From an uncultured Candidatus Saccharibacteria bacterium (lineage in GTDB: Bacteria > Patescibacteriota > Minisyncoccia > UBA6257 > 2-01-FULL-56-20), in contig CAZNYI010000003.1 of assembly GCA_964577245.1 (NCBI GenBank), positions 1 to 33,704 on the forward strand: a stretch of 33,704 bases of DNA. Reading direction: 5' to 3'. How positions within the stretch are numbered: the first letter of the stretch is position 1; each line of letters starts with the position of its first letter. The notes below the pieces were generated by a model. It saw only the letters and a list, made by a program, of their open reading frames with translations. It was not told the origin of the DNA and ran no database searches. Made by a program: the position numbers and the translations under genes. This document shows positions 1-33,704 of the stretch, in pieces.

Positions 1-153
1 TCGTTTGATACGGCAGACGAAGCCGTGGAATCCGTGCAAGCGTTCCTGCGAAAAGGGGATCTGGTCTTGGTAAAAGGATCCCATTCCATGGAGCTCAATA
101 AAGTAGTGGAAGGAATAAAGTTTATGATGCCGTCATCGTCTAGCCTGGCCTAG
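1..153 (+). CDS. murF: C-terminal fragment of a Mur ligase, most like UDP-MurNAc-pentapeptide synthetase MurF (5' end outside the window)
   Basis: Frame-1 ORF is open from the window edge to TAG 151-153. The translation ...GDLVLVKGSHSMELNKVVEGIKF resembles the KGS-x-x-M-x-L-x-x-VV C-terminus of MurF-type ligases. Similarity judged by eye only. Confidence 0.55.
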   Translation, partial: SFDTADEAVESVQAFLRKGDLVLVKGSHSMELNKVVEGIKFMMPSSSSLA

Positions 154-203
154 GACGTCGCCCTCTCACGGCGAAAACTCGGGTTCGAATCCCGATGGCG
201 GTA
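129..203 (+). tRNA. tRNA-Glu, anticodon CUC, no encoded CCA
   Basis: Cloverleaf folded by hand. Acceptor 129-135/196-202 (two G-U pairs). D arm 138-141/153-156. Anticodon stem 158-162/170-174, loop CTCTCAC with CTC at 165-167. T arm 179-183/191-195 with TTCGAAT loop. Discriminator A203. The TCGTCTAG...GGAC D region is typical of tRNA-Glu. Confidence 0.85.
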
Positions 204-293
204 CAACGATAGCAAAACAGGAATGTAGGTTTTGAAAGCAGCTAGAGATTTACTGCTTTCAAAACCTACATTCCTGTTTTGCTATCGTTGTAC
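201..293. repeat. 41-bp perfect inverted repeat (AT-rich hairpin with an 11-nt loop) abutting the tRNA 3' end
   Basis: 201-241 is the exact reverse complement of 253-293, checked base by base. The loop 242-252 is ctagagattta. The left arm begins inside the last 3 nt of the tRNA-Glu gene. Confidence 0.9.
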
Positions 294-300
294 TTTCATT

Positions 301-445
301 GGGGGATTCGAACGGCAGGGGTGGGTCGGAGGGGGCGGCCCGCCCCCTCCGTGTTGGAGGGTCGCGCGTTTCGCGCGACAGTGCGGCACCGTGGGTGCCG
401 CAGGAGCGAAGCCGGTCTTACCGGCGAGCGACGTTCGAATCCCTC
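301..445. other. GC-rich nested-palindrome module; candidate structured ncRNA or MITE/REP-like element, class unknown
   Basis: A 14-bp closing inverted repeat 301-314/432-445 (one G-U) contains TTCGAA. Inside are four perfect palindromes with 3-nt loops: 328-337/341-350, 361-368/372-379, 383-390/394-401, 411-416/420-425. The tracked ORFs here translate to Gly/Pro/Arg low-complexity strings. Confidence 0.5.
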
Positions 446-535
446 TTATTTGACCAGGAGCATATATTGTTGTTCAATAAAAGGTGCCGGAGCGGATCGC
501 TTTGGTACGATTAAAAGAGAAGAAATTTATTTTTG

Positions 536-1801
536 ATGAAAACAAAGCCGGATTTCAAAAAGGCGAGTTGGTTAAACAAGTATAGGAGTAATATTGACTT
601 AGAACCATTTTTCCAGAGGGGAACGGTTTGGAGCGATGATAAAAAGCAATATTTTATCGACTCACTTCTGAAGGGATGGGGAACACCAAAGATATTTCTT
701 TGGGAGACCGGCAAAGATTCTTATGCCTGTCTTGATGGTAAGCAACGGCTGACTAGTCTATTTAAGTTTATGGCAGACAAGTTGCCACTTAAGGAAGATT
801 ATTCTCGAGGATACGGAGGAAGAAAATATTCTAAGTTGTCAGTTGCCATCCAAGATGCAATAGATAATTACAATTTTTCCGTAGAAATGTTGACTGAAGT
901 TGAAGGCGATGAGGCTATAGAGCTTTATAAACGGCTACAAGGAGGAACACCGCTTAATTTTGGAGAGAAGCTGTTTTCAATGTCGGGGAATATGAATGAC
1001 TTTATCAAGCGTCGGCTAAGCGCAAAAACTTTTTTCAAAGAAAGAATATCACTTCCAGATACAAGGTATTCTCATTATGCTGTTTGTGCTCAATTGTGTT
1101 TGCTAAGCATAAAGGGCGCAAAAGAGGATTTAAAACTAAAAAACTTAGAGAAGTTTTTTAAAGAGTACCACAACTTTAATTACAAAAGTCCAGAGGCAAA
1201 AAAGATTTTTGATGTTGTGCGGCACCTAGAAAAAGCATTTCCAAATAAAAACGATGCCGCGTTAAGAAATAGGGCGAGTGTTGTATCAATATTCTACTTA
1301 TTAGCAGATATATCCGCCCGAGGCGATATTTCTGGGCGAGAGAAAGAGATAGGTCTTTTCTTTAGTCGATTTGTAAAAAAAATTCAGAAAGAGCTTGATA
1401 AAAAGCCTGAGAATCGCAACCCAGCGTTGTTGAGCTATCAATCAGCGGTTACGCAGGGAGCAGATAAAATAAAATCAATAAATATACGACACGGCGTATT
1501 ACTGAAGGAACTAGAAGAAAAAAACAGATTTTTTTATAGCCTCCTTAATCCAATATCTCCGCAGGATCAATTTGCAAAAGCTTATAATGAGGCACGAAAA
1601 AAACTAAAAATTACAAGCATTGGCGCATTTGATGAATGGCTGATTAGAAACAAGGGACAAGTAGATATAAAATGTCCCGCGTCTCACGCTAGGGGAGAAA
1701 CGTTCATTGGCCACATCCTCAACTGTATCCACCATCCCGAACATGGAACTTTCTTGGTTAATAAGTTGGGAACGGCAACTAAGATTTTAAAAAGCATTTA
1801 A
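536..1801 (+). CDS. DUF262 (GmrSD/ParB-like N-terminal domain) protein
   Basis: FFQRGTVWS and LDGKQRLTSL match the QR-x-x-VW and DGQQR signatures of DUF262. Start is ATG 536; TTG 533 is in frame. No DUF1524/HNH-type C-terminal motif is recognisable by eye. AT-rich coding sequence. Confidence 0.7.
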   Translation: MKTKPDFKKASWLNKYRSNIDLEPFFQRGTVWSDDKKQYFIDSLLKGWGTPKIFLWETGKDSYACLDGKQRLTSLFKFMADKLPLKEDYSRGYGGRKYSKLSVAIQDAIDNYNFSVEMLTEVEGDEAIELYKRLQGGTPLNFGEKLFSMSGNMNDFIKRRLSAKTFFKERISLPDTRYSHYAVCAQLCLLSIKGAKEDLKLKNLEKFFKEYHNFNYKSPEAKKIFDVVRHLEKAFPNKNDAALRNRASVVSIFYLLADISARGDISGREKEIGLFFSRFVKKIQKELDKKPENRNPALLSYQSAVTQGADKIKSINIRHGVLLKELEEKNRFFYSLLNPISPQDQFAKAYNEARKKLKITSIGAFDEWLIRNKGQVDIKCPASHARGETFIGHILNCIHHPEHGTFLVNKLGTATKILKSI

Positions 1802-1823
1802 TAATGCGCAAGCACAGCGCACC

Positions 1824-1853
1824 TTGACAAACGCACCAATAATGTGGTACCAT
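1824..1853 (+). promoter_or_regulatory. sigma70-like promoter for the 470-aa gene
   Basis: TTGACA 1824-1829, 18-nt spacer, TGgTACCAT extended -10 ending at 1853. Confidence 0.4.
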
Positions 1854-1880
1854 TGTCACAGTATTTTTAACCCCGTCTTT

Positions 1881-1922
1881 CCTAGATAATTGCCCAATAG
1901 TTTTATTCGGCAGCTATCTAGG
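1881..1922 (+). promoter_or_regulatory. 5' UTR hairpin overlapping the Shine-Dalgarno site
   Basis: Arms 1881-1894 and 1909-1922 pair at 13 of 14 positions (one G-U, one mismatch). The 3' arm covers the first 3 nt of SD AGGAGGG (1920-1926). ATG is at 1934. Confidence 0.45.
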
Positions 1923-1933
1923 AGGGACCATAT

Positions 1934-3346
1934 ATGGACGCAAAATCAATCGCAGACCAAGCGCGCGAAAGGGCGAGAATCGCCCTCGAGCAAGAGCAAC
2001 TGAGACAACAAGAGGCCAAGGAACAGGAAAATCAGGAAGCTGCCCAGCGGCAGCGCTCCGACTACCCCGACATCCTCCGCGCCAAAATCTCCGCCGGATT
2101 GAACGTTGAAAAGACCGGCGACTACACGCAAGACCTCGCGGCGTTTCAGGGGCAGATGCGGGAATTCATCAACACGATTCCCGCCGCACTGCTCCTCAAA
2201 GCTGAATGCAGTATCCTGGCGCGAATCATCGGATACGCCGTCGAGATGCTGAGCATCGTCCCGGACATTCCGGCGCACATTCTCGGAAGCAAACCGAGCG
2301 AAGACCGGCTCAAGCCGTACATCGACCAGGTGCTTCATCGCAATCTCCGCGCTCGTACGTTCGCCAACCTTCTCTCGGACGCCGAAGTTCGCGAGCGGCT
2401 GTACGCGACCTGCGAGCCGGAAACGTTTGAAGCGCGCCTCAACGCGCTGGCCGGGGAAGTCCAACAGGCCAAACCCACGGTCGGCGACTCGGACGCCTTT
2501 CAGGCGGACTGTCGCAGTCGTTGGATAAAGGTTTTCGAAGCGGTCGAGGCGGTCAACGCAATCGGCTACTTCCAGACCAACGGAACCTACATCCTTCGCG
2601 CCAACATCAACTGGAAGGCTGGATGGCGGTACGATTCTGGCATGGGGTACGTCGCCGACACGACCGATCGGACGTTCATTCTCTCCCGGATCAACCAGGG
2701 AGCGGAAGTCGCCCGCATCGCGAAGATTGTCGAGACGCTGAAGGGTTGGACGGTTGCGCTCGAAACGCTGCCGCCCCAAACCAAGAAAGCGCTCGACGAA
2801 CTGGAGTGCGAAGCCTATCGTGCGACGGCGCTCGGAAAGCTCATCCGCAGCTTGGAGGTGTTCGGTGTCTGGTCGACCAACCAGTGCATCGACACGACCT
2901 CGCATCCGTACCACGTGGGAGAACTCGCCGAACCGTTTCTCGAGATGCTCAACGAGTATGCGGCAGTGAGTCCCGTTTCGGCGGTGGTCATCCTGCATCG
3001 CATGGCGAGCACGGTTGGCAGTTGCTACGGCTACAATTGCCCCGAAGAGAGCCTAGTCGACAATGGCAGGGAGCCTGCCGCGTGGATCGACGTTTTCAAG
3101 CTCCCGGAAGTCCGCTCGGTCTTTCAGGGCAAGCGCAGTCCCAAGTGGGTTGCGCTTCAGGTCCACCGGCTGTTCGCGGTGTGCCGGCAATACATCAACT
3201 GGCGGAAGGACAGTTGGCAAGACTGGCACTTCCGCCAAGGCGCCGAACCGAAAGACATCGCCGAGCAGTGGCTCAAAGTGCGCAACGACGAGGCCTATTG
3301 GCAGGCACTCGCGGAAGAAGAAAGGCGCCGCCGGGAGAGCGCGTAG
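1934..3346 (+). CDS. hypothetical protein, 470 aa, with charged coiled-coil-like termini
   Basis: Long GC-rich ORF. SD AGGAGGG lies 7 nt upstream of ATG 1934. An intrinsic terminator follows at 3385-3418. No recognisable domain. Confidence 0.65.
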   Translation: MDAKSIADQARERARIALEQEQLRQQEAKEQENQEAAQRQRSDYPDILRAKISAGLNVEKTGDYTQDLAAFQGQMREFINTIPAALLLKAECSILARIIGYAVEMLSIVPDIPAHILGSKPSEDRLKPYIDQVLHRNLRARTFANLLSDAEVRERLYATCEPETFEARLNALAGEVQQAKPTVGDSDAFQADCRSRWIKVFEAVEAVNAIGYFQTNGTYILRANINWKAGWRYDSGMGYVADTTDRTFILSRINQGAEVARIAKIVETLKGWTVALETLPPQTKKALDELECEAYRATALGKLIRSLEVFGVWSTNQCIDTTSHPYHVGELAEPFLEMLNEYAAVSPVSAVVILHRMASTVGSCYGYNCPEESLVDNGREPAAWIDVFKLPEVRSVFQGKRSPKWVALQVHRLFAVCRQYINWRKDSWQDWHFRQGAEPKDIAEQWLKVRNDEAYWQALAEEERRRRESA

Positions 3347-3384
3347 AGATCGGCAGTATTGATTGATTGCGTTCATCTTGAACC

Positions 3385-3418
3385 GGCCGCAGGACAACTC
3401 TGTTCTGCGGCCTTTTTT
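3385..3418 (+). terminator. intrinsic terminator
   Basis: Stem GGCCGCAG 3385-3392 / CTGCGGCC 3405-3412, followed by T6 at 3413-3418. Confidence 0.8.
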
Positions 3419-3482
3419 ATTGCTATGAGAAGCATCTCTAATTCGCACCGACTTTACCTCCAACGCGAGCGCATCAAAATGA

Positions 3483-3495
3483 TATAATCAATCAC
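3483..3495 (+). promoter_or_regulatory. -10 box placed for a leaderless transcript
   Basis: TATAAT 3483-3488, 7 nt, then ATG 3496. No SD. Confidence 0.5.
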
Positions 3496-3984
3496 ATGGA
3501 AGTCGTCCTAACCTCGAACGAACAAAAACTCGTAGACTACTCAAAAGAGGCGATCGTCGCTTATAACAAGATGCGCCACGAACGAGGCGACATTGATACG
3601 CTGTATTCTTTTGTGATGTCAGACAGCGGAAAAATATACGACGGCGTATGCTTTGAGCCAAATATCGCCCAAGCTACCGTTTGCGGAGAGCGCCATGCCA
3701 TACAAAATATGGTGTTGAAAGAATCATATAAAGCAAAGATAGAAACTATCGTGGTTGCCGATCCAGTTCCAGAAGTACAAAAAAAGAGCACCCCTCCTTG
3801 CGGTACGTGCCGACATCTCATTTGGCAGTTTGGTAATCCTGACGCGACGGTTATTCTGATGCAATATATCCAAGGGAAGAACGGGTGGACTTTTCCAAAG
3901 ATGGAGAAGTACACGATCAAAGAGTTATATCCGCATCCATATGAACCCGTGGAAGGTCTCTGGAATAACTGGGAGCCGAAGTAA
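3496..3984 (+). CDS. cytidine / blasticidin-S deaminase-like zinc deaminase
   Basis: CGERHAI corresponds to the C-A-E motif (Gly in place of Ala). PPCGTCRHLIW corresponds to PCxxC. Size (162 aa) fits the homotetrameric CDA family. Confidence 0.7.
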   Translation: MEVVLTSNEQKLVDYSKEAIVAYNKMRHERGDIDTLYSFVMSDSGKIYDGVCFEPNIAQATVCGERHAIQNMVLKESYKAKIETIVVADPVPEVQKKSTPPCGTCRHLIWQFGNPDATVILMQYIQGKNGWTFPKMEKYTIKELYPHPYEPVEGLWNNWEPK

Positions 3985-3987
3985 CCC

Positions 3988-4713
3988 ATGAAGGAATATT
4001 TTGGTAAGAGCTCCAAGGTATACGAGCAAACGCGGGGCAAGCGCTTTGTCCTCATCCCTGCCATAAGGCGCAATCTTAAAAAATCATCTAACGGGAAATT
4101 ATTGGATGTTGGCTGTGGGATAGGAGACCTATCATTAGTGGCAAATGCAAAAGGATATACCTATTATGGCGTTGATGTTTCAAAAGACATGATCGCGCGC
4201 GCCAAGCAGATTTTTCCAAGCGGAAAATTTATCGTGGCCTCCGCAACCAATTTCTCCTCCCATTTCAAAGAGAAGTTTGATGTCATATTATTGAGCATGC
4301 TTTTGCCGGCGATCAAAGAAGAGAAGGACCTGCTCAAAACCCTTCAAGAGTGCAAGAAAGTATTAAAACCCCACGGAGAAATTATCCTCGGCGAGCCCTA
4401 TCCGACATTTGATGGCTACATGCAGTCGTCTCTCTTCCAGCGTAAGGACGTTAAAACAAAATTTGCCGGGTATTTTGCGTCGGGCACTCCGGTTTCCATA
4501 ACGCACAAAATGGGCAAAGGGCGTCTCACGTTTAATGACTATCACCGGACGCTCGCCGACTACTGGAATGTAATAAAAAAAGCGGGGCTTGCGGTGGATC
4601 GTCTGGATGAATGCCCTCCCGACAAGACCGCCATGAAATTTGATAAATCATTCTATCGGGACAGGTCTCGTTTCCCAACGTATCTACTTCTCGTCTGTAA
4701 GGCGGGGGATTAA
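3988..4713 (+). CDS. class I SAM-dependent methyltransferase
   Basis: LLDVGCGIGDLS matches motif I, with downstream FDVILLSM and LKPHGEIILGEP. The gene starts 3 nt after the deaminase stop. Confidence 0.75.
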   Translation: MKEYFGKSSKVYEQTRGKRFVLIPAIRRNLKKSSNGKLLDVGCGIGDLSLVANAKGYTYYGVDVSKDMIARAKQIFPSGKFIVASATNFSSHFKEKFDVILLSMLLPAIKEEKDLLKTLQECKKVLKPHGEIILGEPYPTFDGYMQSSLFQRKDVKTKFAGYFASGTPVSITHKMGKGRLTFNDYHRTLADYWNVIKKAGLAVDRLDECPPDKTAMKFDKSFYRDRSRFPTYLLLVCKAGD

Positions 4714-4751
4714 ATAGAATCGCTCAAATGTCGTTGCGAGCTCTCCTTCGC

Positions 4752-4782
4752 AAAAAAAGGGAGCTATCTTGCGACAACTCCC
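4752..4782 (-). terminator. intrinsic terminator for the 4797-5117 gene
   Basis: Minus-strand stem GGGAGTT/AGCTCCC (plus 4759-4765 / 4776-4782) is followed by T7 (plus A-run 4752-4758). Confidence 0.7.
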
Positions 4783-4796
4783 GACGTGAGGTTCTT

Positions 4797-5117
4797 TCAC
4801 GATGCCTGCGAGGATGGGTCGGACGTTCTGACCGCAACGAATCCCTTGATGAAACAGTGTGGGAACTGGTGGTAGAGGTCGCCCCTATCTTCGAGGGAAA
4901 ATCCTGTCACCTGGGCGATGAGCATGAAAAGCGTTGCGATTTGGTACGCATTGAGAGCCGGCGGAAGCCACTGGCGGAGGCGGCGACCAGTTTCGATGTC
5001 GAAATTGATCCTGAGCCCATTCCGGCAAACGAACCAATCTCCATCCTGGAAGTCGTATAGCAGCGCATCGCCGGGCCGCAATTCCAAGCTCGTATCGTGG
5101 GCAATCTGACTTGTCAT
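4797..5117 (-). CDS. hypothetical protein, 106 aa
   Basis: SD AGGAGC (plus 5124-5129) lies 6 nt upstream of ATG 5117. Promoter 5136-5164 and terminator 4752-4782 flank it. C/G-ending codons dominate. A same-phase antisense ORF (4728-5060) competes. Confidence 0.5.
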   Translation of the reverse strand: MTSQIAHDTSLELRPGDALLYDFQDGDWFVCRNGLRINFDIETGRRLRQWLPPALNAYQIATLFMLIAQVTGFSLEDRGDLYHQFPHCFIKGFVAVRTSDPSSQAS

Positions 5118-5135
5118 GGGAATGCTCCTACTGGA

Positions 5136-5164
5136 CTTATAGCGTGGGCGGTTATGAAAGTCAA
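5136..5164 (-). promoter_or_regulatory. sigma70-like promoter
   Basis: On the minus strand: TTGACT (5159-5164), 17-nt spacer, TATAAG (5136-5141). Confidence 0.5.
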
Positions 5165-5223
5165 TAAATCGTAATGCTTCAATGGCTTGGAATAATCAAA
5201 ATCATTCACGATTACATCCTCCC

Positions 5224-5256
5224 TAAAATTTTAAAGGCGCAGCTAGTAGCTGCGCC
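5224..5256 (-). terminator. intrinsic terminator for the 5293-5577 gene
   Basis: Palindrome GGCGCAGC...GCTGCGCC at 5236-5256, followed on the minus strand by a T/A-rich run (plus 5224-5235). Confidence 0.7.
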
Positions 5257-5292
5257 AAGGCGAAAACGGATGGAAGTAGTTGTAGATCGCGC

Positions 5293-5577
5293 TTACGGGG
5301 CGACCTCTTGGTCGGCCGGAAATGAGTTGTTCCTCGCGAGCCACCGTTCCACAACCTTGGCCAGATCGGCCGGATTTGTGAGCTCGGGCGTCTCCTCGAG
5401 GAAGTAACCGTCTTCAAGTTCGGCGCGCATGGCCTCCAGCGCGCGTCCACGCCAAACGTTTTTGACGGCAAGGCCAATCTTCGCCGCCGCTGCCTCGATG
5501 GAGTCGGCAGCTACGATCCCGAACGGCATGCATTGCGTTCTTTCATCGGGAATCAGCCCGGTTAAGTCGAAGAGCAC
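5293..5577 (-). CDS. hypothetical protein, 94 aa
   Basis: GTG start at 5577 with SD AGGAGG (plus 5585-5590) 7 nt upstream. A terminator lies downstream. GC-rich. Confidence 0.5.
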   Translation of the reverse strand: MLFDLTGLIPDERTQCMPFGIVAADSIEAAAAKIGLAVKNVWRGRALEAMRAELEDGYFLEETPELTNPADLAKVVERWLARNNSFPADQEVAP

Positions 5578-5678
5578 GATCGCACCTCCTGAGAATGTTG
5601 TACATCACATTGCGTTGCCTTGTCAATTTAGCGCGCGCCGTTCAACCCCATCATTCTAAAATAATTCTAAAACCCACC

Positions 5679-5708
5679 TTGACTTCTCCCAAAATACGGC
5701 CTTATACT
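5679..5708 (+). promoter_or_regulatory. promoter placed for a leaderless hicB-like transcript
   Basis: TTGACT 5679-5684, 18-nt spacer, TATACT 5703-5708, then 8 nt to ATG 5717. Confidence 0.5.
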
Positions 5709-5716
5709 ACCTATTG

Positions 5717-6064
5717 ATGAACACTCTAAAAACGCGCGTCGTCAACACTAAAAAGAGCGGCATTGTTCACTTTGTCTATGTCTCAAACGACAAAGGTGCT
5801 TTTGGTATTTGTTTGGATTTTAATATTGTAGAAGAGGGTGCTACTGAGGCCGAGGTGCGTAAACACCTTGAAATCGCGGTTGCTTTGCACATAGAAACGG
5901 TTCGCGAAAAAAATCTTTCCGACGATCTTTTGAACCGTCTTGCTCCGCAAGAGTATTGGGATATGTATGATGACTTTCACACCAAGAAATCTGCCAAGGG
6001 AAAAAATTCTTTGCGGGTAGAGGGAATGGAATATACAAAAACCGCTTTGCCGATGGGCGTGTAA
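5717..6064 (+). CDS. HicB/UPF0150-like antitoxin
   Basis: GAFGICLDFNIVEEGATEAEVRKHLEIAVALHIE resembles the HicB N-terminal fold signature (G-x-T-x-E-E-A...A). It lies directly upstream of a HicA-like ORF. Confidence 0.5.
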   Translation: MNTLKTRVVNTKKSGIVHFVYVSNDKGAFGICLDFNIVEEGATEAEVRKHLEIAVALHIETVREKNLSDDLLNRLAPQEYWDMYDDFHTKKSAKGKNSLRVEGMEYTKTALPMGV

Positions 6065-6079
6065 TGCTTTCCAATCATC

Positions 6080-6352
6080 ATGGCGAGCGGCATTAGTAAT
6101 TGGAGCCATGATGACGTAATTGAGTTTTTGGAATACCACGGCTTTTCTTTCGGAAAAGAGCTCGGTGGTTCTCATAGCGCATGGATAAGCCACGATAGCA
6201 AATGTGTGGTTGATGTAAATCTAACGAAATCGTCCTATCCAGAATTAACTATGCTGACAATAATAAGCAACTCTGGGTTGAGTAAAGAACATTGGCGAAA
6301 GTGGACCACGCTCAGTAAAAGCCTGAAAAAGAAGCTGGTTTGTTGCCGCTAA
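6080..6352 (+). CDS. HicA-like mRNA interferase toxin
   Basis: DVIEFLEYHGFSFGKELGGSHSAW matches the HicA/YcfA pattern (L-x-x-x-G-F...GSH). 90 aa. Confidence 0.55.
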   Translation: MASGISNWSHDDVIEFLEYHGFSFGKELGGSHSAWISHDSKCVVDVNLTKSSYPELTMLTIISNSGLSKEHWRKWTTLSKSLKKKLVCCR

Positions 6353-6361
6353 GAAGGTCTT

Positions 6362-6832
6362 ATGCTAAAGCAATTCTCCTATCAATTTATCGCGGGTCCG
6401 TTCCCGACTCGTGAAGAGCTCCAAGGGGACTGGCAGATAGGCAATTGCCGTCGTGCCCTGCAGTACTATGTTTTGCAATCAAAAGGATTATTTCTAAAGC
6501 CAGACGAGGTATTGTCTCCGGGTGCTTATCATAAAACAGGGACTTTCGTATTTAAGAAGGGTGAGAAGATAGACCTTGGCGCGCTCAAAACCGGCGATAT
6601 AATTTATGCCGAACGGATCAGGAGTAAAGCCGGAGAGCTTGTTGATAAGAGCGAGCAGGGATTCCCAACCGAAGATGATTATATTACTTCACTGCACACC
6701 GCGATTTGGATCGGTGAACCCGGCAAGGAAATTTGGCATTCAACTGCGGTTGAGGGCAGTAGCTGTTCTTGGGTACTAGGACGCTTCCAATATTTTTATC
6801 GCATCGTTGCGGCGAAGAGAATCACGACCTAG
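6362..6832 (+). CDS. NlpC/P60-like (papain-fold) protein, tentative
   Basis: The ordered elements GNCRRALQYY, GDIIYA and LHTAIWIG...IWHST fit the Cys...GD-x-x-F...H-x-x-I-Y-x-G...H layout of C40 peptidases. By eye only. Confidence 0.4.
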   Translation: MLKQFSYQFIAGPFPTREELQGDWQIGNCRRALQYYVLQSKGLFLKPDEVLSPGAYHKTGTFVFKKGEKIDLGALKTGDIIYAERIRSKAGELVDKSEQGFPTEDDYITSLHTAIWIGEPGKEIWHSTAVEGSSCSWVLGRFQYFYRIVAAKRITT

Positions 6833-6870
6833 TTTGTGAAATTGTTCGAAGGCCATCCAGCCCCGCTCAA

Positions 6871-6910
6871 AATTAAAAAAGGCCCCGCTGCAACAGCTGA
6901 AGCGGGGCCT
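6871..6910 (-). terminator. intrinsic terminator for the 6936-7274 gene
   Basis: Stem AGGCCCCGCT 6880-6889 / AGCGGGGCCT 6901-6910. A T-run follows on the minus strand (plus A-run 6875-6880). Confidence 0.7.
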
Positions 6911-6935
6911 CTGGCTGGCGGCGGGGCGAGCGCGG

Positions 6936-7274
6936 CTACTTCCAGCCGCGGCATTCCTTCACGACGTGTGCGAGGGCTCTCAATTCCGCGGCGAGCGCAA
7001 AGTCATCGCTGAGCTCCATCTCGTCCGCTTGGTATTCCAGTGAACGGACGAGGCCTCGCGAGATGTTCATGTCGCCGGTTCGTGCTACTGAGCACAAAAT
7101 GGAGAAGCGGAGCATTTCGGTTTCCTCGGGAGATCTGTCCACTCTCGCGGTCAGACCATCGAGAAAGCTGTCGACTATCCGCCTCGTGGTTTGTGGAAGC
7201 GCCTCGTGCAGGAATTGAAGCAGGTTTTCCTTCTCTTCCTTTGAGAAGTGAACAGGTTTTCTTCGTATCTTCAT
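6936..7274 (-). CDS. hypothetical protein, 112 aa
   Basis: SD GGAGGT (plus 7283-7288) lies 8 nt upstream of ATG 7274. Promoter 7303-7332 and terminator 6871-6910 flank it. GC-rich. Confidence 0.55.
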   Translation of the reverse strand: MKIRRKPVHFSKEEKENLLQFLHEALPQTTRRIVDSFLDGLTARVDRSPEETEMLRFSILCSVARTGDMNISRGLVRSLEYQADEMELSDDFALAAELRALAHVVKECRGWK

Positions 7275-7302
7275 AAGGCCCTACCTCCGCAGAGCTAACT
7301 AC

Positions 7303-7332
7303 TTATTAACAAATAGGCGGGGGTAATGTCAA
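7303..7332 (-). promoter_or_regulatory. sigma70-like promoter
   Basis: On the minus strand: TTGACA (7327-7332), 18-nt spacer, TAATAA (7303-7308), then GT and AGTTAG (7295-7300). Confidence 0.4.
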
Positions 7333-7370
7333 ATACGTTTATCCGCCGTGTCCAGTCCTCCCTACAAATG

Positions 7371-7395
7371 AAAAAGAGGCGGATTGTTCCGCCTC
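7371..7395 (-). terminator. intrinsic terminator for the 7430-7606 ORF
   Basis: Stem GAGGCGG 7376-7382 / CCGCCTC 7389-7395. T5 follows on the minus strand (plus A-run 7371-7375). Confidence 0.7.
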
Positions 7396-7429
7396 CCTGG
7401 CTGACGATTTTGCGGTCGCGCAATGGGGG

Positions 7430-7606
7430 CTATCGGTAGACGGTCATCGACCTTACCTTGACGCTCCGAACTGCGCACTCGGGAACGTCAGCGTTCCGTC
7501 CGGCGGCGATGTGCTCTGCATAGCCCTGGTCAGTGAATAAACTCTCTTCGCCGCTCAACTCCTGTTCGTTGTCGGCGAATACAATTGCATACACAGTCGT
7601 AGACAT
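7430..7606 (-). CDS. small hypothetical protein, 58 aa (below the ORF-track size cut-off)
   Basis: Hand translation gives MSTTVYAIVFADNEQELSGEESLFTDQGYAEHIAAGRNADVPECAVRSVKVRSMTVYR with stop TAG at 7430-7432. SD GGAAGGGA is upstream. A TTGACG-N18-TATAAA promoter lies upstream and a terminator downstream. Confidence 0.4.
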   Translation of the reverse strand: MSTTVYAIVFADNEQELSGEESLFTDQGYAEHIAAGRNADVPECAVRSVKVRSMTVYR

Positions 7607-7689
7607 GAGTTGTTCCCTTCCTGAGTAGGTTTATAGCACGCAGGGATTCGTTGCGTCAACCGCCGCGCAAAAGTGATACTATATAGTAA

Positions 7690-8100
7690 ATGGAAAAAGA
7701 GGTAGTGAAGGTATCGGTTGTGGCGGGCGTCGTCCTTAAGAATGACGGGAAATATCTTCTCGTTCAAGAAAAACAGCCTCGTGCCTATAAGCTCTGGAAT
7801 CTTCCTGCGGGTCGTGTTGACGTTGGCGATACCATAGAACAAACCGCCATCAAAGAAGCAAAAGAAGAATGCGGTTTTGATGTTCGCTTGGGGCGCAAGA
7901 TCGGCATTTTTCAAAACACAGCGACCGAGCCATCGAGGCATATCTTTGAGGCAGAGATTATCGGGGGCACGCTTCAGTTTCCAGACGATGAGCTTCTCGA
8001 CGCGAGGTGGTTCACCATTGAAGAATTAAAAGTCATGGAAGGCGAACTTCGTGGGGGATGGATACTTGAGGCTATCAATGAAGCTTTATCCAAACCATGA
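7690..8100 (+). CDS. Nudix hydrolase
   Basis: Nudix box GRVDVGDTIEQTAIKEAKEECGF. An extended -10 (TGaTACTAT, 7674-7682) lies 7 nt before ATG 7690. Confidence 0.85.
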   Translation: MEKEVVKVSVVAGVVLKNDGKYLLVQEKQPRAYKLWNLPAGRVDVGDTIEQTAIKEAKEECGFDVRLGRKIGIFQNTATEPSRHIFEAEIIGGTLQFPDDELLDARWFTIEELKVMEGELRGGWILEAINEALSKP

Positions 8101-8612
8101 AACTGCTAAAAATACTTAACCCTCAAAACGCGACCGAGGATGAGATTGCAAAATATCCCGTGAGGAATGCGGCGAGGGCGATCTTGTGCGACAAAGAGGG
8201 GAACATAGGTATTTTAAATGTCACGAAGAGAGGCTACCACAAATTACCCGGCGGAGGGATTGAGGAAGGCGAAAACGTTCTTGATGCGCTCAAGCGGGAA
8301 TGCAAAGAAGAGCTCGGCTGTGATGTTGAGGCGCTCGGCGAAGTCGGGCAAATAATTGAATATCGGAAAATTTTCGAGCTCACCCAGAACTCCTTTTGTT
8401 ATTTGGCGAATCTCGTTGGGGAAAAGGGGACGCCTTCCCTTACGCAAGAGGAGGTTGAGAGTGGATTCGTGGTCCAATGGTTCCCCGTAAAAAAAGTGAT
8501 GTCTGTTCTTGCTTCAGATCGGCCGCAAAACGACGAGGGTAGTCTTTATATTGTTCCACGAGACAGAATTTTCCTTGAGGCAGCAAAAGAGCAACTAGAT
8601 AGGCTCTTATAA
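8097..8612 (+). CDS. Nudix hydrolase (second, divergent copy)
   Basis: Nudix box GGGIEEGENVLDALKRECKEELGC. Its ATG overlaps the upstream TGA (ATGA at 8097-8100). Confidence 0.85.
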   Translation: MKLLKILNPQNATEDEIAKYPVRNAARAILCDKEGNIGILNVTKRGYHKLPGGGIEEGENVLDALKRECKEELGCDVEALGEVGQIIEYRKIFELTQNSFCYLANLVGEKGTPSLTQEEVESGFVVQWFPVKKVMSVLASDRPQNDEGSLYIVPRDRIFLEAAKEQLDRLL

Positions 8613-8637
8613 AAAAGACCCCGCAACCATCGCGGGG
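8611..8637 (-). terminator. intrinsic terminator for the 8662-8889 gene
   Basis: Stem CCCCGC 8619-8624 / GCGGGG 8632-8637. A T-run follows on the minus strand (plus A6 at 8611-8616). Confidence 0.6.
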
Positions 8638-8661
8638 CCATCGGAACGGGGGTTGGCGTTG

Positions 8662-8889
8662 CTACCAGCAAGGATCGCCCCCCGGAAGCTCAACGAGGCT
8701 TTCTTCGCGCATGCCTTGCTGCGCTATCCGCTCGCGCGCATCGAGTATCTTGCGGCACTCCGCACAGTTCACGTCTTCCTGGGAAAGGGCGTAAACGTGA
8801 TTGCTCGGCCACTCCTCGGGAGGCTTGCCCTCAAAGAAACCGCACTCCGCCTGATATGTGCGGGTTATAGCGTGAATGCATGATGCCAT
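8662..8889 (-). CDS. hypothetical Cys-containing protein, 75 aa
   Basis: SD AAGGAG (plus 8896-8901) lies 6 nt upstream of ATG 8889. Promoter 8913-8941 and a downstream terminator flank it. GC-rich. Confidence 0.5.
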   Translation of the reverse strand: MASCIHAITRTYQAECGFFEGKPPEEWPSNHVYALSQEDVNCAECRKILDARERIAQQGMREESLVELPGGDPCW

Positions 8890-8912
8890 CTGGAACTCCT
8901 TTCACTAATCAC

Positions 8913-8941
8913 TTTATACGACACTAGGATTAGTAAGTCAA
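8913..8941 (-). promoter_or_regulatory. sigma70-like promoter
   Basis: On the minus strand: TTGACT (8936-8941), 17-nt spacer, TATAAA (8913-8918). Confidence 0.5.
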
Positions 8942-9041
8942 AACCGTTCGAGCATCGTCCAGCTCCGTGCGTTTATGAAAATGAAAGCCCCGCACCACGT
9001 GAAGGTTTGGGGCCTTCGGTGAATGCGGGGTTGTGCTGCGC

Positions 9042-9566
9042 TTACTTTGCGGTTGCTTCCGCGTCGATCTCGGCAAGCGCTGCCGAGAGCTTCTCTTTCT
9101 CGCGGCGGATCTGTCCGTTGAGCCAGCCGCTCAGCGTGAATCCTTTCGGGGGTTTGTAGAGGGTCACGGAGTAACCCCCTACGCTGTGATGATCTTTCAC
9201 GATGTAGCCTTCACGGATTTCCACCGCATAGGCCACCCGGTCCGGCTGGCCGAGACGGAGTAGTGCCTCGCCAACGGTCTCGCCGTCCTCGTATTCGTTG
9301 TCCCAGTTTGCCTCGTTGTGGGTGATGTCGATGGTCTGGCGCACCTCAGCGAGCAATTTCCCGCTGGCACTGAGGAGAAAAATCTTCGCGTCGTCCGCGA
9401 TGTCGACCAGGTTGCCGGTCGCGCCATCGTGGAGAGCCCGCTTCTCCATGAACTCATGGGAGATGCGGCTCACCCTTGTCTCCATGTCCTCTTTCCACTC
9501 GACTGGGAGAATCCACAGCAAACTCTCAAACTCCTGCCGAAACACGTGAATTCCAAAGCGATTCAT
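9042..9566 (-). CDS. hypothetical protein, 174 aa
   Basis: SD GGAAGGAGAG (plus 9571-9580) is upstream of ATG 9566. A hairpin lies downstream near 8985-9030. GC-rich, no recognisable domain. Confidence 0.55.
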   Translation of the reverse strand: MNRFGIHVFRQEFESLLWILPVEWKEDMETRVSRISHEFMEKRALHDGATGNLVDIADDAKIFLLSASGKLLAEVRQTIDITHNEANWDNEYEDGETVGEALLRLGQPDRVAYAVEIREGYIVKDHHSVGGYSVTLYKPPKGFTLSGWLNGQIRREKEKLSAALAEIDAEATAK

Positions 9567-9713
9567 AGGTCTCTCCTTCCGCTTCTCGCGGATGTCTATG
9601 GAGCCAGCATCTCGCTATCGGCTCCGGAGTGATGATATGAGGCGTTATTGCTTCTCGTGCCATATCGCACGCTTTCCGGATGGGGAAAGGAACGATGCCA
9701 AAATACTAACTAT

Positions 9714-9741
9714 ATTGTAGCATATTCATAAATCCTGTCAA
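9714..9741 (-). promoter_or_regulatory. sigma70-like promoter giving a roughly 140-nt leader
   Basis: On the minus strand: TTGACA (9736-9741), 16-nt spacer, TACAAT (9714-9719), then AT and AGTTAG (9706-9711). Confidence 0.5.
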
Positions 9742-9760
9742 GCTCCAGTAAAACAGCAAC

Positions 9761-9793
9761 AAAAAAGAAGGGTGGTCAGCCCCTTCTTGTTTT
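9761..9793. terminator. bidirectional-looking intrinsic terminator (serves the REC gene)
   Basis: Stem AAGAAGGG 9765-9772 / CCCTTCTT 9781-9788, with an A-run before and a T-run after. Confidence 0.75.
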
Positions 9794-9818
9794 ACGACCG
9801 TTGCTGCGCCCGCTGCGC

Positions 9819-10205
9819 CTACTGGAGGAACTGAGCGATCTTTTCCCCCATGGTGTCGTCGTCTTTGTACTTGGCGAACACCATGTTCGCCCCGGCCTGC
9901 CGCGCAGCTTCAAGGTAGCCCTTGGCTTTGGACCATGCCACAATGACAATGTTGGGGCAGAGCACTCTGATCGAGCGGATCAGATTGACGCCCGCTTCCG
10001 GATAGCCGCCATCCTGGAACATCAAGTTGGTTACGATGACGCGCGGGAGCCGCCCTTCGGTCTTGTCCATTCTCAAGCGGGCGAGAACCAGGCCCGGCGT
10101 TGATAGCGTGTCGGGGTCCACTTCGAACTGGTCTCCTAAGAGCCGCTGGGCGCGCCGAGCGCCGATAGTTGTATCTTCGGCTAACAACAGTTTAATCCTT
10201 TCCAT
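9819..10205 (-). CDS. stand-alone CheY-like receiver (REC) domain protein, atypical
   Basis: KLLLAEDT matches the acidic pocket, VIVTNLMFQDGG matches VISDWNMPNMDG, and MVFAKY carries the conserved Lys. Asn60 sits where the phospho-acceptor Asp is expected. Alignment to CheY is by eye. Confidence 0.65.
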   Translation of the reverse strand: MERIKLLLAEDTTIGARRAQRLLGDQFEVDPDTLSTPGLVLARLRMDKTEGRLPRVIVTNLMFQDGGYPEAGVNLIRSIRVLCPNIVIVAWSKAKGYLEAARQAGANMVFAKYKDDDTMGEKIAQFLQ

Positions 10206-10227
10206 TACTGCCCCCTAACTAATCGGG

Positions 10228-10256
10228 ATTATATGAATATGACACTAGAAAGTCAA
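10228..10256 (-). promoter_or_regulatory. sigma70-like promoter
   Basis: On the minus strand: TTGACT (10251-10256), 17-nt spacer, TATAAT (10228-10233). Confidence 0.55.
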
Positions 10257-10385
10257 TTCCACTTGCATTTTCCCTAGCTCGCGTATAAAATATATCTGTG
10301 GTGTTCGTGAGGGCTTTGGCTCTCCCGCGGTTCAATAAAGGAATTCCTTTAAACCGCAGACGATCGCCACGTTTAAGGACCGAAG

Positions 10386-10865
10386 CTACTGCGTCTCCAT
10401 GTCCCCGTCATGGAGAATTTTTTTTGGCGCTCCATTCACCATCTTGGTTTTCCAATGAGGGTAAATGCTCCAAAAAAATTTATTGCCGCCTTTGATTTGT
10501 TTGACTACTATTTTCACTCGCACCTCGTCTACGATGGCAACGAACCCAAAATAATTGACACGGACCATCCTGTTTTCCCAGCGCGAATTAATTTTCTGGC
10601 GTTCAAAATGACTTTGCTCTCTGAATTCTTGCAGGGTGTGACTGGCATGAATTATAACGGGCGCGAGATATAATAACTTTAGTCGTCGATATTGGTCTTC
10701 TATCAACCTCGTTTTATTCCAATCCTTAAACTTTATATGATCAAGACCCTTTGTGTTGAAAGCTACCACCTCTTTAAAATAAGGACAGCTAACTTCACCT
10801 ATTTTTTTATATAATTCTTCCGCCTGATCTTTCACCCTTTGCAATTCCTCGGGAGTTATCACCAT
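10386..10865 (-). CDS. hypothetical protein, 159 aa
   Basis: AT-rich ORF with ordinary amino-acid composition. TATAAT (plus 10877-10882) lies 11 nt upstream of ATG 10865, with no SD. Confidence 0.6.
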   Translation of the reverse strand: MVITPEELQRVKDQAEELYKKIGEVSCPYFKEVVAFNTKGLDHIKFKDWNKTRLIEDQYRRLKLLYLAPVIIHASHTLQEFREQSHFERQKINSRWENRMVRVNYFGFVAIVDEVRVKIVVKQIKGGNKFFWSIYPHWKTKMVNGAPKKILHDGDMETQ

Positions 10866-10953
10866 TTTATTACCGAATTATAATTGTCCAATTCCAATGC
10901 GCAAGCTTCCTTTAATGATTTTTTAATCTTTCATTTTTTGCCTCACTCAAAAA

Positions 10954-10982
10954 TTGACACCTCCTTCCGTGCGAGCTACTCT
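10954..10982 (+). promoter_or_regulatory. sigma70-like promoter
   Basis: TTGACA 10954-10959, 17-nt spacer, TACTCT 10977-10982. Confidence 0.45.
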
Positions 10983-11000
10983 TTTCGTAGCGGAGGCCAC

Positions 11001-11426
11001 ATGTTGACTATCAATAGCATCATCCGAAGCATGCGCTTAACCGAGCAGTCTGGAAGAGGCAGAGACACGGGAGGCGTTCTTCGTCGTAAGCCGCTCCCGC
11101 CCGCCAAGCAGCACCCGCAGCGGAAGTCCCGTGCCCTTGCACGTTTCAAGCCGGGGCTTTCGATTGAGCTCGGGTGTTACAAAAAGGGATGCGGCGCGGT
11201 CCGCATTCCTGTGACCCTCGGAGAAGACGAAACAAAGCTTCTCCATCCCACCTTCCACGGCCCCGACGAAATTCGATGGAAGCCGGGGACGCCCGTCAAG
11301 GCGTTTCTCCTCGCAAAGCGGGTCCACTGCCCGCACTGCACGACGCTGTTCGAGAGTGCGATCATCGTTTCGAACGGCTGGGGCCGGCGGCCGACCATCT
11401 TCGGGTATGAGCCCGAGCCCATATAG
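11001..11426 (+). CDS. hypothetical protein, 141 aa (trimmed from tracked ORF 10884-11426)
   Basis: GGAGG 10992-10996 precedes ATG 11001. A terminator follows at 11449-11480. The C-terminal half is protein-like and includes CPHC. Confidence 0.45.
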   Translation: MLTINSIIRSMRLTEQSGRGRDTGGVLRRKPLPPAKQHPQRKSRALARFKPGLSIELGCYKKGCGAVRIPVTLGEDETKLLHPTFHGPDEIRWKPGTPVKAFLLAKRVHCPHCTTLFESAIIVSNGWGRRPTIFGYEPEPI

Positions 11427-11448
11427 AATCAAGATCGGAAGCCAGTTC

Positions 11449-11480
11449 GGGAGTTGCTTGAAAAAGCACTCCCTTTTTTT
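11449..11480 (+). terminator. intrinsic terminator
   Basis: Stem 11449-11457 / 11466-11473 (one bulge), followed by T7 at 11474-11480. Confidence 0.8.
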
Positions 11481-11483
11481 GTA

Positions 11484-11512
11484 TTGATTTTCATATAAAT
11501 ACGTCATAGTAT
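11484..11512 (+). promoter_or_regulatory. sigma70-like promoter
   Basis: TTGATT 11484-11489, 17-nt spacer, TAGTAT 11507-11512. Confidence 0.45.
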
Positions 11513-11549
11513 GTGCATAGCCATCGAGGCAGATCGTTAGGAGGTGTTT

Positions 11550-11942
11550 ATGGTCATTAGACAGATTGCTCCGGGCGTTACGGTAATTGAAGAGGGCGAG
11601 ATCGGAGTGGAGATTTCCATTCCGCATCCCGACCCGTGCTGGGTCGTTGAGATGCGAGACGGCAGGGTGATCGGGAGCCGCGAATCGCTTCTGGTTTTTT
11701 CGAGCGACGAAAAAGCAGCCGCCTTCATCACTACTGCATCGGCTAAGAAAGCTCTGAACGACGATTGCGTTCCTCGGCAGTATCCATGGAACGAAGTCGT
11801 CGATCAGTTCGCTGGCCAGTTCGAAGCGGCTACGCTCGACCATCGCGGCGTGGCAGGCTGTTACCGGTCCATCCCACTGCAGAAGGAACTGAGCTGGGGA
11901 GGCGGCAGTGACCAAGCGAAATCGGCCGGCCCATCGCAATAA
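11550..11942 (+). CDS. hypothetical protein, 130 aa
   Basis: AGGAGG 11539-11544 lies 5 nt upstream of ATG 11550. The tracked start, GTG 11544, lies inside the SD. Confidence 0.55.
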   Translation: MVIRQIAPGVTVIEEGEIGVEISIPHPDPCWVVEMRDGRVIGSRESLLVFSSDEKAAAFITTASAKKALNDDCVPRQYPWNEVVDQFAGQFEAATLDHRGVAGCYRSIPLQKELSWGGGSDQAKSAGPSQ

Positions 11943-12051
11943 GAGTGAGACGAACGCAGCCCGCGCCAAACGTGTGGGCGAGCGTGAGTACGAAGCGGCA
12001 GTGGAGGCCGGTTTAAGCAAGAAGGCCGCCAGAAAGTTGAGGAAGGCCTAG
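11908..12051 (+). CDS. possible small basic protein, 47 aa, overlapping the upstream gene's end
   Basis: GGGGAGG 11896-11902 lies 5 nt upstream of GTG 11908. Hand translation gives MTKRNRPAHRNKSETNAARAKRVGEREYEAAVEAGLSKKAARKLRKA with stop at 12049-12051. A T-rich tract follows. Confidence 0.25.
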   Translation: MTKRNRPAHRNKSETNAARAKRVGEREYEAAVEAGLSKKAARKLRKA

Positions 12052-12098
12052 TCGGCAAGATCAGTGGTGGGCGTCAGTTCGAAAGAACGGCGCCTCTT

Positions 12099-12311
12099 TT
12101 ATTTTTCAAATTCCGATTTCGGCAATTTTGACTGCTTGATTATTTGATGCAGGGTCCCCATTGGTATGGATCTATTGCTATGCACCGGTACTATGACAAT
12201 ATTCCCGGATTGTATGTGCCGATATATCTGATGACTGCCGTTTTGGCGGACAAGGAAAAACCAGTTGCGGCGCAGAATTGCCGCAACCTCCTTGGCGGTA
12301 TGTGGACGCAT
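12099..12311 (-). CDS. hicA: HicA family mRNA interferase toxin
   Basis: AKEVAAILRRNWFFLVRQNGSHQIYRH matches the HicA signature. 70 aa. The start lies 1 nt after the hicB-like stop. Confidence 0.75.
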   Translation of the reverse strand: MRPHTAKEVAAILRRNWFFLVRQNGSHQIYRHIQSGNIVIVPVHSNRSIPMGTLHQIIKQSKLPKSEFEK

Positions 12312-12312
12312 G

Positions 12313-12588
12313 CTATTTTTTTGCGACCGTAATTGTTATCTTCGCAACGCCGGTATCGGCGGATGGAATTTTCTTTTTCCGGTGCAACAATTCTTCGATC
12401 CACAACGTAAGCGCTTCTTTCGCCATGCGCTTTGCATGGGAGAGATTGTTCCCGAAGGTTACGCATCCAGGGAGGGCAGGGAATGAAACATTGAATCCGC
12501 CTTCTTTGGCGGGATCAAGCACGGCCACGTAGTTGTATACGGTTTCGCGGGGCATTTTTTTATTTTTGTTGACCTTTTTCTTCCCCAT
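12313..12588 (-). CDS. hicB: HicB family antitoxin
   Basis: YVAVLDPAKEGGFNVSFPALPGCVTFGNNLSHAKRMAKEALTLWIEEL matches the HicB/UPF0150 signature. TACTAT (plus 12597-12602) lies 8 nt upstream of ATG 12588. Confidence 0.7.
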   Translation of the reverse strand: MGKKKVNKNKKMPRETVYNYVAVLDPAKEGGFNVSFPALPGCVTFGNNLSHAKRMAKEALTLWIEELLHRKKKIPSADTGVAKITITVAKK

Positions 12589-12639
12589 GATAACAAATAG
12601 TACATTAAAACTATCTTAAACACTACGCGGTAGAAAAAC

Positions 12640-12669
12640 TTGACAAAAAACGCAGAACGGTGTTATAAT
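12640..12669 (+). promoter_or_regulatory. sigma70-like promoter
   Basis: TTGACA 12640-12645, 18-nt spacer, TATAAT 12664-12669. Confidence 0.55.
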
Positions 12670-12708
12670 TAACCCGTTCGTTGAGAACTGAATATTTGAG
12701 AGGATGCC

Positions 12709-13386
12709 ATGAAAAACATCTATTTTGCTCTGCTGATTTCGCTGGGTCTCGCTCTCACGAGCTTTGCCCAGGATACTGCAATCACCACCGACAACGACCC
12801 AGCGACCACGATCGTTCTGGCTCGTACTGGCGTGCGTACCGACGCACCGCATGTGGGAACGTACCACATGGTTGAAGCGTTTCAGGTGCGCGGCAAGTGG
12901 ATCGTTCCCGACGTGTGCTACATCGACTACGGTACCGGGAATTATCACGAGTTGTGCATCGGCGCCGGCAGGACGTTCTATGACGGCAAGCGGGCGATGG
13001 TAGCAAGCGAGTTGTACTTCGCTCAGGCCACCGGCCCCGCCGCCAAAAGCGCCAGATACCTCTGGCCGTGGACAATCGTCCAGTTTCACTTCACCAAAAA
13101 GTGGAACAGTGAGGCCGTCTACTTTCCGTATCTGCCCTTGAACTCGTCCGCTCGGATCCAACATGTCATTGAGCGGGCGAAAGTAGAATACACCATCAAC
13201 AAGACATTCAAGGTTGGTGGCGGCTACGCGGGATACAGGTACGGCGACGACACGTGGCAGAGCAAGCCGATGCTCACTACGACGATTTCGACAAAGCGAA
13301 CGGGTGCGTTTGAGTTCTGGCTGCAAAAGATGCCAGGCGGCGGGCAAATCCAGTTTCGCTACGTACTGGCGTACGCCAAAAAGTAA
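12709..13386 (+). CDS. secreted hypothetical protein, 225 aa, aromatic-rich and possibly beta-rich
   Basis: N-terminal signal peptide MKNIYFALLISLGLALTSFAQD. SD GAGAGGA is upstream. A terminator follows at 13449-13489. GC-rich. Confidence 0.6.
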   Translation: MKNIYFALLISLGLALTSFAQDTAITTDNDPATTIVLARTGVRTDAPHVGTYHMVEAFQVRGKWIVPDVCYIDYGTGNYHELCIGAGRTFYDGKRAMVASELYFAQATGPAAKSARYLWPWTIVQFHFTKKWNSEAVYFPYLPLNSSARIQHVIERAKVEYTINKTFKVGGGYAGYRYGDDTWQSKPMLTTTISTKRTGAFEFWLQKMPGGGQIQFRYVLAYAKK

Positions 13387-13448
13387 TTCGCGCGCATTCT
13401 CTCGCATCAGATTTCCCATGGATCGGGGGGGGGCAACCGATCCGCAAT

Positions 13449-13489
13449 GAGCCCACTACCTACACGACGGAGTGGGCTCGATCATTTTT
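13449..13489 (+). terminator. intrinsic terminator
   Basis: Stem GAGCCCACT 13449-13457 / AGTGGGCTC 13471-13479, followed by a T-run at 13485-13489. Confidence 0.65.
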
Positions 13490-13528
13490 ATATTTCCATT
13501 TCCACATTAAAAAATTATTAAAAAACTT

Positions 13529-13556
13529 TTGACTAAGTGGAAATTTTCTCTACACT
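13529..13556 (+). promoter_or_regulatory. promoter placed for a leaderless transcript
   Basis: TTGACT 13529-13534, 16-nt spacer, TACACT 13551-13556, then 6 nt to ATG 13563. Confidence 0.45.
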
Positions 13557-13562
13557 TGAAGC

Positions 13563-14033
13563 ATGGCTCTCACGGATTTTCTCTATTCAATAATTATCTT
13601 CCTGCTCGGCGGGTTGGGTTATTTTGCTAAGCGAACCTATGATGACGTGGGCGTGCTTAAGATTGACGTCGCCGACATGAAGCCAAAAGTATCCATCATG
13701 TGGGAATTATTGCGTGAGCGGGCATTCTCGCTTTCTTCATCGCCGACTGTTTTAAATGAGAAAGGAAAACAGTTACTTTATGAGGGCGGTGTAAAAGAAA
13801 TAGTTGATGCCAACGTGGGACGTCTTATGCGAGCATTGGCTGATCTCGGCCCACAAAACGCTTATCAGGTTCAAGAAGGTTCTCATAAAGCAATGAGGAC
13901 TATTTTGGATGATACTGTTTTTGTTGCACGGCTGGAGAAAATAGCTTTTAAGAACGGGGTTAACGTTGACGCCCTTCTTTTCGTCGGGGCGATTTATCTT
14001 AGGGATTTAGCGCTGTCGAAATGTGAAATGTAA
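13563..14033 (+). CDS. hypothetical membrane-anchored protein, 156 aa
   Basis: N-terminal hydrophobic helix FLYSIIIFLLGGLGYF. AT-rich ORF with a leaderless-type promoter. Confidence 0.6.
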   Translation: MALTDFLYSIIIFLLGGLGYFAKRTYDDVGVLKIDVADMKPKVSIMWELLRERAFSLSSSPTVLNEKGKQLLYEGGVKEIVDANVGRLMRALADLGPQNAYQVQEGSHKAMRTILDDTVFVARLEKIAFKNGVNVDALLFVGAIYLRDLALSKCEM

Positions 14034-14036
14034 AAA

Positions 14037-14075
14037 GCGGGAGGGGACGGTGTTGATGCCGTCGGTCCCTCCCGC
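14037..14075. terminator. GC-rich hairpin, terminator-like
   Basis: GCGGGAGGG 14037-14045 pairs with CCCTCCCGC 14067-14075, with further imperfect pairing inside. An A-run on the plus side (14032-14036) gives a T-run on the minus strand. Confidence 0.5.
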
Positions 14076-14197
14076 TGTCCGGTTCGCGACCGCGCTCGCG
14101 AAGCGGAGTATGCCGCCCTGATTGGGCGTATGAAGCTTATCAACAACCCGAACCCGTTCCGATCCGGGAAGCTTGATGCGGCCAATCTTCCGCGGCG

Positions 14198-14584
14198 TTA
14201 GTCGCCGGTGGCTTCGTCTTTGTCGCGATCTCCGTGCTCTGGGTCGCTTTCACACGTGATGCACGTGTTGGCCTCGGGAGTTTTCAGGAGCCGATTCGGA
14301 TCAATCGGGCCCCTGCAGGTCGAGCAGTCGAAGTACGTGCCCATTTCTATCTTCCGCTGCGCCATGATCGCGAGCGTGCGGCGCAGCCCCTGATTCTGGA
14401 GCCGGATCGACGCGATACTCCCCAAGAGGTTTTCCACCGCGGCGTCGATGTTGTCGGACGATTGTTCTGGTGTTCGGATTGCCTCCACGTCCGTGGCACT
14501 AAAGCCCTCGGCAATGATCTTTTCCAGCTTTTCTTTCTGCTTGGCCAAGTCAATTTTTTTGACCTGGTCCGTTTTCGTTCCCAT
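14198..14584 (-). CDS. DksA/TraR-family C4 zinc-finger protein
   Basis: CSTCRGPIDPNRLLKTPEANTCITC fits the CxxC-N17-CxxC DksA/TraR finger after a helical N-terminus. SD GGAGGGAGGAAGGG is upstream. Confidence 0.75.
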   Translation of the reverse strand: MGTKTDQVKKIDLAKQKEKLEKIIAEGFSATDVEAIRTPEQSSDNIDAAVENLLGSIASIRLQNQGLRRTLAIMAQRKIEMGTYFDCSTCRGPIDPNRLLKTPEANTCITCESDPEHGDRDKDEATGD

Positions 14585-14671
14585 ATAGTTTTCCCTTCCT
14601 CCCTCCCATCGGGTATTCCGATAGAAGCTGGTTGCAGAGTACTATAAAAATGCCGATATGGCAATAGGCCG

Positions 14672-14708
14672 TAAAAATTTAAAAGGCCATGGATTGAATC
14701 CATGGCCT
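14672..14708 (-). terminator. intrinsic terminator for the 14729-15247 gene
   Basis: An 11-bp stem AGGCCATGGAT 14684-14694 / ATCCATGGCCT 14698-14708. A T-rich run follows on the minus strand. Confidence 0.75.
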
Positions 14709-14728
14709 GCGGGGTTGCCCCCGAATAT

Positions 14729-15247
14729 CTAGACGAGCACGATCTGGCCGATCTCCGCCGCCGCGCGGAGCTTCTTGTAGGCGATGTCGTTTGCCCACGC
14801 CGGCAGTGTCCGCAGGAACGGTTTCTGCAAACTCAAGCTCTCGAGCTGCCGCCACATCTCCTGCCACAGCGGATTGTTGTCTTGCCCGCGGTGCAGAATG
14901 CGGCACACGAAGCCCGTGAATGGCGGAACCTCCTGCCGCTTGGCGAGCGCGGCGAAGAGATCGTCGTTGCTCATTCCAATAGCGGCCGCTGTCTGATGAA
15001 TATGACTCAGAAAGAACTGCGCATCGGGCGCCCGCTTTGCCATGGCGACAAGCCCGAACCCGCGCCCAACGCAGACGGCGCTGCCATATATGGCAACCGC
15101 TCCGTCTTTGCAGCTGGCCAGTAGGCTGAACCCCGCTCGGTCTCGCCGTTCCTCGTTCCGAAACGCAACGATGACGCCGCGCTTGTCGGCCTCTTCTGCC
15201 ATAGCGCGTTGCACCCGCTGGAATGCCTCGTCTTTTATTTGAATCAA
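14729..15247 (-). CDS. hypothetical protein, 172 aa
   Basis: TTG start at 15247 with SD AGGAGA (plus 15254-15259) 6 nt upstream. A terminator lies downstream. Preferred over the Arg-rich alternative frame 14679-15311. Confidence 0.5.
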   Translation of the reverse strand: MIQIKDEAFQRVQRAMAEEADKRGVIVAFRNEERRDRAGFSLLASCKDGAVAIYGSAVCVGRGFGLVAMAKRAPDAQFFLSHIHQTAAAIGMSNDDLFAALAKRQEVPPFTGFVCRILHRGQDNNPLWQEMWRQLESLSLQKPFLRTLPAWANDIAYKKLRAAAEIGQIVLV

Positions 15248-15341
15248 ATTCTTTCTCCTGGATGAGATAACTACTATAAAATAAGATACTGTTTTTGTGC
15301 GATCCCGTCAAATAATTTCCTCAACATGGTAAGATTTTAGT

Positions 15342-16100
15342 ATGAAGAAGTTATTGGTTGCGAATTGGAAGGAGAACCCACGCACGGAGGCGGCGGCAGT
15401 AAAACTGTTCCGCGACGTCGCGAAAATAAAACCGGTCAAAAACGTTGAAGTGGCAGTGTGCCCACCACTCCTTTATTTGGGGCGAATCGCGGCCTTGCGT
15501 ATGCGGCGCGGGAAGAGCGCTCGGCACGTCGCGCTTGGCGCGCAGGATGTTTTCTGGGAAGAGAAGGGCGCTTATACAAGCGAGATCGGCCCCAAAATGC
15601 TTCGGGCGCAGGGCGTGCGCTACGTGATCGTCGGCCATTCGGAGCGGCGCCGCTGGCTTAAAGAGACCGACGCGATGATCAATAAAAAAATAAAGCGCGT
15701 GTTGCGCGACGGCTTACGCGTGATCCTGTGCGTGGGTGAACCGCTTGCGGTTCGCAAAAGGGGGATCGTTGCCGCAAAGAATTTTGTCGTTGGCCAGCTC
15801 AAAAAAGATCTTGTGGGGGTTTCGAGCGCCGCGCGAGCGCACCTCATAGTGGCATACGAACCGATCTGGGCGATCGGCACCGGCCGATATGATGCGCCGG
15901 AAGATGCTGCGGCAGTGGCCGCCGTTATTAAGCGTTTCGCCCCACGCGTGCTCTATGGCGGTTCCGTAGACGGCAGAAACATCCGCGATTATGTACAATA
16001 TAAAGGAATAGACGGCGCTTTGATCGGGGGCGCCAGTTTGCGCGCAGCGGAATTCAAAAAAATGGTCGCCGCGAGTGCGCAGGTGCGAATAAAAAAGTAA
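15342..16100 (+). CDS. tpiA: triosephosphate isomerase
   Basis: VANWKEN, VIVGHSERR and AYEPIWAIGTG are hallmark TIM motifs. The extended -10 TGgTAAGAT lies 6 nt upstream of the ATG. Confidence 0.92.
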   Translation: MKKLLVANWKENPRTEAAAVKLFRDVAKIKPVKNVEVAVCPPLLYLGRIAALRMRRGKSARHVALGAQDVFWEEKGAYTSEIGPKMLRAQGVRYVIVGHSERRRWLKETDAMINKKIKRVLRDGLRVILCVGEPLAVRKRGIVAAKNFVVGQLKKDLVGVSSAARAHLIVAYEPIWAIGTGRYDAPEDAAAVAAVIKRFAPRVLYGGSVDGRNIRDYVQYKGIDGALIGGASLRAAEFKKMVAASAQVRIKK

Positions 16101-16119
16101 AAATAACAATAATAAAAAT

Positions 16120-16878
16120 ATGAATAGTGCAAAAACATGGTTTTGGATCGTGTTGGACGTGTTTATCGCGGTGCTGGTCGTGAATGTGGTGTTCTTTGTG
16201 ATACCGGCAGTTGGAAGGTTGGGCGGCAGTTTCTACCCGGCACGGGTGATCACGGTCTCGGCGCTCGGGAAAACAACGGCGGCGCCGGACCTTGCCGAAA
16301 TAACTTTTTCGGTGCTGACGCAGGGCCAGAATCCGCAGACGCTTTCGGATAACAACAACCAAAAGATGACGGCGGTGCTCGCGTTCGTGAAGGGGCAGGG
16401 GATTGCGGACGCAGACCTCACGACGACCGGTTACGACCTTTCGCCGAATTATGAGTGGGATAAGAACACCATGCGCAACTACATCACGGGCTATACGCTT
16501 ACGCAGACGGTTGAGGTGAAAGTGCGCGATTTGAGCAAGGTGGCGTCGGTGTTGGGCGGGCTTGCGCCGCTTGGCGTGAACCAGGTGAGCGGCGTTTCAT
16601 TCACGTTTGCCGATCAAGAAAAAGTGCTCGCCGTGGCGCGCGCCGATGCGTTCGCGAAGGTGGCAGCGAAAGCAAAAGAGATGACGGGAGCGGCAGGGGT
16701 GTCGCTTGGGAAGGTGGTGAATATTTCGGAGAATAATTATTTCCCCGAGACGCGGGTGGCGTATTCAGCGGCGAACTCCATGGGCGCGGGCGCGGTGCCC
16801 GCACCGGTCGCACCGACGATCCAGCCGGGGACGCAGGATATTACCGACACGGTCAGCATCACCTACGAACTTAATTAG
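16120..16878 (+). CDS. SIMPL/DUF541 domain protein with an N-terminal membrane anchor
   Basis: The pattern GKTTAAPDLAEITFSV...GYTLTQTVEVKVRDL...ARADAFAKVAAKAKEMTGAAGVSLGKVVNISE matches the SIMPL family layout. Confidence 0.75.
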   Translation: MNSAKTWFWIVLDVFIAVLVVNVVFFVIPAVGRLGGSFYPARVITVSALGKTTAAPDLAEITFSVLTQGQNPQTLSDNNNQKMTAVLAFVKGQGIADADLTTTGYDLSPNYEWDKNTMRNYITGYTLTQTVEVKVRDLSKVASVLGGLAPLGVNQVSGVSFTFADQEKVLAVARADAFAKVAAKAKEMTGAAGVSLGKVVNISENNYFPETRVAYSAANSMGAGAVPAPVAPTIQPGTQDITDTVSITYELN

Positions 16879-16880
16879 CC

Positions 16881-17489
16881 ATGAAAAAAAGCGATTGGTG
16901 GGCGATCGTCGTTATCGGTGCGGCGGTAGGATTGCTTTCGCAGCCGATTTTGGCGAACGTGGCTGGTTCGTTTAATATCAATCTTAGCTATACACTGCGC
17001 ATTGTGGTGTTCCTTGCCTTTACGATTCTTGCGCCACTCGCGCTCTTCATCCTCTATTATTTGGGGAAGATAGTGCCGGTGCTCTATCAATTCGGCAAGT
17101 TCGCGGCGGTGGGGGTGTTGAATACCTTTGTGGATGTGGGCATCTTGAACCTCGAAATCCTCGCGTTCGGCACGCCCGCGGCATGGCCCTATCGGATCAT
17201 GAAGGCGGTCTCGTTCCTGGCGGCGACCACGAACAGTTTCTTTTGGAACAAGTTCTGGACGTTCGGTTCACATGACCCGGCCAACTCATCGGAAACCATA
17301 AAGTTCTATCTGGTGGCCGTTGGGGGGTTCCTCATCAATGTCGGTGTGGCGTCATACGTCTTTAGCGGCGTTGTGCGGCCGGAATCCATCTCGCCGAACC
17401 TTTGGGCGAACGTTGGCGCGATCGCCGGCGTGGCAGCGGGATTCCTGTGGGACTTCCTGGGCTACAAATATGTAGTGTTCAAAAAGTAA
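16881..17489 (+). CDS. GtrA-family membrane protein
   Basis: FGKFAAVGVLNTFVDVGILN and FFWNKFWTF are GtrA-like signatures. Four hydrophobic segments. Confidence 0.8.
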   Translation: MKKSDWWAIVVIGAAVGLLSQPILANVAGSFNINLSYTLRIVVFLAFTILAPLALFILYYLGKIVPVLYQFGKFAAVGVLNTFVDVGILNLEILAFGTPAAWPYRIMKAVSFLAATTNSFFWNKFWTFGSHDPANSSETIKFYLVAVGGFLINVGVASYVFSGVVRPESISPNLWANVGAIAGVAAGFLWDFLGYKYVVFKK

Positions 17490-17507
17490 GTTGTCCCCAG
17501 GGCGGAC

Positions 17508-17536
17508 TTGCGCTTTCTGTGGATATCTGCTATAAT
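17508..17536 (+). promoter_or_regulatory. sigma70-like promoter
   Basis: TTGCGC 17508-17513, 17-nt spacer, TATAAT 17531-17536. Confidence 0.5.
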
Positions 17537-17542
17537 GGCTTG

Positions 17543-17638
17543 GAATGGGTGCGAGTTTTCCTTAACGACGACGTCGACTAAGGAAAATCCCACACGATTC
17601 TTTTTGGCCAAAGGCTCCCGCAAGGGGGCTTTTGGTTT
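17543..17638 (+). ncRNA. candidate small RNA or attenuator transcript of about 95 nt, class unknown
   Basis: It sits between promoter 17508-17536 and a terminator (stem 17613-17619/17624-17630, GCAA loop, T-run). It contains a 13-bp interrupted hairpin at 17557-17589. A 6-codon ORF (MGASFP) starts at 17545. Confidence 0.3.
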
Positions 17639-17674
17639 AATTGAGTTTTAATGTATGTATCGTATACTGATAGC

Positions 17675-17835
17675 GGAGCCGGCTGGAGAGCACTCGTTCA
17701 ATCACAAAAAGAATCGGAGGTCACCACAGCCGCTCCGCCCAGTCCTTTTAAGAAAGAGGATTGAGCGGAGCGGGATCTGCGGCAGTGCCGCGTACGCGGC
17801 AGCTGTTTCCGGTGCGCGGCTTAAAAATAAATATC
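17675..17835 (+). promoter_or_regulatory. structured murB leader with mutually exclusive pairings
   Basis: A putative promoter (TTGAGT 17641-17646, N16, TATACT 17663-17668) precedes it. GCTCCGC (17733-17739) is complementary to GCGGAGC (17682-17688); with the adjacent 17727-17732 it forms the 12-bp P1 helix with 17682-17695. Extended to CCGCTCCGC (17731-17739), it is also complementary to GCGGAGCGG (17765-17773). A second triple, GCGGCA/TGCCGC/GCGGCA, lies at 17780-17802. Confidence 0.3.
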
Positions 17836-18807
17836 ATGCAAAAATTTAAAGAGAACGTACTGCTTGCGCGGTACAGTAATTATAATATCGGCGGTCCGGC
17901 AAGATTTTTTTTTGCGCCTAAGACCGAAAAAGAAATAGCGTGGGCGATCCGCGAGGCAAAAAAGAAAAAGGTGTCTATTTTTATTTTGGGTGGCGGGACG
18001 AATCTTCTGATCGACGACCGTGGTTTTAAAGGACTCGTGCTCCATCCGAATTTAAAAACTCTCACCGCGCACGGAACGGAACTCACCGTGGGCGCTGGTG
18101 TTTTAATGAGCGATCTGCTGAATGCGTGCGTCAAAAAATCCCTTTCCGGCTTGGAATGGGCGGGCGGGTTGCCGGGGAGCGTGGGTGGCGCTATCCGCGG
18201 GAATGCCGGCTGTTTTGGCGGCGAAACAAAAGATGCGATTGTTGCGGTACGCAGCTTTGATATAAAGACAATGAAGATAATAGAACGCACTACGCGGCAG
18301 TGCAGTTTTGGCTATCGTATGAGCATATTCAAGAAGAAGCGCGGGCAAGAGATTATTCTTTCGGCTACACTCCGTCTCGCGAAAGGGGAGAAGAAGGCGA
18401 TTGCCGCTTCGATCCGCGAAAAAATAGCGCACCGCACAAAGGCGCACCCGCTGGATTATCCGAACATCGGCAGTATTTTCAAGAATATCCCATTGCATAC
18501 GATCCACAAAAAAGACAGCGCGCACTATAAGAAGGCGGTGCGCGATGGCGTGCTTAGTTTTCGCAAATCGCGCTTTTCCGTAAAGACCGATCCGTTCCCG
18601 GTGATCTCTGCCGCAAAGTTGATCTCCGAGTCCGGCCTGCGGGGCGTTTCCGCCGGGGGCGCCATGATCTCGCCGAAGCATACGAACTTTATCGTAAATG
18701 CCTTAGACGCCCGGTCGCCGGAGGTGATGGAGCTTATAGAGCTCGCCAAAGTGGCAGTAAAACAGAAATTCGGTGTAGTATTAGAGGAAGAGATACAAAT
18801 CGTCTAA
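17836..18807 (+). CDS. murB: UDP-N-acetylenolpyruvoylglucosamine reductase
   Basis: YNIGGPARFF, ILGGGTNLLIDD and GLEWAGGLPGSVGGAIRGNAGCFG are MurB FAD-binding motifs. Start trimmed to ATG 17836; the tracked 17761 extension is low-complexity. Confidence 0.88.
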   Translation: MQKFKENVLLARYSNYNIGGPARFFFAPKTEKEIAWAIREAKKKKVSIFILGGGTNLLIDDRGFKGLVLHPNLKTLTAHGTELTVGAGVLMSDLLNACVKKSLSGLEWAGGLPGSVGGAIRGNAGCFGGETKDAIVAVRSFDIKTMKIIERTTRQCSFGYRMSIFKKKRGQEIILSATLRLAKGEKKAIAASIREKIAHRTKAHPLDYPNIGSIFKNIPLHTIHKKDSAHYKKAVRDGVLSFRKSRFSVKTDPFPVISAAKLISESGLRGVSAGGAMISPKHTNFIVNALDARSPEVMELIELAKVAVKQKFGVVLEEEIQIV

Positions 18808-18815
18808 ATATAAAA

Positions 18816-19160
18816 ATGAAAATAAATATCAAAAAAAATCTAGATATGACGCCGTCGCTGCAGACGTATATTGATGAGAAGCTGGCGCCACTCGCAAGGT
18901 TCATAAAAAAGTTTGACGAGACCGGCGAGGCCGAGATCTGGTTGGAGCTCTCTCGCACGACGCGGCATCATGGGAAGGGCGAAGAAGTGTTTCTTGCGGC
19001 TGCCGATCTGCGTTTGCCGGGTAAGATCCTCCGCGCAGAGGAACACGCCGAAGACGTTCGCAAAGCGATCGACATGGTGAAAGATACGCTGCGGCTGGAG
19101 ATTGAAAAGTATAAAACGAAGTTTGTAAAACCGAAACGGGGAGCGAAAGAAGGGGTATAA
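18816..19160 (+). CDS. hpf: ribosome hibernation promoting factor / RaiA family
   Basis: MKINIKKNLDMTPSLQTYIDEKL...DVRKAIDMVKDTLRLEIEKYK fits the short HPF/YfiA layout. Confidence 0.8.
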   Translation: MKINIKKNLDMTPSLQTYIDEKLAPLARFIKKFDETGEAEIWLELSRTTRHHGKGEEVFLAAADLRLPGKILRAEEHAEDVRKAIDMVKDTLRLEIEKYKTKFVKPKRGAKEGV

Positions 19161-19289
19161 AAATGAATATCCCCGGGGCGCTGCTAGTGTTGCAACGTCC
19201 CGGGGGATCTGTAGAAGCATCAGTCATGGTTGAGGAATGAACATTGCTCGGCTTAGGGCCCGGGCAAGAAACCACGGCTAACGCTATCT
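19160..19289 (-). ncRNA. candidate small RNA of about 130 nt, class unknown
   Basis: It has its own promoter (19296-19325). A 16-bp helix pairs plus 19226-19241 with 19280-19295 (15 pairs including wobbles). The terminator hairpin is 19169-19178/19198-19208, followed on the minus strand by ATTCATTTTT. Confidence 0.35.
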
Positions 19290-19295
19290 GTAAGC

Positions 19296-19325
19296 AGTAT
19301 ACCAGGGCATCCCCCAAAAAGTCAA
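19296..19325 (-). promoter_or_regulatory. sigma70-like promoter
   Basis: On the minus strand: TTGACT (19320-19325), 18-nt spacer, TATACT (19296-19301). Confidence 0.5.
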
Positions 19326-19364
19326 GGGGTTGACGTGGTTCACTGCTTTACGGCTTATTACACT

Positions 19365-19405
19365 GAAAAAAGGTGCAGGTGGCCAGGGCACTACCCCCGG
19401 CCACC
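19365..19405 (-). terminator. terminator-like hairpin for the 19461-20021 gene
   Basis: Stem GGTGGCC 19378-19384 / GGCCACC 19399-19405. T6 follows on the minus strand (plus A-run 19366-19371). Confidence 0.5.
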
Positions 19406-19460
19406 GCCAAAAGGCCGAAGCCAAAGAGGGTCTCGATTACAAGGTCGAATCCCTAGGGCG

Positions 19461-20021
19461 CTAATTCGCCCAGGAGAAACTTCCCCCGTAACCGGTAGAA
19501 GCCCTTAGTCGCTCATTAATCCCCGATCCGAACCGGATGTTGCCAGCTCCCGCGGTCAAACTGCCCTCGGCTTTTGCCGAGACCAGAAATATGGCGGCGA
19601 GCCGTTGCCAACGTCCCCCCTGGCGGTAAAGAGCTCGGGCGACCAGATCGACGCCGATATTCAGAGCAACGTTCGCGGCAACAACACCGCTCGTGTTCCG
19701 TCTACCGACAATCGGACCAGCCCACCCAATCTCCTCGCCGTTGAAGCGGCCCAAGACGGAATGATCCGCCCTGTATGCCACTCTGGGGTGATCCAGCACC
19801 GCTGCGGTGCTGGAGGCGTCCAACAGTGTTCCCGCGAAGAGACATATCTCAGAAGCCCTGAAGAGCCGATCCAGTTTCCTGGGCCGATCTCCTTTGGTGG
19901 GTCTCTGTAGTATGTTGCTCAGCTGGAATTGCCGGACTTGCGCGTTAGCAAACGATGGGAACAGCCCCATCAGCAACAAGACGAGCCCGGTCGAAGTCTT
20001 TGAGTTTACCCTAAGTTTCAA
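19461..20021 (-). CDS. secreted hypothetical protein, 186 aa
   Basis: TTG start at 20021 with SD GAGGAGGTG 6 nt upstream. Signal peptide LVLLLMGLFPSFANAQ. GC-rich. A TGGACA-N17-TAAAAT promoter lies upstream. Confidence 0.55.
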   Translation of the reverse strand: MKLRVNSKTSTGLVLLLMGLFPSFANAQVRQFQLSNILQRPTKGDRPRKLDRLFRASEICLFAGTLLDASSTAAVLDHPRVAYRADHSVLGRFNGEEIGWAGPIVGRRNTSGVVAANVALNIGVDLVARALYRQGGRWQRLAAIFLVSAKAEGSLTAGAGNIRFGSGINERLRASTGYGGSFSWAN

Positions 20022-20159
20022 TTAGCACCTCCTCAGGTACTGTTTGCAATTTTACCATACTATATTTATTTTGTCCAGCCCCCCCAACGTGTGCCACGTC
20101 GTGTGCGGTAAAATCTGGCTTTTTTCGCCCGAAACGCCTATAATCCTTACACAATAACC

Positions 20160-22901
20160 ATGTTTGGAGGCATTGAACAATTCTTTAAGAAGCGCTCGCT
20201 TGCGGGGTTTGAGGCGGGGGTGGTTTTGATAAACGAACTTGAATCGGAAGTCGCAAAATTGACAGACGACGAGGTGAAAGCTGAGAGCGCAAAGTTGAAA
20301 GAGCAAGTGACCGCGGCGGTGGCCGCAACGGCCGCGACAACGGATGCGCCCGATGCGGCAACCGAGGCGGCGGCGCTCGCTGGCATTTTGCCGCGCGCGT
20401 TCGCGCTCGCGCGTGAGGCGGCGAAGCGCGCGCTCGACCAGCGGCCATTTGACGTGCAACTTTTGGGCGGGCAAGTGCTGCACCAAGGCGCCGTGGCAGA
20501 AATGATGACGGGTGAGGGGAAAACGCTCGCGGCCGTGGCGCCTGCGTATCTGAACGCGCTTGCGGGCCGCGGCGTGCACGTGGTCACGGTAAACGAATAT
20601 CTTGCACGGCGCGATGCGGTGTGGATGGGAAAGGTGTACCGCATGTTGGGGCTAACCGTCGCATGTCTCATTCCGAACGCCGCATTCATTTATGATCCTG
20701 AATGGAAGGTGCCGGAAGATGCGGAGCAATTGGCCGAAAAAGAAATAGAAGCGACGGGCAGCTTCTTGGTGCAGCAGGATTTTTTGCGGCCGTGCGCGCG
20801 GCGCGAAGCATATGCCGCGGACATCACCTATGGCACGAACCACGAGTTCGGCTTTGATTATTTGCGCGACAATTTGGTGTATCGTTTGGAGGATCGCGTG
20901 CAGCGCGGCCACCACTTTGCGATCATAGACGAGGTAGACAGCATTTTAATAGACGAGGCGCGGACGCCGCTTATCATCGCCGCGGCGGATTCGCAATCAA
21001 GCGATGCCTATAAAGCCTTTGCGCGCATTGCGGCGCTGCTCGAAAAAGATAAGGACTATGAGGTGGATGAAAAGCGAAAAACGGCGTCAATTTTGGACGC
21101 CGGCGTGGAAAAAGTGGAAAAAGTGCTCGGCATGAAGAATATTTATGCGCCGGAAAATATCCGCCTGGTGCACTATCTTGAAGAAAGTTTGAAGGCAAAG
21201 GCGCTCTTTTTCCGCGACCGCGATTATGTAGTGAAGAACGGCGAAGTGATCATCGTGGACGAGTTCACGGGCCGCATGTTGATCGGCCGGCGCTACCAGG
21301 CAGGCCTGCACCAAGCGATTGAGGCAAAAGAGGGAGTGAACGTGAAAGACGAATCGCGCACCTATGCCAAGATTTCCATTCAGAATTATTTCCGCATGTA
21401 CAAAAAGATCTCCGGCATGACGGGAACGGCACAGACGTCCGCCGAGGAATTCCATAAAGTATATAAGCTGGAAGTGGTGAGCGTTCCGCCGAACAAGCCG
21501 CTCGCGCGCCGCGACCTGAACGATCTTATCTATAAGAATTTCAAAGCGAAGGTGGACGCGGTGGTGCACGAGGTGGGGGAGCGGCAAAAGAAAGGCCAGC
21601 CGGTGCTTTTGGGCACCACGTCCATCGCAAAGAATGAGATCTTTTCGGCGGCGCTGTCGCAGGCGAACATCCCACACGAAGTGTTGAATGCAAAGAATAA
21701 CGAGCGCGAGGGCGCGATCATTGCGCAGGCCGGGCGGCCAGGCGCGGTAACGGTCGCAACAAACGTGGCCGGCCGTGGCGTAGACATTCTTTTCGGCGGC
21801 AACCCGCCGAAGCCGGAGGACGCGGCGAAGGTGCGCGAATTGGGCGGATTGCACGTAATCGGCACCGAGCGGCACGAGGCCCGGCGTATAGACAACCAGC
21901 TCCGCGGCCGCGCGGGCCGGCAAGGCGATCCGGGTTCCACGCAATTTTTCCTTTCCGCGGAAGACGACCTATTGCGCATCTTCGGCGGTGAGCGGATGGG
22001 CAACATGATGAAGCGGCTGGATCTGCCGGACGACCAACCAATAGAGTTCAAGTTTGTGTCTAAGGCCGTGGCGCAGGCGCAAGAAAAAGTGGAAGGTGCG
22101 AACTTCGATATGCGCAAGCACTTGCTTGAATATGACGACGTACTGAACCGCCAGCGCTCGGCGGTCTATAAACGCCGCACTGATTTTTTGGAGCTATTCA
22201 CGAAAGAAGCGGTTACAAAAACGATCACTGACGCCGTCCTTGCGCATTTTGATGTGGCATTCGCGCCGGTATTTCACGAGATCGAGACGGGATCTGCCGG
22301 GCCAGAAGCCACCGCAACGCGTCGCGATGAATTGGTGCGCTATTTCAAAGAATCACAGTTGATCCCGAATGGCGCTGAAGGTGATGCCGTGTTCGCCACT
22401 TTAAAGACCGCTGACGACGCGCGAAAATTGGTTGAAGAAAAAGCGGCACAGGCGGGGGAGAACGAAAACGCGAAGGGCCAGCTTCTTGGCATTTTAGACA
22501 TGCTTTGGATGACGAACCTTGAAGACCTTGAGGCGCTCTCCGAGTCTGTCGGCCTCCGTGCCTATGGCCAACGCGACCCGCTCGTGGAGTATCGGCACGA
22601 AGCCAGCCATCTCTTCAAAGATTTTTGGAACAACTTCAATGGAATGGTGTTTGCGAACGCGTTCAAGCTTGTGGGGCAAGCGGGTGGCGCGGGTGGCGGC
22701 GGGAACACCAACCAAAATCGCGCCGTGCTTCAATCGGGCGGCGGCGCTGTGCAATCAAACAGGGTCGGAAGGAATGATCCATGTTTCTGTGGGTCTGGCA
22801 AAAAATTTAAAAAGTGCGGGTTGATCAACACCGAAGAGCATCAGCGATTAATGAAAGAAGGACCAAAACAAAAGCCGAAGCACGAAGTGACGGGAGGATA
22901 A
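20160..22901 (+). CDS. secA: preprotein translocase ATPase SecA
   Basis: MMTGEGKTL (Walker A), VTVNEYLARRD, DEVDSILIDEARTPLII, GRAGRQGDPG and the C-terminal zinc motif CFCGSGKKFKKC. Confidence 0.97.
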   Translation: MFGGIEQFFKKRSLAGFEAGVVLINELESEVAKLTDDEVKAESAKLKEQVTAAVAATAATTDAPDAATEAAALAGILPRAFALAREAAKRALDQRPFDVQLLGGQVLHQGAVAEMMTGEGKTLAAVAPAYLNALAGRGVHVVTVNEYLARRDAVWMGKVYRMLGLTVACLIPNAAFIYDPEWKVPEDAEQLAEKEIEATGSFLVQQDFLRPCARREAYAADITYGTNHEFGFDYLRDNLVYRLEDRVQRGHHFAIIDEVDSILIDEARTPLIIAAADSQSSDAYKAFARIAALLEKDKDYEVDEKRKTASILDAGVEKVEKVLGMKNIYAPENIRLVHYLEESLKAKALFFRDRDYVVKNGEVIIVDEFTGRMLIGRRYQAGLHQAIEAKEGVNVKDESRTYAKISIQNYFRMYKKISGMTGTAQTSAEEFHKVYKLEVVSVPPNKPLARRDLNDLIYKNFKAKVDAVVHEVGERQKKGQPVLLGTTSIAKNEIFSAALSQANIPHEVLNAKNNEREGAIIAQAGRPGAVTVATNVAGRGVDILFGGNPPKPEDAAKVRELGGLHVIGTERHEARRIDNQLRGRAGRQGDPGSTQFFLSAEDDLLRIFGGERMGNMMKRLDLPDDQPIEFKFVSKAVAQAQEKVEGANFDMRKHLLEYDDVLNRQRSAVYKRRTDFLELFTKEAVTKTITDAVLAHFDVAFAPVFHEIETGSAGPEATATRRDELVRYFKESQLIPNGAEGDAVFATLKTADDARKLVEEKAAQAGENENAKGQLLGILDMLWMTNLEDLEALSESVGLRAYGQRDPLVEYRHEASHLFKDFWNNFNGMVFANAFKLVGQAGGAGGGGNTNQNRAVLQSGGGAVQSNRVGRNDPCFCGSGKKFKKCGLINTEEHQRLMKEGPKQKPKHEVTGG

Positions 22902-22904
22902 AAC

Positions 22905-23219
22905 ATGACCAAAGAGTCAATCGGAAAGCCGTCGATCGCCGAGCAACCCGCATTCCAGCAATTTATAGCAGACCGCGGGATTGCTCCCGCTGATTTCCAT
23001 TTGATCGATGCATTAGCTACTTTCCCAAAAGATATGATCAATGAGGGGTTGCATAATATATTCAACACCTATCACGAGGAAAGTGCGGAAGAATTGGAGC
23101 GGATGGCTGAAAATGCTACGGGCGAACGCAAGGAACTCTATGCTGCGGCGTTGCAGTTCTGTCGGGTGTATGGTTGGGCGGCAAGTTGGAACCTTGAGCG
23201 GCTATTGGAAAGACCGTGA
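22905..23219 (+). CDS. hypothetical protein, 104 aa
   Basis: The ORF starts 3 nt after the secA stop. Ordinary composition, no recognisable domain. Confidence 0.55.
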   Translation: MTKESIGKPSIAEQPAFQQFIADRGIAPADFHLIDALATFPKDMINEGLHNIFNTYHEESAEELERMAENATGERKELYAAALQFCRVYGWAASWNLERLLERP

Positions 23220-23252
23220 CGTGAAAGTAATACAGCGTTGTATAATTATTAT

Positions 23253-24128
23253 ATGTTTGAACAACCCCCGCGAGAAGAAGAAACGCAACGAACCGGATCG
23301 CCGGAACGCTTAATGAAGGCGCTGAAGGTTTTGGTTGAGATGGGGGTAAAAAACGTAAAGGTGGAAGGGGAAGAAAACCTGAACGACCTCCCGCCCGATG
23401 CAAAAGTGATCGTGGTGACATCGCACATATCAGATGTCGACGTTCCACTCGCGGCCTATGGGGTTGGGGAGAAATTGAACGTTGCCATCACCACCGATTC
23501 GTTCCAGCATCATCTTACGGAAAATCCGATTTCGAAGATTGGTTTTCAAATTGCGGGTCAGGATAATTTTTTGCCTATCCAATATGATCGGAAAACCGGG
23601 CACGGACGTTTCAATCCGTCGGATTTTGATGCTATGCAGACGGAACTGAATGAGGGTAAGGCTATCGTTATGGCGGGGCATGCTCCAAGCATTGAAAAGG
23701 ATCCGGACAAGGTGGCGTGGCACCTGCCGGACAAGGGGACGATCGGGTCGGCGTATTTGGCGGAACTTTCCGGCGCCGTTCTTGTGCCGGTTGCGGTTGA
23801 TATAGAATCAGAAACGCCAACCGGCATGGGGGCCGATTCGGTGATGCGAGGACTTAAAAATATGGTTCAAACCATGCGACACAAACCGGACGCCCGCGTG
23901 ATCATTGGGAAACCAATAATCCTGCCCCACATCGAGGGAATAGAAGGATTCGGAAATCTTTCGAGCAATAAAGACGCGCCGGCAGAAAATCGTCGTGCAG
24001 AGTTTCGAAGGATACGGACTGAATTGGAAACGGCATCCGATGAAATTATGGGGCAGTTGGCCTCTCTTCTGCCTCCTTCAAAACGGGGCGTGTGGGGCGA
24101 GAGCGAAGCGGAGGGCGTCGCTGCATGA
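23253..24128 (+). CDS. PlsC-like lysophospholipid/glycerolipid acyltransferase, atypical
   Basis: An H-x4-D motif occurs in VVTSHISDVDVP. Start set at ATG 23253, 6 nt after TATAAT 23241-23246; the tracked start is 23238. No clear PEGTR block. Confidence 0.6.
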   Translation: MFEQPPREEETQRTGSPERLMKALKVLVEMGVKNVKVEGEENLNDLPPDAKVIVVTSHISDVDVPLAAYGVGEKLNVAITTDSFQHHLTENPISKIGFQIAGQDNFLPIQYDRKTGHGRFNPSDFDAMQTELNEGKAIVMAGHAPSIEKDPDKVAWHLPDKGTIGSAYLAELSGAVLVPVAVDIESETPTGMGADSVMRGLKNMVQTMRHKPDARVIIGKPIILPHIEGIEGFGNLSSNKDAPAENRRAEFRRIRTELETASDEIMGQLASLLPPSKRGVWGESEAEGVAA

Positions 24129-24304
24129 AGACAAAAAGCAAGCGGGCAATCGAGCAGCTGTATCATTTTTCCTGCGCCAAGTGCGAAAAATGGTGGAGTG
24201 TTGGTGATGCGCCGAAATCAAAAACGATCTGGTATTGTCCGTGGTGCGGCGCAGTGAACGAATATAAAACGAGGCACCCACGCGCGCGGCGGGGCACCTC
24301 TTAG
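24125..24304 (+). CDS. zinc-ribbon miniprotein, 59 aa
   Basis: CAKC...CPWC arrangement (two CxxC pairs). ATG 24125 overlaps the upstream TGA (ATGA). Confidence 0.45.
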   Translation: MKTKSKRAIEQLYHFSCAKCEKWWSVGDAPKSKTIWYCPWCGAVNEYKTRHPRARRGTS

Positions 24305-24328
24305 TTTTGGTGTGAATTCGGCGGAGGA

Positions 24329-24835
24329 TCAACTGATCGGTTTTAAGACCCGCACCTGAGCAGGTCTTATTGCTCGCAGTTTCCCCTTTATTGGCCGCGC
24401 GTTGTCCACGAACCATAGGCACACAAGGCACATGATGAAGAGGGCCGTGTCGCCAGCCATGGTGGCCTGCATGCGCAGCGTCCGTCGCTCGTTCGCCGCT
24501 TGGATGGCGGCCTGCATGCGCAATACCCTTTGTTCGTTCGCCGCTTGAATGGCGGCCAGTGCAAGGCGTTCTCGTGTAGCTTGTCGTGCCAACTCGTCTT
24601 GAGTTTTAATGAGCTCGCCGAGCAGGTCCGAAATCGTCACGGTATTCCGCGCATCAGCTCTTTTTCTCTCTGCCGTCTCTGCCTTCATTGCTGCTTCCAG
24701 TTTTCTTACGGTTTCTCGTAACTGTTTCTGAGTTATGCCGGAAGCAACTTCGGGTTGCGGTGGAATTTTTCCGTCGGCGCTCGCGCCGATAAGAAAAGAA
24801 GCTAACAACATCGACACGACGCCGAATGTTCGCAT
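24329..24835 (-). CDS. secreted/anchored coiled-coil protein with an internal 15-aa repeat
   Basis: Signal-like N-terminus VVSMLLASFLIGASA. Repeats AIQAANEQRVLRMQA and AIQAANERRTLRMQA. C-terminal hydrophobic segment ALFIMCLVCLWF. GC-rich. Confidence 0.55.
   Translation of the reverse strand: MRTFGVVSMLLASFLIGASADGKIPPQPEVASGITQKQLRETVRKLEAAMKAETAERKRADARNTVTISDLLGELIKTQDELARQATRERLALAAIQAANEQRVLRMQAAIQAANERRTLRMQATMAGDTALFIMCLVCLWFVDNARPIKGKLRAIRPAQVRVLKPIS
24464..24557. repeat. 45-bp tandem repeat, about 2.1 copies, in frame within the coiled-coil gene
   Basis: Unit 24464-24508 and unit 24509-24553 are about 80 percent identical by eye. The next unit begins ggcc at 24554. Confidence 0.8.
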
Positions 24836-24958
24836 GGTGTTTCCCCCCCCTGACGGCCTAAGCCGTGTTTTTCAAGCATTTCCTGTATATATACTACAAA
24901 AAGCACCCATTTTTACGTACAAACGCGGCGTTTCCACACAACCTGCTATAATAGAGAG

Positions 24959-25633
24959 GTGCCTAAGAAAGTAATTTTGTTTGACTTTGACGGTACGATC
25001 GCACCCACCATTGCCGTGGGCGTTTCTGTTTTTAACGAGCTGGCGCGTGAGCACGGCTTTTTGGAGATCACGCCGAAGAATGCTGTGGATTTGCGGAAAA
25101 AAGGGCCGTGGCAGGTTATGCAGGCGCTCCACATTCCAAAGATGAAAGTGCCGCTCGTCGTCGCGCGGTTGCGCAAAGGGGTGCAGTTGAAGATCGGTGC
25201 GCTTGCGGTGGGGGAAGACATGCGCAAAGTGCTGCTCACCTTAAAACAGAAAGGATACGGCCTCGGCATCGTCACCTCCAGTTCAAAAGCGAACGTGCTT
25301 GAATTTTTGAAAAAGAACCAGTTGGAAATTTTTGATTATATTGAAGCGGGCTCCGGACTTTTCTTCAAGGCGCGCGCGATCAAAAAAGTTATTGCGCGTC
25401 ATCATTTACAAAAGACGGACATCGCTTTTGTGGGGGACGAGATCCGTGACGTGGCGGCGGCGCGCAAGAATAATATCACGGCCGTGGCGGTCGTGTGGGG
25501 CGCCAACTCGCGTGAGGGACTTGCCTCCGAGCACCCTGATTTTATTGCCGACACCCCGCCCGCACTCGCGACGATTTTATCCCGCGTCTCTCGTGGCGAG
25601 CACCACGTCGTCGCGAATGCCGTAGATCGTTAA
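24959..25633 (+). CDS. HAD-superfamily phosphatase (phosphoglycolate phosphatase-like)
   Basis: FDFDGTIA (motif I), GIVTSS (motif II) and VGDEIRD (motif IV). GTG 24959 lies 6 nt after TATAAT 24947-24952. Confidence 0.8.
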   Translation: MPKKVILFDFDGTIAPTIAVGVSVFNELAREHGFLEITPKNAVDLRKKGPWQVMQALHIPKMKVPLVVARLRKGVQLKIGALAVGEDMRKVLLTLKQKGYGLGIVTSSSKANVLEFLKKNQLEIFDYIEAGSGLFFKARAIKKVIARHHLQKTDIAFVGDEIRDVAAARKNNITAVAVVWGANSREGLASEHPDFIADTPPALATILSRVSRGEHHVVANAVDR

Positions 25634-26341
25634 GTGGATTTTTGGGAACGATAGCTGCCTGCCGGTTTTTCGTATTATGTTTTTCATCTCGCGCAACGAG
25701 GGGAGCGTGGTGTCGGTACGCCGCAGTGTTGGCCGTGCCTCACTGCCAAAAATATTCGGATAGATCTTTGGGATGTCGGTATTGATCTCTGCCGGGTATG
25801 CCGCGAGTGGGGCAAGCTTGGCGCCGTATTTTCCGGGCACCTTACGATACCACGGCCCGAACTCGCGCCGAACGAGTTTCTCCCACGCTTCGTACCATGT
25901 GTCATACCGCACCTGATTTTCATACATGGTTCCCGTGCAGATCTTACTCCCACAATGGCACGCGCGCTCACCGCATGTCATGTCTTTCTCCTCCGCCACA
26001 TAAAGGCTGTAATTCACGGTGATCTCTTCTCCTTTGAATATTTTGCGGATGGCAACGTAGAGAATATGCCCCTGGTAAGGGTATGCGTCACAGTTATTGG
26101 CGCATGAATGGTTGACGAGATGAACGCCATCGTGTTTCGGGTTCGCGAGGATGTCATAGCGCAGCCCGCCGCGCATATCATAAAGGCCATCTATAGATTC
26201 GTCGCTGCTATCGGGACGGATGATCGTGCCAAGATAATCGCCAAGCACGGTGCCGGCGTCTATGTCGTGGGTCGCGAACACGCCGCGACCGGTGTTCCGC
26301 AGCGTTTTGATCCGATAATATGATTTCGGAATGATGAACAT
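25577..26341 (-). CDS. SET-domain methyltransferase with a Cys-rich post-SET-like segment
   Basis: GRGVFATHDIDAGTVLGDYLG, VNHSCANNCD, KGEEITVNYS and CHCGSKICTG. Confidence 0.8.
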   Translation of the reverse strand: MFIIPKSYYRIKTLRNTGRGVFATHDIDAGTVLGDYLGTIIRPDSSDESIDGLYDMRGGLRYDILANPKHDGVHLVNHSCANNCDAYPYQGHILYVAIRKIFKGEEITVNYSLYVAEEKDMTCGERACHCGSKICTGTMYENQVRYDTWYEAWEKLVRREFGPWYRKVPGKYGAKLAPLAAYPAEINTDIPKIYPNIFGSEARPTLRRTDTTLPSLREMKNIIRKTGRQLSFPKIHLTIYGIRDDVVLATRDAG

Positions 26342-26404
26342 GGGAAGTAAATATAGTATACCGTTTCATTTGCGTTCTTGCATGGCGGGTGGTAATTTTT
26401 GTAT

Positions 26405-28111
26405 ATGAAGGAAAAACTGATCCCATCGGAACCGCACTTGCGGAGTGTTGAAAAAACCCTGCTCCTTTTGGGATCGGAAGAACTTCCAGACGGCACTTCG
26501 GTCAACTGGAAAGATCTCCACGATAAAGTGAAGCCATATCATTCAATGTATGAACTTACGGAGAATGTGCGGGAAGCAGTGCGTGAGTATGTAGCGAGAA
26601 AGATACCGAAACTGAAAGATGCCGTTCCTGCAATTGGGGAATTGGGGGAAGAAGAATTATTGGATGCGCTGACGCACAATTGGTACGAAACCGTAGAAGA
26701 GGAAACGGGCGGGCAGCGCCGCGAAGTTTTGCTTGCGGAGGCGGCGCATGTGGTGAAGCGGATAGAAACACTCGCAGAGCGAAAACTATTGCAAAGTGCT
26801 TCTCCTGAACAACTTCGCGAATTAGACGTAGAGCCTTCCATGCGAGACCTGCTTGTTGATGTTCTGGAAATTTCGGCAAAAGCAGATCCGCTTTTCGTAA
26901 GATTTCTGGCGTTTTCGCAATTGAGCAAAAAACCTCCGGAGGGGGTTCAAATGACGGGAATCCGGCTTGAGAACGATCCCACCGCGCATACCATTGCGGA
27001 ACTTTTTCCGCACGAGACGCAATTTATTTCGGAGCGGCTTCGTGTACTTTCCCAAAAAGAAGCGGATTGGAAAAAATATCCGGGCGGCGATGTCTTTGCG
27101 CACTATTTAGAGACGCTCGGTAAATTTTTCGGTACCGCGGACACAACGGAAGCCGCAAAGCTTTACGATGAGCTTATTGGATATTACAAAGAAGTCGTTG
27201 CGAGCGGCTTCCCGGTGCTTCTTACGCCGACGACCGAAGGTCATTATAAGCCACCGTATTTGGATCCGGAGCTTAAGGTGTTGGTGTCAAATTCAGAAAC
27301 AAAGACCGAAGAAGCGGCGTTTATGAGGGCGCAAGGAATGCTTGCGGAAAGCTTGGGAGAGATTGACGAAGAAGGGTTCAAAAAGGACGTGCTGGACCAC
27401 GACGTGAGGGTTTCTTTGGTGCTTGGTGGTTTTGGATCAAATCTGATGTTCCCCGGAGTGGCGCAAGAGGAGCCGGCATACCTTCTTTTCCTCAATGAGC
27501 AGGTCCGTGTCTATGATTCCCGATTCCCTTCGTACCTTGATTTTATTGGGAACGCAAAGGGTTCATTTGCGGAACTTCCGGAACAGGAAAAGAAAGAATA
27601 TATAGAACGGATGTCGCGCATGGCAACCATGCTCCATGAGTTCGGCCATCCGGTGCACGCACGGAAGTCGGAAGAGAGCCAGCGTTTGGGGGATGCGCCG
27701 CTCATCGCGATAGACGAAGTAAAGGCAGAAACGCTTTGGCGCGCCCTTGTTCCTTCGATGATCGAGAAAGGTCTTGTGGGCACGCGGGAGCAGTGGGCGG
27801 AGGCGATGCTCGCCGTGTCGCTTTTGTATGTGAACGACCAGCCCGATGGCGATTCCTATTATTCCGCCGGCGTTTATAACTTGAACACGCTTTTTGAAAA
27901 AGGGATCGTAACTTTTGAGAACAATAAAGTGGTAATAACCGATTTTGACGCGTACTATGTTGCGATGAAAGAAGATGCGGTCGGCGTGCTTGCGCTGTTT
28001 AGCGACGAAACCATGACGGAACGCAAAGCGTCCGCGTGGATCAAGGCGCAATGCGCGCCAAACGAAACGGTCCAAAAAGTTATTGACTTTGTGCGGAAGG
28101 CGTCCGGTTAG
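26405..28111 (+). CDS. zinc metallopeptidase, HEFGH motif, possibly M3/PepF-like
   Basis: MLHEFGHPVH is followed by acidic residues (IDEVKAE) about 25-30 aa downstream. The size (about 568 aa) and motif position are similar to oligoendopeptidase F. Family assignment is tentative. Confidence 0.5.
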   Translation: MKEKLIPSEPHLRSVEKTLLLLGSEELPDGTSVNWKDLHDKVKPYHSMYELTENVREAVREYVARKIPKLKDAVPAIGELGEEELLDALTHNWYETVEEETGGQRREVLLAEAAHVVKRIETLAERKLLQSASPEQLRELDVEPSMRDLLVDVLEISAKADPLFVRFLAFSQLSKKPPEGVQMTGIRLENDPTAHTIAELFPHETQFISERLRVLSQKEADWKKYPGGDVFAHYLETLGKFFGTADTTEAAKLYDELIGYYKEVVASGFPVLLTPTTEGHYKPPYLDPELKVLVSNSETKTEEAAFMRAQGMLAESLGEIDEEGFKKDVLDHDVRVSLVLGGFGSNLMFPGVAQEEPAYLLFLNEQVRVYDSRFPSYLDFIGNAKGSFAELPEQEKKEYIERMSRMATMLHEFGHPVHARKSEESQRLGDAPLIAIDEVKAETLWRALVPSMIEKGLVGTREQWAEAMLAVSLLYVNDQPDGDSYYSAGVYNLNTLFEKGIVTFENNKVVITDFDAYYVAMKEDAVGVLALFSDETMTERKASAWIKAQCAPNETVQKVIDFVRKASG

Positions 28112-28146
28112 CCCAAAGATAAATTTTCGTGATATATTACTAAAGT

Positions 28147-28590
28147 ATGAAGCGCGACTTTACGCATGCTCTCGTGAGGGATCTCGAAGAGAATGTCTAT
28201 TGCCGTCTGCGCCCATCAAAGGTGCACGGCGTTGGTATTTTTGCGATCCGCGATATTCCAAAGGGAAAGGATCCGTTCAAAAGTTTTTTGCCGTATAAAT
28301 TCGTCGCGGTTCCGGCCGCTTCGGTATTTGATAATCCCCATATTGATCCGGCGGTGAAGGAGTTTGCGAGCGATATGTATTCGGTCATGAAAGGCAAGCT
28401 CTACCTTTATAAAGGAGGCATGAACGGCATCGACATCAGCTTTTTCCTGAACCATTCCAAAAAACCAAATCTGACCGTACGGAAAGGCGGAGAGGCCTTT
28501 GTTACCGCGCGGAAAATAAAGAAAGGGGAGGAGCTTTTTTCCGATCAGAGCACCTATTCGGAGAATTTTGTTGATACGCGAAGAAGCTAA
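28147..28590 (+). CDS. small SET-domain protein
   Basis: HGVGIFAIRDIPKGKD, FLNHSKKPN and IKKGEELF. The extended -10 TGaTATATT lies 8 nt upstream of the ATG. Confidence 0.65.
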   Translation: MKRDFTHALVRDLEENVYCRLRPSKVHGVGIFAIRDIPKGKDPFKSFLPYKFVAVPAASVFDNPHIDPAVKEFASDMYSVMKGKLYLYKGGMNGIDISFFLNHSKKPNLTVRKGGEAFVTARKIKKGEELFSDQSTYSENFVDTRRS

Positions 28591-28595
28591 CGGCA

Positions 28596-29507
28596 ATGGA
28601 GCAATTTAACGACACGCTTGCGGAGCAATCACGGATAGAGCGGGCGATCCAGAAATATGGTTATGCGTCCGAGCATAATTTTTGGTGGTATCAATATTAT
28701 CAATATTGGTATAACCCGCCGCAGCGCAATATTTTCGTGGAAACGGATCACGGTGCGCTCTTCACGGCGTATAACGAGCGCGACAACGAATATTTTGTTG
28801 TATTTGATCCGATGGCGCCGGAGCAGTTCCGCGTCCCACTTCTTATGGAATATATAACATGGGTATTTTCAAACACTTCCGCGAAGAAGATCTGGTTTCA
28901 GCTTGAAAAAGGCGCGCGGCCGGCATTCTTGCGCGCCCTGCCGCCGTCATGCGCTTCCCGCCGTATCTATTACACTATGGAATCGCCGATCTACGACCTC
29001 CGAAAGTTCGACCCGGCGCTTCCGGGCGGTCACTACAAGACCCTGCGCAAAGAAATGCACAAATTCTACCGCGAACATACGGTTACCGTAGCGGACGCGA
29101 AAACGTATGAAGATCGCGAAAGTCTGCACGCCATCGTGAACCATTGGAAGAAGAAGCGCCCCAACCACGAGCGGGGAATGATGGGGGTGTATCACCAGAT
29201 GATAGACGGCAATTTTGAAGGTACGAAGGAGGCGCGCGTTTTTTTGGTGGATGGGGTTCCCGCCGGCATCAACGCCGGATGGATGATCCCGAATAGCGAC
29301 CGCTTTTACGGTGCGGTCGGCGTCCACGATTATTCGGTTGATGATCTTGGCGCGATGCTGTATCTCGAAGATTTAGTGTGGTTGAAGGCACACGGTTACC
29401 GCGAAGCGGACATGGGCGGCGGCGAACGATCGCTCACGGCATTCAAAAGTAAATTCCAACCGCAATCTTTTTATGAGACGGTGGTCTTTTCTGTCGCAAA
29501 GAAATGA
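28596..29507 (+). CDS. DUF2156/MprF-C-like or Fem-like GNAT-fold transferase, tentative
   Basis: The C-terminal GGGERSLTAFKSKFQP resembles the FK-x-KF-x-P block of aminoacyl-phosphatidylglycerol synthase C-domains. About 300 aa. By eye only. Confidence 0.4.
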   Translation: MEQFNDTLAEQSRIERAIQKYGYASEHNFWWYQYYQYWYNPPQRNIFVETDHGALFTAYNERDNEYFVVFDPMAPEQFRVPLLMEYITWVFSNTSAKKIWFQLEKGARPAFLRALPPSCASRRIYYTMESPIYDLRKFDPALPGGHYKTLRKEMHKFYREHTVTVADAKTYEDRESLHAIVNHWKKKRPNHERGMMGVYHQMIDGNFEGTKEARVFLVDGVPAGINAGWMIPNSDRFYGAVGVHDYSVDDLGAMLYLEDLVWLKAHGYREADMGGGERSLTAFKSKFQPQSFYETVVFSVAKK

Positions 29508-29534
29508 GGTATGGTAGTTATATAGGATAACGAT

Positions 29535-30959
29535 ATGGAAAAAGAGAAAGAGGGTGCGACGATAGTGAAAGAAGCGATTGTTGAAACAACTGCGCCAGTG
29601 GCGGTTGTTTCGGCTCCGGTGGTTGCGCCCGTCGTTGCCCCCGCTCCCGCCGAACCGGAAAAGTTCTGCAAGAAGTTTCTTTTCGTGACCGACGAAGCGC
29701 TCGTGGTGGATTTAGCATGGAAGGTAAAAGAGGAGGGCAACGAAGTGAAGATGTATATCGGCAATGAAGACGACCAGGATATCGGCGACGGTTTTTTTGA
29801 AAAAGTGGATGACTGGAAAACGTGCGTTGACTGGGCGGACGTGATCGTGTTTGACGATGTGATCGCCGGCGACGACGGCTTCGGGAAAGTGGCGGACGAG
29901 CTGCGCGCGAAGGGCAAATTGGTGGTGGGCGGGAGCGACTATACCGACCGGCTGGAGATAGACCGCGAGTTCGGTCAGCAAGAGATGAAGGCTGCGGGCA
30001 TGCTTGTTTTGGCGCACTGGGACTTTGATAACTTCGGTGATGCGATAGAATTTTTGAAAGGAAATCCGGGGCGCTATGTCTTCAAGCCGTCCGAGGGCGA
30101 CCTGGATTGGCACATGAAGAATCTTCTCTTTATTGGCCAGGAAGAAGATGGCAAAGACCTGCTTGAAGTGTTAGAGCACAACCGCAAAAGCTGGTCGCGC
30201 AAGATCAAGCGGTTCCAGCTGCAAAAGGTGGCCACGGGCGTTGAGATCGCGGTCGGCGCGTTCTTCAATGGCACCGATTTTATCACGCCCGTCAATATCA
30301 ACTTTGAACACAAAAAATTATTCCCGGGCGACATCGGTCCGCCGACCGGCGAGATGGGCACGCTCATGTTTTGGGCAGACCCAAATAGTTTTTTCCAGGC
30401 GACCCTCGGCAAAATGTTGGAAAAACTGCGCGCGAGCAAATATGTGGGCTATATCGACGTAAATTGCATCGCGAACGCTCGCGGCGTGTATCCGTTGGAA
30501 TTCACCTCGCGCTTCGGATATCCCACGATCAGCATCCACATGGAAGGTATCTTGAGCCCGATGGGAGAGTTCCTTTATGCGCTTGCAAAAGGGGAGCAGT
30601 ATCCCTTGAAAACCCAAAAAGGATTCCAGGTGGGCGTGGTGATCGCAACGCCGCCGTTCCCGTATCGCGACGACAAAATGTTCCAGGTCTATAAAGATAT
30701 TTCCATCCTGTTCAAAAAATCCAATCTGGACGGCGTCCATCTTGGTGATGTAAAAATGGTGGACGGCGACTGGAAGCTTGCCGGCAAGAGCGGCTATGTG
30801 CTCGTCGTGACCGGTTCAAACACCACCGTGGAGGATGCGCGCCGTCAGGCCTACCGCCGCATAGAAAACATAATGCTTCAAAATATGTTCTATCGCACGG
30901 ATATCGGCGCGAAGTGGTCGGGAGAAAGCGACGAGTTGCACACGTGGGGCGTCTTGTAA
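29535..30959 (+). CDS. PurD-like ATP-grasp ligase with an Ala/Pro/Val-rich N-terminal linker
   Basis: LAWKV and NFEHKKLFPGDIGPPTGEMGT parallel the PurD blocks ALAWKL and DHKR...GD-x-GPNTGGMG. The N-terminus carries APVAVVSAPVVAPVVAPAPAEPE. Confidence 0.65.
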   Translation: MEKEKEGATIVKEAIVETTAPVAVVSAPVVAPVVAPAPAEPEKFCKKFLFVTDEALVVDLAWKVKEEGNEVKMYIGNEDDQDIGDGFFEKVDDWKTCVDWADVIVFDDVIAGDDGFGKVADELRAKGKLVVGGSDYTDRLEIDREFGQQEMKAAGMLVLAHWDFDNFGDAIEFLKGNPGRYVFKPSEGDLDWHMKNLLFIGQEEDGKDLLEVLEHNRKSWSRKIKRFQLQKVATGVEIAVGAFFNGTDFITPVNINFEHKKLFPGDIGPPTGEMGTLMFWADPNSFFQATLGKMLEKLRASKYVGYIDVNCIANARGVYPLEFTSRFGYPTISIHMEGILSPMGEFLYALAKGEQYPLKTQKGFQVGVVIATPPFPYRDDKMFQVYKDISILFKKSNLDGVHLGDVKMVDGDWKLAGKSGYVLVVTGSNTTVEDARRQAYRRIENIMLQNMFYRTDIGAKWSGESDELHTWGVL

Positions 30960-30971
30960 TACACTATTCCG

Positions 30972-31328
30972 ATGACCATTGATGAATTTTTGGCGAACGA
31001 TCTGCGGGTGGGGAAAATTGTGGCGGCGGAGCGTGTGGAAGGTTCGGAAAAACTTTTGAAGCTGCAGGTGGACCTTGGCGAGGGCGGTGCCGAAGGCGCG
31101 CCCGCGGATGCAGCACCCGTGCTGCGGCAGATCGTGTCAGGGATCGCGAAGGCCTATGCGCCGGAAGCGCTCGTGGGCCGCGAAGTGGTGATCATCGCAA
31201 ATCTTGAGCCGCGCACCATTATGGGCCTGCCGAGCCAAGGGATGATCCTTGCCGCACACGGCGAAGGCGGCGTGCCGGTTTTGCTTAAGCCGTGGGCTGC
31301 TGTTCCGCCCGGCTCCAAAATAACATGA
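30972..31328 (+). CDS. tRNA-binding domain protein (CsaA/Trbp111-like)
   Basis: DLRVGKIVAAERVEGSEKLLKLQVDLGE...VIIANLEPRTIMGLPSQGMILAA matches the tRNA_bind OB-fold signature. Confidence 0.8.
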   Translation: MTIDEFLANDLRVGKIVAAERVEGSEKLLKLQVDLGEGGAEGAPADAAPVLRQIVSGIAKAYAPEALVGREVVIIANLEPRTIMGLPSQGMILAAHGEGGVPVLLKPWAAVPPGSKIT

Positions 31329-31840
31329 ACAAAACAATCTCTATAATCCTCTTTGTGGTGCTCGCGGTCGCGGTGGTCGGCGCGGCGATGTGGTACAACA
31401 ATAAATCCGATCAAGCGATGCAGCAGGCGCAGACGCAGGCGGCGATCATTGCTCAGCAGGAACAAGCACAAACCTTAGCAAAAATTATGCAAAACTTTAA
31501 AATAACCGACACAGTGGTGGGGACGGGCGCGGTAGTGAATAACGGCGACACGGTGAACGTGCTCTACACGGGCACGCTTCCCGACGGCACAGTGTTTGAC
31601 GCATCGTCAAAGCACGGGAACCAACCATTCAGCTTTACGGTGGGCGCGCAAAACGTTATTCAAGGATGGGATCTCGGCGTGGTCGGCATGAAGGTAGGCG
31701 GCACGCGCGAACTTACGATCCCGCCGGAACTTGGTTACGGCGCAGGTGGCTATCCGCCGATCATTCCGGGGAACACAACGTTGCACTTCACGATCCAGCT
31801 TCTTTCCATTGCGACGAGCTCGCCGACGAGCACGCAGTAG
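31325..31840 (+). CDS. membrane-anchored FKBP-type peptidyl-prolyl isomerase
   Basis: VLYTGTLPDGTVFDAS, VIQGWDLGVVGMKVGGTRELTIPPELGYG and LHFTIQLL. N-terminal helix ISIILFVVLAVAVVGAAMW. ATG 31325 overlaps the upstream TGA. Confidence 0.85.
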   Translation: MNKTISIILFVVLAVAVVGAAMWYNNKSDQAMQQAQTQAAIIAQQEQAQTLAKIMQNFKITDTVVGTGAVVNNGDTVNVLYTGTLPDGTVFDASSKHGNQPFSFTVGAQNVIQGWDLGVVGMKVGGTRELTIPPELGYGAGGYPPIIPGNTTLHFTIQLLSIATSSPTSTQ

Positions 31841-31873
31841 GTTTGCAATAAACGGGGTATATAAAAAGCACAT

Positions 31874-31903
31874 GGGTGTCCGTAAGGACACCCGTTTGTG
31901 TTA
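31874..31903 (+). terminator. intrinsic terminator
   Basis: Stem GGGTGTCC 31874-31881 / GGACACCC 31886-31893 with a GTAA loop, then GTTTGTGTT. Confidence 0.8.
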
Positions 31904-32041
31904 GTGGCTCGGCATTGATTGGATCAATACCGTCGCCTTGTCTAAGAACGCCAAGAGAAAGGCGCTCAGGGCTCGCAGCACGTCTGGCATAAAAATACCG
32001 AAGACGATGATGAGTGCTGCGAAACCGATGGCTTTCGACAT
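31901..32041 (-). CDS. possible small membrane protein, 46 aa
   Basis: MSKAIGFAALIIVFGIFMPDVLRALSAFLLAFL is strongly hydrophobic. The start is ambiguous (the tracked ORF extends to 32086) and the SD is weak. Confidence 0.3.
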   Translation of the reverse strand: MSKAIGFAALIIVFGIFMPDVLRALSAFLLAFLDKATVLIQSMPSH

Positions 32042-32299
32042 AGCCTTGGTGCAGGGAGGGGTTGGTTTATAGCAGCCCGACCACACTGCCGGCCATGTCT
32101 TGGCCTTCCTCCTGCGGAAAACGTCTGATCGCTTAGGCGATCGTTTGGCGATCGGTCGGTGCCGCTTCCCGCAAGAGGAAGGTTGTTTTGGATGTGCTAC
32201 CCTTATTTTATGGCAAAAACTTGACGCAGGTCAAGCTTTGGGGCTTAATCCCATTTTAGAATTTTTTAATGTTTGTTTGGCATAATGAAAATAAAAAAC

Positions 32300-32974
32300 A
32301 TGCGCGTACTACTTTTAGAAGACGAAAAAGACATTGCAGATTACGTCACGACCAGCCTCAAGGCCCAGAACTTTGCGGTGGATTGTGCGATCACGGGTGA
32401 AAAAGGCCTTATGTGGGCCAAAGTGAATTCATATGACGTGGGAATTTTTGATATCAAGCTGGCCGGCGAACAAACTGGCTTGCAAGTGTGCAAAAACCTA
32501 CGCGAGAACGGGAAAACATTTCCCATTATTATTCTTTCAGTGACGGGTGACGTGACAACGAAAATCGAAGCACTCAATCTTGGCGCGGACGATTATCTAG
32601 CGAAGCCATTCTCATTCGCGGAACTTTTGGCACGCGTGAATGCACTCATGCGACGCGAGAAAAAGCTCACGGGGCCGCTTTTGAGTGTGAACGGCCTTAC
32701 GATGGATACGCAGGGGCGCATCGTGATGCGCGAGGGCAAGCGCATTGAGCTGAACCGCAAAGAATTCGCGTTGCTTGAATATTTAATGCGGAATCCAGGA
32801 ATCACCTTAACGCGCGCGATGATCTTGGAGCACGTGTGGGATATGAATGCCGACCCATTCACGAATACGGTGGATGTCCATATTCGCTTTCTGCGCGAGA
32901 AGGTAGATGTCGGCTACACAAAAAAGCTTTTGAAAACCGTGCACGGGTTCGGGTATCGGCTAGAGGACCAGTAG
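32300..32974 (+). CDS. OmpR/PhoB-family response regulator
   Basis: MRVLLLEDE, DVGIFDIKL (acceptor Asp), DDYLAKPF, and the winged-helix end TVHGFGYRL. In-frame alternative starts lie at 32285 and 32273. Confidence 0.85.
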   Translation: MRVLLLEDEKDIADYVTTSLKAQNFAVDCAITGEKGLMWAKVNSYDVGIFDIKLAGEQTGLQVCKNLRENGKTFPIIILSVTGDVTTKIEALNLGADDYLAKPFSFAELLARVNALMRREKKLTGPLLSVNGLTMDTQGRIVMREGKRIELNRKEFALLEYLMRNPGITLTRAMILEHVWDMNADPFTNTVDVHIRFLREKVDVGYTKKLLKTVHGFGYRLEDQ

Positions 32975-32976
32975 CT

Positions 32977-33363
32977 TTACGTTTTGAGTTTTTTGCCAAC
33001 TTCCGACGGAGCGTCATAAAAAATGACGCTTTTCGTTATCCCCATCATGGTTTCAGAAATATCGGATCCGGTTTTTGCTATAACGACGATCGGTATGTTT
33101 TTGGCAAACGCATAGCCGGCTTCTATCCCGAGTCCAACCCCTTTTTCGCTAAGTTCAACGATCAACACGTCAGCGCTGTCGATTTCTTTGAAAGTGATGC
33201 TCATAAGCTCCTCGGGCGAAAATTTTTGTTCACCCCATTTTTCATAATCGCGAACCATGACTCGCGTTTCAATGCCGACGGCGCGTAACGAGTCCGACAG
33301 TTGTTCGATCCGTTCCCTATTGCTAAAATCCGGATGGAATTTGATTGCAAGATATGCCTTCAT
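32977..33363 (-). CDS. nucleoside 2-deoxyribosyltransferase-like protein
   Basis: SADVLIVELSEKGVGLGIEAGYAFAKNIPIVVI resembles the D-x-G-T-x-x-E-x-G-Y-A block of the family. By eye only. Confidence 0.55.
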   Translation of the reverse strand: MKAYLAIKFHPDFSNRERIEQLSDSLRAVGIETRVMVRDYEKWGEQKFSPEELMSITFKEIDSADVLIVELSEKGVGLGIEAGYAFAKNIPIVVIAKTGSDISETMMGITKSVIFYDAPSEVGKKLKT

Positions 33364-33402
33364 TTACTTATCAATGGTAACAAATGCGCTATAATGAAGC
33401 CA

Positions 33403-33704
33403 ATGATCGCTAAGAGTGACCTGCCGCGGCTGCGGCGCCGTGCGGCACGCATCATCACCATTTTAAAAAAGCTTTTCCCAAACGCGAAGATCGCGCTTCG
33501 TTATCGCACCGATTGGGAGTTGCTGGTCGCGGTGCAGCTTTCCGCACAATGCACCGATAAAAAAGTGAACGAGGTGACGCCGGCGCTTTTCAAGAAATAT
33601 CAGAAGCTGGACGATTACGTGCGCGCGAAGCCCCGCGAATTTGAGCGTGCCATTCATGCCTGCGGTTTTTATCGTGCAAAGACGCGCAATATTTTGGCGG
33701 CGGC
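33403..33704 (+). CDS. nth: endonuclease III (3' end outside the window)
   Basis: LFPNAKIALRYRTDWELLVAVQLSAQCTDKKVNEVTPALF is a typical Nth N-terminus. TATAAT 33390-33395 lies 7 nt upstream of ATG 33403; ATG 33394 is in frame but overlaps the -10 box. Confidence 0.85.
   Translation, partial: MIAKSDLPRLRRRAARIITILKKLFPNAKIALRYRTDWELLVAVQLSAQCTDKKVNEVTPALFKKYQKLDDYVRAKPREFERAIHACGFYRAKTRNILAA

Follow-up and report, generated by a model that had tools for sequence, protein, structure and literature searches.

A conserved, previously undescribed two-domain element at the 3′ end of tRNA-Glu(CTC) in Paceibacterota and its possible function as a structured trailer RNA

A conserved, lineage-specific element of two domains, previously undescribed, adjoins the tRNA-Glu(CTC) gene of Paceibacterota (Patescibacteria/CPR) on its 3′ side. 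We analyzed it in a stretch of 33,704 nucleotides (hereafter the window) and at related loci, which are designated by L numbers. The parts follow each other in the order tRNA (the last ~21 nt of which we call A1), domain X, a U-rich linker, A′, domain I and A2, and A′ is an inverted and A2 a direct copy of the genome's own tRNA-Glu 3′ end (A1). Since A′ is inverted and A2 direct with respect to A1, A′ can pair either with A2, which closes domain I, or with A1. We tentatively favor the explanation that the element is a structured 3′ trailer RNA with competing pairings, a reading to which we give somewhat less than an even chance.

In the window, the 3′ end of murF occupies positions 1–159 of the + strand; according to translation and sequence, its frame enters the tRNA by 31 nt and stops with TAG at 157–159, and the full 431-aa MurF is present upstream in L009. 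The tRNA-Glu(CTC) gene lies at 129–203 (to 204 in the ARAGORN prediction) on the same strand, is also recognized by Rfam RF00005 with 54.6 bits and is devoid of an encoded CCA. The order murF–tRNA-Glu is kept in nearly all of 32 Patescibacteria loci. A1 (183–203, + strand, GTTCGAATCCCGATGGCGGTA), delimited by direct and inverted matches, comprises the T-loop, the 3′ strand of the T-stem, the 3′ strand of the acceptor and the discriminator and is the segment with downstream copies; L044, the closest complete relative, repeats 21 of its 21 nt at the end of its module. The sequence of this region is found identically in L009 (JGI; overlap of 666 nt, 0 differences) and L045 (ENA; 580 nt, 0 differences), and its presence in two other assemblies hence shows that the region is not an artefact. 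The metagenomes containing L044, L009 and L045 are recorded as ERZ25039519, Ga0265320, ERZ27245402 and SRR8543846.

The copies of the tRNA end are located in the closing arms of domain I. The core GTTCGAATCCC is present directly at 183–193 and 433–443 and inverted at 303–313, with 303–313 lying in the 5′ closing arm A′ (GGGGGATTCGAACG, 301–314, +) and 433–443 in the 3′ closing arm A2 (CGTTCGAATCCCTC, 432–445, +). A first-pass annotation, made from the letters of the window, had noticed a T-arm core shared by both arms, one of them inverted; the likeness turned out to be more specific than claimed, as the ends are an inverted and a direct copy of the T-loop and T-stem of the genome's own tRNA-Glu. 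It had further described a 145-nt module at 301–445 with a 14-pair closure, which resolves into 12 perfect pairs (303–314/432–443), G301–C445 and one wobble, G302·T444. Sequence and fold also agree with its four perfect palindromes inside the module, the sequence confirms that no T stem can be built by the 3′ arm, and the module is indeed GC-rich compared to its flanks (GC 0.76 at 301–400 versus 0.36 at 201–300 and 0.30–0.38 at 451–600).

The interior of domain I (315–431, +), as defined by the fold, alignments A2/A6/A8 and covariation counts, consists of three or four perfect hairpins linked by conserved purine-rich strands. From 5′ to 3′ these are J1 (315–326), H1 (327–351, arms 327–338/340–351), J2 (352–360), an optional hairpin (361–379, arms 361–368/372–379), H2 (382–402, arms 382–390/394–402) with the apical sequence ACC-GNG-GGT, J3 (403–410), H3 (411–425, arms 411–416/420–425) and J4 (426–431). 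The fold has a minimum free energy of −100.2 kcal/mol (z = −6.6 versus shuffles). With respect to coding potential, the frames of the module differ among homologues and no in-frame conserved ORF is contained in the 230–335-bp interval between A1 and A2. The arm A2 of the window is shorter than that of relatives, where it runs on as GATGGCGGTA, a true copy of the tRNA-Glu acceptor strand; at this place the window carries TCTTATTTGACCA, the CCA of which overlaps TTGACC (450–455, +). This −35-like hexamer accounts for the apparent CCA, and a simple promoter scan did not call it; TTGAC(A/C) is also found 3′ of the element in L047, L046 and L010. The tRNA-end geometry initially read from 434–456 (TTCGAAT + 5 + 7 + A + CCA) thus looks coincidental.

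Domain X (201–293, +) is a hairpin flush with the tRNA 3′ end, with arms at 201–241 and 253–293 (41 bp) and a loop at 242–252. As the first-pass annotation had stated, the arms are exact reverse complements over 41 nt and the left one starts within the acceptor 3′ strand. There are 0 mismatches (shuffles expect 0), and the left arm shares the final three tRNA bases, GTA at 201–203; the inverted repeat extends to 191–241/253–303 at 92%. Its homologues in L046 and L047 are a perfect hairpin with 33-bp arms and a 12-nt loop and one of 30 bp with 18 nt, respectively, and in L044, L040, L011 and L010 arms of 24–38 bp surround an interior of 89–104 nt; the homology of this interior is clear between L044 and L040 but no more than partial in L010. 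The 41-bp palindrome is no stand-alone oddity but the closing stem of a second domain, and X of the window has lost the second conserved domain of ~100 nt that it encloses in some relatives. The window copy is a derived form that has lost both the X interior and the acceptor part of A2. The X arms diverge fast, with only about half of the positions identical between the window and L044 compared to 85% in domain I, yet they are perfect in every lineage. In the window, the AT-rich stem of 41 bp is followed by TTTCATT, the U-rich linker (294–300, +; assigned by repeat search and manual pairing), and comparable U-rich linkers are present in relatives. Together with GTAC (290–293) and GGG (303–305), the linker can pair with tRNA bases 191–204 in 13 of 14 pairs, a manual pairing that includes 3 G·U and a 2-nt bulge. 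X in L039 and L030 resembles, by eye, a terminator hairpin with a U-tract, and a consensus scan of positions 1–900 of the window found no intrinsic terminator.

We compared the murF–tRNA-Glu junction at ~45 Patescibacteria loci, a comparison that had been suggested at the outset. The 145-nt module is homologous in eight of them, scoring 84–134 bits with the covariance model R2, with nothing else above 24 bits in 315 kb. All eight canonical members share position, strand and orientation, although the identity of MurF among these loci is only 51–90%. In alignment A8, which was fitted to the model structure and holds 8 sequences only, two of them close, 89.9% of the cells are paired compared to 75.2% in shuffles, changes on both sides are seen in 20 of 35 pairs (the observed value being reached by 0 of 500 shuffles), and slid controls give 29–59%. 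Manual pair tables and RNAalifold results stand alongside these A8 counts; by manual count, H1–H3 contain 195 Watson–Crick pairs, 2 G·U and 1 mismatch. Homologues with compensatory changes, the hallmark of a conserved structured RNA, are hence at hand. The wobbles in H1–H3 and in the closing stems of equal length are all G·T on the tRNA strand, with no A·C, further G·T pairs can be read by eye in the closing stems of L040 and L046, and the fold of the + strand is more stable than that of the − strand by 12 kcal/mol. The G·T pairs without A·C and the more stable + strand lend indirect support to the modeled strand. Conservation is higher in the unpaired joining strands and in the H2 loop than in the stems. 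The distribution of the element is patchy, with 8 canonical members among ~28 loci with downstream sequence, and the close relatives L036 and L038 differ by its insertion or deletion.

A′ and A2 track the lineage-specific variants of the tRNA T-loop (TTCGAAT, TTCAAAT, TCCGAAT, TTCGATT and TTCAATT), and in L040, L030, L032 and L038 A′ fits the real tRNA end better than it fits A2. Pairing of A′ with A1 would extend the X helix into the tRNA. Predicted folds of the full transcripts pair A′ with A1 at six of eight loci and the 5′ acceptor strand of the tRNA with the tail of A2, likewise at six of eight, and place the A1:A′ state 4–16 kcal/mol below one in which tRNA and trailer fold separately. 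For the window with its truncated A2, the predicted fold keeps the acceptor stem of the cloverleaf and A′:A2.

If the element is a trailer RNA, it would act single-stranded on the tRNA strand, most likely as RNA that is transcribed as the 3′ trailer of the tRNA. Four segments, i.e. the tRNA 5′ half, A1, A′ and A2, could then adopt two mutually exclusive states, the first being the normal cloverleaf with a closed domain I and the second combining a long A1:A′ rod with pairing between A2 and the 5′ half of the tRNA. Since A2 of the window has lost its acceptor part, only the first state would be favored there. The long perfect stems may serve as processing or termination structures, and the balance of the two states could set the amount of mature tRNA-Glu or of a stable trailer RNA. 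We infer this two-state scheme from sequence repeats and thermodynamic prediction. Functional 3′ external spacers of tRNAs are known from E. coli, namely 3′ETS-leuZ. A more elaborate variant, which we consider rather unlikely, is a cis-acting RNA switch on tRNA maturation that combines an anti-tRNA strand, A′, with a decoy mimicking the tRNA 3′ end, A2. Here, domain I as the conserved multi-helix junction would select the partner of A′ via a ligand, a protein or folding kinetics; with A′ held by the decoy, tRNA-Glu(CTC) would fold and be processed, and with A′ invading the tRNA, a long duplex would arise that is cut or degraded. As a related option, tRNA-processing enzymes might cleave behind each of the two 3′-end copies and thereby release a rod-shaped, possibly circular RNA of 250–340 nt.

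Several observations count against a trailer RNA. With a terminator-like X, as in L039 and L030, A′, domain I and A2 would be untranscribed unless read-through occurs, and domain I has no evident promoter. The helices are nearly all perfectly Watson–Crick paired with ~1% G·U; functional RNAs are seldom paired so perfectly, and the pattern is in line with DNA hairpins or with palindromes that template switching keeps perfect. Moreover, a direct repeat of a tRNA 3′ end starting in the T-loop is the classic signature of site-specific integration. The patchy distribution and the indel between L036 and L038 also speak against a trailer RNA.

The element was further compared to known families. Only tRNA-Glu passes a gathering-score scan of the window with Rfam 15, and a permissive scan of 190–540 and of the complete L044 and L040 elements returned generic hairpin matches far below threshold, so that no Rfam family covers either domain in the window, L044 or L040. 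Weak matches to miRNA precursors and to ftsZ-DE were of this generic hairpin kind. ARAGORN detects tRNA-Glu at 129–204 as the only gene in the window and no additional gene at the element in relatives, and the first-pass view that the sequence belongs to no known RNA family thus stands. A second tRNA, a split or intron-containing tRNA and a tmRNA were rejected on the ARAGORN result and the missing acceptor 5′ strand and T stem. An interpretation of A′/A2 as an invertible promoter was discarded because the eight members share one orientation and domain I is without promoter-like sequence, and a retron msr-msd or another RT-linked RNA because no RT domain is found in the neighboring genes checked and the domain order does not fit. 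A phage or plasmid origin was likewise dropped, as blastn of 129–460 against phages and plasmids matched the tRNA part alone. Pattern scans of IMG/VR gave nothing, or chance matches in coding regions of which none fits the model, and a genome-collection scan for the exact pair of closing arms gave 0 matches. The palindrome arm pattern is found on a single contig (one locus) in the whole JGI metagenome collection. A second copy was found neither in the 33.7 kb of the window nor in ~315 kb from related loci, each locus having one element, always after tRNA-Glu. No further members were identified through translations of spurious ORFs in the protein database, and literature searches yielded no relevant description of such an element in Patescibacteria/CPR.

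The main rival of the trailer-RNA explanation is a miniature integrase-less integrative element or its remnant (compare cis-mobilizable elements), which we regard as unlikely. The attachment site would be the tRNA-Glu sequence from the T-loop to the 3′ end, A1 and A2 would represent attL and attR, X, A′ and I would be the remainder of the element, and later islands would enter or swap at A2. Downstream of the intact tRNA, its 3′ part is indeed repeated directly; the repeat measures 11 nt in the window, 21 in L044, 22 in L039, 18 in L011 and 17 in L040 and runs from within the T-loop to the discriminator. This corresponds to the pattern of a regenerated target plus a displaced fragment described for genomic islands (PMC4383910), and to this extent supports an integrative origin. 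The presence/absence polymorphism between L036 and L038 points to the same origin, as does the 3′ boundary. When the window is compared to L044 by blastn, 290–443 align at 85% and the next alignment starts only at window position 10214; homology thus breaks at 443/444, inside the 3′ arm, where a variable gene block begins. Its first gene in the window (533–1801, +) encodes a GmrSD_N (DUF262) protein (Pfam PF03235, E = 3.8e-16), for which an exact-protein look-up gave no record, and the block in L044 contains an AAA_15 ATPase; these variable, partly defence-like blocks begin at or inside A2. The gene content just past the element differs between close relatives. Downstream genes differ at every locus, and the lack of a consistently adjacent protein gene among the loci compared speaks for the trailer RNA. 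In L045, the identical stretch of 580 nt begins at the tRNA, whereas murF has an identity of only 94%, and several MAG contigs stop exactly at tRNA-Glu. The tRNA integration hotspot surmised in the first-pass annotation is accordingly partly supported by the variable genes past the element and the break relative to L044, but not in the form of a strain-specific scar.

Other findings are at odds with integration. No integrase or recombinase was found by Pfam among the genes checked beside the element (for the other related loci, ORFs were listed), and instead of island-sized DNA the repeats enclose only 230–335 bp, which have been conserved, with compensatory changes, over the 51–90% range of MurF identity. 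The inverted copy A′, and its better fit to the host tRNA than that of A2, would be left unexplained. No extra copy of the tRNA 3′ end is present in the window, the L044 locus or the right junctions of the variable block, i.e. a third A copy at its far side is missing, and the extra segment of L038 relative to L036 seems to lie ~10 nt past the tRNA rather than inside it. The IMG/VR, phage and plasmid collections hold no copy either.

Selfish or neutral palindromic DNA (MITE-like or quasi-palindromes) combined with an ordinary murF–tRNA terminator, and thus without a function of its own, is an explanation we consider improbable. It would account for long arms that are perfect in each lineage despite fast sequence divergence, given that correction of quasi-palindromes by template switching is an established mutational process and could keep them perfect. 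Other long perfect inverted repeats around 40–140 nt occur elsewhere in related MAG loci, and X is terminator-like with a U-tract in L039 and L030. Terminal inverted repeats, as in MITE/REP elements, are present in both domains (41-bp arms in X, 12–14-bp arms in I). However, many copies at unrelated sites were not found in the 33.7-kb window and related loci; the single copy per locus always follows tRNA-Glu, with none elsewhere in ~350 kb, and in the JGI metagenome collection the palindrome arm has one location only. The joining strands and H2 loop are conserved above the stems, A′ and A2 co-vary with the tRNA, and the simple terminator scan of window 1–900 was negative. The earlier suggestion of a MITE/REP-like element is not upheld by these data.

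Even less is to be said for a folded single-stranded-DNA recombination or replication site of the kind of integron attC, the CTX-phage attP hairpin or a plasmid single-strand origin, which we judge quite improbable. The A′:A2 stem would recreate the duplex of the tRNA-gene 3′ end, on which a host or distant recombinase would act. The layout of target core, inverse core, structured loop and core reproduces the attI-cassette-attC topology of integrons, the nearly all perfect Watson–Crick helices, with wobbles only as G·T on one strand, suit DNA hairpins, and the orientation is constant with variable genes after A2. On the other hand, there is a single site per locus, with no site arrays and no second site past the variable block, the perfect stems lack the extrahelical bases of attC, and the neighboring genes checked encode neither an integron integrase nor another recombinase. 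Conserved purine-rich strands between the hairpins and a conserved apical loop in H2 are foreign to attC sites, and the cassette between A1 and A′ would be the non-coding hairpin X alone. Finally, an assembly artefact or strain-specific scar is practically negligible: palindromes can arise in assemblies and related contigs often break nearby, but the sequence is identical in three assemblies of different sources and has homologues at seven further metagenome-derived loci, and compensatory changes at the same place in eight loci refute the scar. The initial interpretation as an att-like scar, a MITE/REP-like element or a novel structured RNA is thus partly supported, without its scar and MITE/REP components.

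If the element is transcribed as the trailer RNA we favor, it would represent a new family of structured RNAs in a little-studied group, the candidate phyla radiation, and possibly a gate on tRNA maturation or a source of stable trailer RNA; we know of no other tRNA gene whose own trailer has antisense and decoy copies of its 3′ end. If it acts as a site at the DNA level, it would be a conserved landing pad for the exchange of defence genes beside a tRNA gene that is essential and single-copy. In either case, the element accounts for spurious ORF calls across the region, e.g. window 279–536, and for the fact that contigs of CPR metagenome-assembled genomes often break at tRNA-Glu, and a covariance model built from it is usable on all Patescibacteria genomes.

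When compared to known systems, the element shares features with several of them. With tRNA-like structures (tmRNA domain, mascRNA, Y RNA modules) it has T-arm sequence in common, to which relatives add the 3′ strand of the acceptor, but no T stem-loop is possible, a long helix hides the T-loop sequence and neither ARAGORN nor the Rfam tmRNA and tRNA-like models match. Like MITE, REP, BOX and Correia repeats, it is small and non-coding with inverted-repeat flanks and hairpins, and GTAC is found at both ends of X; unlike these, it is single-copy and site-specific in the data searched, and its arms vary by lineage while the interiors are conserved. Integron attC and the folded attP of CTX phage resemble it in the succession of inverse core, structured loop and core that rebuilds the target duplex and in strand-specific pairing, whereas arrays, extrahelical bases and a cognate recombinase are lacking and the target is a tRNA gene, not attI or dif. 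Attenuators and riboswitches likewise use four segments with two exclusive pairings, and the junction with its conserved strands would be a possible sensor; the controlled unit, however, would be the tRNA fold and not a terminator or ribosome-binding site, G·U pairs are scarce, and neither a ligand nor an expression platform was identified. In 3′ETS-leuZ of E. coli and the RNase III processing stems of rRNA/tRNA operons, too, structured domains with long flanking stems lie immediately 3′ of a tRNA and on its strand, but the stems described here consist of copies of the 3′ end of the tRNA itself, no sRNA partner is known, and transcription is only predicted. Genomic islands in tRNA genes (attL/attR) offer the same arrangement of an intact tRNA, a direct 3′-end repeat from the T-loop and adjoining variable, partly defence-like genes. 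The element differs from them by merely 230–335 bp between the repeats, the absence of an integrase and the extra inverted copy A′, and by an interior that is conserved with compensatory changes across distant lineages.

The window opens with the last 41 codons of murF, whose reading frame ends 31 nt into the tRNA-Glu(CTC) gene (129-203) at a TAG stop (157-159), so that the two genes overlap; rsmH, ftsL, ftsI and murF upstream of the window start are carried by the JGI contig L009. As described in the first-pass annotation, the tRNA runs directly into a 41-bp palindrome: 201-241 is the exact reverse complement of 253-293, with no mismatch over 41 nt and no equal in 100 shuffles, and the tRNA contributes its last three bases to the start of the left arm. 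A longer repeat, at 92%, spans 191-241/253-303. The GC-rich module reported behind it (301-445) was likewise confirmed, with 70-76% GC against 30-38% in the flanks, four perfect hairpins (327-351, 361-379, 382-402 and 411-425) and closing arms that both share the T-arm core GTTCGAATCCC (183-193), as a direct copy at 433-443 and as an inverted one at 303-313. The 14-bp closure ascribed to the module comprises 12 perfect pairs (303-314/432-443) and a G-C pair, and one pair is G.T. De novo folding of the module predicts -100.2 kcal/mol (6.6 standard deviations more stable than shuffles), while the fold of the opposite strand is 12 kcal/mol less stable. A TTG-initiated ORF of 85 codons (279-536) covers the whole module and may be annotated by gene callers, but is spurious because the reading frames differ between module homologues. 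Since the element is base for base the same in L009 (666 nt overlap) and in the ENA contig L045 (580 nt), an assembly artefact could be rejected.

MurF led us to the murF-tRNA-Glu junctions of 32 species representatives, along with those of six more metagenome contigs and of some fragments. The host belongs to the Patescibacteria, its best MurF relatives being MAGs labelled Minisyncoccia or Paceibacterota, and the gene order murF, tRNA-Glu(CTC) is nearly universal among these loci. The contigs of five MAGs (L013, L014, L021, L026 and L041) stop at or just past tRNA-Glu, and L027 has a masked N run (5278-5377) where the tRNA is expected; assembly of this region seems difficult in the group. Comparison of the junctions, proposed in the first-pass annotation, revealed same-strand homologues of the module, hereafter domain I, 3' of the tRNA in L044, L046, L047, L011, L039, L030 and L040, whose MurF proteins are 90, 75, 72, 69, 62, 54 and 51% identical, respectively, to that of the window strain. 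A covariance model built from eight sequences gives its eight members 84-134 bits, and over 315 kb no other score exceeded 24 bits. In the model-guided alignment, standard pairs fill 89.9% of pair cells versus 75.2% after shuffling, and both sides have changed in 20 of 35 pairs; none of 500 shuffles attained the observed values. Sliding the partner columns by 1-3 lowers pairing to 29-59%. In a manual table, the arms of hairpin H2 read TGCGGCACC/GGTGCCGCA in the window, TTCGGCACC/GGTGCCGAA in L040, TTGAGAACC/GGTTCTCAA in L011, CCGGAAACC/GGTTTCCGG in L046 and TTAAAAACC/GGTTTTTAA in L030, around an invariant apical ACC-GNG-GGT. The unpaired strands joining the hairpins are conserved in sequence (GGAAGGGGG, GTGTAGGAG, AGCGCAG and GAGC). 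The same arms enclose a divergent interior in two further loci, L032 and L038, which the model misses. Rfam scans, including permissive ones of the complete versions, matched no family for domain I or for the palindromic domain X, in line with the initial impression that no RNA family fits.

Every member shows the same order: the tRNA, whose last ~21 nt we term A1, then X, a U-rich linker, A', I and A2. A2 repeats A1 directly, from the T-loop through the discriminator; the match covers 21 of 21 nt in L044, 22 nt in L039, 18 in L011 and 17 in L040, but just 11 in the window. A' corresponds to the T-loop/T-stem part in reverse complement; the L039 copy spans all 21 nt with a single C-to-T change that retains a G.U pair. 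Both copies track the T-loop variant of the tRNA of their own host (TTCGAAT, TTCAAAT, TCCGAAT, TTCGATT or TTCAATT), A' matches the real tRNA end better than A2 in L040, L030, L032 and L038, and L015 carries the tRNA end, X and a perfect 17-nt A' without domain I. The linker of the window copy, taken with GTAC, is able to pair with tRNA bases 191-204 at 13 of 14 positions (three G.U), lengthening the 41-bp helix into the tRNA. A tRNA-3'-end-like fragment, GTTCGAATCCCTGGCGCTCCGCC, lies about 50 nt past tRNA-Glu in the related locus L008 (~452-480); it resembles the window-type A2, not the tRNA of L008 itself (T-loop TTCAAAT), and possibly represents a vestige of a lost module.

Domain X has homologues with perfect 33-bp arms and a 12-nt loop in L046 and with 30 bp and an 18-nt loop in L047, their arm sequence being akin to that of the window (..GCAAAA..GGTTTGGAAAG..). 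An interior of 89-104 nt separates the perfect 24-38-bp arms of X in L044, L040, L011 and L010; it is clearly conserved with compensatory changes between L044 and L040 and recognisable only in part in L010. The window palindrome is thus the closing stem of a second domain, X, whose interior it has lost.

The window and L044 are homologous over 1-204 (90%) and 290-443 (85%). Homology ends at 443/444, within A2, and picks up only at 10214, in a shared intergenic promoter-like stretch (10214-10256). Past 443/444, L044 reads GATGGCGGTA followed by an AAA_15/AAA_21 ATPase gene, and the window TCTTATTTGACCAGG followed by a GmrSD_N gene (533-1801). The A2 of the window has thus lost its acceptor part at the edge of a replaced gene block. 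The '7 + A + CCA' geometry of a tRNA 3' end, suggested for the right arm, is hence coincidental, its CCA overlapping TTGACC; in L047, L046 and L010, too, the element is followed by a similar -35-like motif, TTGAC(A/C). Between the shared flanks lie unrelated blocks, 444-10213 in the window with GmrSD_N, deaminase, methyltransferase and NUDIX genes, and 7672-11031 in L044 with the ATPase gene and others. Neither the window nor the right block junction contains an extra tRNA-end copy. The GmrSD_N gene is followed by a GC-rich ORF (1934-3346; 470 aa, ~60% GC in surroundings of 35-40%), the deaminase, methyltransferase and NUDIX genes and a HicB-like gene; the ORF is without a Pfam match, and an identical protein occurs in two other assemblies. 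Core genes run from tpiA (15342) onward (SIMPL, GtrA, murB, secA). As tpiA lies close to tRNA-Glu in relatives (~60 nt or less in L012, one small ORF between them in L005), the ~15 kb separating them in the window are accessory DNA. We compared L045 (208-2058), from a second strain, with L009 and with 129-708 of the window: its murF shows no more than 94.2% DNA identity, but the 580 nt from the tRNA-Glu start onward are 100% identical to the window, which suggests a recent exchange or sweep of a tRNA-trailer-island segment starting at the tRNA. Contig ends interrupt the GmrSD_N gene in four independent strain-group assemblies (the ends of L009 and L045 lie at 666 and 708, the starts of L002 and L001 at 717 and 1255), suggesting strain-level heterogeneity within this gene.

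Since A1 equals A2 in sequence and A' is complementary to both, four segments (the tRNA 5' half, A1, A' and A2) can adopt two mutually exclusive pairings. State 1 would combine the cloverleaf with a closed domain I; in state 2, a long A1:A' helix would stack on X and the tRNA 5' acceptor strand would pair with the A2 tail. Full-transcript fold predictions place A' on A1 in six of eight loci and the acceptor 5' strand on A2 in six of eight, with state 2 predicted 4-16 kcal/mol below tRNA and trailer folded apart; the fold predicted for the window, where A2 is shortened, retains the cloverleaf acceptor stem and A':A2. The sequences themselves offer both pairings; transcription and processing of the trailer and any regulatory effect are inferred. 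We tentatively favour a structured RNA in the 3' trailer, in which long stems and competing pairings would influence how the murF-tRNA-Glu transcript is processed.

The main rival, which we consider rather unlikely, is a miniature integrative element without an integrase, or a remnant thereof. A recombination site would fit the presence of a tRNA 3' end repeated directly, the element's patchy distribution, a ~155-nt insertion/deletion between the close relatives L036 and L038, and the variable, in part defence-like genes starting at A2. However, no integrase was present among the neighbouring genes checked, the repeat-to-repeat interval is tiny and conserved, the inverted copy A' is left without explanation, and viral, phage and plasmid collections hold no copy.

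A single-stranded form, on the strand of the tRNA, is supported by the wobbles in H1-H3 and the equal-length closing stems, which are all G.T on the plus strand with no A.C mismatch seen (a few further G.T pairs were read by eye in the closing stems of L040 and L046), together with the stabler plus strand and the conserved unpaired joining strands. Against an ordinary functional RNA stand the near-perfect helices (195/198 pairs in H1-H3 are Watson-Crick), X arms that are perfect in every lineage despite fast sequence change, the resemblance of X to a normal terminator in L039 and L030, which would leave domain I untranscribed, and the lack of an evident promoter for domain I; a simple scan near the window element found neither terminator nor promoter. 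We regard palindromic DNA without function, plus a terminator, as improbable, and a folded single-stranded DNA site as less probable still.

Other long perfect inverted repeats, with arms of 16-26 bp placed 40-140 nt apart, occur away from tRNA-Glu in related MAG loci (L037 3853-3993; L038 7860-7982 and 8045-8152; L035 3800-3947 and 7511-7603; L032 950-1045 and 7791-7964; L028 6239-6362) and may represent MITE-like families; the arm motif CATCCCGTTA is common to L037 3853-3993 and L038 8045-8152. L005 carries an inverted repeat upstream of the tRNA, between murF and tRNA-Glu (206-308; 16 bp perfect, ~21 bp by eye), with a GC-rich interior of 71 nt.

Neither Rfam nor a full-text literature search yielded a description of the element, which we rate as a tRNA-linked structured element of unusual and testable architecture. 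tRNA-gene att sites, tRNA 3' spacers, attenuator-type switches, attC sites and MITEs each have single features in common with it, but wherever the comparison was testable, the element departs from each of these systems in one of its defining features.

Follow-up and report, generated by a model that had tools for sequence, protein, structure and literature searches.

The 15 kb between tRNA-Glu and tpiA in the window (the whole stretch of 33,704 nucleotides that was analysed) is a genuine accessory region that changes fast and consists of two kinds of self-contained genes; its host is an ultra-small CPR (Patescibacteria) bacterium of the Paceibacteria type. The locus is probably a hotspot of recombination and insertion, where units of both kinds are found and single transcription units are exchanged one by one. 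From tpiA onward the synteny is conserved (SIMPL, GtrA, murB, hpf and secA). The features are collected in Table 1; the ORFs listed in an earlier note on this DNA are all present in their places. Of the island genes in the table, g1934, the porin and everything called a cassette belong to the GC-rich class, and the others to the AT-rich class.

Table 1. Features of the tRNA-Glu–tpiA region, in window positions
Feature	Position	Strand	Remarks
tRNA-Glu(CTC)	129-204	+	Left anchor of the locus; ARAGORN; Rfam tRNA 54.6 bits
Perfect hairpin	200-294		42-bp stem, directly 3′ of the tRNA
tRNA-linked structured element	301-445	+	Closing stem 301-313/433-445; invariant GGGTCGG 323-329; P1 327-351; extra hairpin 361-379; P2 383-401; P3 411-425
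Truncated direct repeat of tRNA-Glu 3′ end	433-443	+	11 nt, GTTCGAATCCC
DUF262/GmrSD_N (NsnA-like), putative type IV restriction/defence protein	536-1801	+	GC 0.38, no SD
All-alpha protein of 470 aa, rare family (g1934)	1934-3346	+	AGGAGG SD
Two-gene unit: cytidine-deaminase-fold protein (3496-3984), SAM methyltransferase (3988-4713)	3496-4713	+
Terminator	4782-4759		By the cassettes 4797-5117 and 5293-5577
Two single-gene cassettes: 4797-5117 (106 aa), 5293-5577 (94 aa)	4797-5577	-	Both SD-led
Three-gene unit, 115/90/156 aa	5717-6832	+	No SD
Terminator module 3′ of g6936	6876-6929	-	84% conserved in L213 behind a different ORF
Two cassettes: 6936-7274 (112 aa), 7430-7606 (58 aa)	6936-7606	-	Both SD-led
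Terminator	7398-7373		Within the 6936-7606 cassette pair
Two overlapping Nudix hydrolase genes	7690-8612	+	No SD
Three cassettes: 8662-8889 (75 aa), 9042-9566 (174 aa), 9819-10205 (128 aa)	8662-10205	-
g9819 promoter module	10214-10256	-	TTGACT-17-TATAAT; 86% conserved in L213
159-aa gene, no family (g10386)	10386-10865	-	90% amino acid identity to L213 counterpart
Two cassettes: 11001-11426 (141 aa), 11550-11942 (130 aa)	11001-11942	+
Polymorphic stretch, g11001/g11550 cassettes	11174-11676		Only one found in the covered parts (717-26101)
hicB-hicA toxin-antitoxin pair	12099-12588	-	Pfam HicA E = 2e-16, HicB E = 1.8e-11
Secreted 12-strand outer-membrane-type beta-barrel porin, GC-type	12709-13386	+	AF2, Foldseek, homologues
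156-aa gene, N-terminal membrane helix (g13563)	13563-14033	+	5′ part conserved in L213
Two cassettes: 14198-14584, 14729-15202	14198-15202	-
tpiA	15342-16100	+	Right anchor of the locus

The bimodal composition claimed in the earlier note is borne out by the individual genes, of which 13 ORFs are GC-rich (GC 0.55-0.62, GC3 0.63-0.77) and 12 AT-rich (GC 0.38-0.48, GC3 0.35-0.58), with an empty gap in GC from 0.479 to 0.546 (Mann-Whitney p = 2.5e-5). The classes also differ in their translation signals. An SD site, called at an anti-SD duplex energy of at most -6 kcal/mol, precedes 12 of the 13 GC-rich ORFs, in keeping with the strong SD ascribed to nearly all of them, as against 1/12 AT-rich genes (Fisher p = 1.4e-5) and 3/20 core genes (p = 3.3e-5). 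SD sites are also missing from the core genes of relatives, and most AT-rich and core genes have a -10-like box just 5′ of the ATG. For example, this box lies 7 nt 5′ of the ATG of the SD-less cytidine-deaminase-fold gene and 8 nt 5′ of the first ATG of the 5717-6832 unit; such spacing suggests a leaderless start for AT-rich and core genes. The same dichotomy is present in the corresponding island of L213, a closer relative.

The GC-rich ORFs had also been credited, nearly every one, with a promoter and a terminator of their own, which holds in part. The strict pattern TTGAC(A/T)-N16-18-TAnnnT lies upstream of only 4/13, and of two AT-rich genes as well; when the match is relaxed to at least 10/12 positions of TTGACA/TATAAT, about 10/13 have one, and promoter-like sites are modestly enriched across the region (20 observed vs 13.2 ± 3.4 in shuffled sequence). 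Canonical hairpin-plus-T terminators, identified partly by reading the sequence, stand 3′ of about 8/13. For example, g1934 has its own promoter (1824-1853) and terminator (3385-3412), and each of the three cassettes between 8662 and 10205 has its own promoter and SD.

Many of the products are orphans. Among 1.84 billion representatives, the family of g1934 has just 10 relatives, and the AF2 model of its product (pLDDT 84) has no structural match in the PDB. Family searches with the products of 4797-5117 and 5293-5577 gave nothing, and g14729 encodes a 157-aa orphan; the g9819 product is weakly receiver-domain-like and g14198 encodes a DksA/TraR-type zinc-finger protein. The defence or stress families read earlier among the AT-rich genes were for the most part recovered with Pfam, NCBIfam or PADLOC, namely DUF262/GmrSD_N (Pfam E = 3.6e-16; PADLOC NsnA E = 3e-24), the cytidine-deaminase fold, the two Nudix genes (Pfam NUDIX E = 3e-19 and 9.5e-16; PADLOC PDC-S07) and one HicAB pair. 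The second HicAB pair (5717/6080) is weak: the 90-aa protein is only faintly HicA-like (HicA_toxin E = 0.029, under the Pfam cut-off) and has no BLAST similarity to the confirmed HicA.

The composition switches are sharp and a diderm-type porin gene lies inside a CPR contig, features which could point to CPR reads wrongly joined to those of a higher-GC organism. However, the probability of such a chimera, the alternative kept by the earlier note, is close to nil, and it is rejected. Four further assemblies (Logan, two ENA contigs and JGI), from other assemblers and samples, cover 717-26101 of the window in parts and agree with it at 99.7-99.9% identity over the covered parts. The region is a mosaic and not a chimera because five assemblies are collinear over parts of it, one of them branching at one cassette boundary. 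Most of the switches are spanned by the contigs L082 and L083, all 13 of them fall within intact intergenic regions, and L213, a 268-kb long-read contig, alternates likewise at the same locus.

The hypervariability proposed earlier is evident from the relatives. In 80 species-level relatives, the DNA upstream of tpiA holds none of the 25 island genes. The distance from tRNA-Glu to tpiA ranges from 43 bp to 15.1 kb. The finer comparison consists of one closer relative, L213 (core 81-85% identical in nucleotides to the window), and one population. L213 keeps four units in the same order (g10386, g11001, part of g13563 and g14198) and is without g11550, hicAB, the porin, g14729 and the entire tRNA-proximal 9.7 kb, its own tRNA-proximal half being different. 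L213 carries two further units, placed exactly between window positions 10256 and 10262. In L213, the same promoter and terminator modules serve different ORFs; for example, the g9819 promoter module drives an unrelated 177-aa ORF. L213 and the window differ by whole transcription units, gained or lost at the edges of units.

Within the population, variation is essentially that of two GC-rich cassettes. The single polymorphic stretch holds all substitutions but two and 2/3 indels, with dense patches of substitutions at 11174-11270 and 11496-11676, and its substitutions are mostly synonymous (22 vs 14 non-synonymous). The ENA contig L001 is unrelated to the window only left of 11483, where it carries a different SD-led gene.

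The earlier note had derived the region from two or more compositional sources. Both classes are real and differ in start signals as well, and the AT-rich class is the compositional outlier. A reading as two foreign sources holds only in part, because the GC-rich set overall is host-like in GC and partly ancestral. It has the same GC as the flanking core genes (0.55-0.60, in L213 and in tpiA/SIMPL of this genome); this likeness is true of the flanking conserved genes and not of the whole window, as the GC-rich set differs significantly in GC from the 20 ‘core’ genes of the window (p about 1e-3). In L213, orthologues of g11001 and g14198 stand at the corresponding positions, with 67% and 65% amino acid identity, respectively, and hence the two cassettes predate the split of L213 and the window. 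A homologue of g1934 on a CPR-like contig with 37% GC has a gene GC of 0.40, that of its host, and retains the SD, which argues for a resident class of SD-led genes. On these three grounds the GC-rich class is mostly resident, fast-evolving and SD-led rather than freshly imported.

The porin is the exception, being the only GC-rich cassette with demonstrated foreign (diderm) ancestry. It is preceded by a perfect TTGACA-18-TATAAT promoter (12640-12669), and its AF2 model (pLDDT 90.7) matches KdgM, OmpG and NanC in Foldseek. Its fold needs an outer membrane, which Patescibacteria are not known to have. There are 161 homologues, up to 71% identical and including some of 55-71% identity; the two that were looked up (60-62%, on long contigs) sit in diderm genomes beside BamA/TamB and cytochrome oxidase genes, and Acidobacteriota-type diderms are among the carriers. 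Homology and gene context thus show that the cassette came from diderm soil bacteria. This ancestry, together with the SD sites of the GC-rich ORFs in a lineage that hardly uses SD, would suit a model in which the GC-rich cassettes were recently taken up from SD-using bacteria of higher GC outside the CPR, perhaps the host of the epibiont, and interleaved gene by gene with AT-rich genes of a second foreign source. Such a model is nevertheless unlikely, as a donor is shown for 1/13 GC-rich cassettes and it runs against the shared GC of the cassettes and the flanking core, the orthologues older than the lineage split and the SD retained by the g1934 homologue at local GC.

At the left edge, a 51-nt inverted repeat (191-241/253-303) contains the hairpin stem and the tRNA 3′ end; hairpins of other sequence are found at the same place in L002, L003, L005 and L213. 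The adjoining element (fold z-score -16; covariance-model score 27 bits, E = 1.4e-4) has no counterpart in Rfam. It is an undescribed, covarying structured element that copies the tRNA 3′ end, with 105 covariance-model matches and compensatory changes in 13/16 pairs. Metagenomes contain at least 120 copies, which adjoin at least 20 different kinds of tRNA and all close with a repeat of the 3′ end of the tRNA concerned; the repeat, of 13-24 nt, runs from the T-loop to the discriminator or CCA. Here the repeat is GTTCGAATCCC, with an inverted copy at 304-313, and island DNA begins at 444, directly after it. In the L213 copy the repeat runs on as GATGGCGGTA, so that 21 nt of the tRNA-Glu 3′ end are perfectly repeated. 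The claim that the tRNA end is not directly repeated is therefore overturned for the left edge; a search for a right-hand repeat found none. The absence of a mobility gene, claimed in the same note, stands, as none of the 25 island ORFs matches an integrase or transposase family.

Direct repeats spanning the tRNA T-loop to the 3′ end also characterize elements with T-loop-targeting tyrosine integrases (cf. the sublocation classes of integration sites in tRNA genes). The present element is alike in being bracketed by an intact tRNA 3′ end and the exact repeat. However, its unit between the repeats is about 150-300 nt long, codes for no protein and has a conserved covarying core, and none of the 120 loci has an associated integrase. 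The tRNA adjacency, the atypical composition and the tRNA 3′-end repeats at the left edge, along with a block in the relative L002 that occupies this tRNA site, resembles a mobile element and has ParB-like DNA methyltransferases, could also indicate a classical island or prophage remnant, which entered once through an integrase at tRNA-Glu, lost it and decayed. This is very unlikely, since the locus has neither an integrase nor a right-hand repeat, the PHROG search of the island gave nothing beyond one marginal match, and the alternating composition and signals and the unit-wise differences from L213 are incompatible with a single insertion.

Self-contained units gather beside a fixed site in integron arrays also, and the stem of the boundary element re-creates a double-stranded copy of its target (the tRNA 3′ part), as folded sites such as attC and CTX-phage attP do. 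By that analogy, recombination through a folded strand may occur at the element. Site-specific capture at a fixed tRNA-side site with hairpins as attC-like sites would further agree with the fastest turnover near the tRNA, a folded att-like element on the entry side and the reuse of promoter and terminator modules with different ORFs. It is extremely improbable all the same, as the defining features tested already fail: there is no IntI-type recombinase, the cassettes occur on both strands under promoters of their own, no attC-like family is repeated between units, and within the island the covariance model picks up no other copy of the element.

The hotspot proposed here shares tRNA adjacency, atypical composition, strain- or species-specific content, defence and toxin-antitoxin cargo and tRNA 3′-end repeats at the edge with other tRNA-adjacent islands and hotspots (e.g., pheV and leuX of Enterobacteria; Patescibacteria islands, PMC12455944). 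It differs in having no mobility gene, integrase or other, and no right-hand repeat, in changing per unit and not as one element, and in its two gene classes by start signals. Likewise, it resembles defence islands in its HicAB and Nudix genes, in presence and absence varying between relatives, and in the first gene after the att-like site (DUF262/GmrSD-like here, an AAA_15 ATPase in L213), but only one solid defence-family match (DUF262/NsnA-like) is present and half of the units are orphans without a defence signature.

In this hotspot, breakpoints fall exactly at promoter and terminator edges, as shown against L213 and a co-occurring strain, and turnover is fastest next to the tRNA, where the DNA of the island meets the truncated att-like tRNA 3′-end repeat. 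As the island has no recombinase of its own, an enzyme may act in trans, or illegitimate or homologous recombination may serve. Genomic islands and horizontal gene transfer, mostly within the phylum, have already been reported for Patescibacteria (PMC12455944). The GC-rich kind of unit is monocistronic, of host-like or slightly higher GC, with its own sigma-70-type promoter, a strong-SD leader and usually an intrinsic terminator, and its orphan or very rare proteins evolve faster than the core. The low-GC units (DUF262/GmrSD-like, deaminase and methyltransferase, two Nudix, HicAB), with GC well under that of the flanking core, start translation as the genes of the lineage itself do, with no SD and a -10 box a few nucleotides 5′ of the ATG, and are most likely recent acquisitions from a lower-GC Patescibacteria gene pool.

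Two classes of genes make up the island between tRNA-Glu(CTC) and tpiA. The window, an entire NCBI contig of 33,704 bp, belongs to a Patescibacteria (CPR) bacterium of the Paceibacteria/Minisyncoccia type. All the ORFs that the earlier note had listed there are present as described, and the bimodal composition that it had read from them holds: GC is 0.38-0.48 in the 12 AT-rich genes against 0.55-0.62 in the 13 GC-rich ORFs (GC3 0.35-0.58 against 0.63-0.77), and no island gene falls into the gap between 0.479 and 0.546. The 20 core genes to the right of tpiA span 0.45-0.61 continuously with no gap, and both island sets differ from them (p about 1e-3 for the GC-rich and 2e-5 for the AT-rich set). 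In GC, the conserved genes that border the island match the GC-rich set (tpiA 0.57, SIMPL 0.58), and murF, ftsI, mraW, tpiA, SIMPL and GtrA of a closer relative, L213, have a GC of 0.55-0.60.

The classes also differ in their signals for translation initiation. Pairing of the 18 nt 5' of the start with the anti-SD was scored, and an SD site was called at -6 kcal/mol or below. Such sites precede 12/13 GC-rich ORFs, 1/12 AT-rich genes and 3/20 core genes, with mean energies of -9.5, -1.9 and -2.0 in that order; this separates the GC-rich set from the AT-rich set (Fisher p = 1.4e-5) as well as from the core (p = 3.3e-5). A GC-rich unit starts from a promoter of its own, 20-120 nt upstream, and has a leader and an SD in front and a terminator behind. 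A promoter and a terminator had been claimed for nearly every GC-rich ORF; the promoter is found in about 10/13 with a relaxed match of at least 10/12 positions and in only 4/13 with the strict pattern, and canonical terminators stand behind about 8/13. A TATAAT-like box 6-12 nt 5' of the ATG is frequent in AT-rich and core genes, and this spacing suggests leaderless or SD-independent initiation in both; the core-gene orthologues in five relatives are likewise SD-less. Taken together, the SD and GC data mean that the AT-rich genes combine the initiation ‘dialect’ of the host with a foreign GC, and the GC-rich units a host-like GC with a different dialect. Across the core genes of the window (15342-33363) and of the relatives L002, L003, L005, L006, L009 and L213 an SD is almost never present, and the secA start (ctataatccttacacaataacc ATG) exemplifies the TATAAT-like box; leaderless or SD-independent initiation is thereby suggested for the whole lineage. 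A strong SD occurs in a minority of the genes of the lineage, mostly those for secreted proteins.

The AT-rich units are compositional outliers with the initiation style of CPR genomes. Transfers into Patescibacteria come mostly from other Patescibacteria (PMC12455944), and the AT-rich units, whose outlier GC and initiation style fit this pattern, probably derive from the CPR gene pool. As for the GC-rich cassettes other than the porin described below, their orthologues in L213 and their host-like GC argue for a largely resident, fast-evolving class. The view that all GC-rich cassettes are fresh foreign imports is weakened by the same orthologues, and the SD analysis and the porin result required a change to the view that they are simply native, with the AT-rich genes alone foreign. 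The 90%-identity clusters of the 20 island proteins tested have 1-3 members each, most of them holding the sequences of this population alone; the exceptions include the cluster of g10386 (ORFs are named by their start coordinate). For g1934, 10 relatives were found among 1.84 billion representatives; its AF2 model is confident and all-alpha, with no structural neighbour in the PDB. One g1934 homologue, in a CPR-like contig of 37% GC, is the sole SD-led gene there and has the GC of that host.

For the GC-rich ORF g12709, at least 161 homologues were found, with identities of up to 71%, and some of them bear the NCBI labels Acidobacteria, Acidiferrales or Verrucomicrobiae. One homologue stands beside an arginine operon with BamA and TamB and another beside cytochrome oxidase genes. 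The AF2 model (pLDDT 90.7) consists of a signal peptide and a 12-strand barrel, with one N-terminal helix, and the top 38 Foldseek matches are outer-membrane barrels, the porins KdgM, OmpG and NanC among those matched. The protein is thus predicted to share with KdgM/NanC/OmpG-like porins both the signal peptide and the closed antiparallel barrel of 12-14 strands. No outer membrane is known from this lineage. A diderm outer-membrane protein in such a lineage marks g12709 as an inter-phylum transfer, and the gene encodes a porin of diderm origin. A 64% identical copy of the porin gene is carried by another contig (L205; ERZ25039529 contig_7305, 216 kb), where the region 4900-10900 likewise mixes SD-led and SD-less genes and GC swings between 0.43 and 0.60.

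The mosaic is real and not an artefact of assembly, the alternative that had been named. A Logan contig of run SRR8543846 spans, in the part fetched, window 1255-13346 at 99.93% identity. Two contigs from ENA (ERZ27245402) reach from 717 to 11837 (99.88%) and from 11483 to 26101 (99.73%), and one from JGI (metagenome 3300031240) takes in 7832-11802 (99.72%). Each is collinear with the window throughout its stretch.

The locus itself is a hotspot. TpiA is 69% identical to that of the best species representatives, OY970175 and ‘Minisyncoccia bacterium SPRUCE 501’, in which the order SIMPL, GtrA, murB, hpf and secA 3' of tpiA is kept. In 80 relatives, the 10 kb 5' of tpiA encode none of the 25 island proteins, and the distance from tRNA-Glu(CTC) to tpiA varies from 43 bp (L006) through 0.7, 1.6, 1.6, 2.5, 2.8, 3.8 and 8.9 kb in others to 15.1 kb in the window. 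In the closest complete chromosome (L002, OY970175.1; 4200-8320), the place of tRNA-Glu is taken by a block that has two genes for ParB-like/N6-N4 DNA methyltransferases and one for an HslV-like protein. Behind it come the decayed remnant of a tRNA 3' end, the long hairpin, a degenerate copy of the element and 19 nt that repeat the tRNA-Glu 3' end; the whole looks like a mobile element integrated at the same tRNA. In L014 (1141-1310), a degenerate tRNA-Glu-like sequence lies directly 3' of an intact tRNA-Glu and comprises an anticodon arm, an insertion in the T-arm and a 3' end from another tRNA-Glu allele.

The units of the island are gained, lost or replaced at the edges of regulatory modules, as seen from L213, a 268-kb long-read contig to which the g10386 cluster at 90% identity leads. 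Nucleotide identity to the window is 81-85% in its core (TpiA 82.5%), and its layout is the same, with murF, tRNA-Glu, hairpin, element, an island of 8.2 kb and tpiA. Common to both islands, in the same order, are g10386 (90% aa identity), g11001 (67%), the 5' part of g13563 and g14198 (65%). The L213 island lacks g11550, hicAB, the porin and g14729, and its tRNA-proximal part is unrelated, with an AAA_15 ATPase and other genes where the window has 450-10200. It holds the same two classes, namely AT-type genes without SD and genes of GC 0.56-0.63 with SD. The g9819 promoter is kept in L213, where it drives an unrelated 177-aa ORF, the divergence starting just past the -10 box; the terminator 3' of g6936 stands there behind a different ORF. 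Two additional units of L213 are placed exactly between window positions 10256 and 10262. New DNA probably enters mainly on the tRNA-proximal side, by a recombinase acting in trans or by illegitimate recombination following DNA uptake.

Variation within the population is largely restricted to two cassettes. Over the stretches that the other assemblies cover (717-26101), all but two substitutions fall into 11174-11270, inside g11001, and 11496-11676, which takes in the g11550 promoter and the 5' part of that ORF; outside both patches are substitutions at 4563 and 11737 and one indel at 24843. Both patches are recombination tracts between divergent alleles at two cassettes. The substitutions are 22 synonymous against 14 non-synonymous, and g11001 and g11550 are real genes under purifying selection. 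To the left of 11483, the ENA variant contig (L001) carries another gene, on the minus strand and equipped with a TTGACG-17-TAAGAT promoter and an AGGAGG site of its own, and cassette replacement is still going on.

The gene content was searched with Pfam, NCBIfam and PADLOC. The defence or stress families that had been named are recovered as DUF262/GmrSD_N, a cytidine-deaminase fold, two Nudix genes and one HicAB pair, and a SAM methyltransferase and a DksA/TraR zinc finger are found besides. A second HicAB pair, claimed at 5717/6080, amounts to a sub-threshold hint: HicA_toxin scores 14.9 bits against a cut-off of 27 (E = 0.029), with no HicB match and no BLAST similarity to the confirmed HicA. 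The other pair passes the family thresholds. With PADLOC, the DUF262/GmrSD_N protein is NsnA-like (E = 3e-24), the methyltransferase partly matches mad2 and the Nudix genes match the candidate family PDC-S07; no complete known defence system is recognised in the island by this tool, the HicAB pair being present. The 128-aa product of the GC-type g9819 shows an end-to-end alignment to the response-regulator receiver domain that stays far below threshold (E = 0.014), and it may be a divergent stand-alone receiver.

That the island has no mobility gene is borne out by the absence of recombinase families from all 25 ORFs in Pfam, NCBIfam, PADLOC and PHROGs; for 10 GC-rich ORFs, PHROGs gave one marginal match only. 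The island resembles a classical tRNA-integrated island or prophage in adjoining a tRNA gene, in its atypical composition and in its absence from relatives. It differs in having neither a tyrosine nor a serine integrase gene at either end and no flanking repeat pair, as there is only a left, truncated copy of 11 nt (433-443); the search for a tRNA 3'-end copy near tpiA or elsewhere in the window gave nothing above chance. Integrons are recognised by IntI, attI and a common promoter Pc, whereas the island has no integrase, each unit has its own promoter, and the units lie on both strands rather than as co-oriented promoterless cassettes. No repeat family common to the intergenic regions and no attC-like repeats were found in the island, and the covariance model of the left-edge element has no further match inside it.

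Features of the tRNA-Glu edge in the window and its relatives, with island features of the window
Feature	Sequence	Coordinates	Remark
murF 3' end	window	window start	followed by tRNA-Glu(CTC)
tRNA-Glu(CTC)	window	129-204	
Long hairpin	window	200-294	perfect, 42 bp; directly 3' of tRNA
Long hairpin	L003	8446-8609	
Long hairpin	L002	8040-8205	
Long hairpin	L213	about 5000-5170	reverse strand
Element	window	301-445	GC-rich, multi-hairpin, 145 nt; closing stem GGGGGATTCGAAC / GTTCGAATCCCTC
Element	L003	8602-8750	
Element	L005	6275-6420	
Terminator 3' of g6936	window	6876-6929	
g9819	window	9819-10205	
g9819 promoter	window	10214-10256	TTGACT-17-TATAAT
HicAB pair	window	12099-12588	

The left edge holds a structured element, and with it a repeat of the tRNA end that had been reported absent. 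Three copies of GTTCGAATCC are found in the window: one within the tRNA, an inverted one at 304-313 and a direct one at 433-442. The relatives L003, L005 and L213 have homologous elements 3' of tRNA-Glu, as does L002 in degenerate form; a further copy (L004) is truncated by the contig start, hence no tRNA is visible 5' of it. The elements of the relatives end in an exact copy of their own tRNA-Glu 3' end, over 21 nt in L213. The repeat of the window agrees up to GTTCGAATCCC and the next base is island DNA, which places the left junction of the island inside an att-like repeat of the tRNA end. The long hairpins between tRNA and element (stems of 18-42 bp) hold the same position between genomes with unrelated sequences; typical metagenomic copies have a spacer with a shorter terminator-like hairpin between A and T runs.

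A search with the core pattern of the element returned at least 120 metagenomic loci and 0 matches in viral contigs. Upstream sequence is sufficient in 89 of the listed loci; in these, an intact tRNA on the same strand precedes the element by 2-300 nt (typically 20-60), and the tRNAs represent at least 20 isoacceptors. In about 75/89, it ends in an exact repeat of 13-24 nt (mode 14-18) of the adjacent tRNA 3' end, extending from the T-loop to the discriminator or CCA. The 5' arm shows complementarity to the T-loop and to the T-stem in its 3' strand, and it tracks the local T-loop variant in 62/63 cases among the matches listed (p = 8e-16). For tRNA genes without an encoded CCA, CCA follows the distal repeat in 10/49 cases and CC in 15/49, against CC in 1/49 for the gene copy; the distal copy may represent a tRNA end that is older and still encodes CCA, or it may belong to a tRNA-like RNA as its 3' end. 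In a few loci, including L149 and L136, the duplication runs past the tRNA 3' end into at least 25-30 nt of flank with the terminator hairpin, and the repeated target segment can therefore reach about 40-50 nt or more.

With a covariance model, 105 copies are recognised in 100 loci, and a contig can carry up to three. In the pairs of the model 97.9% of cells are paired and compensatory changes occur in 13/16, far above shuffled and slid controls; the strong covariation sits in two hairpins. Two copies gave no Rfam match at gathering thresholds and only chance-level ones in permissive mode, ARAGORN found no tmRNA in the window, and literature searches found no published description of the element. 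Identities as tmRNA, RNase P, SRP RNA, split or permuted tRNA, or minus-strand tRNA are out by sequence and structure, and RNA genes of these types are rejected because several copies occur per contig and the upstream tRNA is intact. Either way the element is new, whether it is a non-coding mobile element or an RNA that mimics tRNA. No conserved protein neighbour is found among the at least 120 loci listed. A small GIY-YIG (URI-domain) nuclease gene begins directly after the element in four loci including L140, 240-305 nt past the element start, and related genes are nearby in three more. Housekeeping genes neighbour most copies, so the element is not island-specific; to island growth it is linked by position only.

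It is an unlikely scenario that the element belongs to a so far undescribed, miniature, protein-less family of Patescibacteria which integrates into the T-loop of any tRNA gene and drives the tRNA-Glu hotspot in place of a classical island integrase. In this scenario, the closing stem formed by the 5' and 3' arms would be a folded attP mimicking the 3' part of a tRNA gene, or would alternatively serve in a scaffold-plus-guide RNA; integration with such an attP or guide would explain both the exact local repeat of the tRNA 3' end and the match of the 5' arm. The truncated repeat at 433-443 would be a secondary att site and the entry point of island DNA. As for the origin of the element's layout, the order of tRNA, spacer hairpin, 5' arm, core and 3' arm/repeat would be the product of small-circle integration if attP lay in the 3' arm, and through the 5' arm a single strand could fold back into a double-stranded version of the target, like attC or the attP of CTX phage; both small-circle integration and single-strand folding are offered purely as conjecture.

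The island is an integrase-less, tRNA-adjacent CPR island that evolves unit by unit, and its notable feature is the split in expression signals. SD-led and SD-less signals split the gene classes within one island better than GC alone, and this split could serve to partition CPR pangenomes. The gene for a diderm porin in a Patescibacteria genome is a concrete lead to the identity of a donor or host, an open problem for most CPR lineages. The tRNA-linked element is directly testable and merits a study of its own. The locus provides a case at base-pair resolution of how a reduced, host-dependent CPR genome renews its accessory genes without a resident mobility gene, entire transcription units being exchanged at promoter and terminator edges beside a tRNA.

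Follow-up and report, generated by a model that had tools for sequence, protein, structure and literature searches.

A -10 box 6–8 nt from the start codon is a known sequence signature of leaderless mRNAs. The Bacteroidota (GeneMarkS-2 group B) are SD-poor; their anti-SD is occluded, and a few genes such as rpsU bear an SD. Phage 'morons', or genomic islets, are self-contained promoter–gene–terminator units located between conserved genes. GeneMarkS-2 group C comprises mainly Actinobacteria and Deinococcus-Thermus, and the accessible part of the paper that defines it makes no mention of Parcubacteria (Lomsadze et al. 2018, PMC6028130). A Parcubacteria subgroup with rRNA and protein losses was described by Tsurumaki, Saito, Tomita and Kanai (2022, RNA 28:1041, PMC9297842), who suppose, in the accessible part of their paper, that SD helices do not form.

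The window, the whole 33,704-nt stretch analysed here, comes from the genome, designated G000, of an ultra-small bacterium of the Patescibacteria. The original prediction saw in it two initiation regimes, a -10 box close to the start codon and classic SD, tracking base composition. Both patterns recur genome-wide, but we count three start-site architectures, since one further class carries neither signal. The reading we favour, and consider probable, is that genes in this genome are leaderless, without signal, or members of an SD-led accessory pool native to Patescibacteria.

The window falls into two parts. A tRNA-Glu(CUC) gene (129–204, plus strand) adjoins a 15-kb accessory mosaic (205–15341), and a core block (15342–33363) begins with tpiA and is syntenic with positions 448420–434655 of G002, a complete genome of the same genus. 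No counterpart of the mosaic was found in G002, in a comparison that is distant (about 70% amino-acid identity) and in which some 'accessory' genes may merely have diverged past detection.

SD-led cassettes and their origin

All ten AGGAGG-type sites originally listed are present, with strand and spacing that fit a start codon. The SD-led units of the window are as follows.

1824–3412, plus strand: cassette; promoter TTGACA-N18-TACCAT (1824–1853), leader of about 75 nt, AGGAGGG (1920–1926), orphan ORF 1934–3346 (470 aa, 60% GC), terminator 3385–3412
4759–5129, minus strand: cassette; AGGAGC (5124–5129), ORF 4797–5117, terminator 4782–4759
5293–5692, minus strand: cassette; promoter-like site 5692–5664, AGGAGGTG with SD at 5585–5590, GTG-start ORF 5293–5577 (60% GC)
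6936–7288, minus strand: gene; GGAGGT (7283–7288), ORF 6936–7274
8617–8901, minus strand: small unit overlooked by our home-made gene caller; AAGGAG (8896–8901), ATG 8889–8887, ORF end not fixed, terminator 8639–8617
9042–9741, minus strand: cassette; promoter TTGACA-N16-TACAAT (9741–9714), conserved two-hairpin leader (about 9640–9567), AGGAG (9573–9577), ORF 9042–9566 (174 aa)
9765–10256, minus strand: cassette; promoter TTGACT-N17-TATAAT (10256–10228), ORF 9819–10187, terminator 9788–9765
10856–11426, plus strand: cassette; promoter-like site 10856–10884, GGAGG (10992–10996), ORF 11001–11426 (61% GC)
11539–11942, plus strand: gene; AGGAGGTG (11539–11546), ORF 11550–11942
14684–15311, minus strand: cassette; promoter-like site 15311–15283, AGGAGA (15254–15259), TTG-start ORF 14729–15247 (61% GC), terminator 14708–14684
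19461–20032, minus strand: the sole SD-led gene within the core block; GGAGGTG (20026–20032), 4 nt, TTG start

Genome-wide, SD 5-mers at spacers of 3–11 nt number 157 against 35 expected (~4.5-fold), with starts picked without motif information. By home-made calls the SD-led class holds 144 genes, false positives and negatives included; chance alone would give some 35 SD hits, and we put the class at about 100 genes. Most are orphans that stand alone, each equipped with a promoter, a leader and a terminator. In 29%, a promoter with 10 or more of 12 positions matched lies 17–150 nt upstream; a terminator follows 30% (4–7% in other classes), and only 13 of the 144 have paralogues. Just ~14% have a same-genus homologue, against 64% of leaderless genes; 119 of the 144 lack one in G002, and SD-led status is associated with this absence (odds ratio 6.8, p = 3e-21). 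Moreover, AAGGAGG sites at 4–9 nt before the start are nearly confined to accessory genes. The GC-rich cassettes are therefore a different class, as originally proposed: accessory, mostly singletons, and richer in promoters and terminators. The predicted unit runs from a promoter with a good -35 box through a 10–140-nt leader, with AAGGAGG 4–9 nt ahead of the start codon, and in many cases closes with an intrinsic terminator.

The SD signals had been read as marks of foreign origin, a claim that is weakly supported. On this account the SD-led, GC-rich genes would be recent imports from SD-using, GC-richer donors; SD, promoter and terminator would be remnants of donor expression signals, and the SD a non-functional relic in a host without an anti-SD. 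We consider this unlikely, even though the genes are largely missing from the same-genus genome, cluster in a tRNA-adjacent mosaic and occur in a clade whose 16S lacks an anti-SD. GC3 in SD-led genes (0.657) equals that of the core (0.643), which leaves import from a GC-rich donor poorly supported. Their excess GC is found at the first and second codon positions, and Arg is commoner while Lys and Ile are rarer; hence it stems from protein composition, not from foreign synonymous-site composition. Import would also require about 100 independent single-gene events.

Homologues of SD-led genes, where found, lie only on Patescibacteria-type contigs, at unrelated chromosomal positions. Those of the 1934–3346 gene (48% identity) retain TTGACA-N17-TATAAT, with TATCTT in one case; a leader follows, and then AAGGAG or AAGGAAG. 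The 174-aa family (ORF 9042–9566) has 45 members in Patescibacteria, every one in a different neighbourhood, with seven different neighbourhoods among its loci. One of these, L146, lies in a genome where core genes, rpsB and tsf among them, have SD, as import would allow; L143 and L147 lie where core genes do not; at L147 and L148 the cassette has a lower GC content than its host, against import. Searches of PHROG with ten SD-led proteins of the window and of IMG/VR with the 174-aa family gave no match, and no homologue of ORF 14729–15247 was found among 5.8 billion proteins.

The gene at 19461–20021 also speaks against import. Its 186-aa product has a signal-peptide-like N terminus, and its orthologues, found in five of five genomes of the genus and in one more at family level, all have a promoter, a 25–50-nt leader and an SD. 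Inheritance is vertical across the genus, and the SD is kept in seven genomes despite diverged leaders; in this one orthologue family, such conservation suggests that the SD is still under selection. We therefore prefer a pool of accessory genes native to Patescibacteria, with portable, self-sufficient expression signals. Their patchy distribution and non-syntenic positions suggest that cassettes may move between genomes, including ones with SD on the core genes. Neither a mobility gene nor a vector was found for them.

The 16S rRNA tail

The 3' tail of 16S rRNA reads GGAUCAAUUAAAC in same-genus, family and order relatives with readable ends. The CCUCC anti-SD is absent from 13 of 13 readable relatives, the same-genus G001, G002 and G003 among them, and likewise from the 16S of the genome carrying L143. 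The window's own assembly yielded no 16S gene; that the anti-SD is probably lost here too follows from the state of the relatives and from the lack of uL1, which is missing from G000 and 12 relatives. By sequence, the clade matches the published anti-SD-less, uL1-less Parcubacteria subgroup, as far as the accessible part of that report describes it (PMC9297842). Classic SD initiation, as the original prediction termed it, cannot be taken for granted given these tails, and classical pairing with the 16S tail cannot explain the SD. Some 100 strain-specific orphans keep textbook ribosome-binding sites although the 16S of the relatives examined has lost the usual reader.

The puzzle would vanish if the SD were ordinary, read by a functional anti-SD in this organism or its mature ribosome. 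The missing 16S could end in CCUCC rather than AAUUAAAC, or the mature 3' end could differ from the gene. SD hits above expectation number about 120 in G000 and about 24 in G002, as a difference between the two might produce. Taken together, these two variants seem to us improbable: the GGAUCAAUUAAAC tail is conserved in every readable relative, the loss of uL1 is common to G000 and its relatives, and neither a displaced copy of the 16S tail nor a conserved CCUCC within 16S was found. Moreover, G000 core genes are SD-poor (0–12%), a poor fit with a ribosome that bears an anti-SD.

Leaderless starts and genes without a signal

The ten pairs of -10 box and start codon in the original prediction are exactly as listed, and in seven of the ten the start is the 5'-most in-frame one. 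Two further sites (26339–26355 and 31342–31357) are added here.

3483–3498, plus strand: TATAAT, 7 nt, ATG; deaminase-like gene 3496–3984
5679–5719, plus strand: TTGACT-N18-TATACT, 8 nt, ATG
7674–7692, plus strand: TGaTACTAT, 7 nt, ATG; NUDIX gene 7690–8100
12586–12602, minus strand: TACTAT, 8 nt, ATG; gene 12313–12588
13529–13565, plus strand: TTGACT-N16-TACACT, 6 nt, ATG
15327–15344, plus strand: TGgTAAGAT, 6 nt, ATG; tpiA
23241–23255, plus strand: TATAAT, 6 nt, ATG
24947–24961, plus strand: TATAAT, 6 nt, GTG
26339–26355, minus strand: TATATT, 8 nt, ATG; gene 25577–26341
28130–28149, plus strand: TGaTATATT, 8 nt, ATG
31342–31357, plus strand: TATAAT, 7 nt, GTG; gene 31355–31840
33390–33405, plus strand: TATAAT, 7 nt, ATG; gene truncated by the contig end

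Across the genome, ~180 of 999 genes have a -10 box 6–8 nt 5' of the start codon. Strict criteria give 178 leaderless genes, a share of ~18–30%, from home-made gene calls and starts that include false positives and negatives. Measured from the 5'-most start of each of 999 crudely called genes, TANNNT peaks at spacer 6 (122 genes, 12.4%), against 1–4% at neighbouring spacers and 0.3–1.3% at internal in-frame starts. Counted without gene calls, a TATAAT-like box stands at spacer 6 from ATG 171 times, and 71% of these open an ORF of 100 codons or more, as against ~60 background cases, ~20% with such an ORF. In G002 the same count gives 125, with 86 opening an ORF of that length. Orthologues share the pattern: 52 of 91 G000–G002 pairs are leaderless in both genomes. 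In G002 the orthologue of 3496–3984 has TATAAT 6 nt from ATG, that of 25577–26341 has an identical box and spacing, and that of 31355–31840 is likewise of the leaderless class.

Half of the boxes have the form of extended -10 promoters (TGnTATAAT). Of 175 boxes, 86 bear TG at -15/-14 (~50%; binomial p about 1e-58), or 87 of 175 in a second count, against a background frequency of 0.056. The base at -1 is C or T in 84%, A follows at +1, and ATG accounts for 94% of starts. Leaderless initiation, as originally proposed, is thus strongly supported at the level of sequence. An extended -10 promoter with a weak -35 box would end 6 (up to 8) nt before AUG in at least 18% of genes, core and accessory, so that transcription would start at the start-codon A; the ribosome would then bind the 5'-terminal AUG, as is established for leaderless mRNAs. 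That the TANNNT box is instead an AU-rich translational enhancer on leadered mRNAs is very improbable. The -35 boxes of leaderless genes are indeed weak and upstream regions of no-signal genes are A/T-rich too, but a spacer peak sharp to one nucleotide, the TG hallmark, a -1 pyrimidine followed by A at +1, and a spacer of 6–8 in 23 of the 25 promoters with 10 or more of 12 positions matched all fit a promoter.

The claim that housekeeping and AT-rich genes are leaderless proved too simple. Part of the core is, but most remaining core genes have neither -10 box nor SD. They lie at most 10 nt from the upstream gene or overlap it, which fits the coupled or re-initiated, SD-independent translation that we would propose for them. 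Among same-strand genes separated by less than 60 nt, 59–67% have no signal; the gaps of these are for the most part 10 nt or shorter or are overlaps, 33 of them exact ATGA overlaps. Regions upstream of genes showed no motif that would pair with the new 16S tail.

Base composition and relation to known systems

The predicted link between SD and base composition is real, but holds for accessory genes only. SD frequency is 43% in genes of at least 60% GC, 19% at 56–60% and 3%, the decoy level, below 52%. Within accessory genes the SD share climbs from 8% to 57% with GC, whereas in core genes with orthologues it does not exceed 0–12%. Leaderless starts are no less frequent in core genes of high GC than in others. 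An artefact of chance G-rich motifs or mis-called starts merits almost no credence: our first classification picked starts by motif, but the link survives motif-free start choice, decoy windows at -25 and -40 stay flat at 2–4% in every GC bin, core genes at 56–60% GC reach just 6%, and A-2, A-1 and G+1 flanks are specifically enriched around the SD.

As far as the accessible part of its description goes, group C resembles this genome in that many first genes have a Pribnow box 6–8 nt from the start, and in its dual model of gene starts, with leaderless genes beside leadered ones that have a ribosome-binding site (PMC6028130). In group C, however, the other genes, including operon-internal ones, use SD, and the 16S carries an anti-SD; here the anti-SD is missing from the clade's 16S, and SD is limited to accessory orphans and lacking in the core. 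The Parcubacteria subgroup shares a 16S without CCUCCU (here, in relatives) and the loss of uL1 (in G000 and 12 relatives), but leaderless promoters and a retained SD-led class are not described in the accessible part of that report (PMC9297842).

In Bacteroidota, as here, most genes lack SD and a small special set retains it, but their 16S keeps the anti-SD sequence that this clade has replaced, and the set there is a gene of ribosomal-protein autoregulation rather than accessory orphans. Like morons, the SD-led cassettes are single genes that bring along a promoter and a terminator; both are atypical in composition, patchily distributed and inserted at varying sites. The cassettes differ in having no phage context, no PHROG hit for ten proteins of the window, no IMG/VR relative of the 174-aa family, and a native-like GC3.

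Predicted leaderless starts in G000 and G002

The window is the entire contig C3 of G000, a metagenome-assembled genome of 998 kb in 115 contigs (52% GC, 85% complete). Relatives of its SecA, found at 53-58% identity in Colwell-, Jorgensen-, Wildermuth- and Brennerbacteria and at 70% in one Patescibacteria genome, place it in the Patescibacteria (CPR), of Parcubacteria type. We worked with a home-made set of 999 genes, called with a dicodon model and with starts that are likewise home-made, and with five same-genus genomes; the complete chromosome G002 (887,956 bp) served for replication and orthologue tests. The original prediction had listed ten starts in the window preceded at 6-8 nt by a -10 box (the leaderless class) and ten preceded by an AGGAGG-type Shine-Dalgarno (SD) site. 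Both sets of ten were found as listed, on the correct strands, and at seven of the ten leaderless candidates the listed start is the 5'-most in-frame start codon.

The -10 signal extends through the genome. Upstream of the 5'-most starts of G000, TANNNT has its maximum precisely at spacer 6 (122/999 genes, 12.4%); adjacent spacers reach 1-4%, and in-frame starts inside genes 0.3-1.3%. A test independent of gene calls took TATAAT-like boxes (at least five of six matches) followed by ATG and scored open reading frames of at least 100 codons. At spacer 6 in G000 there were 171 cases, 71% of them opening such a frame, against a background of ~60 cases and ~20%. G002 replicates this, with 125 cases at spacer 6 (86 with a frame), 100 at spacer 7 (63) and 91 at spacer 8 (40) over a background of ~45 (12). 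TG occupies -15/-14 in 86 of 175 boxes in G000 and 87 of 175 in G002, the dinucleotide background being 0.056 (p ~1e-58). A pyrimidine (C or T) fills position -1 in 84% of leaderless starts, just before the A of ATG; ATG is the start codon in 94%, and -35 boxes are weak. Judged by sequence, the leaderless -10 boxes behave as promoters, and we infer that transcription of these genes begins at the AUG itself.

The arrangement is shared with G002. Among the 91 leaderless genes of G000 with a G002 orthologue, 52 are also leaderless in G002 and 19 more have weaker boxes there. By strict criteria leaderless genes make up 21% (G000) and 29% (G002) of proxy first genes, to which weaker boxes add. In secA of G002 a TATAAT lies 8 nt before the ATG (G002:443599), and nothing similar was called at the start in G000 (window 20160); members of the genus can therefore differ in the initiation architecture of a single core gene. 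Within the CPR, a set of transcription starts turned up in the literature for Nanosynbacter lyticus alone (PMC12641261); our search found none for G000's own clade.

A third class has neither signal. Of the same-strand genes separated by under 60 nt from the gene upstream, 59% (G000) and 67% (G002) lack both a -10 box and an SD. Gaps before signal-less genes are mostly 10 nt or less, or the genes overlap, with 33 exact ATGA overlaps in each of G000 and G002. Coupling or re-initiation is the likely mode of these genes.

The SD-led genes and their origin

The features of the window that bear on the SD-led class, or lie beside it, are these:

536-1801, plus strand: GmrSD-type restriction endonuclease gene (N-terminal domain, Pfam E = 4e-16), 38% GC, belonging to a second accessory class that is AT-rich and without SD
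1934-3346: SD-led gene for a 470-aa orphan
9042-9566, minus strand: SD-led gene for a 174-aa protein
12640-12669, plus strand: perfect 12/12 sigma-70 promoter TTGACA-N18-TATAAT (with TG), the strongest consensus promoter of the first 20 kb, 39 nt before the next gene
12709-13386: gene for a 225-aa orphan, with a weak GAGG site only
14729-15247: SD-led gene
15342-16100: tpiA
19461-20021: SD-led gene adjoining secA in a core syntenic block

With G000 starts chosen without motif information, there are 157 SD 5-mers at spacers of 3-11 nt where 35 would be expected. The motif reads AAGGAGG, with A-2, A-1 and G+1 enriched as flanks around GGAG, and decoy windows are flat at 2-4%. The excess in G002 is small (59 against 35 expected). 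The share of genes with an SD rises with GC, from 2.9% below 52% GC, which is the decoy rate, to 19% at 56-60% and 43% at 60% GC or more. The original prediction had tied SD sites to base composition. That link is real, but it belongs to the gene class and not to GC itself, since the SD share climbs only among genes without a G002 homologue (from 8% below 48% GC to 53-57% at 56% GC and above) and stays at 0-12% in orthologous core genes in all GC bins. Few SD-led genes have a G002 homologue (20/144, 14%), compared with 64% of leaderless and 49% of signal-less genes.

These genes carry expression signals of their own. A sigma-70 promoter (10 or more of 12 positions matching, 17-150 nt upstream) precedes 29% of SD-led versus 5% of signal-less genes, and a terminator lies within ~70 nt of 30%, versus 4-7% in the other classes. 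They are mostly singletons. Pfam returned no family for eleven SD-led proteins of the window, and PHROG none for ten. Descent from a single proliferating family is ruled out by the paralogues, present for only 13 of 144.

The accessory mosaic at 205-15341 is absent from the syntenic G002 locus. A phage origin of SD-led genes, including phage morons, is not supported: those ten proteins match no PHROG, the 174-aa family has no relative in IMG/VR, and homologues of that family adjoin chromosomal housekeeping genes, which counts against a phage or prophage location. No integrase, transposase or phage Pfam match occurs among 19 window proteins scanned, which include part of the mosaic's reading frames. 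The original prediction had taken foreign-style SD signals to support a different origin or a separately translated regulon, and absence from relatives is what a foreign island would display. A deviating synonymous-site composition is not found: third-position GC (GC3) of SD-led accessory genes (0.657) is close to that of core orthologues (0.643), and it is non-SD accessory genes that are AT-shifted (0.559). The excess GC of the SD-led genes lies in GC1/GC2 (0.584/0.433 versus 0.572/0.399 in core orthologues), and their products hold more arginine (6.4% versus 5.3%) and less lysine (4.3% versus 6.5%). Foreign origin is a weak inference.

Three SD-led proteins were searched against 5.8 billion proteins. 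For 14729-15247 no homologue was found among them. For 1934-3346 there were two (48% identity), both on short CPR-like contigs and both GC-richer than their neighbours; each has a TTGACA -35 box, a 17-nt spacer, and a -10 box (TATAAT in one and TATCTT in the second), followed by a leader and by AAGGAG or AAGGAAG. One of them (L141:310-2618) lies divergently beside tpiA, which also borders the window mosaic, and the tpiA flank may be a recurrent slot for accessory genes.

The third, 9042-9566, has 45 homologues, the named ones mostly from Patescibacteria or Parcubacteria and one labelled Omnitrophica. Six that were looked up occupy six neighbourhoods, beside rpmG, secDF, ftsK, purB/rpsB, a GST gene and an RNase J gene, none matching that of the window. 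Cassette GC is 0.49-0.58, above the host in five genomes and below it in two. AAGGAG-type sites are kept in all 174-aa cassettes compared, downstream of a conserved two-hairpin leader. Among the host loci, SDs precede rpsB, tsf and further core genes at L146, and core genes at L143 and L147 have none. Because GC3 is core-like and homologues lie mostly in CPR/Patescibacteria at differing neighbourhoods, we read the SD-led genes, from this distribution, as a gene pool native to Patescibacteria that would move between genomes with its own expression signals, rather than as imports from a GC-rich outside donor; the mobility of the cassettes is read from their patchiness.

Several further observations concern the 174-aa cassette. 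Its leader (window 9567-9640, minus strand) is conserved in six genomes, including the upstream regions of L144-L148, and its two hairpins have similar GCGAGAWGC loop regions. The second hairpin abuts AAGGAG; of the 14 pairs predicted for the leader, 4 have compensatory changes. Rfam gave no family below E = 1 for this leader, which may have a regulatory role as the target of a protein or a ligand. A confident AlphaFold model of the protein (pLDDT 84) has a beta-rich core and a long C-terminal helix; there was no fold match in the PDB (best TM-score 0.27), and the family matches no Pfam or PHROG family. At L144:4686-6394 four more small genes (67-147 aa) come after the cassette, every one with a GGAGG or AAGGAG of its own, a small island of SD-led genes adjoining an SD-less secDF.

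16S rRNA tails and the possible reading of SD sites

The original prediction had suggested inspecting the 16S rRNA 3' end for an anti-SD (CCUCC). This was done on relatives, G000's own 16S gene not being found in its assembly. The gene was found in 20 of 31 relatives, and in 13 the 3' end could be read after helix 45: three same-genus genomes (G001, G002 and G003), five at family and five at order level. None of the 13 tails contains CCUCC. In ten, CAAUUAAAC replaces CACCUCCUUA after helix 45, and GGAUCAAUUAAAC ends the 16S of G001, G002, G003 and most family- and order-level genomes read; the other three, all at order level, are different. The genome bearing L143 (G031:C1, L149) has another anti-SD-less tail, GGAUCACAUCAUU / CACAUCAUU. 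Two distinct tails without anti-SD, CAAUUAAAC in G000's order (L081-L094) and CACAUCAUU in the L143 genome, suggest that the anti-SD may have been lost on more than one occasion in Patescibacteria. Ribosomal protein uL1 (PF00687) is found in 0 of 13 genomes, G000 included, and in 14 of 14 controls. In a further same-genus genome, G004, the 16S (L095, G004:C4:3730-4180, minus strand) diverges right after GAAGTCGTA and the match spans 2.5 kb, as if an insertion or intron lay close to its 3' end.

Orthologues of the SD-led gene at 19461-20021 are present in each of the five same-genus genomes and in a single genome at family level, with 39-56% identity. All copies have a TGGACAAA/TTGACA -35 box and a -10 box, extended (TGnTAnAAT) in five of seven, then leaders of 25-50 nt that differ between lineages, and GGAGGTG, AGGAGG, GGGAG or AAGGAG 4-7 nt before TTG, GTG or ATG. 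The 16S of four carriers (G001, G002, G003 and G014) lacks an anti-SD. This one gene family provides the best evidence that an SD may be under selection despite its missing classical partner.

Substitutes for that partner were sought among RNAs. The relatives' 16S has no conserved internal CCUCC. Matches to a displaced tail, GGATCACCTCCTTA with at most two mismatches, fall only in coding sequence or beside tRNA-like sequence (GGTTCGAATCC, opposite strand). An intergenic CCTCC/GGAGG scan for a CCUCC-bearing small RNA gave only SDs of small reading frames, hairpins and tRNAs, and a replacement SD complementary to the new tail GUUUAAUUGAUC has no positional enrichment upstream of genes in G000 or G002. 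Ribosomal proteins S1 and bS21 were uninformative as an explanation: relatives have a short S1-like protein of ~365 aa, and bS21 matches occur in nine of nine genomes, including G000. It is conceivable, though we think it less likely than not, that the SD is still read, not by the 16S tail but by a protein, a different RNA or some other rRNA site, which would give swappable accessory orphans a second, selected initiation channel beside a leaderless or SD-free core.

Relation to known systems

Leaderless genomes (group C) and anti-SD loss in some Parcubacteria are already published, separately. For Patescibacteria, CPR, Saccharibacteria and Parcubacteria, our full-text searches gave nothing on leaderless promoters or on an accessory class that has retained its SDs; nor did we find in the literature the combination of a leaderless or SD-free core with ~100 accessory genes that have SDs, promoters and terminators, in a clade without anti-SD. 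The original prediction is largely right as written, with a weak case for foreign origin, and SD without anti-SD is its interesting residue. A functional SD would point to mRNA recognition of an unknown kind; an SD that is a relic or a 'passport' signal would instead be a marker, and a rough clock, of a large flow of genes between ultra-small bacteria. In practice, gene finders that assume SDs will misplace starts in such genomes, and the motif can serve as a flag for their accessory genes.

In group C, as described for GeneMarkS-2, 25-50% of first genes are leaderless (PMC6028130). G000 and G002 resemble the group in having a Pribnow box localized 6-8 nt before starts genome-wide and a substantial leaderless fraction among first genes. 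They differ in the rest of the genome: the remaining genes of group C use an SD-type ribosome-binding site (PMC6028130), whereas the SD share of orthologous core genes here is at chance level. Tsurumaki et al. report a Parcubacteria subgroup in which the anti-SD motif and uL1 are both missing (PMC9297842); G000, without uL1, and its relatives, with tails that lack CCUCC, resemble that subgroup. The SD-led genes resemble classical SD initiation in having a purine-rich motif of AGGAGG type, above background frequency, 4-9 nt ahead of the start, and differ from it in that the CCUCC partner is missing in G001, G002, G003 and G014, which carry the orthologue of 19461-20021.

Follow-up and report, generated by a model that had tools for sequence, protein, structure and literature searches.

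Which of the tightly packed genes around a PurD-like ligase gene in an uncultured Candidatus Saccharibacteria bacterium act together, and in what kind of pathway? The sequence examined, hereafter the window, comprises 33,704 nt of contig CAZNYI010000003.1 (assembly GCA_964577245.1). Domains were called with Pfam and NCBIfam profiles, and every called domain exceeds the curated cut-offs, B with a weak match. All open reading frames were found at these coordinates:

25577-26341, minus strand: SET1, a SET protein of 254 aa, divergent from the B gene (Pfam SET, 64.2 bits)
26342-26404, no strand: divergent intergenic region of 63 nt between SET1 and B, the presumed shared promoter region
26405-28111, plus strand: B, an HExxH metallohydrolase of 568 aa with a DPP III (M49)-like fold
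28147-28590, plus strand: SET2, a minimal SET protein of 147 aa (Pfam SET, 35.8 bits)
28596-29507, plus strand: D, a soluble tandem-GNAT protein of DUF2156/LPG_synthase_C type, 303 aa (LPG_synthase_C 45.3 bits, Acetyltransf_6 26.5 bits)
29535-30959, plus strand: E, a PurD-derived ATP-grasp ligase of 474 aa (GARS_C 43.5 bits, GARS_A 29.3 bits)
30972-31328, plus strand: F, a stand-alone tRNA_bind OB-fold of MetRS-beta/Trbp111/CsaA type, 118 aa (tRNA_bind 91.1 bits)
31325-31840, plus strand: G, an FKBP-type PPIase of 171 aa (FKBP_C 107.8 bits)
31872-31895, no strand: bidirectional terminator-like hairpin with a 10-bp stem and 6 GC pairs, detected on both strands

An earlier note had counted seven same-strand genes. 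Its coordinates and motifs hold, as do the intergenic gaps (35, 5, 27 and 12 nt, in order) and the ATGA overlap of the F and G genes at 31325-31328, which was read from the sequence, but the count does not, as six genes share a strand (26405-31840) and SET1 is divergent. The hairpin directly 3' of the FKBP gene is the sole convincing one, and no comparable hairpin was found within 26405-31840, so that the six genes would be compatible with a single transcript, which is not proof of one. The region upstream of B, in which no strong sigma-70 match was found, presumably serves SET1 and B as a common promoter region.

The hub of the module is E, whose family bears the database name phosphoribosylamine--glycine ligase. 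Like PurD (GAR synthetase, EC 6.3.4.13), E has a four-domain ATP-grasp architecture that is collinear with PurD crystal structures over the full length, and it retains the motifs HK(K/R), GD-GP-TG-MG, R-F-G and a C-terminal YR-DIG; its residues 1-45 are a lineage-specific Ala/Pro/Val-rich extension. E scores 94.7 bits with TIGR00877, whose equivalog cut-off is 288 bits, has lost GGREHA, with family-invariant residues in place of R13/E14, and lacks the GLAAGK B-loop, whose replacement residues are likewise invariant in the family. Three of the four glycine-site residues are gone, and the changes of D217 to E, D295 to Y and E297 to T are fixed in the family (residue roles from PMC2978367, and for the PurD substrate site also from PMC8880213). 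No purine-pathway family was found when all non-overlapping ORFs of the window of at least 70 aa were searched with profiles, as the earlier note had stated, and the 147 genes examined immediately beside E homologs include no pur gene either. From the low score, the replaced substrate-site residues and the missing pur context, E is, as judged by its sequence, a ligase other than GAR synthetase and not a housekeeping PurD, which had been suspected before, and the database name is a misannotation.

With the binding residues for phosphoribosylamine and for the amino group of glycine replaced, the carboxylate/amine pair joined by E most likely differs from that of PurD, while the PurD scaffold and presumably its acyl-phosphate chemistry are kept. 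In the ATP-grasp E-x-N metal motif, E carries, in place of the metal-binding Asn, a Thr that is fixed in the family, and together with the missing B-loop this makes its catalytic competence an assumption. The family is very large and strongly conserved: more than 7600 matches, 55-89% identical, come from Patescibacteria and DPANN archaea, and identity between members from the two domains of life is 55-70%. In about two thirds of the E loci none of SET, D and B is close by, and there E can work alone or its partners are encoded elsewhere.

SET genes concentrate next to E, with 1.89 per 10 kb within 0-0.5 kb, 1.05 at 0.5-1 kb and 0.58 at 1-2 kb, and just 3 in ~746 kb lie farther than 2 kb away. 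A SET gene is found within 2 kb of E, in four different arrangements, at 21 of the 56 E loci whose flanks extend for 2 kb or more in both directions, and the SET-E loci include some with archaeal marker genes; many of them lie in one shared syntenic Parcubacteria block (MurB ... E-HPF ... SecA) and are therefore not independent events. SET1, with the motifs NHSCANNC and GEEITVNY, the post-SET cluster CHCGSKIC and a conserved C-terminal extension of ~110 aa, has orthologues of ~245-253 aa that adjoin E homologs at L001-L005, L008 and L023. SET2 (NHSKKPN, KKGEEL) represents a subfamily that is dedicated to E neighbourhoods: of the 11 homologs that have adequate flanks and at least 41% identity, 8 are adjacent to E, and none at 40% or below is. 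No SET-E fusion occurs among the 150 best SET2 relatives. The SET2 of the window has a Gln at position 134 instead of the ELxxDY tyrosine that is present in at least 90% of the family members, and this loss of a near-invariant catalytic-motif residue counts against our best explanation. At L005-L007, a class I methyltransferase takes the slot directly upstream of E. Eukaryotic TTLL12 also unites a SET-like domain with an ATP-grasp of TTL type (PMC3520985), but this is another ATP-grasp clade, not PurD-like, and a fusion, not an operon; we regard it as analogous to the module, not homologous.

The AF2 model of D (pLDDT 94.6) matches A-PGS 4v34 (E 8e-15), MprF, L-PGS, 2hqy, FemX and Sbb17 in Foldseek searches. 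Like the C-terminal DUF2156/aaPGS domain of MprF, D has a tandem-GNAT fold, a basic helix between the two GNAT domains (residues 145-160, with invariant K148 and R151) and an FK-KF motif towards the C-terminus (FKSKF, in the window FKSKFQP). The earlier placement of D in the fold of aminoacyl-tRNA-dependent transferases thus holds, and the model makes D a putative aminoacyl-tRNA-dependent aminoacyl transferase. It differs from the aaPGS systems in being a soluble protein of 303 aa without membrane, flippase or aaRS domain; the ATP-grasp ligase and the SET methyltransferases are extra in this module, and a lipid acceptor of D would be purely hypothetical. The next-best structural relatives (TM ~0.55-0.66), FemX and transferases of the Sbb17/Sba18 type, attach amino acids to amine acceptors, an activity that would fit into a pathway alongside an amide ligase and an enzyme resembling peptidases, but they are only 12-14% identical to D, and their peptidoglycan-precursor or antibiotic-biosynthesis context is absent at this locus. 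Distant D homologs (40-47% identity; L081, L082, L083) lie directly upstream of a GARS_A/GARS_C gene in all three cases looked up; D is also directly upstream of an E homolog at L001-L004, L030 and L090, 1.5 kb from E at L029 and close to E at L174. The putative tRNA-dependent step is confined to a Parcubacteria-centred subset.

In case of B, the profile match is weak (DUF7897/CiaB, 29.4 bits), and the AF2 model (pLDDT 91.4) has its best Foldseek PDB matches in DPP III (6eom, 5zum), followed by the Fe/pterin enzyme PolE. An M3 assignment, which the earlier note had put up for checking, was rejected in favour of this DPP III (M49)-like fold. The closest folds are the short bacterial HExxH forms of Caldithrix abyssi and Corallococcus (PMC5805324, PMC9820243), with which B shares two mostly helical lobes, the HExxH pentapeptide (HEFGH, residues 411-415), an (E/D)E-KAE-like motif and the invariant Glu (Glu438, within DEVKAE); H411, E412, H415 and E438 are invariant across 33 B homologs. 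Against this stand the missing Pfam M49 match, an identity of ~13-14%, a TM of only ~0.5 and a His-to-Glu spacing of 23 residues versus ~59 in CaDPP III. As the same fold search retrieves the non-peptidase PolE, peptidase chemistry of B is uncertain. An alternative TTG start at 26399 is open for B.

Of nine B contexts, six, the window included, also contain D and/or E, in shuffled order. Homologs lie inside D/E/SET clusters at L083 (between D and E), L084 (with D, but without E within 6 kb), L085, L173 (between E and SET) and L174. Some B homologs are fused to a C-terminal GNAT domain, an unfused homolog of which lies directly upstream of E at L173. No D, E or SET was found near B at L172 and in the P0280/P0290 fusions. 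The B-D linkage resembles that of aaPGS with operon hydrolases (AhyD, VirJ/PA0919) and of fungal ErdS/ErdH (PMC6103681, PMC7334510), but the aaPGS hydrolases are of alpha/beta type, whereas B is a DPP III-like metalloenzyme.

The linkage that extends beyond this genome does not include F and G. With TIGR00399 (MetRS-beta), F scores 112.4 bits at a cut-off of 116.65 and is thus nearly an equivalog. Among 80 loci, just L001, L004 and L043 have F at a distance of up to 2.5 kb from E; G, which has an N-terminal hydrophobic anchor (residues ~5-22), neighbours E only at L001, the nearest complete genome, where an ECF sigma/anti-sigma pair lies between E and F/G. Neither gene was found in E, D or B neighbourhoods beyond the closest clade. 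As they are neighbours in the closest relatives only, and are separated from E at L001, both are probably housekeeping genes and co-transcribed passengers in this lineage, and the pathway roles once assigned to the tRNA-binding protein and, as an accessory step, to the FKBP would fall away.

We consider the chance about even that the functional unit consists of four parts, SET(s), D, E and B, and not of the whole seven-gene array; that this module combines amine-directed ligation, aminoacylation, methylation and hydrolysis we would accept as readily as doubt. E would join a carboxylate and an amine that both differ from those of PurD. The SET proteins, as their linkage suggests, would methylate a lysine-type amine of the E substrate or product, and a class I methyltransferase would replace them in some lineages. 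D would add an amino acid from aminoacyl-tRNA, mostly in the Parcubacteria subset, and a small GNAT may acylate instead in others. B, by analogy with the hydrolases encoded beside aminoacyl-lipid synthases, would cleave an amide bond and thereby mature or turn over the product. Candidate targets are lysines of proteins, envelope glycans or lipid head groups, and amines that resemble polyamines. No description of such a SET-D-E-B module was found in the literature searched.

What alternatives exist for this four-part module? All seven genes could form one non-ribosomal, tRNA-dependent pathway of amino-acid ligation whose substrate is a lipid of the envelope or a precursor of the cell wall, with F delivering tRNA and the anchored FKBP as accessory. 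The dense packing of six same-strand genes without an internal terminator, the aaPGS/FemX fold of D, the recurrence of MurB, BacA, YceG, PMT and glycosyltransferase genes in wider neighbourhoods, and the proximity of F to E also at L001 and L004 agree with this. However, the E-SET pair also occurs in DPANN archaea, where murein is generally absent, so that an envelope or cell-wall target would fit poorly with the gene distribution. The restricted occurrence of F and G, the intervening sigma/anti-sigma pair, the near-equivalog score of F and the lack of a membrane or flippase domain in D also speak against it, and known DUF2156/Fem enzymes work without a separate protein for tRNA binding (PMC6103681). 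We thus hold a seven-gene pathway to be quite improbable. An ordinary cluster, in which E is a genuine PurD and the other adjacencies are coincidental, would agree with the database name and the full-length alignment with PurD structures, but the TIGR00877 score, the family-invariant replacements, the lack of pur genes and the strong, bidirectional linkage of E with SET, D and B leave hardly any room for it.

It is also conceivable, if rather unlikely, that two units lie side by side: a regulatory pair in which SET methylates E itself or an unrelated nucleoid or ribosomal protein, and an independent D-B pair of aminoacyl-conjugate synthase and hydrolase, comparable to aaPGS with its own hydrolase, which has only a syntenic island in common with E. 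D and B are missing from most E loci, L084 has both without E in reach, HPF and SecA are often syntenic with E, aaPGS genes typically have their own hydrolase (PMC6103681, PMC7334510), and characterised prokaryotic SET enzymes methylate proteins (PMC3980110). Yet D immediately precedes E at all three distant loci and at nine others and is near E at L174, B is inserted between D and E or between E and SET, and the GNAT that is elsewhere fused to B stands free beside E at L173; two unrelated units are hard to square with this interleaving.

The four-part module retains part of what the earlier note had proposed. Its two doubts, that E and D might be ordinary housekeeping enzymes and that the gene order might be peculiar to this genome, did not materialise, as E is not PurD and the linkage of SET, D, E and B reaches far beyond this genome. 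The centre of the pathway, however, is shifted to E and SET, a partnership that recurs across ultra-small bacteria (Patescibacteria) and archaea.

All seven ORFs of the array are present in the sequence at the coordinates that the earlier note had assigned to them, the stated intergenic gaps (35, 5, 27 and 12 nt) hold, and the last two genes overlap by an ATGA that can be read straight from the sequence. Seven same-strand ORFs had been counted beside the divergent SET1 gene; actually six lie on the plus strand.

Genes of the array, with coordinates, strand and assignment
A, 25577-26341, minus strand, SET1 (Pfam SET, 64.2 bits)
B, 26405-28111, plus strand, HEFGH protein (DUF7897/CiaB touched weakly only)
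C, 28147-28590, plus strand, SET2 (Pfam SET, 35.8 bits)
D, 28596-29507, plus strand, DUF2156-like protein (Pfam LPG_synthase_C, 45.3 bits)
E, 29535-30959, plus strand, PurD-like protein (Pfam GARS_C, 43.5 bits; TIGR00877, 94.7 bits, below the equivalog cut-off of 288)
F, 30972-31328, plus strand, tRNA_bind protein (Pfam tRNA_bind, 91.1 bits)
G, 31325-31840, plus strand, FKBP (Pfam/NCBIfam domain call)

For every ORF except B, the domain calls lie above the curated thresholds of Pfam and NCBIfam, and no purine-pathway gene was found in the remaining ORFs of the window, as had been claimed. It is plausible that B through G are read as one transcript, because the sole strong terminator-like hairpin (31872-31895) follows directly after G. 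On the other side of the array, a HAD-family hydrolase gene (24959-25633) is convergent with the SET1 gene, and the 3' ends overlap by 57 nt. The window is an entire contig of 33.7 kb from a Patescibacterium of the Parcubacteria type. Elsewhere, it encodes tRNA-Glu(CUC) (129-204), a GmrSD_N-type restriction-like protein (533-1801), a weak nucleoside 2-deoxyribosyltransferase-like protein (32977-33363), two NUDIX proteins and a dCMP/cytidine deaminase-like protein. The flavour of the rest of the contig is that of nucleotide salvage and not of de novo purine synthesis.

Eleven PurD crystal structures can be aligned with E from end to end, at about 25% identity, and E departs from PurD at the substrate site, as read from a profile alignment to 2yw2 with human PurD numbering and with the residue roles described for PurD (PMC8880213, PMC2978367). 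R13/E14 of the GGREHA motif, which in PurD account for the phosphate site and the PRA ribose (PMC2978367), are lost in the E family, where the motif reads x-L-S-x-D-L-A (consensus s-l-e-a-l-s-a-d-l-a-w-k; window copy TDEALVVDLAWK). The GLAAGK B-loop, which contacts the gamma-phosphate in PurD, is absent from the family, and PS-x5-DMKG stands in its place. At the glycine site, D217 is replaced by E258, the proposed general base D295 by Y329, and E297 by T331, and only R292 is retained, as R326. The metal-ligand Asn of E-x-N has become T324, whereas K184, K260 and E322 are retained. None of the replaced positions varies in an alignment of 12 sequences from bacteria and archaea. The E family also has many invariant Trp residues, which may form a pocket together with E258, Y329 and T331. 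Moreover, no other de novo purine gene was found among the 25 commonest families per side in the 147 immediate neighbours of E homologs. Judged by its residues, E is not PurD, and among the proteins of the array it is the hub. Its first 45 residues (29535-29670) form an Ala/Pro/Val-rich low-complexity N-terminal extension (APVAVVSAPVVAPVVAPAPAEP) that is limited to the closest relatives, and most homologs begin near residue 40-46.

The E family is large, with more than 7600 proteins at E-values below 0.001 (the best 120 being 63-89% identical) and at least 595 stretches in species-representative genomes. Homologs with 55-70% identity to the window protein occur in Patescibacteria (Ryan-, Uhr-, Staskawicz-, Buchanan- and Nomurabacteria) as well as in DPANN archaea (Nano-, Woese-, Pace-, Micr- and Aenigmarchaeota), and four of the E loci (L016, L018, L029, L041) jointly hold the archaeal markers fibrillarin, Nop, prefoldin, an archaeal CCA-adding enzyme and an archaeal helicase domain. 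Nine further contigs (L046, L050, L065, L071, L072, L074, L077, L078, L080), labelled Nitrososphaera, Omnitrophota, Gemmatimonadota, Burkholderiales, Chitinophagales, Bdellovibrionales and Gammaproteobacteria, encode homologs of 54-61% identity; either the family may extend beyond CPR/DPANN, or these MAGs may be mislabelled or contaminated by mis-binning. IMG/VR contigs L166-L171 encode E-like proteins of 29-38% identity that are closer to E than true PurD is, one of them as a 761-aa fusion (L170, 5540-7825). No SET, D or B neighbours were found beside the distant E-like proteins (23-38% identity) of viral contigs and GenBank phages.

When every flanking ORF was clustered in 80 loci centred on E homologs, SET was the sole neighbour that crosses lineages. 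The density of SET genes falls with the distance from E, from 1.89 per 10 kb within 0.5 kb to 1.05 at 0.5-1 kb and 0.58 at 1-2 kb, and beyond 2 kb there are three genes in about 746 kb. Of the 56 loci whose two flanks each extend for 2 kb or more, 21 have a SET gene within 2 kb of E, a count that has to be read with the phylogenetic non-independence of the E loci in mind, as much of the bacterial SET-E signal stems from one block (MurB ... E-HPF ... SecA), and about two thirds of the E loci have no partner gene nearby. All four arrangements occur, upstream or downstream and on the same or the opposite strand, and several SET subtypes are involved, among them the SET1 type of about 250 aa, the SET2 type of about 140 aa and a type of about 131 aa. 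In a contig labelled uncultured archaeon (L041, 3457-4894), the E homolog is directly followed on its downstream side by a tandem of three different SET genes. The reverse test, carried out with SET2 homologs in metagenomes, found E adjacent in 8 of 11 adequately flanked homologs with at least 41% identity, and in none of those with 40% or less. Three loci carry a class I SAM methyltransferase of about 200 aa directly upstream of E (L005, 740-1339; L006, 611-1246; L007, 1976-2575), and in L005 a SET1-type gene lies just past it. In L007, this methyltransferase is preceded by a very distant B-like protein of 602 aa (HMM E-value 1e-21).

With GRGVFA, NHSCANNC, EEITVNY and a post-SET CxCx4C cluster, SET1 carries the motif set of SET lysine methyltransferases. 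In the SET2 protein of the window, the ELxxDY motif reads EELFSDQ, with Q134 (codon at about 28546-28548) in place of the Tyr that occupies this column in at least 90% of 16 SET2 family members, and the other motifs are present. The window SET2 may thus be catalytically impaired or altered, whereas SET1 keeps the canonical motif. Among the 150 relatives closest to SET2, every protein has either a single SET domain standing alone or SET domains in tandem, and none is a SET/ATP-grasp fusion. On L097 (362-2185), the neighbour of a SET2 homolog of 43% identity is E-like but highly diverged, with 26% identity across the N-terminal 164 residues and no match to any PDB sequence, which hints that the SET/ATP-grasp pairing reaches a second ligase subfamily. 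A eukaryote-like, low-complexity protein of 581 aa (P0370) contains two SET2-type domains, including TYCRLxP...GVxxxAxRDIPxGxxPF, so that relatives of the small SET2 subfamily exist beyond the prokaryotes.

The D family is much smaller (127 matches; about 300 aa, 217-340 aa among the 120 listed). In the AF2 model (pLDDT 94.6), a tandem GNAT fold fills the full 303 aa. The best structural matches are alanyl- and lysyl-phosphatidylglycerol synthase domains, full-length MprF and a soluble Bacteroides DUF2156 protein, followed by FemX and the aa-tRNA-dependent peptide synthases Sbb17 and Sba18 (Foldseek: 4v34 with an E-value of 8e-15, 2hqy, the Bacteroides protein, with TM 0.68-0.71, then 4v36, 5vrv and FemX 7z5y). 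The LPG_synthase_C match exceeds the gathering threshold of 27.5 bits and covers profile positions 12-168 of 298, and the FK-KF motif of D is common to LpiA. Between the GNAT halves, D has a basic helix (145-160, GGHYKTLRKEMHKFYREH) in which neither K148 nor R151 varies among 37 sequences; a positively charged helix at this place is the hallmark of aa-tRNA binding through the acceptor stem (PMC7334510, PMC6103681). D is devoid of a membrane domain, and thus of the N-terminal flippase of MprF-type proteins. By its modelled fold class, D is a putative aa-tRNA-dependent aminoacyl transferase.

D is tied to E by position. In three of three distant homologs (40-47% identity), D lies upstream of a GARS_A/GARS_C gene; it flanks E in L001-L004, L030 and L090, and in a contig labelled Woesearchaeota (L029) it lies 1.5 kb from E. 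B joins these clusters in shuffled order, being found within D and/or E clusters in 6 of 9 contexts.

Gene orders at loci with D, E and B (x, other gene)
Window: SET1 divergent, then B-SET2-D-E
L081: SET-D-D-E
L082: D-E
L083: SET-D-D-B-E, including D-B-E with a B homolog of 44% identity
L084: D-x-B
L085: E-C39-B, D convergent
L173: GNAT-E-B-SET
L174: SET-E-HPF-D-B

For B, the fold search (AF2 model, pLDDT 91.4) gives no support to the M3 family suggested in the earlier note. The top four PDB matches in Foldseek are DPP III (6eom with an E-value of 1.3e-8 and TM 0.51/0.55). Short pentapeptide-motif enzymes from Caldithrix and Corallococcus rank first, human DPP III comes next, and PolE, an Fe/pterin enzyme, follows behind the DPP III matches. 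The moderate TM-scores fit a hinge-domain enzyme, yet they are not decisive. HEFGH and E438 (in DEVKAE) are invariant in the B family and resemble the M49 motifs HExxH and EExKAD, the second of which provides the third zinc ligand in M49; their spacing is 23 residues, as compared to a His-Glu spacing of about 59 in CaDPP III (PMC5805324). As the spacing is shorter and no Pfam M49 match was found in B, the model-based assignment stops at DPP III-like and does not place B in M49 itself. The B family has 71 matches, and every name given by the source is Patescibacteria/CPR. Eight homologs are longer, with 758-799 aa (P0264, P0268, P0269, P0271, P0273, P0277, P0280, P0290); a C-terminal GNAT-type extension is seen in both that were retrieved (P0268, P0280), and Pfam PF00583 matches in three of the eight. 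A free homolog of the fused GNAT (33% identity) is encoded immediately upstream of E in L173 (2902-3411), and fusion and free homolog together tie B, GNAT and E to each other. L002 and L003 have weaker copies of this GNAT close to SET1, and L028 has one upstream of E. The proteins of about 515-670 aa beside B in L084 and L085, considered as a further shared component, are unrelated to each other.

The remaining genes of the array do not travel with E. In the 80 E loci, G neighbours E in L001 only, and F lies within 2.5 kb of E in L001, L004 and L043 only. In L001, the nearest complete genome, genes for an ECF sigma factor and a DUF5667 anti-sigma-like protein stand between E and F-G. F and G may have a promoter of their own, for which there is a candidate at 31320-31347. 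F has a stand-alone tRNA_bind OB fold and, with 112.4 bits in TIGR00399 against a cut-off of 116.65, its sequence is close to the MetRS beta subunit equivalog.

HPF/S30AE is encoded immediately downstream of E in nine loci (L020, L044, L049, L051, L056, L061, L063, L081, L174); this pairing belongs to one large Parcubacteria clade with the block MurB ... E-HPF ... SecA and is probably inherited synteny. Tgt, GerMN-like, HPF, MurB, SecA, DUF192, YceG and saccharopine-dehydrogenase-like proteins were dismissed as module parts, since each is confined to single clades, which points to inherited synteny. Envelope genes (MurB, BacA, PMT, glycosyltransferases, UDP-glucose dehydrogenase) are likewise limited to particular clades. 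Polyamine-related families near E or B comprise saccharopine-dehydrogenase-like proteins (possibly of the carboxynorspermidine/homospermidine type), AdoMet decarboxylase, deoxyhypusine synthase and the arginase family. Such genes are sited downstream of E in L013, L017, L028 and L081 and in the contexts of P0280 and P0290, and the families also appear at one locus each in both immediate-neighbour tallies. A polyamine theme was rejected, the related neighbours being too few and too clade-bound; as clues to the target, envelope and polyamine-related neighbours are suggestive.

What could these enzymes do together? What is shown is how B and D fold, which residues E has replaced and how the genes are linked. 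Beyond this, we infer a chemistry in which E would activate a carboxylate to an acyl phosphate and couple it to an amine other than PRA. The methyltransferases would modify a lysine-type amine in that same molecule, and D, or a simple GNAT that replaces D, would add an aminoacyl or acyl group. B would hydrolyze an amide in product maturation or turnover, by analogy with the dedicated hydrolases that are encoded with aminoacyl-lipid synthases (PMC6103681, PMC7334510). Such a joint amine/amide pathway is the simplest reading, as every enzyme class of the module works on amines or amides, and the presence of E in DPANN argues against a murein-specific role. The main rival to the joint pathway holds that there could be two units, one of E and SET and the other of D and B, which share one syntenic island. 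Such a separation is hard to reconcile with the B::GNAT fusion and with the way in which the genes interleave in L083 and L173. Following the joint pathway further, E and its dedicated SET partners would install a hitherto unknown, methylated, amide-linked modification on a conserved cellular target, a trait both shared and exchanged between Patescibacteria and DPANN, to which some Parcubacteria would add tRNA-dependent aminoacylation and DPP III-like trimming, and the lone "purD" annotation would be wrong and hide a signature episymbiotic pathway. This extended version is speculative, and we consider it rather unlikely as a whole.

Known systems resemble parts of the module. The likeness of E to PurD is one of scaffold only. 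The transferase-plus-hydrolase logic of D and B is found in aaPGS/MprF with their hydrolases and in ErdS/ErdH, FemX and Sbb17 carry out a tRNA-dependent transfer to an amine as proposed for D, and the short DPP III enzymes are the closest known to B. TTLL12 joins a SET-like domain to an ATP-grasp domain, which is an analogy only. The four-part combination matches none of these. We found no description of it in the literature on SET/ATP-grasp/PurD linkage in Patescibacteria/DPANN, on amidoligases and on bacterial SET proteins, and the purD mentions in PMC12647753 and PMC12892359 refer to ordinary purine genes. A defence origin was rejected, as PADLOC gave no matches, and so was a phage origin, as there were no meaningful PHROG matches. 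The module is built from known kinds of enzymes.

A lone "purD" without the remaining purine synthesis is routinely reported in Patescibacteria and DPANN genomes. Going by its conserved residues, this gene represents a distinct ligase family, unusually conserved across both domains of life, with a rebuilt substrate site. Its dedicated partners are SET proteins, a transferase of the tRNA-dependent type and a hydrolase that resembles DPP III. This offers a concrete handle on obscure biochemistry in organisms whose biology is mostly dark. A systematic misannotation as "purD" in CPR/DPANN genomes would be corrected, and prokaryotic SET proteins would gain a metabolic or modification context beyond the mimicry of host chromatin.
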